64,000 nt of DNA from Psammoneis japonica. Lineage: Eukaryota. The stretch lies in contig QPGO01000022.1 in the NCBI GenBank assembly GCA_008632985.1, forward strand, positions 124,001 through 188,000, in the 5' to 3' direction. Made by a program: the position numbers and the translations under genes. Shown here one piece after another: positions 1 to 64,000 of the stretch (positions are counted from its first letter, which is position 1; each line of letters starts with the position of its first letter). The notes beneath the pieces were generated by a model. It made no database searches, was not told the origin of the DNA, and was given only the letters and a program-made list of their open reading frames with translations.

Positions 1-1080
1 GTTTCAAATCGGATCGCCCTCCGGTGCCAAGTTTTCACGATACTATACATTGACATGATAGGTCCAGGAGTTCACGTGCCAGTGATGACACTGCCTGGTT
101 TGCACCCGACAAGGTGATAGACACGGGTACATCGTTGCTTGGAGGCGGAACATCCCGAAACCACTGAGTATACGTGGACGAAAACGCCTTTACTTCAACT
201 TGATCCAAGGCTTGATTGGCTCCCGTGTCTCGATTCTCATAGGGGCGGTCGGCCGTCTGTAACCCCAAGGGTACACCATCCATTCCAGCGTCCTTGCCAA
301 CCGCGGTCCCACTCGACGTTGTGATTGCGGATCGCTTTTTACTGCTACTGTACGTGCATATCCAAGAGCACGAAATCAGGCAGCACGCTCGTCATGAACC
401 GACGTGGCATGGACAATTCTAACATCGCATTTGACAACATCTTTTCCCAATTCCAAAGCCTTGTCCTTCGTGCTATTCTTTCAAGATTGTGTCAATCAGT
501 CTGTCAAACGACATTTCGGCTCAATCTGCAAAGCCTCGTTCATATCATGGAGCAGCTCGACCCAGTCCGGTCGTTCGAAACCATGTTTGGTCTCTTTGAG
601 AACACCAGACACAAGCAAGGCGTCTACTTGCGGAGCGTCCAATAAATTGTCGGTATCCCATTTTATCGCCCAATTTGGTTTCCCACAGAGACATGTATCT
701 TGTAAGAGGCCCTCGGCTTTTGTCGTGACATTGTCTTTTGATGATGCTACGTTTGTTCGAAACGGTGCGGCACCACTGTAATACATGAATTCGACTGTAA
801 CTTGCAGAGGAGCTACTTGACCGTGTGTACAAGAGATGGGATCGTGTACGATTCAAGCGAGCAGATACCTCGGCGGTCTCGGGGTTAACACCGTGCAAGG
901 TTGAAATGGGCTCTTCTCCAATTCGAAAGCTTGGAGAAAAATTCAGCGAGGTCGATACGGACAGTAGCGTCGTGTTGCGGCATCTCGAAATTGTCGACGT
1001 TTCGCGGCGGTCTTTGCAGGTTTGGTTTTCTTGATATTCCTGCAGCTTTGTGAGTTCTCTTCTTGAAGGAGTATGATTAT
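1..1080 (-). pseudogene. Possible coding or degraded coding sequence of unknown function, split over several frames
   Basis: Protein-like minus-strand ORFs 545..898, 496..786 and 35..283 in normal-composition DNA. No family recognised and the frames do not join cleanly. Confidence 0.25.
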
Positions 1081-1587
1081 GAAAAGCCGTACGACTTTCT
1101 GTTTGTTCTTTCTCTTCTTTAAGTCTCTACCAAGTCAACAAGGTAAACATGCCGTGTGATGAACTCCGCCGCAAATGCCAATCAGGATTCGCTACAAAGA
1201 GCATACTCTCTAGTACGTGCCTCACAACAGCCATGATTTTCCGTTTGAATCAAGAGGACGCGGAAAGGACTTTAAATTTTGAATTCATTGTTCGCCGAAT
1301 AGATTTTGTTCAAAAGATTCCCGGTCAAGTTGCTACTCCTACGTTGTCTTTGTTCCAATTAATCAATGACGAGAAGGACGTAGAAAAATGACAAATACAG
1401 CCGTAAACGTCGGTGCCGCAAGGATTGACATGATTGCAAGCGCTATTGACTGTTGTTGGACGGTGAATAGGGGCGTGATCACTTCATTTTTTGTTGTTTT
1501 GTTTATTTCAATGCATGCCATGCTTGGATGTGTAGAGATTGCAATCGCTATTCGAATGGTCAAGTGTAATGTACTGTACGTCCATCT

Positions 1588-2360
1588 TCATCTTGCAACG
1601 TACCGTACCATGTTGGGTCCAGCACCAACCATGGCATGTCCTCCAGGCGGTACGACTATCTCAAGCTGATTGGCTTTCAATGTCTTTGAAAAGTACCCCA
1701 ACACACAGTAAGCAGTGTCGGGCGGTTCAAATCCATCAAAGGCCGTACCCAACCCCAATCCACCGCCAAAACCGCCACATCCCAAGTTTGGAAACACAAG
1801 CCAGTCGTCACAATTGAGTGGAGGAAGCATGACTTGTCGGCAAACCCTGTCAAGGCCGTCGTCATTATCACTACTAGTCGTTGTCGTCTTGAGTGGCATG
1901 GGGCTAAACTCGTGTCCAGGTAATCCAGTGGTTTGTAGCGATCCGTAGCAACCGTCATCAATGTAGTAGTGCATGGTGCATGGTGTATCCAGTGTTGCAG
2001 TCCTGGCTCGTCTCGTTGTTGTCGGTACCACAAAAACACTCCTACTCTTGAAACCAATGATTCGAGTACACAAGGCACCCGCATGAGCCACCAACAAGTG
2101 ACTCGCATCAATCGTGAGGGAAATACGAGGTAGTTCCAAAAGTTTGTGGAAGAATTCTTGTACTGACCGAGTCAAGGCATTGCCCCCACTGGGCGACAAA
2201 CCAGTCACATCGATACGAAACTCTAGTTGTTGTTTGTCCGCATCATCACTGCAGATTGGTAGTAGAGCCGATATCAATCCGTTCAAGTCGTCCTTGTAGT
2301 ATTCCAAATGTAGACTAAGCCCGTGCAATGTCGCATGGAGAGTGTGAGCAGCCGTTCGGA
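1588..2360 (-). pseudogene. Ornithine decarboxylase-like (PLP-dependent group IV decarboxylase) C-terminal fragment
   Basis: Motifs YYIDDGCYGSL and DGLDRVC..LP.L..DDWLVFPNLG...AFDGF match the Orn/DAP/Arg decarboxylase C-terminal sheet domain. The GPTC before DGLD is missing and there is no N-terminal PLP-lysine region or ATG start. Confidence 0.65.
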
Positions 2361-4857
2361 TCGATTGAATCAAGTCCTCCGAGCAATCCAAGCTCTGTTG
2401 GCAAGCTCGAGCTCAATTGATTGTGCTCTAGCCTCACGATGCGGAGAAGACTGACTCTGCCAATTTCTGAAGGTATTGGACCATGAAGCGCATTGAAAGA
2501 AAAATCAATGTCTTCGAGAGCAGTCATCTTGCCCATTTGAGTGGGTATCACACCTGTGAGGCGATTTTCTTGCAGCCAAAGGTTTCGAAGCAAAGACAAC
2601 TCCCCAACCTCGGATGGAATAGGCCCTGTTAGTTCGCAACTACCCAGCCAAAGACTCGTTAGCTTGGATAAGTTACCCACCTCCGAATAAAATGGACCGC
2701 CGAGTGAGTTTCCCCCCAAGTTCAGGTACACGAGGTTCGAGAGGGATCCTATTTGTTTGGGAATTCCACCGACAAACTTGCTTCCGCCAAGATCGAGATA
2801 CGTCAGCTTTGTCAGTTCATCAATTTGTCCTGGAATTGGTCCAGTGATCATGCCTCCATTTATTTCAAGCTCTGTAAGACCAACAAGTCCTCCAATCTGC
2901 TGGGGCAAGGTACCCGTAAAGGCTCCACCGAAACGTAGCTTCTTGAGAGCTGTCATCTGGCCCAGCTCAGAAGGGATGGGGCCTCCTGTATACCCCCTTT
3001 CTTCAGGCAAACCATCCACATAGTACGCAACGTCAAATCTCTCTACAAAGCAACAGCGGCATCAAGCCCCACGTGAGTAAAATATGCCATACGACTTGCT
3101 CCACGGGCAAGAAACGACGGGTCCAAGCTGAATGACTTACTCATACCAGTCAACAGACCGATCGTTGTAGGGAGCAGAGTGATGTGTGACTGAACATCGA
3201 TGTTATATACATCAGCAAACGCGTCAAACTCAACTTCAAACGTACATTAAGCGTAGTGTTAGGTAGAGTGCACGGGAAGGAAGAGGCAATGCAGAACGAA
3301 CTTGGACGTACCCAGGTTTGTCAATAGGCCGAGTTCCAACGGCAGTGCTTTCATATTGTCTTGATCGATCGTTAGATTCTGCAGCCCGCCTGCAGAGCTA
3401 CAAGCATCGACTCCACTCCAAGTGCATTCGTCGGTCGCTGTCAACCACGTTTCGTCCATAAAGTCGTCATCATCCATGGCGTAAAAAATTGTTGCAAGGG
3501 CAAATCGTTGAAGAATCCGATCTTGATCAGGCTCTTCCAAATCTCTGGTCACTTCATCGGCTAGGAGCCAATCAAAAGCTTGACGTTGAGCCGAATCGGG
3601 CAACTTCAGAGCATCCACAGACCAAGGACTTCTTTCCGCTAAAAGCGAGCTCAGAAAATCGTTGTAGGTTGTTGGGGTTGGCGTAGGTGAATCAGTGGTA
3701 GGACCGATCGTGATAGGGGACGGAGTGGTAGGAGCCATGGTTGTCGGACCGATCGTGATAGGAGACGGAGTGGTGGGAGCGATGGTTGTTGGTCCGACAG
3801 TGGTGGGAGCAATGGTTGTTGGTCCGACAGTGGTAGGAGCTGTGGTGGTCGGACCGAGAGTTGCAGGAGACGGAGTCGCCGTTTCGACGGAAGTGGGCGA
3901 AGGAGTAGTCGGAGTGGTAGTTGTTGGTGACGCAGTTGTAGCAGCCGGAGTTTCGGGCACATGGTTCATGACGACGATCGAAGAATCCGGAGCGACCTCC
4001 TCAAACGTCGCCTTTAGTCGTCCATCTCTAATGGCAGCATTCATGCTACCGACGTACCCTGCCTCTACGGCCTTTGGGTCCTCGTCGACAAGTTCTAGTG
4101 TGCTCAAAGATATGACTTGTTTGCAAGTGATACCATTAGAAACTAGATAGGGACAATCTATAAGTTCCGCGCAACGTACAAGACAGATGAGAAAGTTCTA
4201 AAGTTGCCAACAAGAACTGAGAGTAGAAGCACTCACCGATGGACGCCATTCCAACGATTTCTGTTTCCAATATCGTCACCAAAAGCTTGCGACGTAGGCG
4301 GGCGCTGGGGAAGGTTTCTGCCACAATTTGCAAGGCTAAAATGTTCATCGCTGCCTGCAAATCCGGAATAAACGCTATAGTGTCCACACCCTCTTCGACA
4401 TGAATATTGAAAGTAGTTTGCACCGGCAACTGGGTTGCAGGAGGAACCGTAGAGATCCCTGGAGTAGGCACAAGAGTTGTGGGGGGTGGGTTTCGTCAGT
4501 ATCCGATATGTCGTCTTTGTTTGAAAGACCGATGCTCACGCCAACAATCGCTCCGACTATTGCCGCAAGCGCAAATCCAATGATGGAGTACCGAAAAATC
4601 TTTCGCTTTTGTTTCCTGACTTTGTTTTGTCCGGTGGCAGAGTTGACTTTGTCAGCCTTTTCCTTACTCGATTTTTGTGGCTGCTCGGGGTCTGATGCCC
4701 ACGTTTCTCCGTCAACCGGGATAGGGACAGTAGCTTCATAGGAAGTCGCTCTCCTGCAACTTCTGTTCTTCTTCTCGCCGCGACTGTAAGCATTCATCTT
4801 TTCCTGCTCTCTTTTGTATCTGCTTGCTTCTCTCTCGCTTGAAGTAACTGGAAACAA
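2315..4857 (-). CDS. Membrane-anchored leucine-rich repeat protein (N-terminal TM, Pro/Thr-rich stalk, plant-type LRRs); 3 introns, one apparent frameshift, truncated 3' end
   Basis: TM segment IIGFALAAIVGAIVGVSIGL; PTT repeats; QRFALATIFY...W...CTWSGV.C cap; GPIPSELG-type LRRs. GT-AG introns at about 4158-4236, 3235-3311 and 3043-3140. Frame break at the C6 run near 4481-4486. Start codon uncertain. Confidence 0.85.
3695..3860 (-). repeat. Coding tandem repeat (PTTIAPTTVG / PTTPSPITIG)
   Basis: Repeated ggtccgacagtggtgggagc and ggaccgatcgtgatagg units. Confidence 0.85.
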
Positions 4858-5450
4858 TTCGGGTATGCCTTCGTCAGTTTCTTGCTTGCCATGAGATCTT
4901 GTGTTTCCAGTGTATCTGGAATTGTTCTATACTGGACTTATTTCCCGGCCAGCTGAGATGTCTGGCCCGCCAGGCCGGGTGCTTGGTGTCTTTCCTGTAT
5001 CTGCCTCTGTTGTCATGGTTATCTTTTTGTTTCATCAAAAAGGTATTGTTCTCATTGTGTGCGAACCAAACCCGCCAAATTAATTTGGATGCGAACGATG
5101 ATGTCATCAGAACTTCATTTTCACTCTTTGCATCATCGTCGCGTTTTTGCGTTCGCTTTCTCGCGCTCTTAGTACTTCTGTGTTGTGTGTTGTGTGTGTA
5201 TGTTGTCATAATGTTCATTTCTCATCAATGTAGAAGTAGAAGTAGAAATGAGTACGGCAGTCATGAGCTGTCAATCGTGGGATTGAGAAACGGCCAGACG
5301 CAGTCTCAGTGCATCATGCACTCAGATTCATTGTGTCCTGAAGATTGCAAACGACATCATCATCACCCAACCTTCCCAGATTTGCACAAAAACATGGGTC
5401 GCATCAAACATGCAAGATTTGTCTTTGCTTGAACACGCACTTTGTCAAAA

Positions 5451-5606
5451 CACAGCAGCGAGCAGTTGGGAGCAGAGCACCAGTGCTCACATCAGGAGCA
5501 CAGGCGCTTGCACAGCATCGCATTGTGTCGAAGCACAGCAGCGCGCAGTTGGGAGCGCAGCACCAGTGCTCACATCAGGAGCACAGGCGCTTGCACAGCA
5601 TCGCAG
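5451..5606. repeat. Two-copy tandem repeat, about 83 bp period
   Basis: cacagcagcg.gcagttgggagc..agcaccagtgctcacatcaggagcacaggcgcttgcacagcatcgca at 5451 and 5534. Confidence 0.9.
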
Positions 5607-5964
5607 TGAGCAACATGCACTTCATTGCGTGCTGGAAAAGGCCGTTTCTCGTTTCTCCACAAACACCATCAATGCGGAGCACCTCCAACAATGGCCGTCG
5701 CCGCTGAAAACGAGCATTGTGGATGTTGTGTTGATGCCATTGGGCCTGCTGTTGTCAACCCAAAAACTGGTTCACAATGAAAACAAATGAGAATGTTCTC
5801 TTGAGCCGAAATGTGTTTCTTCATTCTCACACTGTTCTCAGCGAGTGAATCAAATCGCTCCACTGCATTTGACGGAATCTGTTGATTCGAAGTGTTTTTT
5901 GGTTTGCTCAACTTCTTGTTCTCCTTTAATCTTTGTCCACATTTCTACAGGAAAATGTCACATC

Positions 5965-6150
5965 ATGCTGGGCGGCTCAAGTTGACACCACTTCAAACGG
6001 GGCGGTTCAAGCGGGCTGCGTCATGCGAGGCACGAGGCGGCTCAAGCGGATGCCAACACCTTGCTGGGCGGCTCAAGTGGACACCTGCACCTTGCTGGGT
6101 AACTCAAGTGGATGCCAACACCTCGCTGGGTGACTCAAGTGGATGCCAAT
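5965..6150. repeat. Minisatellite, about 30 bp unit, about 5-6 degenerate copies
   Basis: Recurrent gctgggcggctcaagtggatgccaacacc. Confidence 0.85.
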
Positions 6151-6399
6151 GTTGAACATTGTGTGGAGTGGTCCAAGGGTGAGGAGCACTCTTCATTTTA
6201 AAATCTGCGGTCTACCACTTTTGGGAAAGTCCCGAAACAAAGGGCAGACGAGGTTGCTCTCGTCTCTAACAACCACGAGTGACTGTCAAGGCAGCTGACT
6301 GCAGCAGCTCCTCAGCAATTTTTCTCTGCAAGACGGCCCGCGAGAGCCAAGGGGTTGCTCCCCGGTGAGACTGAGAGTGGCACCTCCAAGGAAGGGGGT

Positions 6400-8989
6400 G
6401 CCACTCGACGTGCTGCGACCCAAATCTCAGTTAGATGGGGTTGCCTACCCTCTGAGGTGGTGATTGGTTGTTTTCAAGGAATGTGGCAGGATGGAAGGAT
6501 AAAACAGCTGGACTGGATTGATCCACAGCACAGAATGGTCATCGAAAAGCTTGGATGGTCGTCCGCAGTGGCGCTTCTAGACGCCTCTCCTCCGCTGGAC
6601 GCTTGTCCATTTTCTTGTGCTTGCGCACCTTCTTACAAAGTCGATCTTGCGCAATGCCATCGACTGATCCAACATCTGAAAGGCGTTGGGCACGGGAAAA
6701 AGCAGTGCAGGTCAAACCATGCTCCTTCTCGCGGTTGGACAAATCGACGACAAAATGGGACTTGATGGTTTGGCCTTGAGCTTTCCAAATGGTCATCACC
6801 CAGCAAAAGCTTCAAGGGCAACACAGCACGAGCATGTTCATCACAGCCCGCATCATCTTGCTTTCGAGTGCACACGGCTGCAGTCACAGGGTGAATTGGC
6901 ACCCAACCTCGGCAACTGTCGTCGTCGGGAAAAAACGTTCCTCCACCGTAGTCTCTGCCAAAGTCAACCCACACAAACTTTGGAAGAGATGGAGCCAAGC
7001 CTGATTCGTCACACACAATGTCCTTTGCTGTCCCAGTTGCTCCATTGCACAATCCCGCCGACTGAGCAATGTTCATGGCAAGCATTGCTTGTGCTCCGAC
7101 GCTGAGGTGCACCNNNNNNNNNNNNNNNNNNNNNNNNNNNNNNNNNNNNNNNNNNNNNNNNNNNNNNNNNNNNNNNNNNNNNNNNNNNNNNNNNNNNNNN
7201 NNNNNNNNNNNNNNNNNNNNNNNNNNNNNNNNNNNNNNNNNNNNNNNNNNNNNNNNNNNNNNNNNNNNNNNNNNNNNNNNNNNNNNNNNNNNNNNNNNNN
7301 NNNNNNNNNNNNNNNNNNNNNNNNNNNNNNNNNNNNNNNNNNNNNNNNNNNNNNNNNNCAATTTCCATCATGAAGACGCTCTAGGAAGCCACAGAACCAA
7401 ACTGATTTGGGATCGTTGGGGTCGATGCGATTGTTTTTTGTCAGCTTGATGACCGTGTTGAACATTTGGTAGAGATTGTATCCGTTTCGATCATCATTGC
7501 TCGCAAACCCAGTCGCTTCCCACAAACAACGTCCTCCTGCTGGTGGCAACTGTCCAGGATCACCAGCCGATGCCACAACAACTCCGCCAAATGGTTCATT
7601 GACACCTTTGATTTCACGCAATCTCCGGTCGATGTGATGAAACTCTCTTTGACGCAGCATCGAGAACTCATCAAGAATCAAAAGCTTGAGATTCGCAAAC
7701 TTATCTTGAGCTTCAGTGAGATTTTTGTTCGTGAGAGGACGACAACGTTTACCGGAGAGGGGCATTCCCAGTCCTTCTTGGTGAGAGTGAACCGTAGATC
7801 CACCAATGACCGTTGCAGCCTTGCCTGTTGTAGCCACAAGAGCACAGCTGCTTGTCGGAAGTCCACGGTCCCGGAGAGTGGTGGCAACAGCATCAACAGC
7901 AAATGATTTTCCTGCACCTCCCATCCCAACAAGGAGAATGCACTGTCCCTCACTCTCTCCAACAACAGCACTTACAATTGCGTTGTGAGCCAGACGTTGT
8001 CGTTCATTGAGCGAGTCAAAAGAAACTTGACTCCTTGCAGCTCGATCGACGGGGTTAGACATGAGATGATCATGCTTTCGCTCCACTTCCTTGTCCCATC
8101 CATCACATTCCGGACAGTCATGCTCGAGTTCTGAAAAATCATGATCCTCTGACCATTTGAGATTGCTTCCAGAAAGAGCTGATGCATCGTCCATCTGCGC
8201 AGCATGCCCTGCATCCATCCAAGAGTCTTGGCTTGCATCCGTTGAACCAGAGTCCAAGTCGTCACCCATTGGCGCGTCAACGTTGTCATTCACGCCGTTC
8301 CTGTTGGGCAAGCGCAAGCTCGATTCAATCTCGCATTGAAGAAAACCAGGAATTTGTTGACCTTGTCGCGTCAGAAATGGAGCATGCTGGCTCCAAGCAC
8401 GAATGACATCGTCATTGGATGCGTTGGCGCCACCCCAAGCAGATTCAAATGTGCCACTCCATGGTTGATGCTTGGTCAATGAGTGCTTGCAGTGCTTGAC
8501 AAAGTTGGGACCTCCAGGAGAACTTGGGACTCGAGGTGCAAAAATGGCTGCCGTGTTGGGTTTCTGGTGGCAGCGGATTTTCTTCTTGTGCTTTCCCGAC
8601 TTGCCAACACAGAATCTAGCGGCAAATTCTTGTAGAGTGAGGTCTCTAAGTCCTGGCTCAAAGGCTGCAAAAACTGAACGATTGGCCCAGGCTTCTTGGT
8701 TGAGGCGTGCAGCGCATGCATCAACGACCGTCGGCATTGCAGCAGAATCCGCTCCTGCATCGGCGCCAACGTCTCCATCAGAAGGATCATCCGACTCCTC
8801 CAGGTCAACTTGCCCAGTGGCATTTTCGAGATTGACAGTGACAAAGGTGTGGGAGCAAGAGACAAGAGGCAAACTTAAAATGAGATGGCACGTCTCCTGT
8901 TTGGAAACCATTCGCTCACCTGTTTGGGGTGACCATTTTGATTCATTCAAAGAACAAACAATGTGCTGTGAGCAGAAATGTAAAGTCAC
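6400..8989 (-). pseudogene. PIF1-like SF1 helicase region of the Helitron, spanning an assembly gap
   Basis: ORFs 7073..8989, 6633..7361 and 6539..6799 with Walker A/B, GLCNGATG, and helicase motifs V/VI. Confidence 0.88.
7114..7358. other. Assembly gap (N run)
   Basis: Run of N bases. Confidence 1.
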
Positions 8990-11806
8990 ACAAGGATCAA
9001 ATCAAAACTAGACGTGCCCAAAAGCTTGGCCATTGCACTCTTCAACGCTGCCTGTGCACTGCATCCATCATCGATTTTCTGCTCTGCTATTTTGTGAACC
9101 ATCGCGGTCATTCGCATGGACGGCATGCTGGATTCAGACTTGGAGACGCACTTGGTCATGTGCTCAACGACCTTGCCGGCATCTGCAACAAGTCGGAAAT
9201 CAACATTGGCTCTCCAAACCTCGAACATTGGGCGCAATGACTGTTGATCCACTTGTCGTTGCGTGCCAACACCATTTCCATTCTTGAGACTTTTTGGGTC
9301 TCTCCAGCTGTGTTCTTGACAAGCTTCTCTACAACAACCAGACGAGAAATTCTTGAAAGCTGCAAAGGATGTCCAAAGCGACAGTCCAAAATGTGTTCAT
9401 CTGCTTTCGCCTTGTCGCACTTGGACTTGCGGTCACAGCAGCCGCCGGGCTTGCATGCATGCCGTTCCACCACGTTGCATGGATTGCAGCAGTTGCTGGT
9501 GCAGTCATCTCTCGTCATCTCTGGCACATCTTGAGGCCTGTCATTGCTTGGGTGCACTCCATCCACCCCGGGACGAAACTTGGTGGACTCAGCCGCTTGT
9601 CGGATGTGGCATCTTCTGGAGGGCTGGGGTGAAACGCAGAGATGAGAAATTCATTAAAGGCGACAACCACGTCTTGTGCCTCCTTTCCATCTCTGACAGC
9701 TTGCAGCATCTGTTCAAAAGAAAGCTCCTCGTCATCTTTGCATTCAAACTCCTCTTCATGTGTGTCCAGTTCACGATCCTCCTTGGCAAAATCGTCATCC
9801 TCATCCAGTGGACCTTGTTGGCACAGTTTCAAAGCAGCCAATCTTCCTTCCAAAACAACCTGTGACAGGTCTGTCAGCCCCGGGTCAGCCTCCAGTCGCA
9901 AACATCCGTGAACATGAGCGGTGCCGGGGGCTTGGTGTTCGATCCGAAACCAAGTCCAGCTTGTTTTCATGCCATTCTTTCCAAAGAAGCTCTTCATCAT
10001 CAAATTGACCCGTTCTTGAAAGAAGGCGTCAACAATGTGAGGATTGTCTCGGACAGCCTTGCGACGATGGGTGGCTTTCTCTTCTTCTGAAAACTCTTCA
10101 TGGTTAGAGTTGCAAGCCAACAAGGCGTGAAGGTCCGCCCAGTGGTTGTCGGCGGCTGAAAAAGCAAACCACAATGTGGGCATTCCGCACTGGTCCATCA
10201 GAGCCTCGAGCTCCTTCTTCTTCTTGTAGAAATGCGAATCGCCACCTGGGATGTTCGCGTTGAACTTTTGCATGTTGGAAACAAGTTCTTTGAAGCGCGG
10301 CCCCTTCTCTTGCACCACATGCTTCAGCTCTTCCTCGGCGAGCTGTGCGTTTTCTGGGCACTTTCGCAGGCATGCTTTCTTTTGATCCTGGTGACGATGT
10401 CGAGCAGCTGCATTCTCGGCCCAATGCATCCACCGATTGTGGCGTGCAAACGGATGCACCCACTCTCCCTCCTTGTTGTCAAAATGGGCATGCTGAAGCA
10501 AGTGCTTGTTCGCCTCCGCCATGGTCACGTTGACGCGGCGATCGTTGCACGTGACATCCCCATCGCCGCATGGGAAGAGAGCAGGAAAGGCTGGGCTTTG
10601 AAGCCGAGGAAAGGTGTGGTCATTGATGGGCTGGCCGTTGTTTTCAATCTCTTGGATGACAGAAGCAGGATCAAATCGATCGCGGAGAGTGCTTGAAATT
10701 TCGGCGCGCTGCTGACCTGGATGAGGGCCAGATGGCAGATGCCCAGACGCAACATCCTCGCCCTCCTGTCCGCTTGCCCCACCTTGTTCTGGACCACTGG
10801 CAGCAGCGTCTTGGTCCTCACTTGCATCACCTGCTGGCTCACTCTCATCTGAAACAGAAGACATGGAATCTGCCACTGAACCATCCTCTGGAAGAAGTGA
10901 AAGCTTTTCTGGGTCAATGTCGATGTCACAACAGCCCGGATGATTTTCCTTCAGCCAGACAAGACATTCTGTGACATTGTCATGGCGAACCTGAAAGTCT
11001 TTGCATCCATTTGGTGTCCTTTGGTTTGGCTTTCGAAGGACAAAAACTGGCAAGTCGGAAACCTTGAGTGGAAGGCTCGCAATGACTTCGTTCACATCCT
11101 TTTCAAGATTCACGACGGATCCTTTGTACCCAACTTGACCAGACTGCAGACGACAGCACTTCATGACAGCATGAGTGCAAGCAATTGGCATCTCTTTGAC
11201 CTCGGATGGCATGGGCAGGTGGGCAGGACGTCCCTTGGCATGGATGTCCATGTTGTTTGCTGCAGAGAAACGACTCAACACATGCTCCTTGATGTCCTTG
11301 GAACAAGCAAGGCACTGCCGCGGGTCGGACTTGTTCATGGTCATGTTGAACCAGCGCTTCTTGCAAGTGGCACACCGCGTCATTTCTGTCTTTGAAATTC
11401 CGTGCACAAATTCATCTTGACAAGCTTTCATCTGTGGACCAGTCAAACAAGAGTGAGAACGATTGAAGAGGAAAGCAACGACAATCAAAATTGTGTCTCT
11501 TGCATTGGGGTGGTCTTCTAGATTGACACCTGGATGCCGGCCGTCCCTGCAAGCTTCAAAACATTCATCAAGGGAAGAGGGTGGAACTGGAGGGTTGTCA
11601 GAAGAGGACGAAGTAGATGATGATGACGAGGAGGAAGACGAGGACGAGGACGAGGAAGGGTCATCGTCCATTGGTTGCCTTTTTCGTCTGTTTGCTTGTT
11701 TCATTGCTTGGCGGTTTTGCAGTCTTGCTTCTGCTGTTGACACCCCTTTGAAAATCTGGCTTCTGCATTTGATTGGCGTTGTTGAGCCCTTGCCGTTTCT
11801 TGCCAT
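8986..11806 (-). pseudogene. Helitron Rep (HUH endonuclease) region, frameshifted
   Basis: ORFs 9515..11806, 9156..9566 and 8986..9252; motifs WRANVDFRLV and VEHMTKCVSK (mutated YxxKY). Confidence 0.85.
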
Positions 11807-13728
11807 TCTTGAGTCGACAGGTGTTCTCGTGCTCGTGCTTGAGATTGCTCCTTCCTTCCATTCGCAACTCTGTGATTGTTGGTGGAGGAATCAATGGCAG
11901 CTGGCAGATCTGGATGAGCAAGAATGGATGAAGTAGAGCCGTGAGTAAAAAATTCGATGAAGTAGAACCAACAAAATAGAAACACTTACGACTCGAAGTG
12001 CGTTGTCGTTTCGCATCTCTGTCAGAAGAATCATCGACAGCGCCGGGCACTCGTCGAGTTCTGTGACGAAACTCAGGATCAGTGATGTTTGAAACCTCCG
12101 AATCTTGCGTTGACGAAATCTCAATGTGATCGACTGGAAGAGAAAACTCGGGATGTTTGGCGCGACTCTGGAAAGTGTCCTCTCGGTTGCGCTTCCTGAC
12201 GTCTTTTACGGCTCGATCCTCCGCTCGGCGTTCAGCACGTCTCTTTCGGCTTCGTTCTCTTCTGCGCTGTGCAGAGGTTGAAAACGAATCGGGGGTTCCA
12301 AATGCTGCATCCTGCGATCCATGAGAATGGTGCGCATGCGGCGCTCCAATATGTGCGTGTGGCGGCATGTGATGGGGAGCAGGAGGTGGACGAAAGCAAG
12401 GAGCCGACATCCAATGATCACAGGGAGGAGACAAAAAAGCTTGAGCCGGAGCACGCTGGCATCCAAAATTGGGCACACCCGGTGGCATCATGAAAGCATC
12501 GCAGGGGCGAGAGTTCCTCACATCGAGAGAGCCATGAACGACAGACGGGTTCCAGTCCTGGGTGGGACTTTTTGTGACATTTGCCCCGCAGAATTCTGCG
12601 TGCGAGCTCTGTAGTTCGTACTCTGGTTGATGGATGTGTTTGTCTTCGACATGAAACAAACAGCCAAGTTTGCAGTGCACACATCTCTGTTCACACTCGA
12701 AGTTTTGGACAATGCGCCTGCCCCATGCCACTCTCAAGACACTCGAGAATGGCGCAGAAGAAAAAAATGTTAAAAGTTGTTGAATGGATCGCCTGACAAT
12801 TGCACTATAAAATGACACAAAATTTTGCCAAAATCATGTAGAAATGTACGTGCGCGACATGCGACGCGATTCAAAAAACCATCGATGTCACAGTTCAGCA
12901 GTGCGAGGTCCCACCCAGACCTGGAACGCGTCGACAGGAGGAGAAAAAGCAACACCATTTCGAATGCATTCGTTCCACTCATCAATCAAAGAAGCTTGAG
13001 ATTTGGTGGAATGGGTCGATGCGGGCGATGCAGGTTCTGGAGCTTCCGGTGGAACGTCGGGTCCGGCGGAAAAGAATGCCTTCTCAACAAGCTCTTGCTC
13101 CTTTGGATCCGTTGTCGCTTGTCCCACCAGATGACGAGTGGGCATGGGAAAGGAAGCAAAAGGAAAGAGGAGGATGAGTGTAGATGCAAGAGGTGCAATC
13201 TTCATCGTGTCGAAAGCGATGTCGAGACGAGACGATGAGTTTTGTGTTTGGCGGGATTTTGTTTTCCACGGGAAAAGTGAGTGGCGAGACCTCGTTTCAA
13301 TCAAGAGCTCGCAGGTGCGGAAGTTGGGTGCGACTGTTCGTGGTTGAATGTTCATTGAAATTGATGTAGAATCCTGCTGAAATCAAGTTGAGTTCTGTTT
13401 TACCGACAGTGACTCTGTTTTGGTGACAGTGGATGTTTCACTGTAAAAAATCTGTGGGTGTTTTGAGAAGCGCTTCGGGGAAACTCTGTTCGGACCGTCA
13501 AATGGAATTTTTTTTATGCAGATTCCAGAGTTCTTTCTGGGTGTTCTGCAAGATTTTTGAAATGGCACATGCATGTGTTAGAGGCACAAGCAAATTCAAT
13601 GACATGCAATGGCCTCAGAGACTGACACAAATTTATCTTCCATGTGGACCGCGTAGATTGTGCACCGGCCGAAAATCCACCGCCTGTCAACTCATCAGCA
13701 GCAATTCTACGTACATTCTACATGCACC

Positions 13729-14780
13729 TCACACACGCACACACACCTGCACAGTCCAATGACCACACACTGCGTGCGCGAGATCACCAGTTTCCATCCC
13801 AACGATGCATCCTTTCAATGAGGATTCGTGAGTGTCTTGAAGAGGGCTCTGCCACGGAAATGTGAATGAACATGCCACATCAGCAACTCCCGCCTTGCAT
13901 TCCCGTGCGCTGCGTTTTTCGAAAATGGACAATGCAAGCTTTCCAAATCTTGATGCCTCGCTCAATTTCCCAAGTGAGCACTGCACAATTCCATGCTGAG
14001 TGAAGGCAAACAAAGACAGATTTGTCTCCCGTCACGCAGCGTGTGCTTCATTGAACGAAGCAACAGAACAACAAACAAAGTGCTTTTCTTTGACCAGAAG
14101 GCACATCGAGCAATCAAAATGATCGCCTTCATTGCGCTCATCTTGTGATCGTCCGTCATTTGTGGTGGAGAGAGAAGGCCATCATTGTCCAACTTGCGCA
14201 CCATTTTCTTCACTTTTGTGTTGTCACGCAAGACATGTGGCACAGACGGTCTCTCGGGCATGATTTCTCCCAGCTGGGAGAGCAGCTCAAGACAAATTTT
14301 AACAGCTTTGTCACACTTTCTCTGGTTGGCAGAGAGGGACTCTATGATGGCAAAATGCACAGGGACCTCATCGTCAAGAGATCGAGCATTTGACAGCACC
14401 TTGTCTGACATGAGTCTGCTCAGTTCAATGTTCCCATTTCTTAGCTCCATTTCAGCCGAAGCACTGTGTGGCTTCAAGTTCAAGTTGTGCTCTTCGTTCC
14501 AACTGTTCTTCTGGTCTTTCAGCAGTGCAATGCCACATTGGAGGTGTTCTGCGCTGGCACAAAAGCAAATGTGCCCATTGCAATCTTGGCGGCTTCTAGG
14601 TTCAGCTTGGTTGATTGTGTTTTGGCATGGTCAGATGAGATGCACCTTGAACCAAGGTTCAATTGATGCGCAGCAACAACCAGCAACACCTCCTTTGATC
14701 CTTTGCAAGAGGTGCTGCTGCACCATGTTGTTTTGTCAATCTCAATGTGTGACTTGTCCTTTTCGTCCCTGCCAGCCCTG
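13729..14780 (-). pseudogene. Fragment of a diatom AAA-ATPase/TPR-like ('multi-sensor kinase'-type) gene family member, hypermutated
   Basis: AEMEL..G......D.VL.NARSL.D, LELLSQLGE..P, A.RFGKLAL and G...GMETGDL resemble the helical C-terminal region of this expanded diatom family. Tyr positions appear as H/C. Confidence 0.55.
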
Positions 14781-14819
14781 AGCAAACAAGCGGCTCATTG
14801 GACACAATCACGCGAGAAC

Positions 14820-15846
14820 TGGGAAGCAAGCGCTTCTTTGCTGGGTCAGCGCACCGCCCACTCAAGACAGGAAAGGAATCCGGGTGGGCACTTGAGACTT
14901 TTGCAGGCGAGTGGTGTTTGTTGTGTGCATCATTCGCACGACACGTGAGACACACAACAAACCATTCTGTGGCAATGCTTCTGAAATTGCCTCCTCACTC
15001 CTTGACTCTTTGTCCCTCTCAAACAAACACGAAGAATGAGGAGCTCTCTCTCAAACCGTTCATGTCAGGCTGTCAGTTTCTCTGATGGAAGGACAGACGT
15101 CAATGTGACACGTCAGATGGACTAGACCGCAACGTTTCCGCCAAAATCCTTCCCACTTCCGTGCTCTGCTGTGACAGCGGCTGCCGCCGCTTTGGCAGCT
15201 CGTCCCCTTGTGCTCTCTCAGGCCAGTCAACAGCGGTGTTGGCGGCAAGCGCTTCTTTGCTGGGTTGGCGCACCACCCACTCAAGACAGGAAAGGATTCC
15301 AGAATCCTGAGTGCCTCCACCACAGGGCCAAACGGCACCAAATTGGGAAGGGTGGGTGGGTGCCGGTGGACAATCCAAAATGACTTGGCGGGAGCAAAGG
15401 CCGGCAATGACCTTGAAGCATCTGTCCACAGAGGGAGTGGATGGAAGGGAGAATGAGAGGTGTTGTTGAAAAAAGAGGAGAGGAAAAAATTTTGGCAAGG
15501 CATGGAAAACCTTGGTGCAAAGCCGGGCAAAAAACCCGGCCAAGCCAAAAATGCAGCATCTGTGTCTTTTGCAGGCAAGTGGTGTTTGTTGTGTGCATCA
15601 TTCGCGTGACACGTGAGACATGCAATGAACCATTCTGTGGCAATGCTTCTGAAATTGCCTCCTCACTCCTTGATTCTTCATTCCTCTCAAACAAACAGGA
15701 AGAACAAGGAGCTCTCTCTCAAACCATTCATGTCAGGATGTCAGTTTCTCTGATGGAAGGACAGATGTCAATGCAACACGTCAGATGGACTGGGCTGCAA
15801 CGTTTCCGCCAAAATCCTTCCTGCTTCCGTGCTCCGCTGTGACAGT
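14820..15846. repeat. Local direct duplication: about 280 bp block (14898-15178 vs 15567-15846) plus about 60 bp block (14826-14881 vs 15245-15300)
   Basis: Near-identical ttttgcaggc.agtggtgtttgttgtgtgcatcattcgc...ctgtgacag and gcaagcgcttctttgctggg...aagacaggaaagg. Confidence 0.9.
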
Positions 15847-18800
15847 GGACACCACCCCTGTGCAAGGGAAGAGTGTGGATGTGATGGCATGGTGATGTGA
15901 TTTAGACGTCATCCAAATTTTTGTGTGTTGTCATTTAACAAAATTTGGCATTTGCACACAAATGCTCACAGTGTCAGGGAAAATGTGTTTGTTGGTGAGA
16001 ATGTGAACACATGCAACTCAACGCATGTGATTGTGTCATCACACACCACAACCACCTGAATCCCACAGCAGCCCTTGCACAGGGGTGGGCAGATGCCTTT
16101 TCCTGCCAGCTGCCAGCAGAGGGATCATACACTGAAGTCTGGGAAAGCAGCAAATGGAAGACAGCCAGACGCTTGGCACATTTTCTACATGGAAAAACAC
16201 CCGGGTTCTTGTCCACCATCATGTGGAACTCTGATTCACAAACAGTGATTCATGGGCAAAAATGGCCTCTGCATGTTCTGTGTTTTTGACAACAAAACAA
16301 CACGGTGAAGTGCAAGGCACCATGGAAGAATGCCATGGCGTGATGCTGTTGGATGTTTTCATCCTCGGCATTCTCTGTAGAAATGCAGCAGAGTTCAGCA
16401 GCGAGACTTGTGTGAGTTTGTGTGGGGCTTTGCAAGTTTTTGCGTGTGTGTCGAAACCGTGAAAGATGGGTGCAACACAGAAATCCACTTGATGAGGTGT
16501 GGTCTGTCCAACCTCACGTTGCTCCCAGACTTTAGTGCATGATCCCTTGCCTTTTCAATGAGGCAGGAATCTTTCGAAAATGACCCGTGACGTAAAACTC
16601 ATAAAACAATTGTGGGCGCCTGTGGAATCTACACATTTTTGCACTGAAACTTTTGTGTTCACACAATTTGTGCAAAAATGGACTTGACTGTTGTCAGGTC
16701 AGGCGCATTTTTGCAAATGCGTTGAAGAAAAATGTGCCTGATCACTTTACAGTCAAGTCCTTTTTTTGCAAAGTTAAAATTCACCAAGGACAGACAGACA
16801 GACTTTCCGGCGATTGTCTTGGTGCTGTTCACACATTTTTGCGCAAATGACTCTACAGCGCGAAAGATTGCCATTGTCCCTCATCACCAGTGGATGCCAG
16901 ACAAGGATTTTTATTGTCTCTTCCCCCGCTCCCTTCCTTTCTTCAACCCACCTTAAACAACGGCACAGCCCTTCTCTTTCTCCCCTTTCTCAACCAGTCA
17001 TTTCTCCAGCCAAATTGCAGGGCCCTGCACAACCACCCCCTTGCCCCCACACCACCCTTTTTTGACACCTCCTGCAGCCCATTTCTGGTTTCTCCATTCT
17101 GAACCCTTCCCCACGATTGTTCCTGCGATGTCGTTGTGATTCACACAACAGCCCTTTTCTCCATCCCCTTTCCAGGATTCCTTCCCCGACAACTCTTGCA
17201 GCTCCCACGACTTTGATCGTGACTCCTTCAACTGCCTTTTTTTGATGACCTTCTCCCAAGTCACCCCATCATTGAACAACCCCAACTGCCCCCACCCAAC
17301 AACATCACCCCAATTCAGCACCCACCCAATCATTTTCTCCAACACTTCCTCTCCCTTCACGACACACAAAAACTCAACTCAACGCGTGAAAAAAACAACT
17401 CAATGCATCAACCAAGACGCCGACTTCAATCTTGCCTTCCGCACCCTCCTGCACTCTGCCATGTCTTCCCCACAGGACAAATCCAACTGGCCCTCTCTTC
17501 AAGAAAGTGTCCAGAACTCCCAAACCCAAGAGTCTCCATCACTGCTCCCCACCCCTGCCACTTTGCCAAATCCACCTGCGTCTCTGCCCAAGTCTCCACC
17601 CAAATCTCTGCCCAAGTCTCCGCCCCAAACTGTTTGTGCATCCCTTGATTCTTCCTCTGTTTCTGCTGCTGCTGCCACCCATTCTATGGCCAAAACCTCC
17701 AATGACTCCAACACCCAAATGCACGTTGATGCTCCCGCTGCTCTCCATGACTCCATGACACATCTTGCCACTGTTGAACTCCTTCTTCAATTTCTGCGGC
17801 CATCCGACCCTGCCAACAAACCCGAACCAGCTCTCAATGCAGATGGAGTCAAACCTGTCATCCAAGACACTCTCCACATGCACACCACCCACAAACTTCA
17901 CATCCTCTTCAAGATGGCTCATGTCACCTTCCCTGAAACCAAACGCCACTCCCGTCCCCATCACAACCAATGGGCATCCTGTTTCGAGATCACCCTGGCC
18001 CCAGTCACTTCCAACAAACCTTTTGATTGTTGCCTCTTCCACGACCAAGTGCTTCGTTTTGCTCCGCAAAAACGGCACCTTCATGCTCCCCAACAATTCA
18101 AACCCCACTCTGCCACCTCTGACCACCCAAACTTCCTCCCTTCAGACGCAAAAGAAATCCCGGTGTCCTCCAACCCTTGGAGCCAACATGCCACCTTCCT
18201 CACCCTGGCTTGCAACTCTTTTGCCAAACAAGCCCATGGAATTCTTGCCCGTGCAAATCCCAAGACCTGTGGTCAATCCAGACACACATGTGAATTCCTC
18301 CTTCAGCAACTGTTTGACCACGTCAAATCCCTCCTGCCTGCCACCTCCTCAGACCCCAATTTCACCTTCCTCAATCACGTTGGGATCCAACCCTCCCATT
18401 TCCTAAGTTTCTCTGAACACACCACCAACATCCCCAAATCCGATGTTCATTTCCTCCTCACCACTTCTGCACCAGCAACATGGACTTCACTTTTGTCCAT
18501 CGTCAACCCCGCCAACACACCACCACTGATCATCCACATCCTTGGCCTTTCTCTTTTGGTGATTCCATTTCCCTCCTTTCAAAACACCCTCGCGCCTGCA
18601 GGCTGTCAACAGATGCCAAACCAACTGCTGCATCACAATTTCAAGCCGCTTGAACATCTCCGCACCCTCCAACTGCAACAAACTTCTTGCCACTCCCAAC
18701 CTTTGTGGAGTCATCCCCATTTTCTTCAATCATGATGACACCCTGATCAAACACAAGCTCCTCTTCTTCGCCACTCCCTTCATTGTTGACATCACTGATG

Positions 18801-21800
18801 CTGCCCTTCACCTCTGCCTTGGCATTCCCAAGACCCCACTCAAAGACTTGCCTTCTTGCCACCTTCCTCCATCTCCCACCCAAACATCTGCATCCTTTGC
18901 TCAAGCAGCCACCAAACCCTCAGGCGACACCCCATCCGAAATGGCTCTGTCCTTCCTCAAAGCTTCCTGGCAGCCTGCGCCACCACCAACACCCACAACA
19001 CCACAGATCACATTGACTTCTCCATCTCACAACACCAAGAAACGCTCCCATCCCCACAACCTCAACGGATCCAAAACCACCACCTTGGAACAAGACACCC
19101 TGGCCATTGCAGCCACCAACATTGAGAACACCCCACAACTCAACTGAACTGACACAGACTTCAAGCATTCCCAATGCAACCTTGAGCTCCTTGATGTCTT
19201 TGACCAATGAGTTCATGCTTTTGCCCCTGCACACCTTGACAAATGATCCAAACTCACTCAAGATGCAACTGCATCCAATCAAGACCCCAACGCACTTTGC
19301 CCAACCCTCCAGAAATGGAGCCCTTCGGCACCCACACCCCGCTGGGGGTTGTCAATGGTTCATGCCCCTTTGAGGGCTGCTTTTTTTCTCTTGTGCACAA
19401 TGCTCTTCCAAACCAAGCACCTGAGCTCCTGTGCGCCCACCTTTCTTCTGTTCATGAACACTGCAGTCTCTGTGCATCCATGCCACCACTGCCAACGCAC
19501 CACCAAAATGCACCTCCGCAATGCATGCTCACATGCCCATGTGTGCAACACTCATTGTCAACCTCACTCAGTCACTGACATCCAGCTCATCGCATCCTCC
19601 TGCCCACGTCAAGAGCTCACTGATTGGCCAGCCTCCCTTCAGTGGCTCGACTCTTCACCTCTGTCACCCCCGCCTTTTTGCGCCTCCATTTGGCACAAGC
19701 CACCTTCATCCTCCCGCCTTCAAGTTCTTCTCACCCTGCACCACCTCATCCAATGGACTGTTGACTCCTCCAAGCCTTTTGACCTCACCAATGATCCACC
19801 CCCACCCTGGCAAACATCCTCAGAACCCTTTTTCAAGCTTCTTTTCCTCTTTGAATCCCTCATCCTCTGCCCACGACCCAAGGATGCTAAGATCCCCATG
19901 TCAACCTCCATCACTCAACACCTCTTCCTTTTCTGCAACTGCTCCATCCAAACCCTGCACAACAACTCATGTTCCGCAGCAGCCCCTGACGTCTCTGACG
20001 AACCTCCCAACTTTGATGACACATCATGCATCCACTCCACCCAACTTGCTGCGAACATCAACAACCTTCACACTGCCTGTGCCCGAGTCACTTCCTCCCT
20101 TGCCATTGCACCCCTGACCCCTGAATGCATGGAACTTGTCAAACAACTCCACCCACCACACAAACACCCACCCCTTCCTTCAGCTCCATCCACTTGACAC
20201 CACCACCCTGCCTCCACCCCTCTGCACTTTACCATGGATGACCTTCAGAAAGCACCAGCCAAATGCCAACCTGGCAAAGCACCTGGTGCTTTTGCCAACT
20301 CCACTGACCTTTTCAAAGCCTGCACCCTTCACCATTGCTCTGCACCAACATCTTCCTCTCACCCTTGTCTGCTTGCCTTAAGTGGCTCCTTGACCTCATC
20401 CTTGCCACAGAGACATCCCTGCATCTGTCAAGCCTGCTTTCTCATTCAACTGCTTCCTCACCCACATGAAGACAAATCAACCTCTCCAAACTCCACCCCA
20501 ACGGCATTGGCACTGCCTTGCAACAAATTGTCTGCACCCTCATCATGTTCCTTCTTGCCACCACCTTTGCTGCTAACCTCCTCCTCTCTGGCCAATTCAA
20601 AGTTGGCGTCAAAGGCGGCCTCAACTGCCTCATTGACACCACCTGCGCCAACATCAAACACTTCTTCCAACCTGAGTCAACACCAACAAAGGCTCTCCCA
20701 CTTCTAAACCTCTCCAGCTGTTTCAATGAATGCTCCCATGATGCTTGCCGTGACACCCTTGTCAACTCAGAGGAACACCGTTCCATTGCACCTTTCTTTG
20801 ATCTGCTTTGTCACAACCCCAACACCTGTTGCTGTCAAGACCATCATCTGCAATTGTCTTCCTTCTCTCAACCCAAAGGTTTCACCCAAGGCTGTCCCCT
20901 GAGCCCCACCTTTTCCTGCCTTGTCCTTGCCCGTGCATTCAAGCCCATCAATGACAAACTGCACCATCAGCTTCCTCCCTGCTCCAAATCTGCCACCTCA
21001 TCTTGTGTCATCGACGCCCACACATTCCTCCCCTTCTCTCAACTTCCTTGTTTCCTCAAGCGCCTTTCTGCTCTTGGCCCTCAATTTGGAATCAAACTCA
21101 ATGCATCCAAAACCAAAATCCTTCCATCTGCATTGGCACCTCTCCCATTGACCGCCTCCCACCTGCTGATGCTCAGGCCCTCTCTGAAGCCCTCTCCTTT
21201 CTCAATCCCACCAACAACCCACAGGCCAAACCTGAACTCACATCCGGCATCCACTTCCTCAGCCAACCCATCAGCTCCTTTACCTTCACCATTGACTTCC
21301 TCCATGACAAAGCCATTTCCTTTGCCATGGATCTCTGACGCCTCACCAACCACCTCACTGAAAATCAAACACAAAGCACCCTGTTCCACAAATGCTCCAT
21401 CCCCTCTGTCACCCACCTCTTCACATCTGATGCATGCCACAACCTCAAGCACTCCAACAACTTTTCAACCCCTCCTTCCAATGGGCATCTCCTTTTGTCA
21501 ACAAGGTCATTGGCCACTCCCTGCATTTCCTTGCTCATCTTACTCAACACACTGCCCCCATTCCCTCCTCAGCCAAACTCATTGCCAACCTCCCCATTTC
21601 ATTGGGTGGAATTGGATGCCAAGACATCTCTGCTGTCACCATCCCCACCCTCATTGCCTCCCTTGCCAGATCAATGCGCCACACCAAACACGGCATCCCA
21701 CTCACCGGTGGCAATGTGTTTCATCTTCCTTCAAGCCACTCTGCCGCTCTTGGCTCATGGTCTAACCCACACTCCACCCTTTCCCTTTGCCACATTTTCC

Positions 21801-21884
21801 ACTGCTGCACCCACGTCCTCCTCCAACTCAACTCTTCCTCCTTCACCTCCCTGACACACGCTGTTGAACACCACAACCTGCAAG

Positions 21885-22261
21885 TGCACTGTGCTCAAAG
21901 AACAAGTGCAAACAAAAGTAGAATGAGGTGTGAAAAGTGAAAATTGTGAGATTCATTTCTGGTCAATCATTTTGGGTTTCTCTGAATGAACTCTCAATGG
22001 CCCAAAGCTTTTGTGCTGCTTCCACAGGCAAAAGGCCTTTTGGAGAACAAGATTGTGACAACAGATTGTCTGGGTGCAATTGATGTTGACACATGAGATG
22101 TCAACATCATCGTACAATCGCACTTGCATTTTTTGACATCCAATCAGTTCTGTGTGATTGATCTGTCCTTTGTACAAACCCACAATTGACGTGCGATTGA
22201 AACATCATTTTGTTTGACACATGGATGTGCACACATGATGTGCGCAACAATGCATGTTGCA
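21885..22261 (-). repeat. Gypsy 3' LTR (about 377 bp, TGCA...TGCA)
   Basis: Aligns along its full length to 26697-27075. Confidence 0.9.
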
Positions 22262-25200
22262 CTCGCCTCCCCAATTGCACATTAGAGTCAGTCGTTAAAT
22301 GGTGTCACACCATGGATGTTGACTGTGTCCACAACATCACTGTGTTTGATCTGTGCTGTGCCATTGGTGTGTGCCATTGTCATTGCATGCAGTCCAACAC
22401 AGGGCTGTTCTAATTTTTGAGAGTCTTTCTCAAGTGGTGTCTTTTCTCCTGCTCTGTGCACATGAGGAGCATGTCAAGCATTCTCTTGAGCATTGTTTTT
22501 ATTTGTGATTTCTTGTTTGCGCTGCTGGATTGATGTCCAGTCTGTGACATGTTGGACGTTAAATGTCATGTCTCCATTGAAGACTGGTTGTCCTGGGAAT
22601 GCAGCTTGCACAGTGGTGTGATGCGTTGAATGCACTGGAAATGCTGCTGCTGACAATGTTCCACCAAAAGGATCCTCAGCATCCAGAGGTGCATGTTGCA
22701 GATCAAATGCACGGATCATGTTTCCCAGTGCTTGATGCACGTGTTCAACAATTGCGTTTGCTTGTGGATTTCATGCAGTTGTGGGCTTGACTTCAGCGCC
22801 ACAATCATCTTGCACCACATCTTTAAATTGGTGTCTGATGAACTCACTTCCACGGTCACATGCAATTGACAATGAATGGCCAAGGGTGTCTGCTTGGCCA
22901 TGTCCATTCCAATGGTCCAGCTGCAGTTGTGGATTCCTCATTTGAGATTTCCACAACTTCAAACCATCAGGTTGCTGGATCAATCATTGTCAAGCATTTC
23001 AGGATTGGGGGTTTCTTCTTTCCCTTGCAGCACATTTTGCATGGTCCAATGAGATCCACAAACAGTCGTTCCCATGGCACTGATTCTGCACACTTGGGAG
23101 GTAAATGTCCACATTTCTTGTGTTTCTTTTTGAATTTCTGGCACGTCTCACATGTCTCGACACGTGTTTTTGCATGTCTTCATGCAAGGTGGACCACCAC
23201 AAGTGTTGTGAGATTGTTTCTTCAGTTCAATTTGTGCCACAGTGAAGAAGGTCATATGATGCCAATCTGTCACTGCCTTTTGCAACATCTTTGGAACAAC
23301 AATTTTGTCCTTGTGACATGTGAGCAACTGGTCTCGCTCACCTCCACAAAAAGTCTTTGTGTGAAATGTCTTGTTTGACAATTTGGAGAGAATGTCTTTG
23401 TCCCATTTTTGTTCAGTGTCAAGAACTTGGCAATTTAACAGAAAGACATTGTCGCAGGATTTTGGCAGGACCTTTCCAGCCAATTCTTCTGTGTTGAGGT
23501 TTTCCACAGGTTCTGTTTTCTTCACAGCAAGTCGGCTGATTGCATCTGCAACAATGTTTGCCTTGCCCTTGAGATGAGTTGTTTTGGGACTGCACTCTTC
23601 TGTTGTTAGATGCCAATGCATGACTCTGTCCGTTGTGAAATTTTTGTGGGTGAGATTTTTTGTGATCTGTGCATGTGCTTGTCTGTTGGTCAAACAGCAT
23701 GTTTTGGAACTCTTTTGACATCTCCACTGTGGACAACAGTTCTTTTTTTGTTGCAGTGTGGTGCGTCTGCACTCCATTCAGCTTGCAGCTGCAGAAGGCA
23801 ATTGGTTGGTTGTTCTGTGCAATGACCGCCCCCAATTGAGAATTGCTTGCATCAGCATGCATCTCAAAGAAGAGCATGTTGAAATTTGGACATGCAATGA
23901 CAGTGTGTCTTTGGAGATGATGTGCTTCACATTTTGAAGGCTTTTTGTTCTGTTTTGGTCCATTGCCACTTCACCTGGGTTGAGGTGAGTTTGGCCAAAG
24001 GAGCTGGAACATGAGATCATTCAGGCCACATGTCTTGACAGCAGTTGATCATGCTGACAAAGTGTTGCAATTCCTTGCAAGTTTTGGGAGTTGCGATTGC
24101 ATGAATTGCTTCTGCTTTTTTTGGAATTGCACTGATGCCATTGCAGGTGACATGAAAGCCCAGATGGTCTGCTTTGGGTTTAGCGAAAAAAGACTTTTCA
24201 GTGTTGATTTTCAGTCCGGCTTGCTCAAGGTGCAGAAACACTCTTTCAAGCTTTTTGAGGTGGTCTTGAATGTCACCTTTTGTGAGGCACAGCATGTCAT
24301 CAATGTGGGTTCTGATGAACTCCAAACCTGCCATGAGTTCACTCACGTGCTCTTGGAAAATGTCTGGAGCTCCACAGATTCCCACAGGGAGTCTGCAGCA
24401 TTCACATTTGCCCCAAGGCATGACAATCATGCACAAACAACGTGCATGCGGCGTCAACTTGATGTGACAGTGTCCCATGTTTAAATCAAGGGACGTTGCA
24501 TGCACAAAACGTTCAAGCTTCTGTGGCATGTCCTGAACATTGGGTGGAGGAAATGGAGCATGCATTGACCTCTCATTTGGCTCACACAAGTTGGGTGGGA
24601 GCCAAACTTGACCATTTTTCTTTGGTTGAACAAAGGTTGGAGCTGCCCATTCAGAACAATTTGTTTTTCTCAAGAGCTTCAACTTGCACAGTCTTTCAAC
24701 TTCCTTTTGAGCAGTTGCCTCCAAGGCTTGTGGTGCAGGAAATGGTTTGGCATGATGCGGACTCACGTCTGATTTCAACTTCAAATCCACCAGTTTCCCA
24801 GTCCATTTGCCCAGAGAACCATCGAAAAGGTTTTCAAATCTTTTTAAGAGGAAGTTAAGTTGCTTCTGCTCTTCTGGAGTTAGATGAGTTGCTGCTGCTG
24901 TTACATTGTCAAGGTCAGCAGCATGACAGTCTGAGTCAAGGATCCGATTGACCCTGTCATCAAGACCAACCACAGCATGAGATTCCTCAATCTGATTGGC
25001 AATCAACTTAAAAACATTGGCATTGAAGAGTGTGTCAACATTCTTCATTGGTGCAGTTGCATCCTCCCATTTGATCTCTTTGTCAGAAAAGTCTAATGTG
25101 GTTTCAAGACTCGACATTAAGTCACATCCCATGATCATGTCATGATGACTCAAAGAAGAAGAGGGGTGTCATCAACACACACAGTTGTTTCAATCATCTT

Positions 25201-26696
25201 GTGTTTGTCAAATTTGGGTGAGGAGAATTGGACTTTACATCAACTGTCAGTTGCAAAGAGCCCTCCTTTGGTTTCCCAGATTTTGGTGGCAGATTCCTTG
25301 GTTCTGAGTTTCTGCATGAATTTGTGCAAAATTGTGGTTGACGATGTTCTGCTGTCAAGGAGAACGCACAGAGGCTCATTTTTTGCTTTGCCTGAAGAGG
25401 CATTCATACAAGCAATGACTGCTGGACTAGCATGAATTGCTTTGGTCCTTTTTCTGGGCTTCCCAATGTCCAGCAATGTGCAAGACTCCTCGTGCAGTGC
25501 AAGTCATTCCTCAGAATTGCTGCACGTCATTTTTCCAAACTGACAATTCTCCTCATTGAGGGCATCAGAGTCACAATCTTTGCTCTTGCACTTTTCATCT
25601 TTGTTCAAGGAACTTGCCTTGAGCATTTTTTGAACTGCTTGGACTGCCACAGCATTCAACTCTTCTTTGCAAGCGGCATTTTTGTTGTTGCGACACGACC
25701 ACATGCAGTTGCCATTTGAGCGGCACCATTTTGGATCACGTTCACAGTTTCCATGGCATTCTTTGGCCAGCTTTTTGAGAGACCAGCACTTGTCCATGTG
25801 TGAGTGAATTTTTTGCAAAGAATGCACCACTTGTTGGACTGAGAGTTTTCGGCACCATGTTGGTGACCATTTTTGGAACCACGTTTGGAGCCATTCTTGG
25901 CTTTTGATCCAGGACTGCCACTGGCATCAGCCTTGACATGAATGCTGTCAAACATGTCTTTTGCAACCTCCGGGCGCTCCAGAAACTCAACCAACTTGTC
26001 ATGGGCATGTTTCAAAATTTCGAAACCTTGGACAGTCGACTGACACTGCCATTTGCGAGGTGCAAGGTTGAAAAGGACATCCATGAGCACATCCTCCTTG
26101 ATCTTCTGATCCTCCTCAAAGGGTGGATAGAACTTGAGGTCTTCGTTGACTTCCTGAACCCAAGCTGCAATTTCACGCACTTTCACAGAGTCTGGCTTCT
26201 TGAGATGGTGACGCAAACAACGTTTCTGAATCTGGAGTGTGTTCTTGGGAAACACATGCCTTGTGAGATGTTGTGGACACTTCTCAAAGCCTCCTTGTTC
26301 CTTAGATTCATCTTCAACATTCACCACGTCATTCTCAAAAGCACGCAGAGCATCTCCCTGCAACAGCGCGCACATGAGCCAGAACTTGTCAGCTTGCTTC
26401 CTGACATTCTGGCCTGCCAAGAGTTGATCGCAGCTCTTGAGAAATTCAATGCACTTGGGAACGCCCTGTTTCTTGCAGCACTGGACATTGATGGTGCAGG
26501 TGAGACTGTCTTTCTTCTGGGAATAAAAACACTGCTCCGCCATGAGACACTGGCTTGGTTTGAGCATCTTCAGCTCAGAGTTTGATTCCAATGGCTGAGG
26601 AACGATTTTCTCCTGCCTTGATGAAGTCATGGCGTCAGTGACTTGAGGTGAAAGCTTCATTTTTGACTTGTTGCCTTTTGTGGTGTGCACACGCAA

Positions 26697-27075
26697 TGCA
26701 CCATGCTTTAAGAACGAGTGTGAACAAAAGTGGAATGAAGTGTGAACAGTGAAAATCACGAGATTAATTTCCAGCCAATCATTTTGGGTTTCTCCGAACA
26801 AGTTCTCAATGGCCTGAAGCTTTTGCGCTGCTTCCACAGGCAAAAAAGGCCTTTCAGAGAATAAGATTGTGACAACAGATTGTCCGGACACCATTGAAAT
26901 TGACACACAAGATGTCAATGTCATTGTGCGATCGCATTTGCATCATTCAACATCCCATCAATTCTGTGTGATTGATCTGTCCTTTGTACGAACTCATGAT
27001 TGACACGCGATTGAAATGTCATTTTATTCAATGTGCAGATGTGCACACATGATGTGCACAACAACGCATGTTGCA
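26697..27075 (-). repeat. Gypsy 5' LTR (about 379 bp, TGCA...TGCA)
   Basis: Aligns along its full length to 21885-22261. Confidence 0.9.
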
Positions 27076-29799
27076 CAAGGCCTGGTGCAACACCTTCACC
27101 TGCATTGCCACCAAACCAACACTCTCCCTCAAATCCTTGCTGACCCTTCCATGCAGCCTGCCCTTCCATCCCTTCTGTCTCCACCAACAAGCTTGTGTCT
27201 TCACTCCCTCTCTGGCATGAGATTTTGGCATGTGGGAAGAATGAAAGAGGTGGAAGAATAAACTGAAAAGGAGAAAAGGAGAAGAGAGAGAGAGGAAAAG
27301 AAGGAAAAAGGAGAAAAAGAGAAGACATTGTGGGGCTGTCAACTTGTGGCCCTTGGCTGGGCTTCTGCCTGCAAAGCAGCTTGTCTGTGACTTGAGGAGC
27401 TGTGGTTTTACATGCTTGACAGCAAAGCTCCCACAGCATGTTGGGAACTGTGGAGTTGTGCCAGTCGGTGGCAGCTTGACAGTGGCATCTTTTGTGAGGA
27501 GTGTTTTGCTGCCAGCCCATCATGGCTTTTTGGGCAGCTTGTTTTCCAAGCCTTGCCCCGCCAGCTTGGTGGCCACTGCTGCGGATCTGTGTCTTCTTTG
27601 TTCTCCAAAATTCAATGCACACTTTGGCGGGTTTGGCCCCACTGTGTTCAAACAATTCTCTGAAGTTTCCAAGTGAGAAAATGCAGTGTTGTCCTCTTCA
27701 AAAGATCTTCACAAAGATCCCCAGCAACAAGCACTGGCCTTCCCCACCCATGCTGTCAGAAGTGCCTGCTTTGACAAATTCACAGCATCTCTCCCAAAGC
27801 ATCTGTGGATGCTGCGCCCAAATTTTGGCCTCATGCGTCACAATGTCTTGAGAGCTCCATGTGGTCTGGTGTCTTCAAGAAGAAGCAAACCACACCCCAT
27901 TCTTGCCCAAAGAGGGGGGGCAATCAGACCAATGCACATGCCTGAAAGACACCCTGTGTCATCAGGAGGCTCCACGATGAAAACAAGTGAGATGAATGAA
28001 CAACACCACATCAGCTGCAACTGTAAAGTGGGAGCAAGATTTTGCAAGCATTTTCTGTTCTCTTGGTTGTTGCAAGTGACTGCACGAAGCCTTGTTGATG
28101 TCGAATCTATGCCACAACATGCTGACTTTGTACGCCACAAAACTTCAAAAATTTGTTGCTTTTGCACTGGGTCTGCGCCACTGGGCACATGTAGAATCTC
28201 ACACAAAAATGACGTACGCCACTGTGGTGCAAAATTTGTGTACACCCCGAACCATTCTACGCCACTGGTGGTGCAGGCTCTGGCATTTTTTTGTGCTTCT
28301 GACTTGAATTTTTCCGTGTCTTGAACACCGCTGCCAGCAGAGAAGGATCAATGTCTGTGGTCTGCCGGGTGCAACAATGTCGACCAATGGAGTTGTTTCT
28401 AAATTTTCGAAAATGGTCATGGTGGTTGCGAAAGGATTTCTGAAAGCTTGTCGTCATCGCTGTTCTCACACTCTGACACCAGTTCTCGACCTCCAGCATC
28501 TGAACCATTCAACATTGGATGTCATTTGAAGAAACCGGCTGGTGTCCCAGTTGGGGAAGATCGAGTTGGTTCATGCCAAATGCCACACATTTGTCACAGT
28601 CTGCTGGACATTTTCCACATCCTTCCCAAGAGACCCAAGCTCTTGTTCCCGGTCTTTTGAGTGATGACCGAGCTCGAACGCATCAAGGGCGTGCCTTCGT
28701 TGCCAACCTCTTTCATCTTGCAAAGGGAGTCTTTGAGCCCAGCGTTTCCATTCTCAACATCTCCGACAACATCGTTCTTTTTGTTCTCCTCCTTGTCCTC
28801 CTGCCAAGTCTTGTTGGCACTTGTGACAGGAAACCCAATTGTGCACCACAGATGAGTTGGTCACATCACTTGAGGATCCCAAACTCATTGAACTTAAATC
28901 ATTTGGCGACTCATTGGATGAGCTTGGTGGGTCTCCAGCTCCGGTGTTTCGCAACGGAACAACTCAAGCACAATCAAATTGTAAAGAGATCCTGATCCTT
29001 GTGCGCTTTGTGCCAAAGAAGACGCTTGTCGGCTCTCACGTTGCAGCTCATGCCACCATGCCAACTCTGCAACCTGCACACTTGTGAAGGAATTCGCCAA
29101 CCAAACTGTGCATCTGTTGCCGCTCTGCTCTGGACAAGCCAACTTCATCCCAGTTCACTTTGATGACAGCTTCTCATGCATTGAGAGCATTTCCTGTTCC
29201 AAGAAAGCAATTCCACATTGGTCAAATCCAACAAGGCCCTTCCATTGTGGCCTCCGGCAGACTGCTCACAGCAATGCAGTGACTCGTTCACTTTCAGACA
29301 GACCCAGCACCTCCTGACCCACTGAATTGGGACTTGGCGACAAAGCTCTGGAGCTGTCTGCAAAAGCAGCTGTCAACAAAGGCTTGGTTTCTTCTTTGGG
29401 TTGAACAGCGCTTGATGTTGGACCTCCAAGCTCTCCTGCACGGGAGTCCCTGGGAGGCTGTTGGGGCACTGTCAACTTCAACAACAAGGTGATGAGGTGA
29501 CATGGAAAAGTTTAAAGACGCCAAGGTGTCACTGTTGATTTGGCCACCTGGGCTGACAGAAAAGAGACAGATTGCCACTGACAAATCTGCTGTGGCTAAC
29601 GGAAGAAGAATTGCTGTTGACCCGGTGTCCGGGATTGAGGGAGCATGTGGAAGACTTTGAACTGCTGCTAGTTCTGATGCCTTGGAGAAATGCATTGTCA
29701 ATGTTTTCTTCCTTTGTCGTGTGCCACATGCCACACTGATTGATGCAGTGGCACTGATGTCACCAAAGCTCAGTGTGTCTTTGAAAGCCACCAACAAAA

Positions 29800-32500
29800 T
29801 GAGTCTGAGTGTTCCCAAGAGGATCACAAATGCCACAATCTTGTGAACCTTGATCAGAAAGTGGTGCTTGCCAAAGAGCCTCCTTGTTTAACTGCCTTTG
29901 GTGTGCCCATGAACCTGGAGCCTGCAGCAGCATGCACATCCGGAAACTCGGACATGCTGAAGACATTGGGACTGGAAAAATCCAACTCTCGAAAGGCATC
30001 AGCATCAAAGAAGGACTGGTGACAGACAGGAAACTCTTCACAGGTGTCGAAGCAGTCGTTGAGCTCACTGGCCTTGATCAACTTGTGAAGCTCAAAAGGT
30101 GAGGTTGCCATGTTGTGCGCAGCTCCCTCTGGTTCCAGCACCTCATGCTTGAGCTGCTTGATCTTCAAATGATGACACTGCAGCAGGGTGCCAGGTGTCA
30201 AGATGACACGATCATCAAGAGCCTGGACAACCTCGTGGGTCTGAGAGCACAGGCACTGCAAGGGAATGCTTGGATGGGGTGGGGCTCATCCGAGACAGAA
30301 GCTGAACAGAGCAGGCTTGTGCTTCAAATGGTGACAGCAAATCAAGGGTGGCAGCAGATCACCACCAGCACCTGCTGGCCACCCAAAGAAGTGCAGAGAG
30401 CCAGAAGATGGGGATCTTGAGGAGGGACCAGAGCCAGCAATGAGCAGGCTGAGGTTCCAGGTCAAGGACATTTGGAGCAAGCTTGGAGATCGCATCACAG
30501 AACTCATCATCAAGGTCAGTGGACTCAACAGGAGGTGGTGGATCATCCAAGACAGCAGGCTCCTTTGAAAACATCAAAGCCAGAAAGAGGATGACAGAAT
30601 CATCCCAATCCAAATTGTCACAAGTGTCACAGCAATCGTCATCAGCGTTTTCCGGCTCAACTGTCTCAACCAAAATCACGCTCTGCTCCCTCTGGACTGC
30701 AGCACCAGGAAGGACAGAGACTCATGCAACGAGAGCAGCATCACTGGATGTGTCCTCAAGAGGACAGCAGTGGAACCCAGTCCAGACCACTTCCTCCTCA
30801 AAAATGGGGGAATCATCATTGTCAGATGATGGACCAGGCTTGGCAGACGCAGGATCGGCGGTGGTCTGAGCTGGTGGCCCAGCCAGCATGCCAGAGTCTG
30901 GTTCAGCAATGGAGGCAAGATTGGCATCCAGCTGTTCCTTCTTGGGTGGCCAGTTGGCATGGGCAGCATCTTTGTGACCAGCATAAACCCCTTTGATGCC
31001 AGTGTGATGACACATGCACTTGGTGCAAAAGCAAGTGGTTGACCCATGCTTGCTCACAACCACTTGGTTGAGATTGGCTGGATGGGTGAAATGACAAGGC
31101 TCATTTGCCAACAGTTCCTTGCATTTTGCTTGTTTGTTCACAGGCACATTTGTTGGAGTGACAGCATCACAAGCAGAAATGGGAGGAGGAGGAAAAGCAG
31201 CTGGTGGCTGACCTTTGCGCTGTTGACATGCGAGCTTCTTGAGGCACTTTCGTTCACCATGCTTGGGACACTTCTTGTCATTTGCCCAATGGTCTAGAGC
31301 ACCCCACAAGCATTGCAGGCTCCCTTGCCCTTGGTGTGGTTGCCCTGAGGGAGCTTGGTGGAAAGACCAGGCCAGTCCTTGTTGGTGACAAAGTTGTGAT
31401 GCTTTGTCTGAAGGAATGTGGTGCATGTGGTTGGACCAAGAGTGCTGTGATCCTTGTCCTTGGCAAGCAGCGTGGGGTCTGTTAAACAACATTTACGTTC
31501 CATGACTGTCACCACATCCAACTTGACAAAAATTGCTTGATTGAACACTTTGCTGGAGGTCTTGGAGCACTTCCAAAGGAGATCAGACCCAGGAGAGACA
31601 GGTGGCACATGTTCTGTTTGTAGAGTCTTGGTGAGATGGAGTGCTTCAGCAGCAAATTTGGCAATGTCTTTGCCAGGATGGGATTCAAGCATCAAAGAGT
31701 CAAAGTCTTCAAAAGCTTGAGCAACATCATGCACAGCAGAGGCATTGCAAGTTTTGAGTGCCATCATAAAAATAACTTGGCCAGGGAAGTGCCGGAAGAG
31801 GTCTCAGTGGCCAAACTGGGTTTCAATTTTCTTGTGGAACTGGTGAGTGATGCGAGACTCAACAACCAGAAGTGTAAGATTGATGTTGTCATGCTCATGT
31901 TCATTGCATGCTGAATTGTCTTTTGCTTTGTTCACTCACTTGTCATGCTCAGCAATGACCTCATCAACAGCAAAGCTGTGGAGGTGAGTGAAGAGGTCAA
32001 TGACCTTGTTGTTGAGCTTCATGACCAAGAAATTTTCCATTCCATGTTCATGGATTAATGTGTGAACCAAATGAATGAAGTGTTCCTTGTCAAGCTCATT
32101 TGCCTTGCCTTTAGGAAGCTCCAGGTTTCCATCAAACTTGATGACGTTGGCTCCGTTGCGAGCATCTTGGAGATTGCACCATGTGCATGGAAGGATCTTC
32201 TTGTCACGAGACTGGTTGGCAGAGCGACAGGTCTGCTTGAGTTTCAGGTGACAGTTGTCATCCAACAGGGATCCACCCATGTGGCAACCACACTCTGGAT
32301 GAATTCTGCTGCAAATTGGTTGTCCCCAAGGTTGTTGACCCGCGGGTGCCAACGACTGATTCTGTTGTCACTGTCAAGTCACAGAAGAAGGCGCAGGTGG
32401 TTGTTGACCCATCAGTGAAGGAGGAGGAGTAGAAGTCATCATGGTGGAGAACAACTTTGTGTGGCTGCAGTGCCAAATGCATGCAGCAGACTCAATGACG
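29800..32500 (-). mobile_element. Ty1/Copia-like (diatom CoDi-type) gag remnant
   Basis: Fragments LESHPGKDIAKF, LLWKCSKTSSKVFN and KDWP, plus Zn-knuckle-like CLWGALDHWA...CP and FCTKC. No pol motifs recognised. Confidence 0.5.
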
Positions 32501-32699
32501 AACCAACAGAGACGTTTTGAGTCAGAAACTTGGAGAACTGCACCAAACAAACATGGCAATCAATGGAACAGTGGGTGCAATCAGCGACATCACTTGAGGG
32601 ACAGTTCTTAGAGGATGGAAGGCTCAGAGAGTCAATGGAACTCAGCCTGGGTTTGATTTAAAACACACGGACTTTGTTGTTTCAAATTTGGAACTTGTC

Positions 32700-35600
32700 A
32701 GAGATCACAGGTTGATTCCTTGAGGCAAAATGAGCTGCCAGCTTGTCAGCAAACAATGGTGGCTGGCAGCAATGCAGGGAGTGTCTGATGTTGACTGGAG
32801 GTGTTGTTCAGATGTCAAACAATGTGACCGTTTGGTTGAAATGAACAAATCAACATTGATGGCAGATGGAAGCTTTGATGACCTGATCAACAGTGCTTTC
32901 CCAGTGGCAGAACAAATGCCTGCAACATTGGGACTCACAATCACTGAAGACACAACAAAGCAGCTTGTGTTGGCAAGAGCAAGAGCTCAAGGTTGCAACA
33001 GAGTGGCAGAAGTTGTTGTCAAAGTTCTCTGTGGAGAAATTGTGGGTGCAAACTGAAGAGTGATCTCAACAATCAGATTTGTGAGAAGAGAAGAGATTTG
33101 AATCTCAGCAATGCAAGTGACATGCAGAAATGTCTGAAATGATGTTGACAAATGACTTTGATGTTTTGACTGCCTCCACACTTGAACCTGATTTTGGCTC
33201 CAATCCTGAGAAAAACACCTCTAGGATTTTCCTCATGATCATAAAAAGGAGATTTGCTCAGCTCATCATCTGTCTCCTCATCTTTGTCTTCAGGGCCATG
33301 ATGTGCCAACAGATTGGGGTGCTTGTTTTTCTTCTGAACAGATGGGTTTTTGTGTCCCTCTTGGGTGAAAAGCTGGAGTCTTGCAGCATCATCATGCCAA
33401 CAACTTCTGATTTGTCATCCTTGCCAAATGTCTCCAGTTAACTCTCATCCATGCTGGAGTTGCAGAATGGGCACTGTCCAGATGACTCAATGCAGCCAAG
33501 TGCACAGTGCAAGTGCGCTGGCTGTCCACAGCAAGAAAGTCCTGTGTGTCAACTCTGAGTGTCTCATCAAGGCACAAACACCATGACACAAGTGTTGGGG
33601 AAGCTTGTTGTCCATTTGACAATTTGACAAAGACAAAGGTTTTTTCTCCATGTCAATGACAAGGTTTCTGGGAATTTTTTTGATCTTGTCATCATCCAAG
33701 TCAATGGACACTCCATGAACTTTATGGCAGAAAAATGCAAGTCTTTGATGGGTTCTTCAGCAACTCCAAACATTTGCACATCACCATCTCTTGGTAATTT
33801 TCTGGAGAAATGAGCTCAAGGGGCATGGGCGTGCTCTCCTCTGACAAAGACAACTCCACATTAAAACACAAGCTTGAGGTGCACAACTGAAGCTGTCCTT
33901 CTGAAGACCAAGGGCACCTCCCCTGGTGACTTTCCAAGCTTGGGTGGATCCACTGCAATGGCAATTCTTTGCTGCAGGAGGTGTGCCACTTTCCTTGTGT
34001 TCTAAAACCCACCTTGCTTGAGCATCTGGGTCAACCAAGCCACACCTTTTGAGAACACAAATGATTTCATCATTCCAAATTCTGAGTTTGAAGCCAAGAC
34101 CATCAAAAACTTTCACGGTGGTTTGAGACTGCAAAAACTGCAGCACGGCATGATGCAAGGACTTGTGTGCAATGGAGAGAAGCATTTGGACTGATTGTGG
34201 CAAATCCACTGGCTTTGTCATCAACTGTTCCTTTAGATGAATGAGTGATGCAGACCCAAACTGAGCATGGACCAGTCTCACATGGGCACCAAATGACCCT
34301 CAAGAGCGGTCAGCTGGCAGAAAGAGGACACAAATTTTGTGTCAAACCAGCAGTTTGTGGTTTTGTTGACTCTGATGCAGTCATCATTGCAGCAGCTGAT
34401 CTTGAATGGCTGGCCAGTCATGATGCACCTGCTGCATTGCAACACAGGACAAACACACTTTGGTGTGGTCCCGTCATCCAGGGACTCTTGGTGAGTTGTT
34501 TTGGACAGATCAACACTTTGTTGCAGTGGAAACTTTGACAAGAACTTTGGGTCTGACACTTGCAGCTTTAGCTCTGGCAGCTTGGTGGGTGGTGTGTGCT
34601 TGGGCACCTGCTTCATCACCTGCTGCTCTGTTTCTTTCTGTGGCTTGGCCTGCTTTTGCTTTGTGGGCTCTGGTTTGTTTGGCATTTGATCTGGCTGAGG
34701 TGCTGGCTGGCTTGGCTTTGTCTGGTTTGGCCACAGCTTGAGTTGCAGACCTGGCCCTAGACTTGATGGATTGGGTGCCTGCTCTTGCTTTGACTTTTGG
34801 GGGTGTTCCAAAAGGCCCCTTTTTCTCTTCTTTGGAGGAATTGTCTGGGCTGTGCTGTTGCCCCACTTCATCCCCTTGGACACATGGGCCTCTTTTGGTG
34901 GCTCCACTGCACCACAGCTTGGGTTGGTTGGCCATGTCAATCTGTTGCCAGCATTGGGCTTGATTGGAGAGAACAACGCAAGGGCACCACTGGTTGCAGT
35001 GGCGTGAGGGCCTTTCATGTTGGCTTGCAGTGCAGACCCTTCAGCCTGGAAGTCCAAGCTGAGGTCACCCAAGCCCCAAGCCATCACAAGCTTGTCTCAG
35101 AAGCAGGGTGTGGATGCTTGATGCAAGGACTTGTGTGCAATGGAGAGAAGCATTTGGACTGATTGTGGCAAATCCACTGGCTTTGTCATCAACTGTTCCT
35201 TTGGATGAATGAGTGACACAGACCCAAACTGAGCATGGAGCAGTCTCACAAGGGCACCAAATGACCCTCAAGAGCAATCAGCTGGCAGAAAGAGGACACA
35301 AATTTTGTGTCAAACTAGCGGTTTGTGGTTTTGTTGACTCTGATGCAGTCATCATTGCAGCAGCTGATCTTGAATGGCTGGCCAGTCATGGTGCACCTGC
35401 TGCATTGCAACACAGGACAAACACACTTTGGTGTGGTCCCGTCATCCAGGGACTCTCGGTGAGTTGTTTTGGACAGGTCAACACTTTGTTGCAGTGGAAA
35501 TTTTGACAAGATTTTTGGGTCTGACACTCGCAGCTTTAGCTCTGGCAGCTTGGTGGGTGGTGTGTGCTTGGGCACCTGCTTTGTCACCTGCTGCTCTGTT

Positions 35601-37644
35601 TCTTTCTGTGGCTTGGCCTGCTTTTGCTTTGTGGACTCTGGTTTGTTTGGCATTTGATCTGGCTGAGGTGCTGGCTGGCTTGGCTTTGTCTGGTTTGGCC
35701 ACAGCTTGAGTTGCAGACCTGGCCCTAGATTTGATGGATTGGGCGCCTGCTCTTGCTTTGACTTTTGGGGGTGTTCCAAAAGGGCCCCCTTTTCTCTTCT
35801 TGGGAGGAATTGTCTGGGCTGTGCTGTTGCCCCGCTTCATCCCCTTGGACACATGGGCCTCTTTTGGTGGCTCCACTGCACCACAGCTTGGGTTGGTTGG
35901 CCGTGTCAATCTGTTGCCAGCATTGGGCTTGATTGGAGAGAACAAAGCAATGGTGCACCACTGGTTGCAGTGGCGTGAGGGCCTTTCATGTTGGCTTGCA
36001 GTGCAGACCCTTCAGCCTGGAAGTCCAAGCTGAGGTCACCCAAGCCCCAAGCCATCACAAGCTCCTGTCTCAGAAGCAGGGCATGGATGCTTGATGGCAG
36101 GAGGTGCAGGAGGAGCCACAGGCCCAGGCTCAACCTCTGCACTGGGGCAAGTGGATGGCAGGTTGATGAAAGAGACACCCTTTGAAATCTCTTCCTGAGT
36201 CACCTCACCCATCAGGAGCATCTTCCTCTTGCAGTCTCCTCCAATGATTGCACAGCACTCAGCCACAGTCTTGGAACTGTTGAGCTTTGCAAGAGGAGTT
36301 GTGGTCAGGAGCTCATTGAAGTCCATGCCAAACACATGGAAGTAAGATGAGCGCTCATTTTTGCCCTTGTTGGCAGTTGCATTGAGAGATGCCGTTGCCT
36401 TGGGGTGCTCAGTGACCCAAGATGCATTTGAATTTCCTTGGCAGTGCTCCTCTTTCACCAGCAAAGCAATGGCTGTTTTGATTGGGTGGTTGGAGTGCTC
36501 AACAGATCCCTGGTGCCAAGGCATTCTGGCACCACCCTCGACAGAGCTGCAGCACATGTTGAGCTCCTGGATGGCTTCAGCCACTTGCTCTGCTGTGAAC
36601 TCCTTCCCGTTGTCTGTGAGGCTCACAAGGGGGGGGCAGCCAATCAAAGAACAAATGTGGCAGAACTCCTTGGCAACCCACTTTGCTTCCTTGGAGGGAA
36701 TGGCCACTGTCCAGAGCAACCTGGTGCAGTGATCTTTCAAAACCATGAGCCACTTCATGGTTTGGGAGCTGGGGTCCCCTGGGCAGAACAGGTGAGGGTC
36801 CTTTTGGCAATCCACCAAGTCAATCTAGAAATGGTCTCAGAAACTTTGACTCATGATGGGGACTCAAGCCCCCTCAACTCAACACAGAAGGCTGCACCTT
36901 GCTGCAAGTGGGGCAAAGGTCAATGAAGTGAGAAACCAGCATGGCCATGACATTGTAAAAATTTTCTTGATGTCATTGAGCATGTGAGACCCAATTTGAG
37001 ATGACTGCCTGTTTGTCCATGGTGCTGCACCACAACATCAAAAACTTGCTCAATGTGGAGAACAATGAGCTTGGATGTCACAGATCCATCCGCGCCTTTC
37101 TTGATCCAAAAAAGCATGCCGTGGTCAAGGTCGCTGGTCTCCACCAAAAAAACCTTCTGCCACTTGTGAGCTTGGTGGGTGAAAAGCTTGCAAAACTCTT
37201 TTGCACTGAGCCCATCAGCTCCTGTGTTCCAGAACTTCACTGTCCAAACCCTCTTCTCCCACTCAGATCGAAGCAAGAGCTTGGACTTTGGTGGGATCAC
37301 AGCGCTGGCAAAGTCATCATTCTCAATGCCAAATTCAGCCTTGTTGAAGGCATCTGGTCTCCATGAAGATGCCCCTGACCTGTTTGGGAGAAGTCACAGC
37401 AGTTGCATCAGGGCGGGAGGGGCAACTGACATGGTGGCAAAAGAAGCAGCACAAAGAGACTCTCCTCTTCACCAAGAAACTCAACAGAAGAATCACAACC
37501 AGAGAGGTGCTGCAAAAAGGCAAAAGAGGCTGAGAGCCAAGGGTGCCACGTCTTGAGCCAGCAGGCAATTCTTCAGAATCTGACAACCAGAAGATTCCAT
37601 GCCAGGATTCACCAGATCTCAGATTCTGCAGAATGGTCGTAACA
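32700..37644 (-). mobile_element. Ginger/KRBA2-SCAND3-type integrase element with long C-terminal extension, decayed
   Basis: rve motifs VDCQKDP, WLMVLKDH.TR, TDNGKEF and QGSVE.SN, with an upstream H..H...CPTC zinc region (36900-37100). Candidate TGTTAC terminus at 37644. The low-coordinate boundary is uncertain. Confidence 0.65.
34151..36063. repeat. About 968 bp tandem duplication (34151-35092 vs 35119-36063)
   Basis: Both copies start tgatgcaaggacttgtgtgcaatggagagaag and end caagccccaagccatcacaagct. Confidence 0.95.
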
Positions 37645-38013
37645 GATCTAAACCTGAGGAACCGCTCGGCGCGCCGCGCCCAATCGCTAATGATAAAGCA
37701 CACTAAACCAACTTGAATTGATCACATGGTAAATTCTTCACTCTCTCTACTCTAGTAGAGAGCTCTACTCTCTAGCTAGAGATAGTAGGGTAGCCAGCTA
37801 GCTACTGTAGAGTCGAGCGATGGATTCGGTTGAAACCGAAAACAGCCGAGCGCGCGAGTTGAATTGAGAATGGGGCCAATGAGAGTGACCGCACAGGCTA
37901 GACTCCTCTAGCTAGAGTAGAGGGTACTCTAGAATGGCGAAGAGAATCTAGATTTCCAGAGTTGAAGAATGAAAGTCTAGCAATCTTACCCTAACCGGTA
38001 GCAGTCTTTCCAA

Positions 38014-39915
38014 CTACAACAATGCATTCATTCCGTCGAGATCGGTGTTCGTTCTCCTATGACTGGCTGTTTGTACGGCACCGTAGACTCCAAATACGCT
38101 AGAAGCTAGCGGCTGGCTGTGTGTCCGATTTCTTGTTCGAGGGGCATTTCTTGCAACCCAGTCTAGTAATCTCGCTCGCTCTTCTCGTAACTCTTCATCA
38201 TTCAAAGTAAGGTCGAAGCCAAGAGATGCAACGTGACGACTTCTGACGTATGCACCATGCAGCAAATAATCCTCCGTTCCTCGACGAACTCGCACCAAAG
38301 CTCCGGCTTCATTGGCTTGCAGCACAGCTGGACTAACGAAAGGCTGGCTGAGCCTGTCGCGAGCAGCACTGTCATCAAAGAACTCGTGCATTATAGTTTC
38401 CTCAGGTTCTGGTGGCTCCTCTTCGCCAGCAACGTCTGCCTTTGTCCATTGTGGCAGACGAGCAATAAATTTGTATGTGAAAAGAATGTTGACGGTTGCT
38501 CCCACAAGTAAGCAGGTAAGCCAGTACATCCACAAGGCGTCCTTGAAAAATGATCTTGGAGCGATCGAGGAAAACGCATTCACCGCACCGCGATAAACCT
38601 GAATCGCGTTTGCATGAGACAATGTTGGGAAACAAAATGCAGCATGTGCGGGAGAAAATGGTTTGGTCTTGAATGTATCCCATCGGGAGAAAAGAGAATG
38701 CAACGCAGAGGCCATTCCAACGAGGGATAACATAAACATCATGTGCTGAAATCGAAGATACCACACGCGATGATGCTCGACAAACTCATGCATCGACGCA
38801 GCAGACGCCTCAATTTCTTTTTCTCGCTGAGCTGATGGTTGCTGCATAAGGGTGAAAGCATACAGTGTGATGCTCGGTGCTGAAAGCTGAATCCAGCACA
38901 CTGGGGCTGAAATCCTCTTGTTCAAAGCAACTCGAATGAGACTTGTGAAGAATGTACTGAAGAAGAAGACGAGCGTTAGAGACATGAGGGCCTTTCCGAT
39001 TAGAGGAAAATACAACCACGTCTTTATAGCAGCGTAACTGAGGCCCACTGTATTTGGAAACCAACTTGGGTCGGGCAGCATTCGATATTTGTAAGTCATG
39101 TAGTAAAACCAAAAGGCGAGGCACACATGAAAGGCAGAGGTGAGAAGAACAATTATCTCTCCCACGATGCCTCGTCCGGCAAAAATGCACACCATTGTAA
39201 TGCACACAACACCCATGGGAGTTGATCTTGTCGGATCCGCTAACTCGTCGATTACGACTCGCCAGGCGAGACAAGCCTTCACGAAGAAAACCAGGCAGCA
39301 ACATCCACCAACAATGTGGCACAAATAGTGGAAAGCCAGAGCAACCCGAAAGTATGAGTTGTCGTTGCATCCGACCCCAGAGAAACAACCAGGGAATTCC
39401 AAAAAGGTGCACTTTGCGGATCGATAGTGTGTCGGTATACAGCTCGGGAGCATTTCTTCGGTGAACTTGAATGTTACCACGCCCATCGTCACCCAAGATA
39501 ATCCAATAGCTCCAATCGTCAACGGCATGTTACTTACAAATACCTCTAGATAAGAAAGGAGCGAGGCGAGATAATCCAAGCATGGTTGAATCCGTTTGCG
39601 TCGAAGTTCGTTGAGAATTGAACCCTCACTTTTAGCGGTATTCTCTGCATCAAATTCTGCTCTCCATTGGGCAATCAATGCTTCCCTCTCCTTGTGGAGC
39701 TCACTCATGTAATCTCCGCGTTGTCGATGGCTGCGTTCGCTCTGTGATAAACATTGTAATTTTAAAAGCAGTTTAACAGAAATCGTGCTGGAAACCTAAT
39801 AACTCGGTTTTGTGCACCGGTTTCACTGGCTTACCGTAACCTTTGTGCTAACACCATTTTCGCTCGTGTTCTTGATTCCGTTGTCCCGTGCTTGGAGACA
39901 CTCCTCCATGAACAT
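38014..39915 (-). CDS. SLAC1/TDT family (tellurite-resistance/dicarboxylate transporter, anion channel) membrane protein
   Basis: About 9-10 hydrophobic helices; PSWFPNTVG and FSPAHAAFCFPT motifs. An in-frame upstream exon 39835-39915 is joined by GT-AG intron 39742-39834. Confidence 0.85.
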
Positions 39916-40079
39916 GGCTTTTCACTTTCGACTGCAACCACGTTTCCTGCGAGAATCACGATCAAGGCCCCCAAACCATGACTTTCCAGGGGGTCTTTCC
40001 ACCGCAATGCCTTACAACACTTTCAACTACTTGCTTTTTGTTTACACGGTAAGTTTAGGTCTATTGTACCGGTAAAATC

Positions 40080-43000
40080 AATTTGGCAAATTTGGCCGCT
40101 GGCCGCTGCCCCGTGGCCCGTGGCCGCGCGCGGGCCGCGGAACGCAGGCGTGAGCCGCACAGATGCAACGGCCAGATCAACCAAAAATTTTAACGGCACT
40201 GCAGGTCTGGGCAGGTGCGGTTGTGTTGGCATTCATTCGTTGACATGCCAGCGATCTGGGTTGATCGGTGCAACAAAGACTTCCTGGAATGCTGTTGTGT
40301 AACAGTGTTTACCTTCTGTTTCCATTGAAGTTCCTCATCTTCCTTGCCAAGCATCCCCAAGAAGCTGCTGCTCTCACATGATTGTTCTCATCTAGTGTCT
40401 TCTCTGGTGTCTGTGGCTTTTGTGTGAGATGGTGACAAAGCAGTGTCGGGTGTCACAGAGCGAGCAAAGATCTCTGTGCAGATCTGGCTGCAATGTTCAC
40501 AGCACCAGCAGAGAGTCAGTGCACCTGACTCTGGCCATGTCCTGCCAATGCTTTGAGGACACCGACGCACACCCTCCTCTCCCCCCCTTTGTGTGCCAGA
40601 GCAGGAGCCCCCCACAAAAACAAAAGTGCGGGGCATTTGCACTGAGCCAAAACTGCCTTCTGCAGAAAGCATCAAAGTGGCAGTGCTTGTCAGCCTTGAG
40701 CCTCTGCAGAGCACATGCCATGGCACAGGCACACACGCAGCTTGCCCAAACAACAGCCTTGGCGAGCGAGCGCATCCCTGTGGCATTGACGATGCCTGCA
40801 GTGTGCCCGGCAAAAGCTTTTTGGGCTGCCCACCAGCCTTGGGTTGCAGCGGAGCATCAACATGTGCCATCCTCTCTGTTCTTGGGGAAACATGGCAGTT
40901 CTTGCTTGGCCCTCTTTTGTGCAGCAGCAATCAAAGAACGGCTGGGGGGAAAGGGCCACACAACTGAGAAGTTGTGTGGCCAAAATGTTGTTCTGGCACA
41001 GATCTGAGCATTGACATGTGTGTTGGTCTCTCAGTTCTTGGGAAACACAGTGGCTCTTGCTTGGTCCTCTTCAATGCAGCAGCAAAGAAACCGTTGGGGG
41101 GAAATGGCCACACAAAAGCAGTCAGAGTGTCTCAGTTTTGTGAGAAGTTGTGTGGCCAAAAAATTGATCTGGCACAGATCTGAGCATCAACATGAGACAT
41201 GTGGCAGTCTTTCTGTTCTTGGGAAGATGCAGCGGGTCTTGCTTGGTCCTCTTTGATGTGGCATCAAAGAAAAACCATTGGGGGAAAAGGTTCGCACAAG
41301 CAGTCAGAGTGTCTCAGTTTTGTGAGAAGTTGTGTGGCAAAAAAATTGTTCAGATCCCTTGCACTTCACAATGATGTGGTGAAGCACAGGGCTGCCAGTG
41401 GACAACTGCAATGTTCTTCAGGATTGATGGTGGCTGTGTGCGCCTCCCACCTCTGCCTCTCAGGAACATCTCCAGGAGATGGATGAAAAGCTTGAGCTGC
41501 AGTGAAGAGATGAGAGACCCCACATGAACTGGTCTCACAACCTGACAAAATCCTTCTGCCTTCAAAAGATGTGCACAATGACAACAGCGCCAGGTGCAGC
41601 TGAAAATCTCCATTGAGATCTGGCTGTGCAGAGCCAACTGGAGAGAACACAGTGCATCTTTCTGTCTCTCTGGGGGTGTCATGGCCATGTGCCAAGGATG
41701 CAAGCAGCTGTGGTGATGCTTGAGAACAAATTTTTGAGCCCCAAGAGTTTTTCAACAACAACAAAGGAGCCACTGACCCAGCTTTGGACACCGCCAGCTT
41801 GCTGGTGGTGGGGGCAACTCAAATCAACCACAGTTGGTGTGCCTGCTGATGTGGAGTTGACAAGCAGCTTTCCATGACACACTCACAAAGAGCACACAAT
41901 GGCCAACAAGCAGTCCGGCAAAACCCTCTGCACACAAACCCCAACAAGAAGGGGGGCACTTGGTTTTTTTCTTTCTGAAGTCCCAAGGTTGCTCCCATGC
42001 CTCCAGAATCTGGCCATGTGTGCTTTCTTCCTCTGGCATCATGGGCACAATGCAAGAGCAGTTGCAGAGGCCAACACAGAGGAGCTGCGCAAGCTTCAGG
42101 AGGAACCTGGGCAAGTGGACAAGCACTCAAATGGGGGTGTGTCAGTCCATTGACAGCTCATCCATTTTGAGTTTGGTTGGCCCCACTGGGGGAGGGGGGG
42201 GCCAATCAGCCACTGCAAAGTGCAAAAAACTGCATTGCTCAGAGGGTGGCTTGCCTCAATCCTGACCCACCAAATGGAGCAACATGAAAATCCTCAGACT
42301 CTTGTTTAGAGAATGACCAAAGAATGACCTTTGCACCACATTTTTCTTTTTGTGACTCTCAGGTGCCCACGAAGCTGGCTTGCCCAGATGATCCCAGGTG
42401 TGGCAGGTTTTGCCAGCCAGCAGCAGCAGCAGCTCAAAAAGCCCTTGCTGTTGCCCTCTTGCACCCCCCACTCTCTGGCCTTGCAATGCCAGGCATGCTG
42501 CCTGTGCCACAAGTGTGCGTGTGCTTGTTTGTGCTGACTTGCTGCTGATTTGTGTGTTGCCACAAGTGTGCGCTTGTGTGTTTGCTCAAGCTGCCATTTT
42601 TAAAGAGCAATTCTTGAGATGGCACACATTTGAGATGCCCCCCTCCTTGCTGTTCCAGGAAGCACCCTCTCCTTTTTGGAAGTGCTTGCCACACAGCCCA
42701 GCCTGCTCAAACACATTTTCCCAGCAGCTGAAATGACCAAAACAAGGTGGCACATGCAAGCCAAGAACAGCCGGCAGCATTTCTCATTCTTGCTTTCTTG
42801 TCAGTGCCTCTTCTCATTGCAGCAAATGCATGCCACCCTTTGATGATCTCCAATGCTCACAGAGCTGTTTGGAGCAACCGTCTTCTTTGATGTTTTCCAC
42901 CTGCCATCATCAGACACAAGATTCTGGAATTTCACCATGACAAAATTGTGCACTTTCTCTTTGAGGGTTGCTTTTCTGCAGTCTCTCAAACCTCCTTGCA

Positions 43001-44250
43001 AAACAGTGGAGGGGCCTCAGAGGTTGCCAGCTCTTGCTCTGGAAAGCAGATGAGGCAAAGCCAACTGGGCATGTTTTCACCCAAGGTGAGAAACATGCAC
43101 TTGCATCTGCCCTTCTTCCATCACTGCACATTTTGTGCTGGCAAATCTCAATGGACTGCCCCCCAACATTTCATTGCTTCTTCCCTCAGATCTGATTGTT
43201 TGAGTTGTCGGCTGTTGCTCTTGTTGCTTGGAGGCTGCAGACAACAAAAGAAAAGTTTCAAGAAGAAAACAATGGGCAACTGTGCATGTGGCCACTTTTG
43301 CTGCACCTCTGAGCCACTCATGCTGAAAAAGAATGGTGCTTCAACTCCATTTTTGTGACAAGAAAAATTGGAGGCACTGACTTTGCATGTGCGCGCTGCT
43401 TGCGTGATTGGCCATTTCAAAGGTTGGCTGGCTTGTCAACCTGTGTGCAACTCTTGAGCTGCTCTGCATTTGACCATTTGTGATGAGTTGAAATTTTGTG
43501 CCTGTTGGGCTTGTCTGGCAGCTCTCAAGTTGCTGCAAAATCTCAAAGCTGAGAGCTGCTTTTTTGTTGGTTCGTTTGTTGTTTTTGCGTGACCCAAAAA
43601 TGTTGCCCACAATGACTTGAAGCAGAGATGTCACATTGCAAAAATCACACCAGTGTGCCACAAAGACACACATTGTCAATTGTGCCGGTTGCCAAGTCGT
43701 CAGAGCCATGTGCCGACAAAAAAGCCCTGCTTTGCAGTCTGAGGAAGAGAAAATGAGGCAGATGAAAAATGCCACAAAAGTCAAAAAGCCATCCACAAGA
43801 CATGGAAAACAGCAAAAATCAAAATTTCAACCATGCTTTCATGTCAAGAGCAGTCTTGTTGACCTGCCTTGGCGCTTTTGCCTTCTCAGCCACAGCAGCA
43901 GCTGATGGCACAAAAGAGAGAATGGGCAAGTTTGCGCTGGCGACTGCACGGCGCTGTTTTCAATGTGCATGGTTTGTGACTTGTGGGTCCAGACATGAAA
44001 AAATGCACTTTCATTTTGGAGCTCGGTTTTCTTGCGCGGGTTTGGTGCTGGGTTTGCACGACATGTGGGTGCGGCGTGGCACACAAAACCTGCTTGTTTG
44101 TTCAAAAGCTTGTCTCCTGGGGGGGATGAAAACACACCACTGGCGAAAAAAGTGCCCACACACTGCAAAGCGGGGGGGCAATTTTTAAAGGGCTGACATG
44201 CACAGAAAAATGATGTGGCCAGTGCCCAGTGATGTTTCGGCTCACAATGA
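40080..44250. mobile_element. Unclassified TpA- and CpG-depleted repeat or decayed element
   Basis: Same composition as the TE block and contains internal repeats. No protein family recognised. Confidence 0.5.
40852..41356. repeat. Three-copy tandem repeat, about 155-175 bp unit
   Basis: Units start gagcat(ca/tg)acatg at about 40852, 41006 and 41182, and share tcttgcttgg.cctctt and tgagaagttgtgtggc. Confidence 0.9.
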
Positions 44251-44646
44251 TGTGTTGTGTTCGGACCTTGCCGCGATCAAGGGGACTACTTGTTGTACAA
44301 CATCATGCGTGTAATGTACCGTACAACTGTAGGGCTGCTGCATGCTGTTCTCAAGAGTTACTGCTCTGTTACTATCAAAAACTTGTATATTCGCCATTTA
44401 TACGTACACCTAATTAACATCCGTAAGAAAATTGGCGGCTTGGTCTTGGTAAAATTTGTAAAAGAGATATACATGGCTATACAGTTTATTCTTGTGAGGT
44501 ATCGACCGCCTCACAAAATCGACACACCCTTGCAAGACTTGACCTTGATTTTGTTCATCACAGCCATTTCCTTTTATGCAACATGTTTTGGGCCGTACAA
44601 TGAGGCGATAAAAACAACGACCTCACACCGCTGCTACGTTTAAACA

Positions 44647-45765
44647 ATGAAACGATGCAATTTTGCTCTTATTTTGGTGGCCACACTCGGCACTGTTGCT
44701 GAAGCGACACATCGCACCGTTGGGAATAGCAACAAAAGAAAAGCCCCAAAGTTGTCAGCTTTGGGTCGAAACCTCGGCGAGGAGAAAGGGAAAAAAGGAG
44801 CACCGAAACTGACGAAGCCTAAGTCGAAGTCGAAGTCGAAGTCAAAGACAAAGTCGAGAACAAAGTCGGGGAAGAAGGGAGAGAACGAAAAACCGCGTGG
44901 AGGGGGCGACAAACCTGCACCGGCGAAAAAGAAACCCTCCCGCTCACCAATACACAGCACTGGCAAAGCACCAACAGCTGGCGATGCCAGGGAAAGCGAC
45001 GTTGGCTCTGGTAGCGGGCCTGATCAAGCGTCACAGGAGAAAGAGTCGAACGGAACTCCCGTGGAACCGTCACCGCCACAGTCACCGCCACAGTCACCGT
45101 CACCGCCGCCGCCGCCGCCGCCACCTCCAGTTGAAGAAGCTCCCAGCCCAACGCCACCTGCAGGGCCCATCGAAGGAAATCCTACGCCACCGCCAGTTGA
45201 AGAAGCTCCCAGCCCAACGCCACTTGCAGGGCCCATCGAAGGAGATCCCACGCCACCGCCCGTTGAAGAAGCTCCGAGCCCAACGCCCGCAGCAGGGCCC
45301 ATCGAAGGAGTTCCCACGTCACCGCCAGTTGAAGAAGCTCCCAGCCCATCGCCAGTTACTGGGCCCATCGAAGGAGTTCCCACGTCACAGCCTTTTGAAG
45401 GAGTTCCCAGTCGAATGCCAGCAGCAGGGCCCACCGAAGATCCCGTTAGTACAGACATGCCCACTGGCCAAGCATTTGATATCTCCAATTGCGATTCCTA
45501 TTCGCTTGACTGGTATGTGACGTTAGCTTGAATTCACATTTCCCCGTCATATCTGCTTGTTGTTTCTAACGGTTTTAACCTATTGGTAACTAGGCTCGCC
45601 GATTTGCTGCAGACATGCAGCAGTCAAACCTTTGAAGATTCGGATGGATGTGAATGCACTACAGCCGCGAGACTCCTCAGTGACGGCTTGATCACCTGTG
45701 AAACAGCAGTCTGTCCAGATTCTTGCGAAGTGTGCTCATTTTGCATTCGACAAATCGGCTGCTAG
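44647..45765 (+). CDS. Secreted Lys/Ser-rich and Pro-rich protein with C-terminal Cys-rich domain (silaffin-like, cell-wall candidate)
   Basis: Signal peptide; RNL (RXL) motif; KSKSKSKSK and KSGK; about 22-aa PPPVEEAPSPTP.AGPIEG repeats. Intron 45513-45593 joins in frame to the Cys-rich exon. Confidence 0.8.
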
Positions 45766-46191
45766 ATGTCTCACCTTACCGTTTGGAAAGGCTGATGTCG
45801 TCGAAGAATCATCGCGCGAAGATACTTAGACAACTTGTCGCTAGACGTATCTTAATTTTTCGTCTCATGTGTGTAAGCCATTCAATCTGTTGTCGCTGTC
45901 ATAATGAGCTGCGCTAGAGTATGGAGCGTTGAAAGCAGTTATGGAGGACGGGGGGCCATCTGACCCACGAGAGCGGCGAAGTCGCAACAGTAGAACTAAT
46001 TGTTTAAGGTAGGGAACGGAATGGGCAATTGCTCCAGAGTAGATTAGAGGTCTACAATTTCTCTCTACTAGAGGTCGAAGAAGTCAGTGCGGTCAAGGCC
46101 AAAATCACAGCTTGATTTGTTGCGACCAGAAGTAATGTGGACGTGCATACATAGTGTGCATCATGTGTCACGACAGACTTGAGTCCACAAA

Positions 46192-49100
46192 TCATTCCTC
46201 TTCCTCGGATGAATGGTGAGAATGGTCATCCGTAGTCCAGTTTAAGTCTCTACGAATCTCTTCTCCTCTCTCTCTGAAGTCCTTGTGACTAGCTGGAGGC
46301 TTCCACCTTTCTACAACTCGTGAAACACCCCCCTTGTCGGGGCGCCTTCTCTTGCTACTCAAGTATAATGTAGCAATCACCTCGTCGAGTCGTAATCCCG
46401 GGACCGTGTGATGGTCCCGAGCTTCATATATAGCATTTTCGTCCGTTGGTGCAATGGTTGTGAGTTCGTCTTCCAACAACTCCACCTGCTCAAGGATGGT
46501 GCGTTCTTCGGCTGGATTCACCAGATGCCAGATGTCTCCGACAACGTTCTTTGTAATTCCGATGTCACAGAGACGTTTATGGAGGACAATAATAAAATCG
46601 TTTGCGTCACTGGAAGAATATCCGGAAGCGATCAACAAGAGCTCATGCACCGTAGTGAGAAACTCGAACTCTCTTTCAATGACTCTACCGAGCGCGGGCA
46701 TCGTTCCGGACAGGCCATCAAAATAGTCCCTCATGACATTGATATCGCCCGTCATCCTATCCAAAGCCCTCTTGTTGTCGATGAAGACAGAATTTTTGTT
46801 GTTGTTGTGGTTTTCCGCCTTTGTCAACAGGCATCGCATGTAAAACGCGATAGAGCCACGAAGGAGTGCATCCACTGCTTTCCTCAGCAATACAGGCTCG
46901 AGGTACTGCTCCAAATCGCCCATAAAATCTTCAAGCGTGACGACAAGCGTTCTCGCAAGGTCGTTGTGAGTTAGTTGCTCCTCCCATTCAGCCCCGAACA
47001 ACTCGTCACCTATCTCTTCGCGAATAGGCTCAAAAATGTACAGATGAACCGTACCTGCTGCAAATACTGCATCTCTGCCGTAAAGTGTAAGAAGTTCTTC
47101 CGTGCTCACTTCTTGCGCTTCAGTGTATTCATCGGAAAAGGTTGCTTTCTCCTTGATCTGTTCAACGATGTCCTCCAGCTTTTCACCCATCCTGTGAAAA
47201 TCATTAGCAGCGGCACAAGCAGTCTCAAGATCCTCAATAAACGCATCTCGTGTATGCACTTGTTTTAATCTAAGCTGACCAAAAATAAGATGAGCCGCAA
47301 GTACAAGCGCGTCAGACTTCCGCGAAAGGCGTTCTTGGATTGTTCGAAGCTGAACACCAGCGAGTGCAAACACATCTTCGGGAAGAGACGTGGTGAGCCT
47401 GCCTTCGGGTGACTGGTTTTTTGTGTGGTCGGCTCTGCAATAGAAAAAAATGAGATGGGGAGTTACAGATCACGAACGCTGTCAAACCAAACCAAACAAA
47501 AATCCTCTTTGCGATGAACTTACGAATACGCTTTGTCCACCCACTCTTCCGTCTGCCCCCTTGTTCGCCCAATGAACTCGTCCGTGGCCAGTCGGTGAAC
47601 ATCCCACAACGTATTATTGGCCCAGGCAAGAACATCACGGGCGCTATCCACGTCTACCTCCTTCTCATTGCCTGCCAGTAAGTCTGGTCTGTCGTTGTAG
47701 TACGTCTTTTTGGCATGAGTGGACGCGACGTCGGGGAAAACTTCTTCAACGGTTTCGCGAAAGTGTTCTACCCAGGCCATGAGATCCAAAAGTTGAGTGA
47801 CCGTGAAACCGGGTAGCTTCTGAGCATCTGGTCCTCCGATTTGTTGAAGGATTTGTCGCGAGCAGACTTTTGCAACCGACGTGCTCCAAACAAGTTCAAC
47901 ACCCCAGTAAGGAGGGAAGCATGGTGCAATTCTGTTCTTCACCTGGTCAACTTCGAAAACCAGCTCTGACGCCGCCCTGAGGACCGCATTTAACTGCAAG
48001 TCCACCTCTTCGTCCTCCTCAGCGTCATCCGCGGCCTAAAATTCGACGAGAAACAATCAAAATCGTCAAAAGCCAATATGCGACGCCTCTTCATGAATAA
48101 CACAAAGGCAAACGAAAAAAGGAATGCATTATACTGCCTCACCTGCATTTGGATATGTCGGAATACTTCCATGCTCCGGAGCTCAAAATCTTGGCAAATC
48201 TGGGATAGAGCTGCGGCTCGCATGTCCGTGAATTTCAGTCCGTCCTTCTTTTTCCCATCCGATGCTTCCTTCCCGTGGATCGCTTTAAATTCGTCAGCTG
48301 CACGCTCGTATACTTCAACCGCTTCCACAAGTGCCACCATTCCGCTTGGATTCGTAAGCGCAAGCTCGTACGCCGACCCAATGCCACTTAGCACACGAAT
48401 GCGAATTTCATCCCCGAGCTCCCACACATTCTTCACATGCGGGGCAAGAAAACGGTCAATGTGCTCGTAATTATTCATCGACGATCCGCCTCTGAAGCCA
48501 CCTCCGACATTACTAGCGCGCGAGTGCGAAGCTTCTCTTACACGGGCAGAAGTGCCTCCGTCGGCACGAGCTTTCATTCCCGCTTCCGCTTCCACTAACA
48601 GAATTTCTAGCTCCACGTGCTCCAAGCTGACGTTCCGTATAGTCGTCCATTCCTCTTCCGTATACTCACCACTATGCAATTCTTCTCTAAGTCGGTCACA
48701 AGTTGCTGGGATCTGGCTGAAGAATTCAAGTTCTCGGAAGCACCTCTGAAGATTGCGGCGCGCGTTCGGGACTGCTTTCAGATGCGGATAACTTGCCAGC
48801 GTGAAGTCCTTCTGGCCCTCCAGGTTTCCACCATTGGAGATATAGGTACTCAGCTCACGCAGTCTCCCCAAGTCACTCTTTGTCGCCGTGACAGCATCAA
48901 CGAGCTCTTGTACCTCACTTCCGCTTGCGGCCACTCCATCATTGAGACGAGCGTTAATGAGACTGAGCTCTCGGTGGGTGCTAGTTCGAAACTTTTCGAT
49001 TTCATTATCCATTCTAAGAGATCCTTCTAAAGGCATGCCCTGCGCCCCGATTTCAATCCCTTCACTAGTCTTGACAGAAGATTCTCCAACCGACGCCGCG

Positions 49101-49978
49101 GAAGAAGGCACAATAGCAGTTTTATAATCGAGGAGTTCGTCAATAAGCCCAGCGTCGTAAAGCCACGTGGACACAATACCAATGGCCCGTTCTTCCGCCT
49201 TTCTTTCGAAATCAGCAAGTGACAAACCCTGAACGGCCGTGTGAATGTCTGGAAGCTCCGATGGACGCTCGTATTGATCAGTAACAGTGGCTGAACCGTC
49301 GCGTCCGTCCTTCTCGTTGTTCTTGACATCAAGACGCTCATAGAATTTTTCCTGTGCCTTGTGGTAGTCATCAAATGGCCATTTTGCAAATGTGCATCGT
49401 TTCGCCTTCTTTTTAAAGATAGGGTGGCTATCTGGAGAGGTCTGAGAGTTCTTGCTTGCTCTGTCTTCGTCCTTGTTTCCACGCAGCCACGACTTGAACG
49501 CAGCTGTCGGCTTGGATCCCGTTTCCTCTACGCTTCCAGTAGTCTTTGCGCGGTTCGTGATACTTGACGGTCTTGATGGTCGGTCCGCATCCATGCCCGA
49601 AAGAATAGCTTGCTTCTCTTCCTGTTTGCTGTCTTGACGGAGAGCGTTGGATACGGGCGCGGAGGGAACTGTCGGACTTGAGCCCTGAGGCGTCTCGGGC
49701 TCTTCTCCGAACGGATTGGACGGATTATCCTGATTGTCACCCCCGAAAGGATTAGAAGGCCCGCGTGACGGAGGCGAGTCGTCAAAGGGATTACTACTTG
49801 GCGTTGGGCGTTGAGGTTGAGATCCCGAGTCGAACGGGTTCGTGGATGGTGTCTCTGGGTCGTCATCAAACGGGTTTGTTCTTTCGCCATTCCCATCGAC
49901 TTCTTCGTTCTCAGGGATGTCATACGTCTGGAAAGCGCGACCCGACGTGTAGCCATAGCGGCCTCGGCGGGAAGCCAT
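46192..49978 (-). CDS. SEC6: Exocyst complex component Sec6/EXOC3
   Basis: CFPPYW and TSLPEDVF motifs, ANDF in a helical C-terminus, NPF repeats at the N-terminus. Introns 48036-48142 and 47435-47523. Confidence 0.8.
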
Positions 49979-50506
49979 GGTTACACACCTCCTTTTCACC
50001 TTCACACAATCCAATGCCTGCCGAAACAGCAGACGAATCATCATCAGTATGTAGTTGGTCTACCGGTACGTAAATTCCACGAGGATAATGTATGGAGCTT
50101 CTCCAATCCTCAACGTACGCTACAAAAATTCAATCTACAGGAATAATAATAAAATATAAGAAATTCATATCTCGGTTTTGTATATTTCATTTTTTCAATG
50201 GAAACAGTCTGGCCTTCTATCAATCTGTGGAAATGATCGTCAACTGCAATTCGGAGCCGGTAGGCCCTCTAGAGAGTAGGGCCTATGGATACTCTATCTC
50301 TACTAGCTAGAGAGGATTAGTTAAAGGACCCGGACGGTAAATTTAGGCCCTGCCTACCGGTAGTACTACCCACCATATCTGTGATAGCATTATTTTACAC
50401 AACAAAGAAACAGTTCATTTGTACAGTAATATCTATTTCATTTAAAAAGTGTATAGGCATGTTGAACTAACTGAGGCAATCAAATCGCGACTCCAAAAAT
50501 CGTCAA

Positions 50507-51424
50507 TCATGTTTGGTTTCTCACGCTTCTTGGAGATAAATTCTCTGTGCTGTGTCCTTGACTTGATTTTATCCTACCCAGTGTCGAAGTTGTTGCTAGA
50601 TCAAACTTTGCCTTTCCTACAAGTGCCGAATTCAAAATAGAATGGAACAGTTTCTTCTGGACGTTCCTGGGTTCCATTGTTGAATCGTCTTGTATTGACG
50701 CTGCCCGAGATACACAGCCCAGACATTCATAACGCAGCTCCTCATTAGATACCACGAGTTCCAAAGCATTTGCCACTGAAGCAAACGCAATTGCCGAAGA
50801 GTCTACTTGAACAAACTCGTACTTGTTCACGGCCAGCTCCGTCTGGAATCGGGCAATCTCAAAAATGGTGTCTTTTGTTTCCTCGTCGAGAGAAGACAAG
50901 AGACTCACAAAACAACGGACAAAAGCCAGAGCAGTTGGAGCATTCACTCTCCATTCCAGGGCTTCAAGAATTGCAAGCTCCATGGTTGTGACTTCCTCTT
51001 CGGTGTAGGAGCCTCTGCTTAAATGTGATACCATTGCCGGCTCCATGACACGGGTCTCGTAGAGCTTCGTCGTCATGTACAAGGCTGTCATCGACGCGAG
51101 TTGGTAGTCTTTCCTACTCTTCAATGCGTGGAAGCCAGACTCTGTCGATACATAGCGATCAAGTATGGAAACGGAGATCGCCACGGTTTCTCTCGTGAGC
51201 TTGCACAAGTCAACAATCTGGTAACACCAATCTGCCATTTTGAATCGGCATTCAGCATCAATGGGTGCCGCCCATCCTGTCAACCCCGAATCTGTCTTTC
51301 CAAGTTTCGAAAGAAAGTCCGGGCACTGGTAGGTGCCTCGTTCCTGCCTTCGCATCGCCGCAACGTTCCGTTTCGCGTCTTCGGCGTCCATCAACCAAGT
51401 TCGTGTGTTATTGCTACTCATCAT
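50507..51424 (-). CDS. Cyclin, diatom-specific (dsCYC) type
   Basis: Cyclin box CRFKMADWCYQIVD...RETVAIS.SILDRY...YQLASMTALY..TKLYE...MELAIL.AL.W. Confidence 0.92.
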   Translation of the reverse strand: MMSSNNTRTWLMDAEDAKRNVAAMRRQERGTYQCPDFLSKLGKTDSGLTGWAAPIDAECRFKMADWCYQIVDLCKLTRETVAISVSILDRYVSTESGFHALKSRKDYQLASMTALYMTTKLYETRVMEPAMVSHLSRGSYTEEEVTTMELAILEALEWRVNAPTALAFVRCFVSLLSSLDEETKDTIFEIARFQTELAVNKYEFVQVDSSAIAFASVANALELVVSNEELRYECLGCVSRAASIQDDSTMEPRNVQKKLFHSILNSALVGKAKFDLATTSTLGRIKSSQGHSTENLSPRSVRNQT

Positions 51425-52141
51425 GGCAACACTGACGAAAAGAGAAATACTCACTTTAGAAGACTCTTGGTGAAATGAGTTGACGCACGGATTATTTGCG
51501 GTTTTTGGTTTAGACTGTCATGTCGACAAGCTAAACTGAGCTTTCTCGTTTGATAGAAAAACGTGGTACAAAACCAAAACGTGACGAAAGACAAGCCCCT
51601 CCATCCTCGCGTTCAAAAATTGAAAAATTCGTTTGTGACGAACAATTATTGGGCAAAATGGAAGGAAGACTTTTGCTTTTAAACATTTAACGAGTGTCCC
51701 GAAAAACATTTATGGTACAAAACAATTATTGCTAAATGATTGACCTAGATACTTGAAAGGTTGTATTTACTCATTATGTCTTTTTGTCATAAATAATCCT
51801 TCGTGTCGAATAGCAAATAAATGTCTTCGCGTTGGATTGGCGACATCATATATTGTGTGAGAACAACACAGACAAAGAGACGGACAAGACGACAAGTCAA
51901 CAAGACCGGCCAAACGTGATGAGTGCGCGCGGCGAGTGCGAGCCTGCGCGCAAGAAAAAATTGAAAAATTGAGCCACGTCAAATTCTACATACGTAAGTT
52001 TCAATAGAAGTTCTACGCATTAGCCGCATGGCATGGCCACCACACGCGATACCGGTAACGAGTAGCAAGAAGGGAAGCGCACAACACAGTGTTGTTTTTG
52101 CTACGGCTTTGATCTTACCGAAAGCTAGCTAGAGATAAGCA

Positions 52142-54672
52142 ATGGACTTCATCAAGGACCTGAACATTGATAAGATCCGCAATGCGGCAGAGGACGCGTA
52201 AGTTTGCCAAAGAAGCACGTCGATAGGCTCGGTCTCTTCAGGTAGTGGAGTCATGGATGAGTCGGCGGCACGTTGGGGGTCGTCGTGGGCGTCAGTACAC
52301 TCTCTACGTGATCTTGCGAAGTCATCGTGGGTCATTTTTTCAAGTTAGCTCCTCTCATCACTTCTATTTCTTTGTTTTGATAGGTACAATCAGGCTAAGC
52401 CCAAAACAGATGTAGAGGCACGTGTGTACGAGGTGCTTTCGCACAAGAATTGGGGTTCGTCGTCGACTTTGATGAACGAAATCGCTCGGGATACCAATGA
52501 CTACGACAAGTGTGAGTTTCATGCGCGTTTTGCATAGCTTTGCAAGTTGAGCTATTGGAAACTGACTTATGATCCATTCTATTCCTACTATCGAATAATG
52601 TACCGCAGTTCCCATCATCTCCAAAATTATGTGGGAGTCCATGGAGAATCAGCGGCCGGCTGCGTGGAGGGTTGTGTTCAAGGGTCTCACTCTGTTGGAG
52701 CACCTGATCAAGAACGGGAACGAGCGATGCGTGGACGATGCCAGGAATCATTCGCATACGCTCCGTGCTCTACATCAATTCAATTACTACGAGGGGACTG
52801 TGGATCGCGGCCTTGGTGTGCGTGAAAAGTCAAAGCAACTGGTGGAACTCCTTGGCGATGACGAGCGAATCCGAGAAGAACGTTCCAAGGCCCGACAATT
52901 GCGAGAGAAATTCGGCGGAAATGCCAGTGGAGTTGGCGGTGGTGGATCTAGGTATGCCGGGTACGGAAATGATGGAGGTGGTTGGAATAGCGGTGGTGGA
53001 GGAGACGGAGGATATGATAACGACGACCGTGGTTGGAACAGCGGCGGAGGCTACGGTGACGGCGGCATTGGGTCTTCGAGGGGAGGCAGTGGTGGCGGTG
53101 GATACAGTGGCCGATACTCGGAAGATCGCGAATCGTCGTCACCTGCTGCAGCGTCCTCCTCTACGCCAACCTTTGCCACCCTTCCAGAGGAGGGGACTAA
53201 GAAGAGCAAGTCGACCAAGTCAAAGAAGACCAAGAAGAAAAAGAAGTCACAGGCGGCAGTTACAGAAACCAACGCCGCGGCTGAATCTGGTACGTTTTCA
53301 TGCATGTTTCAATATGTTGCTCTCCGCACATGATTGAACCGCCCCTCTCTTACCCACCAATTTTCCTTGTTGTTTGTGTATAGAAGTTGATTTGTTTTCG
53401 TTTGACGCTCCAGCACCGGCTCCTGCTGCTGTTCCCGCAGCGGACGATGATGGATTCGATGATTTTCAGTCGGCGAGTGCTACTCCTACAACTGCGGTGC
53501 CAGATCCGTTCGCAGCCGCCGCTGCTCCGACACAGCCGCAGGCTTCGTTTAATGCTTTTGGAGGAAACGTCGCTCAGCAACAGCCTGTTATGCCTCAGCA
53601 GAACGCGCAGTTTGATGCTTTTGGAGCTCAACAAGCCGCCAACAACAACATGGGAGCAGTGAACAACATGTTTGGCAGTATGAGCATGCAACAGAACCAA
53701 AACATGATGGGAAATGGCGGCAATATGATGGGTGGACAGCAGAATGCGATGGGTAACCCTATGAACGGAACGAGCTCTGCCGCTAACAGTGCTCCCGCAG
53801 TGACTTCAGCGAACGACGGTGGAGATGAATTTTTTGGCGACTTTGAGGACGCTGCTCCCGCTCAAAACAAGAGCGTGTCTTCTGACCCTCTAAGTAAGCT
53901 CATTAGCCTGGACTCTTTGACAAAGAATAAGAAAGAAGAGAACAAGCTGGACGAGCCCATCGTTGCTACCCCCGCCGCCGCTCAGTATGTGCAGAATCAA
54001 CAGCAGCCCGACGCATCCGCTAAGAAGGGAGCTGGTTCTGAAATGAGTTTCAATGGAATTGACGGGCTAAACAAAACAGCCAATCTCAGTAAGAAAACGA
54101 CTACCAGCAATCGTCAACCCGGCCAACCAATTTTTGCAGAAGGGAATGCATCTAGCGGAAACGCAAGCTTGATTGGTATGCTGAGTCCGGATGTCATGAT
54201 GAATAACCAACGGCAGCATCAGCAGCCTCAACAAGGTATGATGCAATCACCGCAACCGCAAGGTCAATACGGACAAATGAATCAAGGTGTGAATATGCAA
54301 GGTATGATGAACCCAGGAATGAACATGCAAGCTGGGGGCATGAATAATATGCAAGGCGCTGCGATGAACCAAGGCATGAATATGCAAGGTCAATACGGAC
54401 AAATGAACCAAGGTATGAACATGCAAGGCGGCGGCATGAATAGTATGCAGGGCGGAGGCATCAATAGTATGCAGAGCGGAGGCATGAATAGTATGCAGAG
54501 CGGAGGCATGAATAGTATGCAGGGTGGAGGCATGAACTATATGCAAGGAAATGCGCAAATGGGTATGAACAACATGCAGGGAATGAGCAGTGGCCAGATG
54601 GGAATGATGGGTGGACAAGCCGGCGCATCAAATCCGCAAATGGGCGGCCAGAATATGGCAGGATGGCAGTGA
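52142..54672 (+). CDS. Epsin/ENTH-domain clathrin adaptor (epsinR/CLINT1-like)
   Basis: Exons 52142-52197, 52384-52511, 52609-53289 and 53384-54672. ENTH motifs WGSSSTLMNEIA, WRVVFKGLTLLEHL and DRGLGVREKS; DDGFDDF motifs; Met/Gln/Gly-rich tail. Confidence 0.92.
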
Positions 54673-54713
54673 GGATATTAACAGACATACAAGAATGAGT
54701 GTCTCTTTTCACC

Positions 54714-54822
54714 TACTGAATCGAAGCTACAGTTCACTTGCTGGCGGAGAAATCGATGCAATATCCTTGATCTACCTCTCGTGATCCCGTAACTGCTTAT
54801 GCTTGAGTTTGAAAGTAGGTTA
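54714..54822 (-). repeat. Degenerate duplicate of the 3' end of the acyl-CoA synthetase gene
   Basis: 54714-54822 aligns to 54869-54983 with indels. Confidence 0.85.
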
Positions 54823-54882
54823 ATCGAGATTATAGACGAAGAAATAATGCGTTTCTCTTTTAACTTCTACACTGAATCGAAA

Positions 54883-57310
54883 TTAGAGTTTGCTTGCTGG
54901 AGGAGGGATCGATGCATACAAATCCTTGATCTCCTTCTCGTAGTGATCCCGCAACTGCTTACGCTTGAGTTTGAAAGTGGGTGTAACGAGATCGTTCTCT
55001 GGGCTAAAAACATTTGGTTCCAGGTAAATTGCTTTTGGAGTTTCAAAACCGTGGAGGCCGTTGGACTTCGCGACTTCTCGAATGTCACTTAGGATAGCAT
55101 CATTTAGCTCGTCCAGCTGACAAAGCTCAGAAAAGGATAGTTTGGAAAGGCTTTCGTCCTTGGAAGCAGCCCAAGCTCGAACTGGATCCTCGTCGGGGAC
55201 GATGACGCACACAAGGGAGCTCTGAAACGAGTCTCCGTGAACAAAGCACTGGCTTACTAGCGGAGAACGTGAGAAAACATTCTCGCATTTTTCCGGTGCA
55301 ACGTACTCTAGTCAATTAAAGAAAATGCAACCATTGGGACATCAAAGATGATACAAAACGGGTGAGCTAAAGCCTCAACAAGAAAAGGAAGAATCAAAAT
55401 GTGCTACGCACCTCCTTGCGCAAGCTTGAAAATGTTCTTCTTGCGATCGATAATCTGTAAATGACCCTGCATTGTCCAAAGCCCAATGTCCCCACTGTGT
55501 AACCACCCGTCATCATCGAGCATCTCTTTCGTCTTTTCTTCCTCTTTATAGTATCCTTTGAATACATTTGGTCCGCGGACCCAGATCTCCCCTCGGCCTT
55601 GACAAGGCTGTCCGCGATGGTTTGTATCGTTATGAGAATAACCCATTTCCGGTACGTCGACAAGGACAATCTCACAGCAGTCAACAGGGCCTCCTACGTG
55701 CCCTACCGTCGACATGTCATCAACGCTGCTAATCGTTGCAGCAGCAGACCCTTCCGTCTGGCCATACCCTCCACGACGCAGATGCCCAGCATGCATCTGA
55801 AGAAGGTCATGACGTTTTCACTCAAAGGAGCAGATCCGCTCACCATGAAGCGTAAATGATCCATCCCAAGAGCTTTCTTCAACTTATTGAATATCAAGCG
55901 GTCGTACAGTGCATGTTTCAAATGACCGTGTTTAAGACCTTCTCGTTTAGCTGCAAGGCCAGCATCGAATAAGCTCTTCTTGATTCCTCCAGCTGCGGCG
56001 ATTCCAGCCATGACCTAGGTGCACGCGCAGAAATGAGTTTGATCGGTCCATGTAAGAAACGCAACGAAGATGACAAAGAAAATCACAAGTGTTGAACAAA
56101 CTCACCTTGTCGTGAATCTTGTTCAACACCCTTGGCGCAACAGGCATGATCGTCGGACGAAGCGCTTGAATATCTTCGAGCAACAAAAGCGGGTCGCCAC
56201 GAAAGAAGCCAACGCACGCCCCTGATACTAGTATCTGAGAGATGACAGCACGCTCAAAGATATGCGCAAGGGGAAGATAGGATAGATGACGATCAAAGGG
56301 AGCCGGCAAGAAAATCCGTTTCATTCCTGAGCCAGTCGAAACAAGATTCTCGTGCGTAATAAGTGCGCCCTTTGGGGTCCCAGTAGTACCTGAAGTGATA
56401 AATAGTGAGCAGATGTAAATACTTTAAGAGACTGATTGCCAGTGGCCTGTTACTGACCTGAAGTGTAGCAAAAAGTCGCTACATCCTTGCCGGAGGGAGG
56501 TGAATGCTTATGGCCACGTGTTGCAATGACCTGGGCTCCCGTGCCTTCCACCTTGGCCAAAGAGAGCACCTGGAGAGACGAATCTGTCGCCATTCGTGCT
56601 GCCTCCGGAATCACTCCATCCACCAAGATGGCATGTTTAAAAGACGGACACTCGCCCGATTTTTTCGCTTCGCAGAGATGCGGTAGTTCAGCTCTCGTAC
56701 ATACAACCGCGTTCATCGACGTTTGTGTCAAAATGTATTGCGCGGTCTCTGGTCCGAGAGTGTCGTACATTGGCACCGTGGCCCCACCAAGTGAATAGAT
56801 CGCGTGTTCAGCTAAGACCCATTCCATGCAGTTTTTCATGTAAAGGCCAATCAGAATCAAACCATCTTCGGGATTGGGTGAGACAAGGTTGAGTTCATCG
56901 AGGCCCGCTGCGAGTGCGTCTACACGTGCCACGCACTGCAAAAGTGCCATTAGTTTCATATGTACACATTGTCGTGCGTCAGTGCTCTTATGTTCTTACC
57001 TCTGTGTAACTGGAGAACAAAAATGGGGTGGCTTCTCCGCTCGTACTGACAGCCCGAAACCCTAAGCATGGGCCCAGCGGATTAATCTCGCGACCACGCC
57101 TCAAGCCTTCATAGAGCGTCCGGACGCCGTCAAAACCAAGCTGAGGATGCGCCAGTGGATCGCTGGAGCGTCGAATGTTTCCACGATCATCGCGAGAGGT
57201 GTTAGCTACCTCCAGAGATACATGGGTTTGCCAGTGGCTTCTCCCGTCCCAGGCGTCATGGCCGGTTTGCTGTTGTCCGTGAAGATCGAAGATCGGTTGC
57301 TACGTCCCAT
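54883..57310 (-). CDS. Long-chain acyl-CoA synthetase with C-terminal PTS1 (SKL); multi-exon, two apparent single-base frameshifts
   Basis: Motifs [37 protein letters not shown] and [16 protein letters not shown]; ends ASKL. Frame breaks near 57218 and 55768. Confidence 0.92.
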
Positions 57311-57542
57311 TCATACTGAAAGATACATACGTGTGATTTCGTGGGAATATATGAAAACAAAAAAGAATAAACAAGCCTCATTCACGAAAATACACATAGC
57401 GAGCGTTGAGTTGGGCAATATTTTCAATTTTTGGAGCTCGTTCCCGCCAAAACAGAAGAGAAAGGGTTGGAGTTGGAGTGATGATTCGTGTCTTCCGTGT
57501 CTCACTTTCACACCTAAACTTCCCAAGCTGGGCTTGCCCACC

Positions 57543-59009
57543 ATGGCGTCCAGAAGAACTAAGAAATCCGCCTCAAAAAACGAGCAAGGGGACATGGGTG
57601 TGGATCGTTATAAGCACGATCTAGAACAAGTGAGGTTGATGTCGAAAGGAAACAGGTCGCAAGCTGCATCAGACGTTGAATTGGGCTTGCGGGGTCTAGA
57701 TGAAGCGGAACGTTGCAGCGAGCAAGGCAATGACGCCGCCGCATTGAAAATGTACCAATCGTCAATTGAAATTCTTATTCGCTACCTTAGAGAGTCTCCA
57801 TCGCCAACTCGGTCATCTGAGATTGCAAAAAGAAACAAAGTTGAAGAACGTGTAAGAATTGCGTTGTCGGAGGCGGAACGGCTGAAGGAATCAACAAAGC
57901 GGTCGACGAGCGGCAGAGTGTTGTCATCTCTCAGTCCATCTTCTCTGTGGTCTTCGTGGGGGAGTTCTACAAAGGCAAAACAGCCAATTAGCTCTCCTCA
58001 AAATAGCAGCTCAAGTCCGGTTGGTCGCAACGCAACCCCGTCGCCACCAGAAAAAGCGGCAAAAGCCGCCACACGACGAGCTACACTCGACTACACGAAT
58101 GATCCATACGTGAAAATAGTAAAGGCGGATCTTTATGTGGATACATCAGAGTTGGAAAAGACGAAATGGGATGACATTGCCGGATTAGACAAGGCGAAGC
58201 AGTCGCTGCAAGAGGCGTGTATCCTGCCGCTTCTTCGCCCCGACCTTTTTACTGGGCTGAGAAAACCTCAAAATGTTTTACTATACGGGCCACCAGGCAC
58301 GGGCAAAACAATGTTGGTCCGAGCTGCTGCCAATGAGAGCTCGTGTTTACTTTTTGCCTGTACTGCCTCTGCACTAACCAGCAAATGGCACGGAGAGGGC
58401 GAGAAGTTGGTGCGCACCTTGTTTCGCTTGGCCAACGACGTTGCTCCGTCGATAATTTTTATTGACGAGATGGATTCTCTATTGTCAAGTCGAGGTGATG
58501 GAGAACACGAAGCAAGTCGTCGATTTAAAACTGAGTTTATGGTGCAGATGGATGGGATTGTCAACGGTGGAGCAGGAAGCGATGTCACTCATCGCGTCCT
58601 TGTGCTGGGATGCACTAACTGCCCGTGGGACGTAGATGACGCCGTTCTACGGCGCTTTCCGCGACGAATATACGTTCCATTGCCTGATGCTGATGCACGT
58701 CGCGGTCTGATAAAGAATCTATTGGAAAGGGCAGGGAAGCACAATTTGACGTCACGACATGTCTCAACTCTTGTTGGTTGGACGGAGGGGTACTCTTGCT
58801 CTGACATTTGTTCCATGGCGTCCGATGCAGCCTTTGGACCTCTCCGATCGCTCAGCAATTTAGACGCCATTCGAAACATCGAGACACAAGACGTACGGCC
58901 CATAACGATCAAAGACTTTGAAAACGCGAGGAGCAGCTGCAAAAAGAGTGTCTCACCTACACTTTTGGAAAAATACAAGAAATGGGAAAAACAGCAAGCA
59001 TCATCCTAA
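57543..59009 (+). CDS. Spastin/fidgetin-like microtubule-severing AAA ATPase with MIT-like N-terminus
   Basis: Motifs WDDIAGL, LLRPDLFTGLR, GPPGTGKT, IFIDEMDS, EHEASRRFKTEF and TEGYS. Likely start is MASRR at 57543. Confidence 0.9.
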   Translation: MASRRTKKSASKNEQGDMGVDRYKHDLEQVRLMSKGNRSQAASDVELGLRGLDEAERCSEQGNDAAALKMYQSSIEILIRYLRESPSPTRSSEIAKRNKVEERVRIALSEAERLKESTKRSTSGRVLSSLSPSSLWSSWGSSTKAKQPISSPQNSSSSPVGRNATPSPPEKAAKAATRRATLDYTNDPYVKIVKADLYVDTSELEKTKWDDIAGLDKAKQSLQEACILPLLRPDLFTGLRKPQNVLLYGPPGTGKTMLVRAAANESSCLLFACTASALTSKWHGEGEKLVRTLFRLANDVAPSIIFIDEMDSLLSSRGDGEHEASRRFKTEFMVQMDGIVNGGAGSDVTHRVLVLGCTNCPWDVDDAVLRRFPRRIYVPLPDADARRGLIKNLLERAGKHNLTSRHVSTLVGWTEGYSCSDICSMASDAAFGPLRSLSNLDAIRNIETQDVRPITIKDFENARSSCKKSVSPTLLEKYKKWEKQQASS

Positions 59010-59082
59010 CAACTTGCTAGTTCCTGATATTGAGTACTAAAGGGAAGAGCCTGGAACTATGTTGCAGATCACGTTTCTGCCG

Positions 59083-59898
59083 TTACAGCGTTAGCCGACG
59101 AGGTCTTGAGTAGCGGTACGTGATGCCTGCAGCAAGCGCTTCTTCGTCTTCTTCCTGCACAATCCAGTACTCTTCTTCTTCTTCTTTTTGCGTCGTCCTC
59201 CTCTTATCCTCTTCTGCTTGCTCTTCGGCCAACAGCTCGTCCTCCGCTGACATTAGTGTCTTGTGAACAGAGTCAATTGTGGTAACAAAGTTCATCACGA
59301 TATTCGCGAACTCGTTGTAATCAAGGCACACAATGTCTTGCGAGTAGGAAAGAGTATATTCTAAAACGTCAGAGGTTTCGTCTAACGAGATGGTGGCACC
59401 GTTTGTCTTTTGACCCAAGTAGTTCATCTCGAGTGCTTTCCGCATCATGCGGTAGGCGAGATCCTTGTTGTCGTCGTTGAGGTCAATCACGTGAACAACT
59501 GTGTAGATAAAGAAAGACTTTGTGTCTTTTGGTACTTCAATGACAATACAGAAATCATTGTAGTAAAAGCCACAGATTCCACGGTTGTTGATGTGAAGAT
59601 CGAACTCCATATACTCTCCGTGTATTCTGAGAAGATCCTTCTCTATTTCCTTCGAAAGCTTTCGTACGTACCCATCCATAACACCACGCAATTTTACAGT
59701 CTCCTCAGCCAAATCAAGGCGCATTGGCACATTGAAGCGTATAGATGGACACTTCCTGGCCTTAAAGAGAGCTTTTCGCACCATGTTAGCTAGTATTCTT
59801 TTGTGGTTGCTTGCCACTGACCCCCTATTCGAGGGAGTTGAACAGGCGTGTGTATTTGGCATTGGTGCGGTTTCCAATTTTTCCATAGAGATGTTCAT
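59083..59898 (-). CDS. CesT/Tir-chaperone-like domain protein
   Basis: G.CGF.Y..F.IVIEVP....FFIYT...ALEMNYL...T.GAT.SLD pattern. Confidence 0.7.
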   Translation of the reverse strand: MNISMEKLETAPMPNTHACSTPSNRGSVASNHKRILANMVRKALFKARKCPSIRFNVPMRLDLAEETVKLRGVMDGYVRKLSKEIEKDLLRIHGEYMEFDLHINNRGICGFYYNDFCIVIEVPKDTKSFFIYTVVHVIDLNDDNKDLAYRMMRKALEMNYLGQKTNGATISLDETSDVLEYTLSYSQDIVCLDYNEFANIVMNFVTTIDSVHKTLMSAEDELLAEEQAEEDKRRTTQKEEEEEYWIVQEEDEEALAAGITYRYSRPRRLTL

Positions 59899-60212
59899 GA
59901 AACGACACTTAAATGATTCTTTCAGCTTACTCTCTAGTAAGGTACCGTAGCTTGGTGCTTGGTCAAGCTAGCTAAAGACAGTTACTGGGTTGGGTCTGAT
60001 TTTGAGTCTGAGATGATGAATGCGAGTCTGCTATGACGTCACGAAAGCCCATATCCTAATATAATGAATTTGCCTCGATTTTTGTTCTGCTGGTGCCTCC
60101 GCTCTCTTCCATCTTTTCAAACTCAACCGAGGAACTTGCCGCCAACAGCTAGCCGGGAGCGAGAAAGCAACACACAACACACAACAACGCGTCTCAATCA
60201 CAAACTTGGAAC

Positions 60213-61508
60213 ATGGCAATGATTCATCAAAGTACAACAGCACGTTCCTTTTTAGCGGGTGCCGCTACCACTCTTACTCTTGTGTACCTTAAATCATGGC
60301 TGTTGAAAAAGAAACAGCATTCTGGCACGACTAACGCAACCCGACGACAACAGCAGCAGTTGCTCTTGTTGGATTCCCCCGATTTGGATCAACGCATGAT
60401 TCGAAAGGCGGAAGCCGCCATTCGGAACCGAACCTCTCGATTGGTCGTAGTGATTGAACGCTGTACGAATGATTTCAATTACTCTGCAATTCTCCGGACG
60501 GTCGAAGCTCTCGGCATTCAGCACGTTTACATTGTTGAACCGCCCAGGAAAAATCCTCAAGGCAGCGAAGTTCTCGTTTCCAGTAACAAGGGGCAAGTCG
60601 TCAAGAACGTGACCGCGGAAGAAATCTCGCAACGAAATCAGCACGCCTTGTTCGCTCAGCGAGCTTTAGAATGGTTAGATCTTCATGAATACGACACTAC
60701 TGAAAAGTGTCTCGAGCATTTACAAAGAGACTTGGGATACAAAGTTTGGGCGACCGACTTGTCTCAACACGCGTCATGTCTGACGCCCGAAGGGTTGGAA
60801 AACGCATGTCCCAGTCGAAATATTGATGGTAATTCATCTTTGGTGCTCCCAGAAAAGTTGGCAATCGTCTTTGGAACTGAAGCTGTCGGCTGTTCCAATT
60901 ACATGTTGGAGAATGCCGATTTGCGTGTCTACTTGCCCTTGGTGGGATATGCCGACAGTTTGAATTTATCTGTGGCCACAGCTTTGGTCATTCAACAATT
61001 GTTTCATTTGGATCCATCACTCAAAGCAAGCATGTCGGAAGAGGAACGCCAAGCTTTGCGACAAAAATGGTTTACGAAGCTGGCGTCGCAACGACTCTTG
61101 ACCTCCAAGCAGAAAAAGACCAAGACACGGCTCACTTCTCAAATCAGGGCATGTGAGGAAACAAAAGCAAAACAAGATCGCGGCGAACACTTGCATGAAC
61201 CTCAGTTGGAAAAGCTTGCCCAGCTATCTGTACTTCGGAAGGAACTAGAACAACTGGAGGATGACCTGTACAAGAAGGCGTCTGCGGCGGTACAAGAGTT
61301 GGTGCAGCATCCACCTGAACCTTTGGATGACATGAGACGTGCTGATGTACATAGAGCATGTTTTGTTGGGCGCAATACCAAGGCCAGGTATACCAGTGAG
61401 TGGAAGGACATGCCCGCCACTGCAAACATGCAAACGCACGCAACAACGTCTAGCTATTTTCGAAATCTAGCGAATGAAAACAATGATGACGACGACGTCG
61501 TGAATTGA
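60213..61508 (+). CDS. SpoU/TrmH family RNA 2'-O-methyltransferase (tRNA Gm18-like)
   Basis: NYSAILRTVEALG, AIVFGTEAVG and LPLVGYADSLNLSVA SPOUT motifs. Confidence 0.92.
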   Translation: MAMIHQSTTARSFLAGAATTLTLVYLKSWLLKKKQHSGTTNATRRQQQQLLLLDSPDLDQRMIRKAEAAIRNRTSRLVVVIERCTNDFNYSAILRTVEALGIQHVYIVEPPRKNPQGSEVLVSSNKGQVVKNVTAEEISQRNQHALFAQRALEWLDLHEYDTTEKCLEHLQRDLGYKVWATDLSQHASCLTPEGLENACPSRNIDGNSSLVLPEKLAIVFGTEAVGCSNYMLENADLRVYLPLVGYADSLNLSVATALVIQQLFHLDPSLKASMSEEERQALRQKWFTKLASQRLLTSKQKKTKTRLTSQIRACEETKAKQDRGEHLHEPQLEKLAQLSVLRKELEQLEDDLYKKASAAVQELVQHPPEPLDDMRRADVHRACFVGRNTKARYTSEWKDMPATANMQTHATTSSYFRNLANENNDDDDVVN

Positions 61509-61932
61509 ATTGCGTAGTGGGGACGACATGAATGATGGCGAAGCGAAGGCGAAAGAGACAAGAATGAATCACATAGCATATGTTTTAGTACGCGCTATCA
61601 CTACTTCTCATAACTTCACAGCGGCGCTCCCAATTACCGTATGATATTCAATAGTATGAATAGCAAGCTCCTCCTCCTCCTCCCCGACTCAGCTTCATTA
61701 TTCACGATTCGGCAGTCGTGTTTCGCATAACATTCTGAAGTCTTGAATATTTGGAATGATCGAGCAGGATTTTTGGCGCGAAACTTCTGGTGGCTCAAGT
61801 CACGCCGCGCCCCCGTACCATAACTTATCGTCACCGCATTCGAGCATTCAGCTGAATGCGCTTGATGTGATTGACGACCCTGCTCTCACGTATACATCGA
61901 GGATGTGTCCGAAATCCCTTCAGGATAACACT

Positions 61933-63382
61933 ATGGATAAGCCAGGAACGCCCGACATTCTCGAGTGCGATGCGTCTGACCTCGCGTTGTTTCTTCTCAA
62001 GAATCGTTTCCAGGAGGACGCCTTTGCAACAGCGTCATATCTTCTCCAGTGCGCTGCAGCTCTGCCCGACGCCGAGGCAATTTCAGCTCAAATAGTTGGC
62101 GAACCAACGGATGAAGAGAAGCAAGAGCCGGCCGCCAAGAAAACTTTCGGCTCTGATTTTGGCGATGCGATTTCGGAACCGAGTGATGTTTCGTTAACGA
62201 CACCTCGGGCCAAGTTTCAGTGGACATTTCACGAGGAAGGTATTCACTTTGTGAATGCGAAAGAAGAACATCTTCTCGTTCCTTCAAACTCCGTCGAAAG
62301 GATGGTGTTGTTTCCGAAGCCTGAGGACTGTCGGAAACATCACGAGTCTGTTGGGGACATGGTACTTTTGATTTTCAAAACGGGGGAAGACGATGCCCGT
62401 AAGGACGTTCTCTTTAGGCAGAAGAAGTTGAAACAAATTTGCCTTCAACTCCCGACATCCTCACCGACAATTGACCAAGGAGAAGAGGACGAAAGAGATT
62501 GGACGGAGCTTCTTTGCACCAGTCTTGATTTGGATCCACAAGTCCAAGTGGCGCGAGTCTACAACCCAACACTTGAAAAAAACAAACGAAGCGGGTATTC
62601 GTTCGAATCGTATCAGGAAGATAACGTGTCCACAACCACGGGGTGTATGCCTTTCGTCAAATGCCATAAAGGGGTTCATGATGGGGCTCTATATCCAATG
62701 AAAGAAGGTATTCTCTTCTTCAAGTAAGTTCGCTATCACTTCATATACATAATACTTACGTCACGTTCTTCTCTCAATTCTGTCCTCACTTTTCCTCTAA
62801 CTTTTCAGGCCTCCATTTTTCTTGCATCGGTCTGAAATGCACTCCATTGCCTGTGGCCGAGGCTCGGGTGGGTCCCGTTATGTTGATATGGTTGTATCTG
62901 TAGTTGATGGAGATTCCCAGGAGGAATTAGAATTCAAAAATATTCACCGAGATGAATTGAAGCAGTTGAACTCCTACATTCATGGGACTTTGATCCCCGC
63001 AATGACAAAGGATGCCGGTGGAGAGATCGTGGAGGAACGTGTCGACGGCATTGACAGTGACGCTTCTTCAACTCCAACTGCATCCTCTCAGAAACCACGT
63101 TCGAGCAAGCGAAAAGCCTTAAGAGCAGCTAGGGAGCGAAACCGTATTGAAGTCGCTTCCTTGCAAGCCACTGAATCTGACGAGGAGACGGAAGAAAATG
63201 ATGACAGGTGGGATTCGTCAGAGGAAGATCATTCAGTTTCCGAGGAGGACATGTCGGTGAATGGTGTCAATGATGTCATGGTCGATGAGTCTGAGGAAGA
63301 TGATGAAAACTACGACGGTGCTGAAACAGAAAGCGAGGACGACGACGATGAGCCCATTCAGAAAAGAGCTAAAACATACTAA
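61933..63382 (+). CDS. Rtt106/SSRP1-like double-PH histone chaperone
   Basis: VKC..G..DG.LYP..G.LFFK|PP...EF.NI.R.E...L..YI pattern and acidic tail. Intron 62724-62808. Start codon uncertain. Confidence 0.8.
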
Positions 63383-63462
63383 TCCGATGGACTGCAACCT
63401 TTGTTCACATGAAATGTTTTGGCGAAAGCGGAGTAATGGATGGCACATTATTGTTGGGCACA

Positions 63463-64000
63463 TTATTCACTAGTCTCGTTGCCTTTTTCTGACACCTTGA
63501 TGTTTCGTAACGAGCTCCAGCAGCTGTCAGTGGTGCAGTTTTCGGCTGCACAGCAGTCCACTAGGTTCAGCTTCAATGGCGGTAATGAATAGCTCATAAC
63601 GTCGTGAATCGAAACGCCCATGTCATCCGTCATGTCTGCGGCAATCATGTCGATTTGTGAACGATTCAAATGTTGCGTTTGATCCAATAGAGGTTTGCAG
63701 CGACAAAAAAGGTGAAGAAGCCGAGATGGCTCTTCAGACTGACGGCAGTGGCGGTGCAGCAAATACTCAGCTCGAGTCTTGGGGGTGAGCACCTTCAGTA
63801 CATCGTCCTCTTGTAAAACCCTCCTTCGTTTTCTTCCTTTGTCTTGTCCAACGAGCTGGGTAGCCATCCAACGCGCTTCTCGAACCGCCTCTTTCAAGTA
63901 GGACTCTGGAGGCGTTGACCTATGGAATACGATGCCAGACTCATCCAACCACGCTCCTTCTTCTATTGCCTCGATGTCAAGACCTTTCCCAAGAAGAGTC
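63463..64000 (-). CDS. 3' part of a hypothetical protein running off the window
   Basis: ORF 63463..63948 appears open to the window edge and has normal composition. Confidence 0.5.
   Translation of the reverse strand, partial: TLLGKGLDIEAIEEGAWLDESGIVFHRSTPPESYLKEAVREARWMATQLVGQDKGRKRRRVLQEDDVLKVLTPKTRAEYLLHRHCRQSEEPSRLLHLFCRCKPLLDQTQHLNRSQIDMIAADMTDDMGVSIHDVMSYSLPPLKLNLVDCCAAENCTTDSCWSSLRNIKVSEKGNETSE

Follow-up and report, generated by a model that had tools for sequence, protein, structure and literature searches.

Depletion of TpA dinucleotides in transposon-derived DNA of a diatom points to mutation of TpA to TpG and CpA

The window, i.e. the whole 64-kb stretch of DNA analysed, contains transposon-derived stretches from which TpA dinucleotides have nearly disappeared, and it is highly probable that this reflects mutation of TpA to TpG or CpA in the DNA itself, after the elements had inserted. 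The process converts the A:T pair of TpA to G:C, acts about equally on both strands and in coding as well as non-coding DNA, and has come close to saturation. A DNA transposon and retroelements are both affected. The earlier note on this DNA was right to propose a diatom host: the named relatives of a protein encoded in the flanks all come from diatoms (Epithemia, Mayamaea, Nitzschia and Bacillariaceae; 44-57% identity).

Extent and limits of the TpA depletion

Measured in 1-kb windows along the 64-kb stretch, the observed/expected ratio (o/e) of TA is 0.00-0.22 at 5001-37000 and 40001-44000 and 0.38-0.74 elsewhere. The depleted block (5255-37600 together with 40100-44250) retains 174 TpA in 36,252 bases (0.0048; o/e 0.07), as opposed to 1,051 in the 27,503 bases of the flanks (0.0382; o/e 0.57); if the flanks are taken as a proxy for how the elements were originally composed, their rate predicts about 1,385. 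TpA is 87% rarer in the block, whereas ApA, GpA and ApT shift by just 9-13% (the frequency of ApA dropping by 9% and that of GpA by 13%). TG and CA are in excess (o/e 1.66 and 1.62 in the block, 1.14 and 1.13 in the flanks) and symmetric between the strands (3,674 TG, 3,727 CA), and the fraction of dinucleotides lost as TA plus CG (0.068) approximates that gained as TG plus CA (0.062). The G+C content of the block is near 50%, and its coding and non-coding parts are alike in their poverty in TpA. These figures bear out the earlier description of very rare TA with abundant TG and CA at 5.3-37.6 and 40.1-44.2 kb and of normal TA in the flanking genes, with the adjoining non-coding DNA spared too. 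That description lacked a concurrent depletion of CpG, added here as a correction (o/e 0.38 in the block overall, 0.11-0.76 by element).

The edges of the depletion are sharp to about 100-700 bases and adjoin TA-dense non-coding DNA. At the left edge of block 1 (5255..37600) a TA at 5253 is followed by the next at 5927, and at its right edge the TA at 36956 is followed by one at 37640, the first flank TA past the block. Block 2 (40100..44250), in which no recognisable protein domain was found, has 7 TA in 4,151 bases (o/e 0.03) and a CpG o/e of 0.25; it is preceded by a TA at 40073, contains only four TA (40191-40393) before 42307, and on the right the TA at 44186 is followed by one at 44287. 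Between the blocks lies a spared island (37601..40099, minus strand) with TA o/e of 0.45-0.58, CpG of about 0.95, TA-dense non-coding margins and an ORF of 593 aa (38017-39795, minus strand), which matched none of the Pfam families searched and for which there is a weak SLAC1-like lead at 0.89. TpA loss ends no more than a few hundred bases from host sequence.

Block 1 is made up of nested transposon remains, with TA o/e of 0.04-0.12 by element. A Helitron remnant on the minus strand (6542..12833) comprises a Rep protein (9515-11890; Helitron_like_N and DUF6570) that has 2 tyrosines only among its 791 aa, a Pif1 helicase (7076-9001, with a run of N at 7114-7358) and a piece with the helicase C-terminal motif (6542-6811). 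A MITE-like insertion (12544..12932) of 389 bp carries terminal inverted repeats of 25 nt, is present in very many copies and is missing from one contig of another copy. The plus-strand segment at 17000..21850 (C 39%, G 13%, TA o/e 0.04) is a weak reverse-transcriptase element of uncertain class; the FFDLLC that the earlier note reported in it does occur (20794-20811, plus strand), but the assignment to LINEs found there comes down to a single RVT_1 match (E 2e-4) whose 21.5 bits lie below the Pfam cut-off of 29.6. A Gypsy/Ty3 LTR retrotransposon (21880..27076, minus strand) is bounded by LTR-like direct repeats (21880-22262 and 26693-27076; 82% alike) and has pol pieces (22291-25503) with reverse transcriptase, RNase H and integrase in order, interrupted by frameshifts. 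A tandem duplication of about 980 bp (34148..36096; copies 96.5% alike) postdates most of the TpA loss, as both copies have most TG/CA states in common. Finally, an rve (integrase-core) fragment from a further LTR-type element (36039..36824, minus strand) gave no match when compared with the Gypsy family of 21880..27076. Several unrelated transposon classes have thus indeed been hit (Helitron, Gypsy LTR element and unclassified repeats). The label "repeat-restricted", in the sense of repeat-induced, fared worse, since the lowest TA (o/e 0.02) occurs in the 17-19 kb part, where summed contig depth is about 100 as against about 65 for single-copy pieces.

Tyrosine loss, sequence context and comparison of copies

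Every peptide string of the earlier note that was searched for is present, namely, besides FFDLLC, the minus-strand strings LDLNMGHCH (24464-24490), PWGKCEC (24398-24418), FPCGDGD (10556-10576) and LTCTAFSR (6692-6715), and HIDD and EHQ were likewise seen in translations of the block. The tyrosines expected in their place are found in homologues: the three Gypsy strings appear in the consensus as LDLNMGYYH, PWGKYEY and YIDD (with GYYH and GKYEY), and tyrosine as the ancestral residue occurs in 11/17, 46/112 and 44/134 Helitron homologues for LTCTAFSR, EHQ and FPCG, respectively. The loss is selective. Only 2/13 conserved tyrosine columns are kept in the Helitron, with 8 changed to His or Cys, against 246/302 other columns kept (p 1e-6); in the Gypsy pol none of 26 is kept and 21 have become His or Cys, against 337/502 others kept (p 1e-12). 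With both elements combined, tyrosine is kept in 2/39 columns (29 now His/Cys) and other residues in 583/804 (p 6e-18). Single-step A:T>G:C changes that could be polarised, all non-synonymous and at conserved columns of these two elements, fall at TpA in 62 of 75 cases and elsewhere in 13 (binomial against 0.25, p 1.5e-25), in agreement with the predicted excess at TpA over other contexts; on the coding strand, the 62 divide into 34 TA>TG and 28 TA>CA.

Comparison of repeat copies shows that the change came after insertion and separately in each copy. The two Gypsy LTRs differ by transitions at 62 of 69 sites, and 17 dinucleotides are TG in one LTR and CA in the other. Across four repeat pairs within the block, 31 dinucleotides are TG in one copy and CA in the other, 28 are CG against TG/CA and 7 are TA against TG/CA, the TG/CA doubles being a mixture of two processes because CpG decay yields TG/CA too; the 56 differences in two repeat pairs outside the block include 31 transversions and a single TG/CA double. 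Logan contigs of run X1, all from one sample and possibly derived from the assembly's own source data, differ from the block by 0-6 per 612-1,028 bases at a word depth of about 57-71. In comparisons with 6,442 contigs at least 80% alike, each transition type was counted 456-538 times and each transversion type 52-76 times. Among the 40 listed of 2,597 variant places, 31 are transitions, 15 have TG/CA in the window and TA in other copies of the same organism, and at 7 the other copies carry CG. The pattern therefore recurs in an independent contig set, which is part of what the earlier note had sought, though as contigs of one sample and not as raw reads from two platforms.

Related elements are ordinary in composition. 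Among 79 related Gypsy loci from metagenomes, TA o/e is 0.43-1.18, including loci with a CpG o/e of 0.03-0.3, although the choice of these loci for intact motifs and best score biases the absence of TA-poor copies among them. Of 120 homologous Gypsy pol proteins, 119 keep 71-100% of the conserved tyrosines. Intact relatives are accordingly neither TA-poor (o/e at least 0.43) nor tyrosine-poor, the point on which the earlier note's proposal could have failed. Two public proteins from other records resemble the block in keeping 2/23 (P0376; 18 His/Cys) and 1/8 (P0132; 6 His/Cys) of the tyrosines. That the loss occurred in DNA after insertion follows from the LTRs differing as TG versus CA, the selective loss of tyrosine and the 62/75 changes at TpA, together with the TA kept by other copies and the normal state of the 79 relatives.

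CpG decay and candidate mutagenic mechanisms

Decay of CpG to TpG/CpA is a separate process over the same block, slower and element-specific in its extent. The Helitron and the Gypsy element differ strongly in CpG (o/e 0.76 versus 0.31) and just slightly in TA (0.11 versus 0.08), and conserved arginine columns are kept in 16/20 and 11/32 cases, respectively (p 0.002), 18 of the 21 changed Gypsy columns having become His, Cys, Gln or Trp. Deamination of 5-methylcytosine shares its products with the TpA process, but it cannot remove TpA, it varies by element where TpA loss is uniform, and it affects relatives elsewhere without TpA loss. Repeat-induced point mutation (RIP) of fungi, for its part, creates TpA, and the earlier note was right that neither process accounts for the signature.

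These observations make it very improbable that no special process is involved, i.e. that the families were always TA-poor through codon habit, selection or residence in another host and have undergone CpG decay alone. Such decay is real and does make TG/CA, but this reading leaves the TpA loss unexplained and conflicts with the replacement of catalytic and structural tyrosines (kept 0/26 and 2/13), the normal TpA of relatives at 79/79 loci, the TA held by other copies of the same organism at the window's TG/CA sites and the equal depletion of non-coding parts. Just as improbable is an artefact of sequencing or assembly, such as the systematic misreading of a modified base in transposon DNA; the data do stem from one sample on an unrecorded platform, yet the letters are the same in the independent contig build of run X1, outcomes differ stably between copies (TG here, CA there), the 981-bp duplication has changed states in common, and P0376 and P0132 show matching replacements of Tyr by His/Cys. 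Scarcely more credible is ADAR/ADAT-like editing of adenosines after U in element transcripts, fixed by retrotransposition. Two of the elements are retroelements, and ADAR typically prefers a 5' U, a point cited in a preprint on Bigelowiella natans (Mettrop et al., bioRxiv 10.64898/2026.01.13.699255, 2026). However, the Helitron, a DNA transposon, is affected equally, the two LTRs, which started out identical when the element inserted, now have 17 TG/CA doubles between them, 28/62 polarised changes are sense-strand T>C, impossible by editing of sense RNA, and non-coding DNA and the MITE-like insert are affected too.

Our leading guess at the chemistry, held tentatively and at slightly less than even odds, is adenine deamination in DNA. 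A putative deaminase that inherently favours a T on the 5' side, as TadA/ADAT2-type enzymes do, would convert adenine to hypoxanthine, which replication would fix as G. Targeting through silent chromatin is an evenly balanced proposition: the enzyme might follow whatever signal, be it 5mC, a histone mark or small RNA, sets silenced transposon chromatin apart in diatoms, and probably not a large chromosomal domain. Missense changes (Tyr lost; Ile, Leu and Val altered), rather than stop codons, would disable the elements, TAA and TAG being themselves destroyed. We give the explanation as a whole, phenomenon with chemistry, targeting and consequence, a probability of roughly 0.6.

As TpA is its own reverse complement, attack on A and attack on T are inseparable by sequence alone, and the symmetric outcomes (34 against 28 changes; 3,674 TG and 3,727 CA) fit equally well an unlikely alternative in which the T of TpA is modified in silent DNA, e.g. 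by hydroxylation through a TET/JBP-type dioxygenase, and mispairs with G to give T>C. Hydroxymethyluracil reportedly replaces T in dinoflagellate DNA, preferentially at TpA and TpC, although a literature search on this found no paper. This base pairs mainly with A, and no evidence for modified T in diatoms was found in the literature searched, both of which count against such chemistry. The sole study of the signature, the B. natans preprint, prefers adenine deamination, in the form of a proposal. Somewhat less probable still is a TpA-specific lesion or polymerase error (a photoproduct, error-prone synthesis) that goes unrepaired in compact silent chromatin. Silent-looking transposon DNA with CpG decay does fit methylated chromatin, and a study of a model diatom, in the part available, reports that DNA methylation disappears and young transposons become de-repressed when DNMT5a is lost (PMC9998398). 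Against damage speak the 87% drop of TpA beside 9-13% for ApA, GpA and ApT, edges sharp to about 100-700 bases beside TA-dense non-coding DNA, and, from the available part of the B. natans preprint, a rate about 1,000 times background and the occurrence of hypermutation in 11/15 lines, regarded by its authors as regulated.

Comparison with known systems

Fungal RIP resembles the process seen here in inactivating transposon copies after insertion by dinucleotide-specific transitions, with sharp limits and a strong dinucleotide skew left behind. RIP, however, changes C to T mainly at CpA, giving TpA, AT-rich DNA and new stop codons, whereas here A:T>G:C changes destroy TpA, leave G+C near 50% and remove TAA/TAG. 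RIP is triggered by homology, restricted to the sexual phase and dependent on a RID-type methyltransferase. A-to-I editing of the ADAR/ADAT type and biased hypermutation of viral or repeat RNA share the A>G change and favour a U/T just 5' of the edited A, but they act on RNA, whereas the changes seen here are in DNA, affect both strands, postdate insertion and extend to a DNA transposon.

The earlier note took such a system to be undescribed, which no longer stands: the B. natans preprint (bioRxiv 10.64898/2026.01.13.699255), in the part available, reports TpA>TpG/CpA hypermutation of integrated viral DNA in this chlorarachniophyte. In mutation-accumulation lines, 230/231 mutations of the viral regions were A>G or T>C, and every one of those 230 lay at TpA; the rate was about 1,000 times background, hypermutation occurred in 11/15 lines, from which the authors infer regulation, and an ADAT2-like adenine deaminase is put forward as a candidate. 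Our literature search for TpA hypermutation in diatoms found no report. The signature (A:T>G:C at TpA only) is identical in the two algae and in both keeps to regionally limited stretches of selfish or foreign DNA; the B. natans genome likewise has TpA-poor clusters rich in CpA and TpG, with reverse-transcriptase and DDE domains enriched in TpA-depleted predicted coding sequences. On the preprint's available account the cases differ in host (a stramenopile diatom here, a rhizarian there), in targets (several transposon classes including a Helitron, versus giant-virus and virophage inserts), in extent (TA o/e 0.07, near saturation, versus a rho of 0.45 in the viral region), in the CpG decay superimposed here and in the kind of evidence, the rate having been measured in B. 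natans whereas here the end state alone is seen. The diatom would thus be a second, distant lineage with the signature, which is so far known to have been measured directly only in B. natans, an alga unrelated to diatoms, and one in which transposons are the targets and the change is near saturation.

Composition and contents of the TpA-depleted block

The earlier note had described stretches poor in TA and rich in TG and CA, flanked by genes of normal composition, and this observation is confirmed by both a 1-kb scan and pooled counts. The observed/expected ratio (o/e) of TA is 0.00–0.22 at positions 5001–37000 and 40001–44000 and 0.38–0.74 in all other 1-kb windows, and the loss of TA is coupled to a gain of TG (o/e 1.37–2.51 in the same TA-poor windows) and CA (o/e 1.27–2.21). 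Pooled over the two depleted stretches, 5255–37600 and 40100–44250 (hereafter the block), 174 TpA occur in 36,252 bases (o/e 0.07), compared with 1,051 in the 27,503 bases of the flanks (o/e 0.57), whose rate would predict about 1,385 TpA in the block. TpA is down by 87% relative to the flanks, the frequencies of ApA, GpA and ApT by just 9–13%. CpG is likewise low in the block (o/e 0.38 overall), a part of the picture on which the note had laid little stress, and the joint loss of TA and CG (0.068 of dinucleotides) is matched by the joint gain of TG and CA (0.062). The G+C content of the block is 0.49, staying near 0.5 along the depleted windows.

The TpA depletion is bounded to within a few hundred bases, and its edges are abrupt. 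At the left edge of the first stretch a TA at 5253 is followed by the next at 5927, and at its right edge a TA at 36956 by the next at 37640; around the left edge of the second stretch a TA at 40073 is succeeded by just four, at 40191–40393, ahead of the one at 42307, and at its right end a TA at 44186 is followed by one at 44287. The 2.5-kb island between the two stretches has normal TA and CpG, including TA-dense non-coding margins.

What can be classified in the block (Helitron, Gypsy, reverse transcriptase, integrase and MITE-like sequences) is selfish DNA, while TA is normal in the flanking genes and also across the island at 37.6–40.1 kb; much of the rest of the block is unclassified repeat DNA, and Rfam has no match anywhere in the 64-kb window. 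The Helitron remnant (6542–12833, minus strand) carries domain matches to a Pif1 helicase (7076–9001, minus) and to a Rep protein (Helitron_like_N and DUF6570; 9515–11890, minus). A Gypsy/Ty3 LTR element (21880–27076, minus) has a frameshifted pol in the order reverse transcriptase, RNase H, integrase, and LTR-like repeats of 385 bp that are 82% alike; a second integrase fragment was found by domain match at 36039–36824 (minus). For the C-rich element at 17.0–21.85 kb (plus strand) the class proposed in the note, a LINE, is unverified, its sole family match being RVT_1 below the Pfam cut-off, with no other Pfam family at 0.5 and no PDB relative. The strand skew of this element (17000–21850) is extreme (C 39% vs G 13%; 621 CA vs 337 TG), few parts of the block have a TA o/e as low as its 0.04, and summed contig depth suggests that it exists in one or two copies. 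Within the Helitron remnant lies a MITE-like insert of 389 bp (12544–12932) with 25-nt terminal inverted repeats that are 88% complementary. Its bin reaches a summed contig depth of 68,426 (single-copy pieces: about 65), and the contig of one other copy skips from 12538 to 12932, i.e. is free of the insert. With seven TA in 300 bases the insert is richer in TA than its surroundings, and it may thus be a later arrival that has so far been partly mutated.

The flank genes are ordinary eukaryotic ones, encoding a cyclin, an ENTH protein, Sec6, a Vps4-like AAA ATPase and a SpoU methylase. For one flank protein, every named relative is from a diatom (Epithemia, Mayamaea, Nitzschia, Bacillariaceae; 44–57% identity; the best match, at 76%, is not among these), which bears out the assignment of the host to this group; it is not a Bigelowiella. 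A flank ORF at 59083–59967 (minus, 294 aa) has a Pfam match to CesT (Tir chaperone; E 1.3e-10), a family best known as chaperones of bacterial secretion systems. Another flank ORF (44644–45531) includes a 66-bp periodic repeat at 45119–45439 with units about 80–87% alike; they differ from one another by transitions and transversions in ordinary proportions, and the repeat served as a control.

Target, substrate and timing of the substitutions

The polarity of substitutions was determined by comparing the residue in the window with the homologue consensus at conserved alignment columns. The comparison employed 120 full-length pol relatives for the Gypsy element and, for the Helitron, the best 150 of 2,822 matches from an exhaustive profile search (a word-based search with Rep gave two). 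Conserved Tyr is kept at 2 of 13 positions in the Helitron, with eight changed to His or Cys, and at 0 of 26 in the Gypsy pol, with 21 so changed; other columns are kept at 246/302 and 337/502, respectively. For both elements together, this amounts to 2/39 Tyr kept vs 583/804 other residues (Fisher p 6e-18), with 29 of the 39 Tyr replaced by His or Cys. Tyr accounts for 0.22% of residues in transposon ORFs vs 2.26% in flank ORFs, whereas the shares of both His and Cys are more than twofold higher in the former. The decayed peptide motifs listed in the note are present in the window, and the Gypsy family consensus reads LDLNMGYYH, PWGKYEY and YIDD just as had been guessed; at the three Helitron motif positions the ancestral Tyr occurs in 11/17, 46/112 and 44/134 relatives.

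When substitutions explicable by a single base change, and these alone, were classified by context, 62 of the 75 polarised A:T>G:C changes fell at TpA and 13 elsewhere (binomial test against one in four, p 1.5e-25), which speaks for the note and against the objection it had itself considered, that such changes might be no commoner at TpA. On the coding strand there are 34 TA>TG and 28 TA>CA changes, which means that the process strikes either strand. It targets the A:T pair of TpA, and its product is G:C.

The TpA that remain in the block are not a random subset. TTAA persists in 32 copies, at 0.62 of its density in the flanks, the corresponding values being 0.24–0.30 for TTAC and TTAG, so that the remaining TpA are enriched in TTAN and NTAA; ATAC, ATAG, ATAT and GTAT are down to 0.01–0.02. 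This suggests that the preference extends beyond TpA, with a T at position −2 and an A at position +1 relative to the edited A being disfavoured. Among the polarised events, there is an A at −2 in 28/62 and a pyrimidine at +1 in 46/62, figures that are confounded by the Tyr codon TAY. A tetranucleotide mass balance, tried for resolving strand by context, was discarded, as it returned erratic values (−0.5 to 1.6), the flanks not being the true ancestor.

Repeats within the block provide information on when the changes occurred. Differences within four in-block repeat pairs are nearly all transitions, and many form adjacent doubles with TG in one copy and CA in the other, which is the outcome expected if a single ancestral TA (or CG) decayed separately in each copy. 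These pairs display 31 such doubles, 28 cases of CG vs TG/CA and seven of TA vs TG/CA; two control pairs from outside the block have one double, and 31 of their 56 differences are transversions. In the Gypsy LTR pair, transitions make up 62 of the 69 differing sites, and TG/CA doubles occur at 17 dinucleotides; because LTRs are identical at insertion, the decay must have proceeded in chromosomal DNA afterwards. The substrate is chromosomal DNA after insertion, of any transposon class, coding or non-coding. A 981-bp tandem duplication at 34148–36096, with copies 96.5% alike, offers a relative time marker: nearly all changed states are common to both copies, hence the duplication postdates most of the TpA loss.

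The sequence is contained in three sequencing runs of one sample, and contigs built independently from one of them (run X1) match the block with 0–6 differences per 612–1,028 bases at a word depth of about 57–71. The raw-read check proposed in the note is thereby answered in part, as the contigs reproduce the block but come from one sample, possibly the assembly's own, and not from two platforms; a sequencing or assembly artefact is rejected. At 80% likeness, 6,442 contigs align to 5001–25000, with 456–538 variant places per transition type and 52–76 per transversion type. Contexts were listed for 40 of the 2,597 variant places, 31 of them transitions: 15 of these are TA in other copies where the window shows TG or CA, seven are CG in other copies, one is TA in the window vs CA, one is CG in the window vs CA, and seven are in other contexts. 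The 79 metagenome Gypsy loci have a TA o/e of 0.43–1.18, several of them with a CpG o/e of 0.03–0.3. None of the 79 is TA-poor, so the Gypsy family is not intrinsically so, although their selection through intact motifs makes them no gauge of how rare the process is. Conserved Tyr is kept at 71–100% in 119 of 120 Gypsy pol proteins. The note had considered that intact copies might be equally poor in TA and Tyr; these loci are normal in TA and all but one of the proteins in Tyr, and an intrinsic TA-poverty of the element families is rejected. The exceptional protein, P0376, a Gypsy pol from public protein sets, keeps 2/23 conserved Tyr and has His or Cys at 18; it has LDLNMGHCH in common with the window copy at an overall identity of 46%. 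A public Helitron Rep (P0132) keeps 1/8 Tyr, with six changed to His or Cys. The signature is thus found in at least two other public records, which are not necessarily from other species.

Alternative processes and the candidate mechanism

The low CpG of the block raises the question of how far the known decay of methylated cytosines accounts for the data. Its signature is certainly present: 38 of 59 polarised G:C>A:T changes are at CpG and 21 elsewhere, and the loss of CpG to TpG/CpA fits 5-methylcytosine deamination of methylated transposons. In Phaeodactylum, a model diatom, DNA methylation disappears and young transposons are de-repressed when DNMT5a is lost (PMC9998398). However, methyl-CpG deamination has no power to explain the TpA loss, which is uniform and near complete, whereas CpG loss differs between elements. 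The Helitron combines a TA o/e of 0.11 with a CpG o/e of 0.76 and has 16/20 conserved Arg intact; the Gypsy element has values of 0.08 and 0.31, with 11/32 Arg intact and 18 changed to His, Cys, Gln or Trp. The TpA process is independent of CpG decay, and two processes have acted. Five of the metagenome Gypsy loci (L079, L077, L056, L007 and L045) have a CpG o/e of 0.03–0.16 and a normal TpA o/e of 0.62–0.78, i.e. CpG decay without TpA loss is common in the family elsewhere. APOBEC-type cytosine deamination (C>T/G>A in TC/CC) does not fit: the dominant change is A:T>G:C at TpA, and 21/59 G:C>A:T changes are outside CpG. RNA editing by ADAR or ADAT followed by retrotransposition is rejected, since the Helitron shows the changes too, the two LTRs came to differ after insertion, and T>C on the sense strand accounts for 28/62 changes.

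As to the chemistry, our preferred reading of the substitution pattern, with a probability of roughly 0.45, is that adenine would be deaminated in DNA by a candidate TadA/ADAT2-like enzyme with a preference for 5'-T. The same base pair would be hit if the thymine were modified instead, which we deem unlikely, and a lesion left unrepaired in silent chromatin would be less likely still. We give an even chance to targeting via silent-chromatin marks or small RNA. Targeting may alternatively be triggered by homology as in RIP, but, going by present-day depths, the high-copy parts of the block (summed contig depth 3,600–8,000) and the low-copy part (about 100 vs about 65 for single copy) are equally TpA-depleted, and it is this least repeated part that has the lowest TA.

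Comparison with known systems

To our knowledge, there is little documentation, fungal RIP aside, of defences that mutate the DNA of transposons. RIP itself is excluded as the cause by the direction of change, as it converts C to T, mostly CpA to TpA, and leaves a TpA excess and AT-rich DNA, whereas in the window TpA is destroyed (o/e 0.07) at a G+C content of 0.49. The diatom process is also the reverse of RIP with respect to stops. TAA and TAG amount to 3.35 per kb in the block vs 18.4 in the flanks, and as a consequence of this loss the block contains 117 stop-free frames of at least 110 codons on both strands, within about 39 kb of sequence. The proteins are disabled by missense changes, not by stops. 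Such long open frames in hypermutated relics may explain the presence of relics of this kind among public predicted proteins; gene finders appear to call some hypermutated elements as genes and will overcall in such regions.

TpA-specific A:T>G:C hypermutation has so far been the subject of one report, a 2026 preprint on one chlorarachniophyte, Bigelowiella natans (bioRxiv 10.64898/2026.01.13.699255). As described in the main text of that preprint, two integrated viral regions mutate in mutation-accumulation lines at about 6e-7 per site per generation, about 1,000 times the background, and 230 of the 231 mutations in them are A>G or T>C, these all at TpA. The B. natans genome contains 124 clusters of TpA-poor, CpA- and TpG-rich windows, and its TpA-depleted predicted coding sequences are enriched in reverse-transcriptase and DDE domains; the authors suggest a defence that works by deaminating adenine in DNA, with an ADAT2-like enzyme as an untested candidate. 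The earlier note had described the phenomenon in the window accurately, its mechanistic shortlist matches that of the preprint text, and its interpretation is partly borne out, in that the mutagenic process acting on TpA of selfish DNA is genuine and distinct, with induction by repeats no more than a possibility; its belief that no such process had been described is outdated by the same preprint, which reports it in another lineage. The words "diatom", "Phaeodactylum" and "stramenopile" are absent from the main text of the preprint, and our literature searches on diatoms and algae listed no report of TpA loss or A:T>G:C hypermutation in diatoms. What is new here is the placement of the process in diatoms, on transposons and at saturation, the kind itself having been very recently described.

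The saturated signature on diatom transposons means that the process is not peculiar to one alga or to viral inserts. Phylogenetic profiling of the enzyme gains a further genome, distant from the first, and the question can be taken up in a group for which genetic tools exist. Developers of base editors would also have an interest in an enzyme able to edit A within double-stranded chromosomal DNA at one defined dinucleotide. We tentatively propose, at odds somewhat below even, that TpA-directed DNA editing may be an old defence of the SAR group (of stramenopiles and rhizarians at least) against all kinds of selfish DNA, Helitrons, LTR elements and the insertions of giant viruses included, with an extended sequence preference; a comparison of genomes that bear the signature with genomes that lack it could reveal the enzyme that would run it. 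In B. natans the de novo rate has been measured across generations, whereas in the diatom window the end state alone is visible. Nevertheless, as far as the text of the preprint describes the B. natans case, the two have in common A:T>G:C transitions at TpA (62/75 in the window), clustered TpA depletion with enrichment of CpA and TpG, and a restriction to foreign or selfish DNA that leaves host genes alone.

Follow-up and report, generated by a model that had tools for sequence, protein, structure and literature searches.

In the diatom Psammoneis japonica, TpA dinucleotides of inserted transposons have been converted to TpG or CpA on both DNA strands, after insertion and ahead of the loss of CpG. 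We observed this in a stretch of 64,000 nucleotides (GCA_008632985.1 QPGO01000022.1:124001-188000), hereafter the window. The explanation that we favor, and regard as probable, is a hypermutation of the transposons at the DNA level that follows insertion and changes TA to TG or CA, with a slower loss of CpG, likely by deamination of 5-methylcytosine (5mC), coming afterwards.

TpA-depleted DNA forms two repeat blocks whose edges are sharp in the TA positions. The first block measures 32.4 kb (5254–37639): on the left, TA is dense up to 5253 and next occurs only at 5927, and on the right it is absent from 36957 to 37639 and dense beyond. All 500-bp windows lying fully within this block (5501–37500) have a TpA observed/expected ratio (o/e) of 0.00–0.25. 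The second block (40394–44286, 3.9 kb) contains 3 TA in 3893 bp. Between the two lies a host-like island of 2.75 kb (37640–40393; CpG o/e 0.92, TpA o/e 0.60), spared by both processes, and sharp TpA edges accordingly mark positions 5254, 37639, 40394 and 44286. The island carries a minus-strand ORF (38014–39795) with a tyrosine content of 3.4% and no Pfam match. Within this window, TpA depletion is limited to mobile DNA, and host DNA is spared.

A first reading of the sequence (the initial annotation) had described a Helitron at 6400–12800 that keeps CpG but lacks TpA, and composition analysis bore this out: CpG o/e is 0.75 (block-bootstrap 95% CI 0.67–0.82, the type of interval used for composition throughout) and TpA o/e 0.11 (0.07–0.14), with 298 CG and 39 TA among 6156 called bases and a TG count of 563 versus 538 for CA. 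Both sequence strings quoted in that annotation were located, at 10530 and 10700. The elements between 17 and 37.5 kb, which it had called poor in CG and TA alike, are so in each segment listed (CpG o/e 0.11–0.33, TpA o/e 0.04–0.08). Specifically, the CpG and TpA o/e are 0.33 and 0.04 in the LINE-like element (17140–21800), 0.31 and 0.08 in the Gypsy element (21880–27076), 0.33 and 0.08 in 27077–30000, 0.17 and 0.07 in 30001–34147, and 0.11 and 0.04 in 34148–37639; the second block (40394–44286) has 0.21 and 0.01. Overall, repeats other than the Helitron range over 0.11–0.47 for CpG and 0.01–0.10 for TpA, and host stretches of the window over 0.92–1.01 and 0.57–0.60. Helitron CpG is not as low as that of the other elements, its CI being separate from those of the elements at 17 kb and beyond. 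Two amendments apply. Helitron CpG, although kept well above that of other repeats, is reduced compared with the host (0.75 versus ~1.0), and the retention assigned to the Helitron includes it but belongs to a wider zone, ~5254–14000, reaching beyond its limits on both sides (0.64 in 5254–6399 and 0.73 in 12801–14800).

The missing TpA is mirrored in its presumed products, TG and CA standing at 1.4–2.2 in repeats alongside a TpA o/e of 0.01–0.14. Residual TpA rises and falls with CpG (Spearman 0.84, n = 10 hand-cut segments). TAA and TAG stops together number 231 in the transposable element (TE) blocks versus 933 in host DNA, and TGA is increased in the TE blocks; because the loss of TA deletes TAA and TAG but TGA increases, ORFs lengthen only modestly. 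The long Helitron ORFs of the initial annotation correspond to a small excess (35 ORFs of ≥100 aa per 10 kb in TE blocks versus 27 in host DNA) and bear no sign of function, given some four frameshifts and the mutation of both catalytic tyrosines described below.

The coding remnant of the Helitron (RepHel; 6551–11530, minus strand) contains Pfam matches to DUF6570 (E = 2.6e-19), Helitron_like_N (E = 2.4e-22), the PIF1 helicase (E = 7.8e-25) and the Pif1 2B domain. It joins a Rep (HUH) domain to a Pif1-type helicase and is collinear with homologs of 1468–2281 aa. According to tblastn with full-length homologs, its frame is broken by ~4 frameshifts, near 9590, 9234, 9016/8920 and 6817, and a run of 245 N interrupts the helicase region (7114–7358). 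The Rep two-tyrosine motif (9148–9162, minus strand) is Y-M-T-K-Y in homologs and H-M-T-K-C here (CAC, TGC), both Tyr columns being Tyr in 26/26 aligned homologs; we take the two tyrosines of the Y-x-x-K-Y motif to be the catalytic residues of Helitron Rep. Tyrosine makes up 0.3% of the Helitron ORF of the window, against a median of 3.3% in homologs. The 20 conserved-Tyr columns now hold 3 Tyr, 7 His (CAY), 6 Cys (TGY), 3 Phe and 1 Gly, whereas 309/382 of the remaining conserved columns are kept (p = 1.6e-9). In contrast to the 17/20 tyrosines, only 3/22 CGN arginines at conserved Arg columns were lost, all by CGN>CAN (Fisher p = 6e-6). Judged by its sequence, this Helitron is a dead copy, yet a member of the RepHel family. 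Reading of 5150–6660 did not locate the 5′-TC and CTRR-3′ ends or the 3′ hairpin, which TA>TG/CA changes would blur.

The Gypsy LTR retrotransposon (21880–27076, minus strand; LTRs at 21880–22262 and 26693–27076, 82% identical; pol at 22291–25428) carries RVT_1 and RNase H (RT_RNaseH) domains at 23422–25168; alignment with 120 homologs shows a frame that shifts at least 4 times and contains at least 8 stops. None of its 35 conserved-Tyr columns is kept (13 His, 13 Cys, 6 Phe, 3 other). Among 48 conserved-Arg columns, Arg persists in 14 (4 CGN, 10 AGR) and 27 have turned into CAN or TGN; of 31 inferred CGN-Arg codons, 27 were thus lost to CAN/TGN, 3 TGA stops among them. Changes at conserved columns divide into TA-type and CG-type as 24:5 in the Helitron and 65:49 in the Gypsy element.

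The two kinds of product at tyrosine codons bear on whether RNA editing could be responsible, namely ADAR-like A-to-I editing of transposon RNA fixed by reverse transcription. The preprint by Mettrop et al. does note a preference of ADARs for U immediately 5′ of the edited A (bioRxiv 10.64898/2026.01.13.699255). Editing of the sense RNA, however, predicts Tyr>Cys alone, and the His:Cys ratio is 7:6 for the Helitron, 13:13 for the Gypsy element and 13:6 for P0376. This Gypsy protein, unrelated and drawn from a separate data source, is in the same state as the Helitron, with 23/25 Tyr lost and 21/28 Arg kept. Moreover, Helitrons do not copy themselves through RNA, and non-coding, unannotated parts of the blocks are equally TpA-depleted. 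Because His and Cys arise about equally and a DNA transposon is affected, the change must have taken place in DNA and on both strands; RNA editing is already contradicted by the strand symmetry, we rejected it, and of all readings it seems to us the hardest to credit.

Pairs of copies of the same age allowed the two losses to be compared directly. The losses are moment estimates with bootstrap from small counts in two pairs, and presuppose copies identical at the start, TG and CA in a 50:50 ratio, and the absence of gene conversion. The direct repeats 14898–15180 and 15566–15848 (90.8% identical) show 6 CA<>TG doubles, 8 CG<>TG/CA, 1 TA<>TG/CA and 5 other differences over 283 aligned bases. 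The resulting per-copy loss is 0.95 for TpA versus 0.40 for CpG, and TpA loss exceeded CpG loss in 99% of usable bootstraps (4592 of 5000 usable). For the Gypsy LTRs, the corresponding values are 0.89 and 0.75; 68/382 sites differ, 50 mismatches fall within CA<>TG, CG<>TG/CA or TA<>TG/CA, and the differences include 17 CA<>TG doubles and 12 CG<>TG/CA sites. Together with the Helitron codons (17/20 Tyr versus 3/22 CGN-Arg lost), these values uphold the earlier suggestion that TpA loss is separate from CpG loss and runs ahead of it. TpA loss is also not a by-product of 5mC: TpA>TpG/CpA amounts to A>G, or T>C as seen from the opposite strand, and deamination of cytosine yields neither. The accompanying idea of a two-speed clock for insertion age survives in part: TpA loss leads CpG loss, but TpA is near its floor in all elements (0.01–0.14) and in this window serves as a nearly on/off mark rather than a graded one.

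The 17 discordant CA<>TG sites between the Gypsy LTRs must have mutated after insertion. They stand against the view that these families are natively poor in TpA, or were copied from sources that had already mutated, so that the composition would not have been acquired at this locus. The Helitron has no paired copy in the window, as that view would allow, and copying of already mutated DNA did occur: the tandem duplication 34148–36102 (982 bp aligned, 96.7% identical) has 32 mismatches between its copies at 34148 and 35116, and its TG and CA sites are mostly concordant (TG 128, CA 81, CG 2, TA 2), pointing to a duplication that arose once most TA and CG were gone. Nevertheless, a Helitron lacking both catalytic tyrosines and 17/20 conserved Tyr could not transpose itself, and all of the best 80 related metagenome Gypsy loci have a TpA o/e of at least 0.43 (0.43–1.06, none <0.4). 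Inheritance is therefore improbable, and the depletion is real mutation rather than native composition, a reading that we rejected. Among these 80 loci, 64 have a CpG o/e of at least 0.74, and 9 are in the opposite state to the Helitron, with CpG o/e <0.5 and TpA o/e 0.43–0.88; the absence of TpA-depleted copies from the best 80 is uninformative on distribution, since the ranking favors intact copies.

Three sequencing runs are listed, all from one sample and one study, and contigs of run X1 bear on the possibility of an assembly or base-calling artefact, in which TA sites densely modified in repeats would be called as TG or CA. Run X1 contigs repeat the TA-poor sequence with 0–6 differences per piece of 612–1028 bp over 15942–21711, at an even word depth of 57–71, although X1 may be the assembled sample itself. 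Paralogs differ by TG versus CA at the same site, unlike a context-driven miscall, and we consider an artefact very improbable and rejected it. Over 7400–27200, X1 contigs differ from the window mainly by transitions (500 A>G, 585 T>C, 537 C>T and 519 G>A, with 50–85 of each transversion type), and often by neighboring T>C and G>A pairs, which likewise supports mutation after insertion.

Why the Helitron zone has kept its CpG is a separate matter, for which age would, by our reading, be the main reason. A possible alternative, to which we give appreciable but clearly lesser weight, is that the zone has seen little or no methylation, for instance as a block edge beside genes, in which case CpG would record exposure to methylation and not youth. 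The CpG-keeping zone (5254–14000) indeed adjoins host genes and exceeds the Helitron. In addition, "other single transitions" at conserved columns are 2-fold more frequent in the Gypsy element (5.2%) than in the Helitron (2.5%), but CGN loss is ~6-fold greater (87% versus 14%); the retention of CpG by the Helitron may thus have causes besides age, although this proxy for background change is confounded by true lineage divergence. On the other hand, Helitron CpG is already below the host range even at the upper end of its interval (0.82 versus 0.92–1.01), the three CGN>CAN changes at conserved Arg columns indicate CpG decay under way, and the block edges at 37639 and 40394 also adjoin host DNA, yet are CpG-poor.

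Under the favored reading of DNA-level hypermutation followed by CpG decay, a targeted process would turn 5′-TA-3′ of inserted transposons into TG or CA, by A>G on either strand and with about equal outcomes. It would strip 85–100% of ancestral TpA, end sharply at the edges of repeat blocks and ruin coding capacity by turning Tyr into His or Cys, both catalytic tyrosines of the Helitron Rep included. A slower second process, CG>TG/CA, would accumulate with time, most likely through 5mC deamination in CG-methylated repeats. The Helitron and its surroundings (5.25–14 kb) would have undergone the first process and only slightly the second, and the older Gypsy element, the LINE-like element and the repeats at 30–44 kb would have undergone both. 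The foremost candidate for the enzyme, by analogy with the preprint of Mettrop et al., is a DNA adenine deaminase (ADAT2-like).

The initial lesion could instead lie on the thymine, modified for example to 5-hydroxymethyluracil (5hmU) by a TET/JBP-type enzyme in silenced repeats and then mispairing with G. TA is self-complementary, so A>G and T>C on the opposite strand are indistinguishable in all our results. In dinoflagellates, an enzyme that makes 5hmU reportedly silences TEs. Dinoflagellate repeats are described as enriched in 5hmU, with early work reporting a preference for TA and TC (PMC11071213). However, the same article presents 5hmU in Breviolum as having no sequence motif (PMC11071213), and the step from 5hmU to T>C transitions is an assumption only; we find this route doubtful.

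Several known systems resemble parts of this pattern. Diatom TEs are methylated, and as in 5mC-driven CpG decay, CG>TG/CA is confined to repeats here (27/31 CGN lost in the Gypsy element and 3/22 in the Helitron, with host CpG ~1), which suggests 5mC as the cause of CpG loss. Such decay leaves TpA untouched, as in the 9 of the best 80 relatives that are CpG-poor with normal TpA. APOBEC and ADAR footprints share deaminase-type transitions fixed in copies of mobile elements, but their targets are single-stranded cDNA or RNA, and they are strand-biased and found in retroelements only, whereas the changes here are strand-symmetric and include a DNA transposon. The ADAR-type footprint of A>G on the transcribed strand only was not found, with His close to Cys and a DNA transposon affected.

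Directed mutation of repeats as a genome defense has so far been a fungal specialty, namely RIP, which changes C to T mainly at CpA, creating TpA and lowering GC. RIP in ascomycetes is alike in its dense, dinucleotide-specific transitions after insertion, in the destruction of repeat genes and in the sharp contrast to adjacent genes. It differs in running in the opposite direction, as here TpA is destroyed and GC rises. The fungal signature of TpA excess and AT enrichment was not found: TpA is depleted, and GC of the repeat blocks (0.45–0.52) is not lower than that of host DNA (0.48). RIP is given as C>T also in the preprint of Mettrop et al. (bioRxiv 10.64898/2026.01.13.699255).

The closest match is the hypermutation that this preprint reports for mutation accumulation in Bigelowiella natans, where 230/231 mutations in two integrated viral regions are A>G or T>C (Mettrop et al., bioRxiv 10.64898/2026.01.13.699255). 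The GC-biased mutations are all on TpA, at ~6e-7 per site per generation, ~1000x background, and the preprint also lists TpA-poor CDS enriched for RT and DDE domains (bioRxiv 10.64898/2026.01.13.699255). The TpA target, the TpG and CpA products, the symmetry between strands, the restriction to foreign or mobile DNA and the excess of CpA and TpG are alike, and the change of conserved Tyr to His (CAY) or Cys (TGY) in our elements (13/20 in the Helitron, 26/35 in the Gypsy element) matches TpA transitions of this type. The systems differ in host (a chlorarachniophyte, a rhizarian, versus a diatom, a stramenopile), in that mutations were observed de novo there and form a historical signal here, and in extent, with a reported Rho of 0.45 in the NCLDV insert versus near saturation on all TE classes here (0.01–0.14). 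The main text of the preprint does not contain the terms CpG, diatom or trinucleotide, and the relation to CpG loss and the effect of the −2 base are not treated there (bioRxiv 10.64898/2026.01.13.699255). A full-text literature search did not find TpA-directed hypermutation in diatoms, the signature being described solely in that preprint.

On balance, we lean slightly toward the broader view that diatoms possess a RIP-like defense of opposite chemistry. A DNA-level mutator would soon act on newly inserted transposons, whatever their class, and change TpA into TpG/CpA on the two strands alike, with sharp borders and a neighbor preference (ATA most, TTA least sensitive), upstream of and independent from cytosine methylation; with Bigelowiella, this would constitute a widespread defense of SAR-group algae. 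The TpA-directed signature, near saturation in all transposon classes of the window, now extends to a diatom, a member of an important and experimentally tractable algal group, and this occurrence suggests a wider distribution of TpA-directed mutation. The Helitron supplies the order of events, TpA loss and later CpG loss, and thereby parts the mutator from methylation-driven decay. In practice, that order can guide the dating and annotation of repeats, and Tyr-free, His/Cys-rich "ORFs" in such genomes can be read as dead transposons. Homology searches with TpA-mutated ORFs may fail: the mutated Helitron ORF retrieved 2 relatives by word-indexed protein search versus 2822 by full HMMER.

The remaining repeats are less well defined. 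The LINE-like element (17000–22000, plus strand) is C-rich and G-poor on the plus strand (C 39.2%, G 12.7%, GC skew about −0.5) and has a weak RVT_1 match at 20470–21765 (E = 2.1e-4, below the Pfam cut-off). A remnant of an integrase core (rve) lies at 36036–36824 on the minus strand, also sub-threshold (E = 1.5e-6, 28.8 bits, cut-off 32.6). Pfam searches that included 98 further block ORFs did not confirm the Copia and Ginger labels of the initial annotation and added only RT_RNaseH at 23422–23970. With regard to a trigger by duplicated sequence, as in RIP, summed contig depth is only 96–122 over 17.3–19.3 kb, where TpA o/e is 0.00–0.04, versus ~65 for single-copy pieces, and reflects present, not past, copy number. 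Contig depth is very high at 12.0–13.3 kb, for which Rfam matches give no explanation (0 matches in a scan of 5000–45000). Outside the blocks, the ORF at 57066–59009 has at least 120 relatives; among those listed, top identity is 58% at ≥68% query cover and 67% for shorter matches, and all 11 that are named by organism come from diatoms.

The window is eukaryotic, with host gene stretches at 1–5.2 kb, 37.6–40.4 kb and 44.3–64 kb and two TpA-depleted blocks with very sharp edges (5254–37639 and 40394–44286), between which a host-like island is spared. We computed CpG and TpA observed/expected ratios (o/e) per segment with block-bootstrap intervals. Host DNA has a CpG o/e of 0.92–1.01 and a TpA o/e of 0.57–0.60. 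The Helitron (6400–12800, minus strand) keeps CpG (0.75, interval 0.67–0.82) yet lacks TpA (0.11, 0.07–0.14), as the initial annotation had proposed, and its CpG is well above the 0.11–0.33 of the other elements. The region at 17–37.5 kb, described there as poor in both CG and TA, indeed has a CpG o/e of 0.11–0.33 and a TpA o/e of 0.04–0.08: 0.33 and 0.04 in the LINE-like segment (17140–21800), 0.31 and 0.08 in the Gypsy element (21880–27076), 0.33 and 0.08 at 27077–30000, 0.17 and 0.07 at 30001–34147, and 0.11 and 0.04 at 34148–37639. The second block (40394–44286) gave 0.21 and 0.01. TG and CA o/e are 1.4–2.2 in the repeats versus about 1.15 in host DNA. Both CG-rich strings quoted for the Helitron were found in the window; CpG retention there stands with the qualification that the zone is wider (approximately 5254–14000) and that Helitron CpG is lowered rather than intact.

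The Helitron label is supported by minus-strand Pfam domains (DUF6570, Helitron_like_N, PIF1 and Pif1 2B) and by full-length homologues that align collinearly across 11530–6551, switching frame about four times, although a run of 245 N at 7114–7358 makes the number of frame breaks in the helicase region uncertain. The Gypsy element carries RT and RNase H domains between LTRs at 21880–22262 and 26693–27076, and its coding sequence has at least four frame changes and at least eight stops. Of the remaining labels, LINE corresponds to a sub-threshold RVT_1 match, and Copia and Ginger were unconfirmed, the sole trace being a sub-threshold rve core at 36036–36824.

Since a change of TA to TG or CA must turn tyrosine codons (TAY) into cysteine (TGY) or histidine (CAY) codons, the direction of change can be read from conserved columns. 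Tyrosine makes up 0–0.8% of the translated TE ORFs versus 1.3–4.7% of 10 of the 12 host ORFs; the other two, both low-complexity, have 0.7% and 0.9%. For the Helitron, 150 homologues from a full HMMER search (median Tyr 3.3%) were placed on the window by tblastn, and columns were taken as conserved if they held 15 or more homologue residues and a consensus of 50% or higher. Only 3 of 20 conserved Tyr columns are kept, the others reading CAY (7), TGY (6), Phe (3) and Gly (1), versus 309 of 382 remaining conserved columns (p = 1.6e-9). The Rep motif Y-x-x-K-Y, present in 26/26 aligned homologues and containing what we take to be the two catalytic tyrosines of Helitron Rep, is H-M-T-K-C in the window. 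Arginine columns are kept in 22 of 27 cases, 19 of them as CGN, and just three are CAN. Applied to the Gypsy element with 120 homologues, this test revealed that 0 of 35 conserved Tyr columns are retained (His in 13, Cys in 13, Phe in 6 and other residues in 3) and that 14 of 48 Arg are (4 CGN, 10 AGR), with 27 CAN or TGN codons, including three TGA stops. CGN loss thus amounts to 3/22 in the Helitron versus 27/31 in the Gypsy element (p = 9e-8) while Tyr loss is high in both (17/20 and 35/35), indicating that the two losses are decoupled on inferred ancestral states, beyond composition.

The TpA change took place in DNA, affected either strand and followed insertion. His and Cys products are equally frequent (7:6 in the Helitron, 13:13 in the Gypsy element), and TG and CA are nearly balanced across the Helitron (563 and 538). 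ADAR-like editing of sense RNA would yield Cys only; as His equals Cys, and as Helitrons transpose without an RNA copy step, this mechanism was ruled out. The two LTRs of the Gypsy element were identical when it inserted and now differ at 68 of 382 positions, through 17 CA/TG double changes, 12 CG to TG/CA differences, 4 TA to TG/CA differences, 11 other transitions and 7 transversions. In contigs of run X1, a sequencing run that contains window DNA, most differences from the window are transitions (500 A>G, 585 T>C, 537 C>T and 519 G>A; transversions 50–85 per type), with numerous neighbouring T>C and G>A pairs. The best 80 related Gypsy loci from metagenomes have a TpA o/e of 0.43–1.06, with a CpG o/e of at least 0.74 in 64, and represent the starting composition.

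We estimated per-copy loss in same-age pairs from counts of CG/CG, CG/x, TA/TA, TA/x and discordant TG/CA sites, leaving out concordant TG or CA; the estimates presuppose that the copies began identical, that TG and CA arise 50:50 and that gene conversion is absent, and the counts are small. For the pair 14898–15180/15566–15848, loss was 0.40 for CpG (90% bootstrap 0.2–0.6) and 0.95 for TpA (0.76–1.0), TpA loss exceeding CpG loss in 99% of usable bootstraps (4592/5000 usable). The Gypsy LTR pair gave 0.75 and 0.89, with TpA ahead in 85% (3462/5000 usable). Changes at conserved columns that a TA-type or a CG-type transition could explain stand at 24:5 for the Helitron and 65:49 for the Gypsy element. 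In P0376, a Gypsy pol protein from a JGI source on a 4097-bp contig, 23 of 25 conserved Tyr are gone (13 replaced by His, 6 by Cys) and 21 of 28 Arg remain, versus 20–27 of 24–31 Tyr kept in three control homologues; this Helitron-like state indicates that the process exists outside the window. The reverse state occurs in 9 of the best 80 metagenome Gypsy loci (CpG o/e below 0.5, TpA o/e 0.43–0.88), so the two losses dissociate in either direction. In the window's genome, TpA loss precedes CpG loss and is independent of it, as first interpreted.

The further proposal of a two-speed clock for insertion age is more conjectural, as TpA o/e lies near its floor (0.01–0.14) in every repeat and resolves little beyond "hit" versus "not hit". 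Residual TpA falls with CpG (Spearman 0.84, p = 0.002, across 10 hand-cut, non-independent segments). In a tandem pair at 34148 (96.7% identical), both kinds of site kept changing after duplication (seven CG and two TA differences versus 1.7% other divergence). We infer that 5mC is part of CpG loss, and a less methylated 5–14 kb zone is a serious alternative explanation for retained CpG: at conserved columns, other single transitions amount to 2.5% in the Helitron versus 5.2% in the Gypsy element, yet CGN loss is 14% versus 87%. Age alone may therefore not be the whole cause of Helitron CpG retention.

Surviving TA sites were compared by flanking base as densities in the blocks (170 TA) relative to host DNA (1051 TA). 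The survival ratio is 0.014 for ATAC, 0.024 for ATAT, 0.045 for ATAG, 0.086 for GTAC, 0.20 for CTAG and 0.59 for TTAA, which tentatively fits independent action on each of the two strands, with A > G > C > T as the order of preference for the base preceding T. Some surviving TA may be new sites from other mutations; the commonest TG context is TTGA, which could feed TTAA. CpG within GCGC is undepleted (2.21 per kb in blocks versus 2.16 in host DNA).

Fungal RIP is similar in outline to the TpA change described here but opposite in chemical direction: RIP creates TpA. Full-text literature searches found a single description of this TpA-directed signature and of such a system, a very recent preprint on Bigelowiella natans (Mettrop et al, bioRxiv 10.64898/2026.01.13.699255). 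It reports that, of 231 mutations found in a pair of integrated viral regions in mutation-accumulation lines, 230 were A>G or T>C, states that all of these GC-biased mutations hit TpA, with a rate near 6e-7 per site and generation, lists 324 TpA-poor CDS enriched in RT and DDE domains, and proposes an ADAT2-like deaminase as candidate enzyme. The words CpG, diatom and trinucleotide are absent from its main text, and the flanking-base dependence of TA survival appears to be a new detail. The present case is the same kind of system, in a new major lineage and a far more extreme form. Because TA is palindromic, a route through thymine modification to 5hmU, which dinoflagellate repeats carry according to PMC11071213, is inseparable by sequence from adenine deamination.

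Several further features of the repeats were observed. Imperfect tandem copies of a ~32 bp motif lie at 5990–6190 (minus strand), directly downstream of where the Helitron coding sequence stops and within the TA-poor block. The stretch 12027–13348 (CpG o/e ~1.0–1.1, TpA low; no Rfam or Pfam match) reaches a summed contig word depth of 16,000–53,000 in run X1, versus about 65 for single-copy pieces and 200–400 over the Helitron; it is a very high-copy sequence adjoining the Helitron or in its 5' part. The LINE-like region (17000–22000, plus strand) has 39.2% C and 12.7% G, a GC skew of about −0.5 across 5 kb, with 601 CA versus 323 TG. TpA loss alone is insufficient for this skew, because the C–G gap is ~1235 bases and the CA excess 278; the skew may be native to the element or reflect an additional process specific to one strand.

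The host stretches encode a Sec6 fragment, a cyclin, a spastin-like AAA ATPase and a SpoU methylase. Among the 120 relatives listed for the AAA ATPase ORF (57066–59009), 11 are assigned to a named organism, in every case a diatom: Fragilaria, Fistulifera (two), Nitzschia (two), a Bacillariaceae MAG, Seminavis, Chaetoceros, Cylindrotheca, and two with incomplete names read as Asterionellopsis and Pseudo-nitzschia. Top identity among those listed is 58% at a query coverage of at least 68%, and up to 67% in shorter matches. The ORF at 53338–54672 (plus strand, 444 aa; Met 11%, Gln 12.8%), with no Pfam match, is either a host protein of low complexity or a repeat. The minus-strand host ORF at 59083–59967 encodes 294 aa with similarity to CesT (Tir chaperone; E = 1.3e-10), a family whose fold is that of chaperones for bacterial type III secretion, which makes it an unusual match for a diatom gene.
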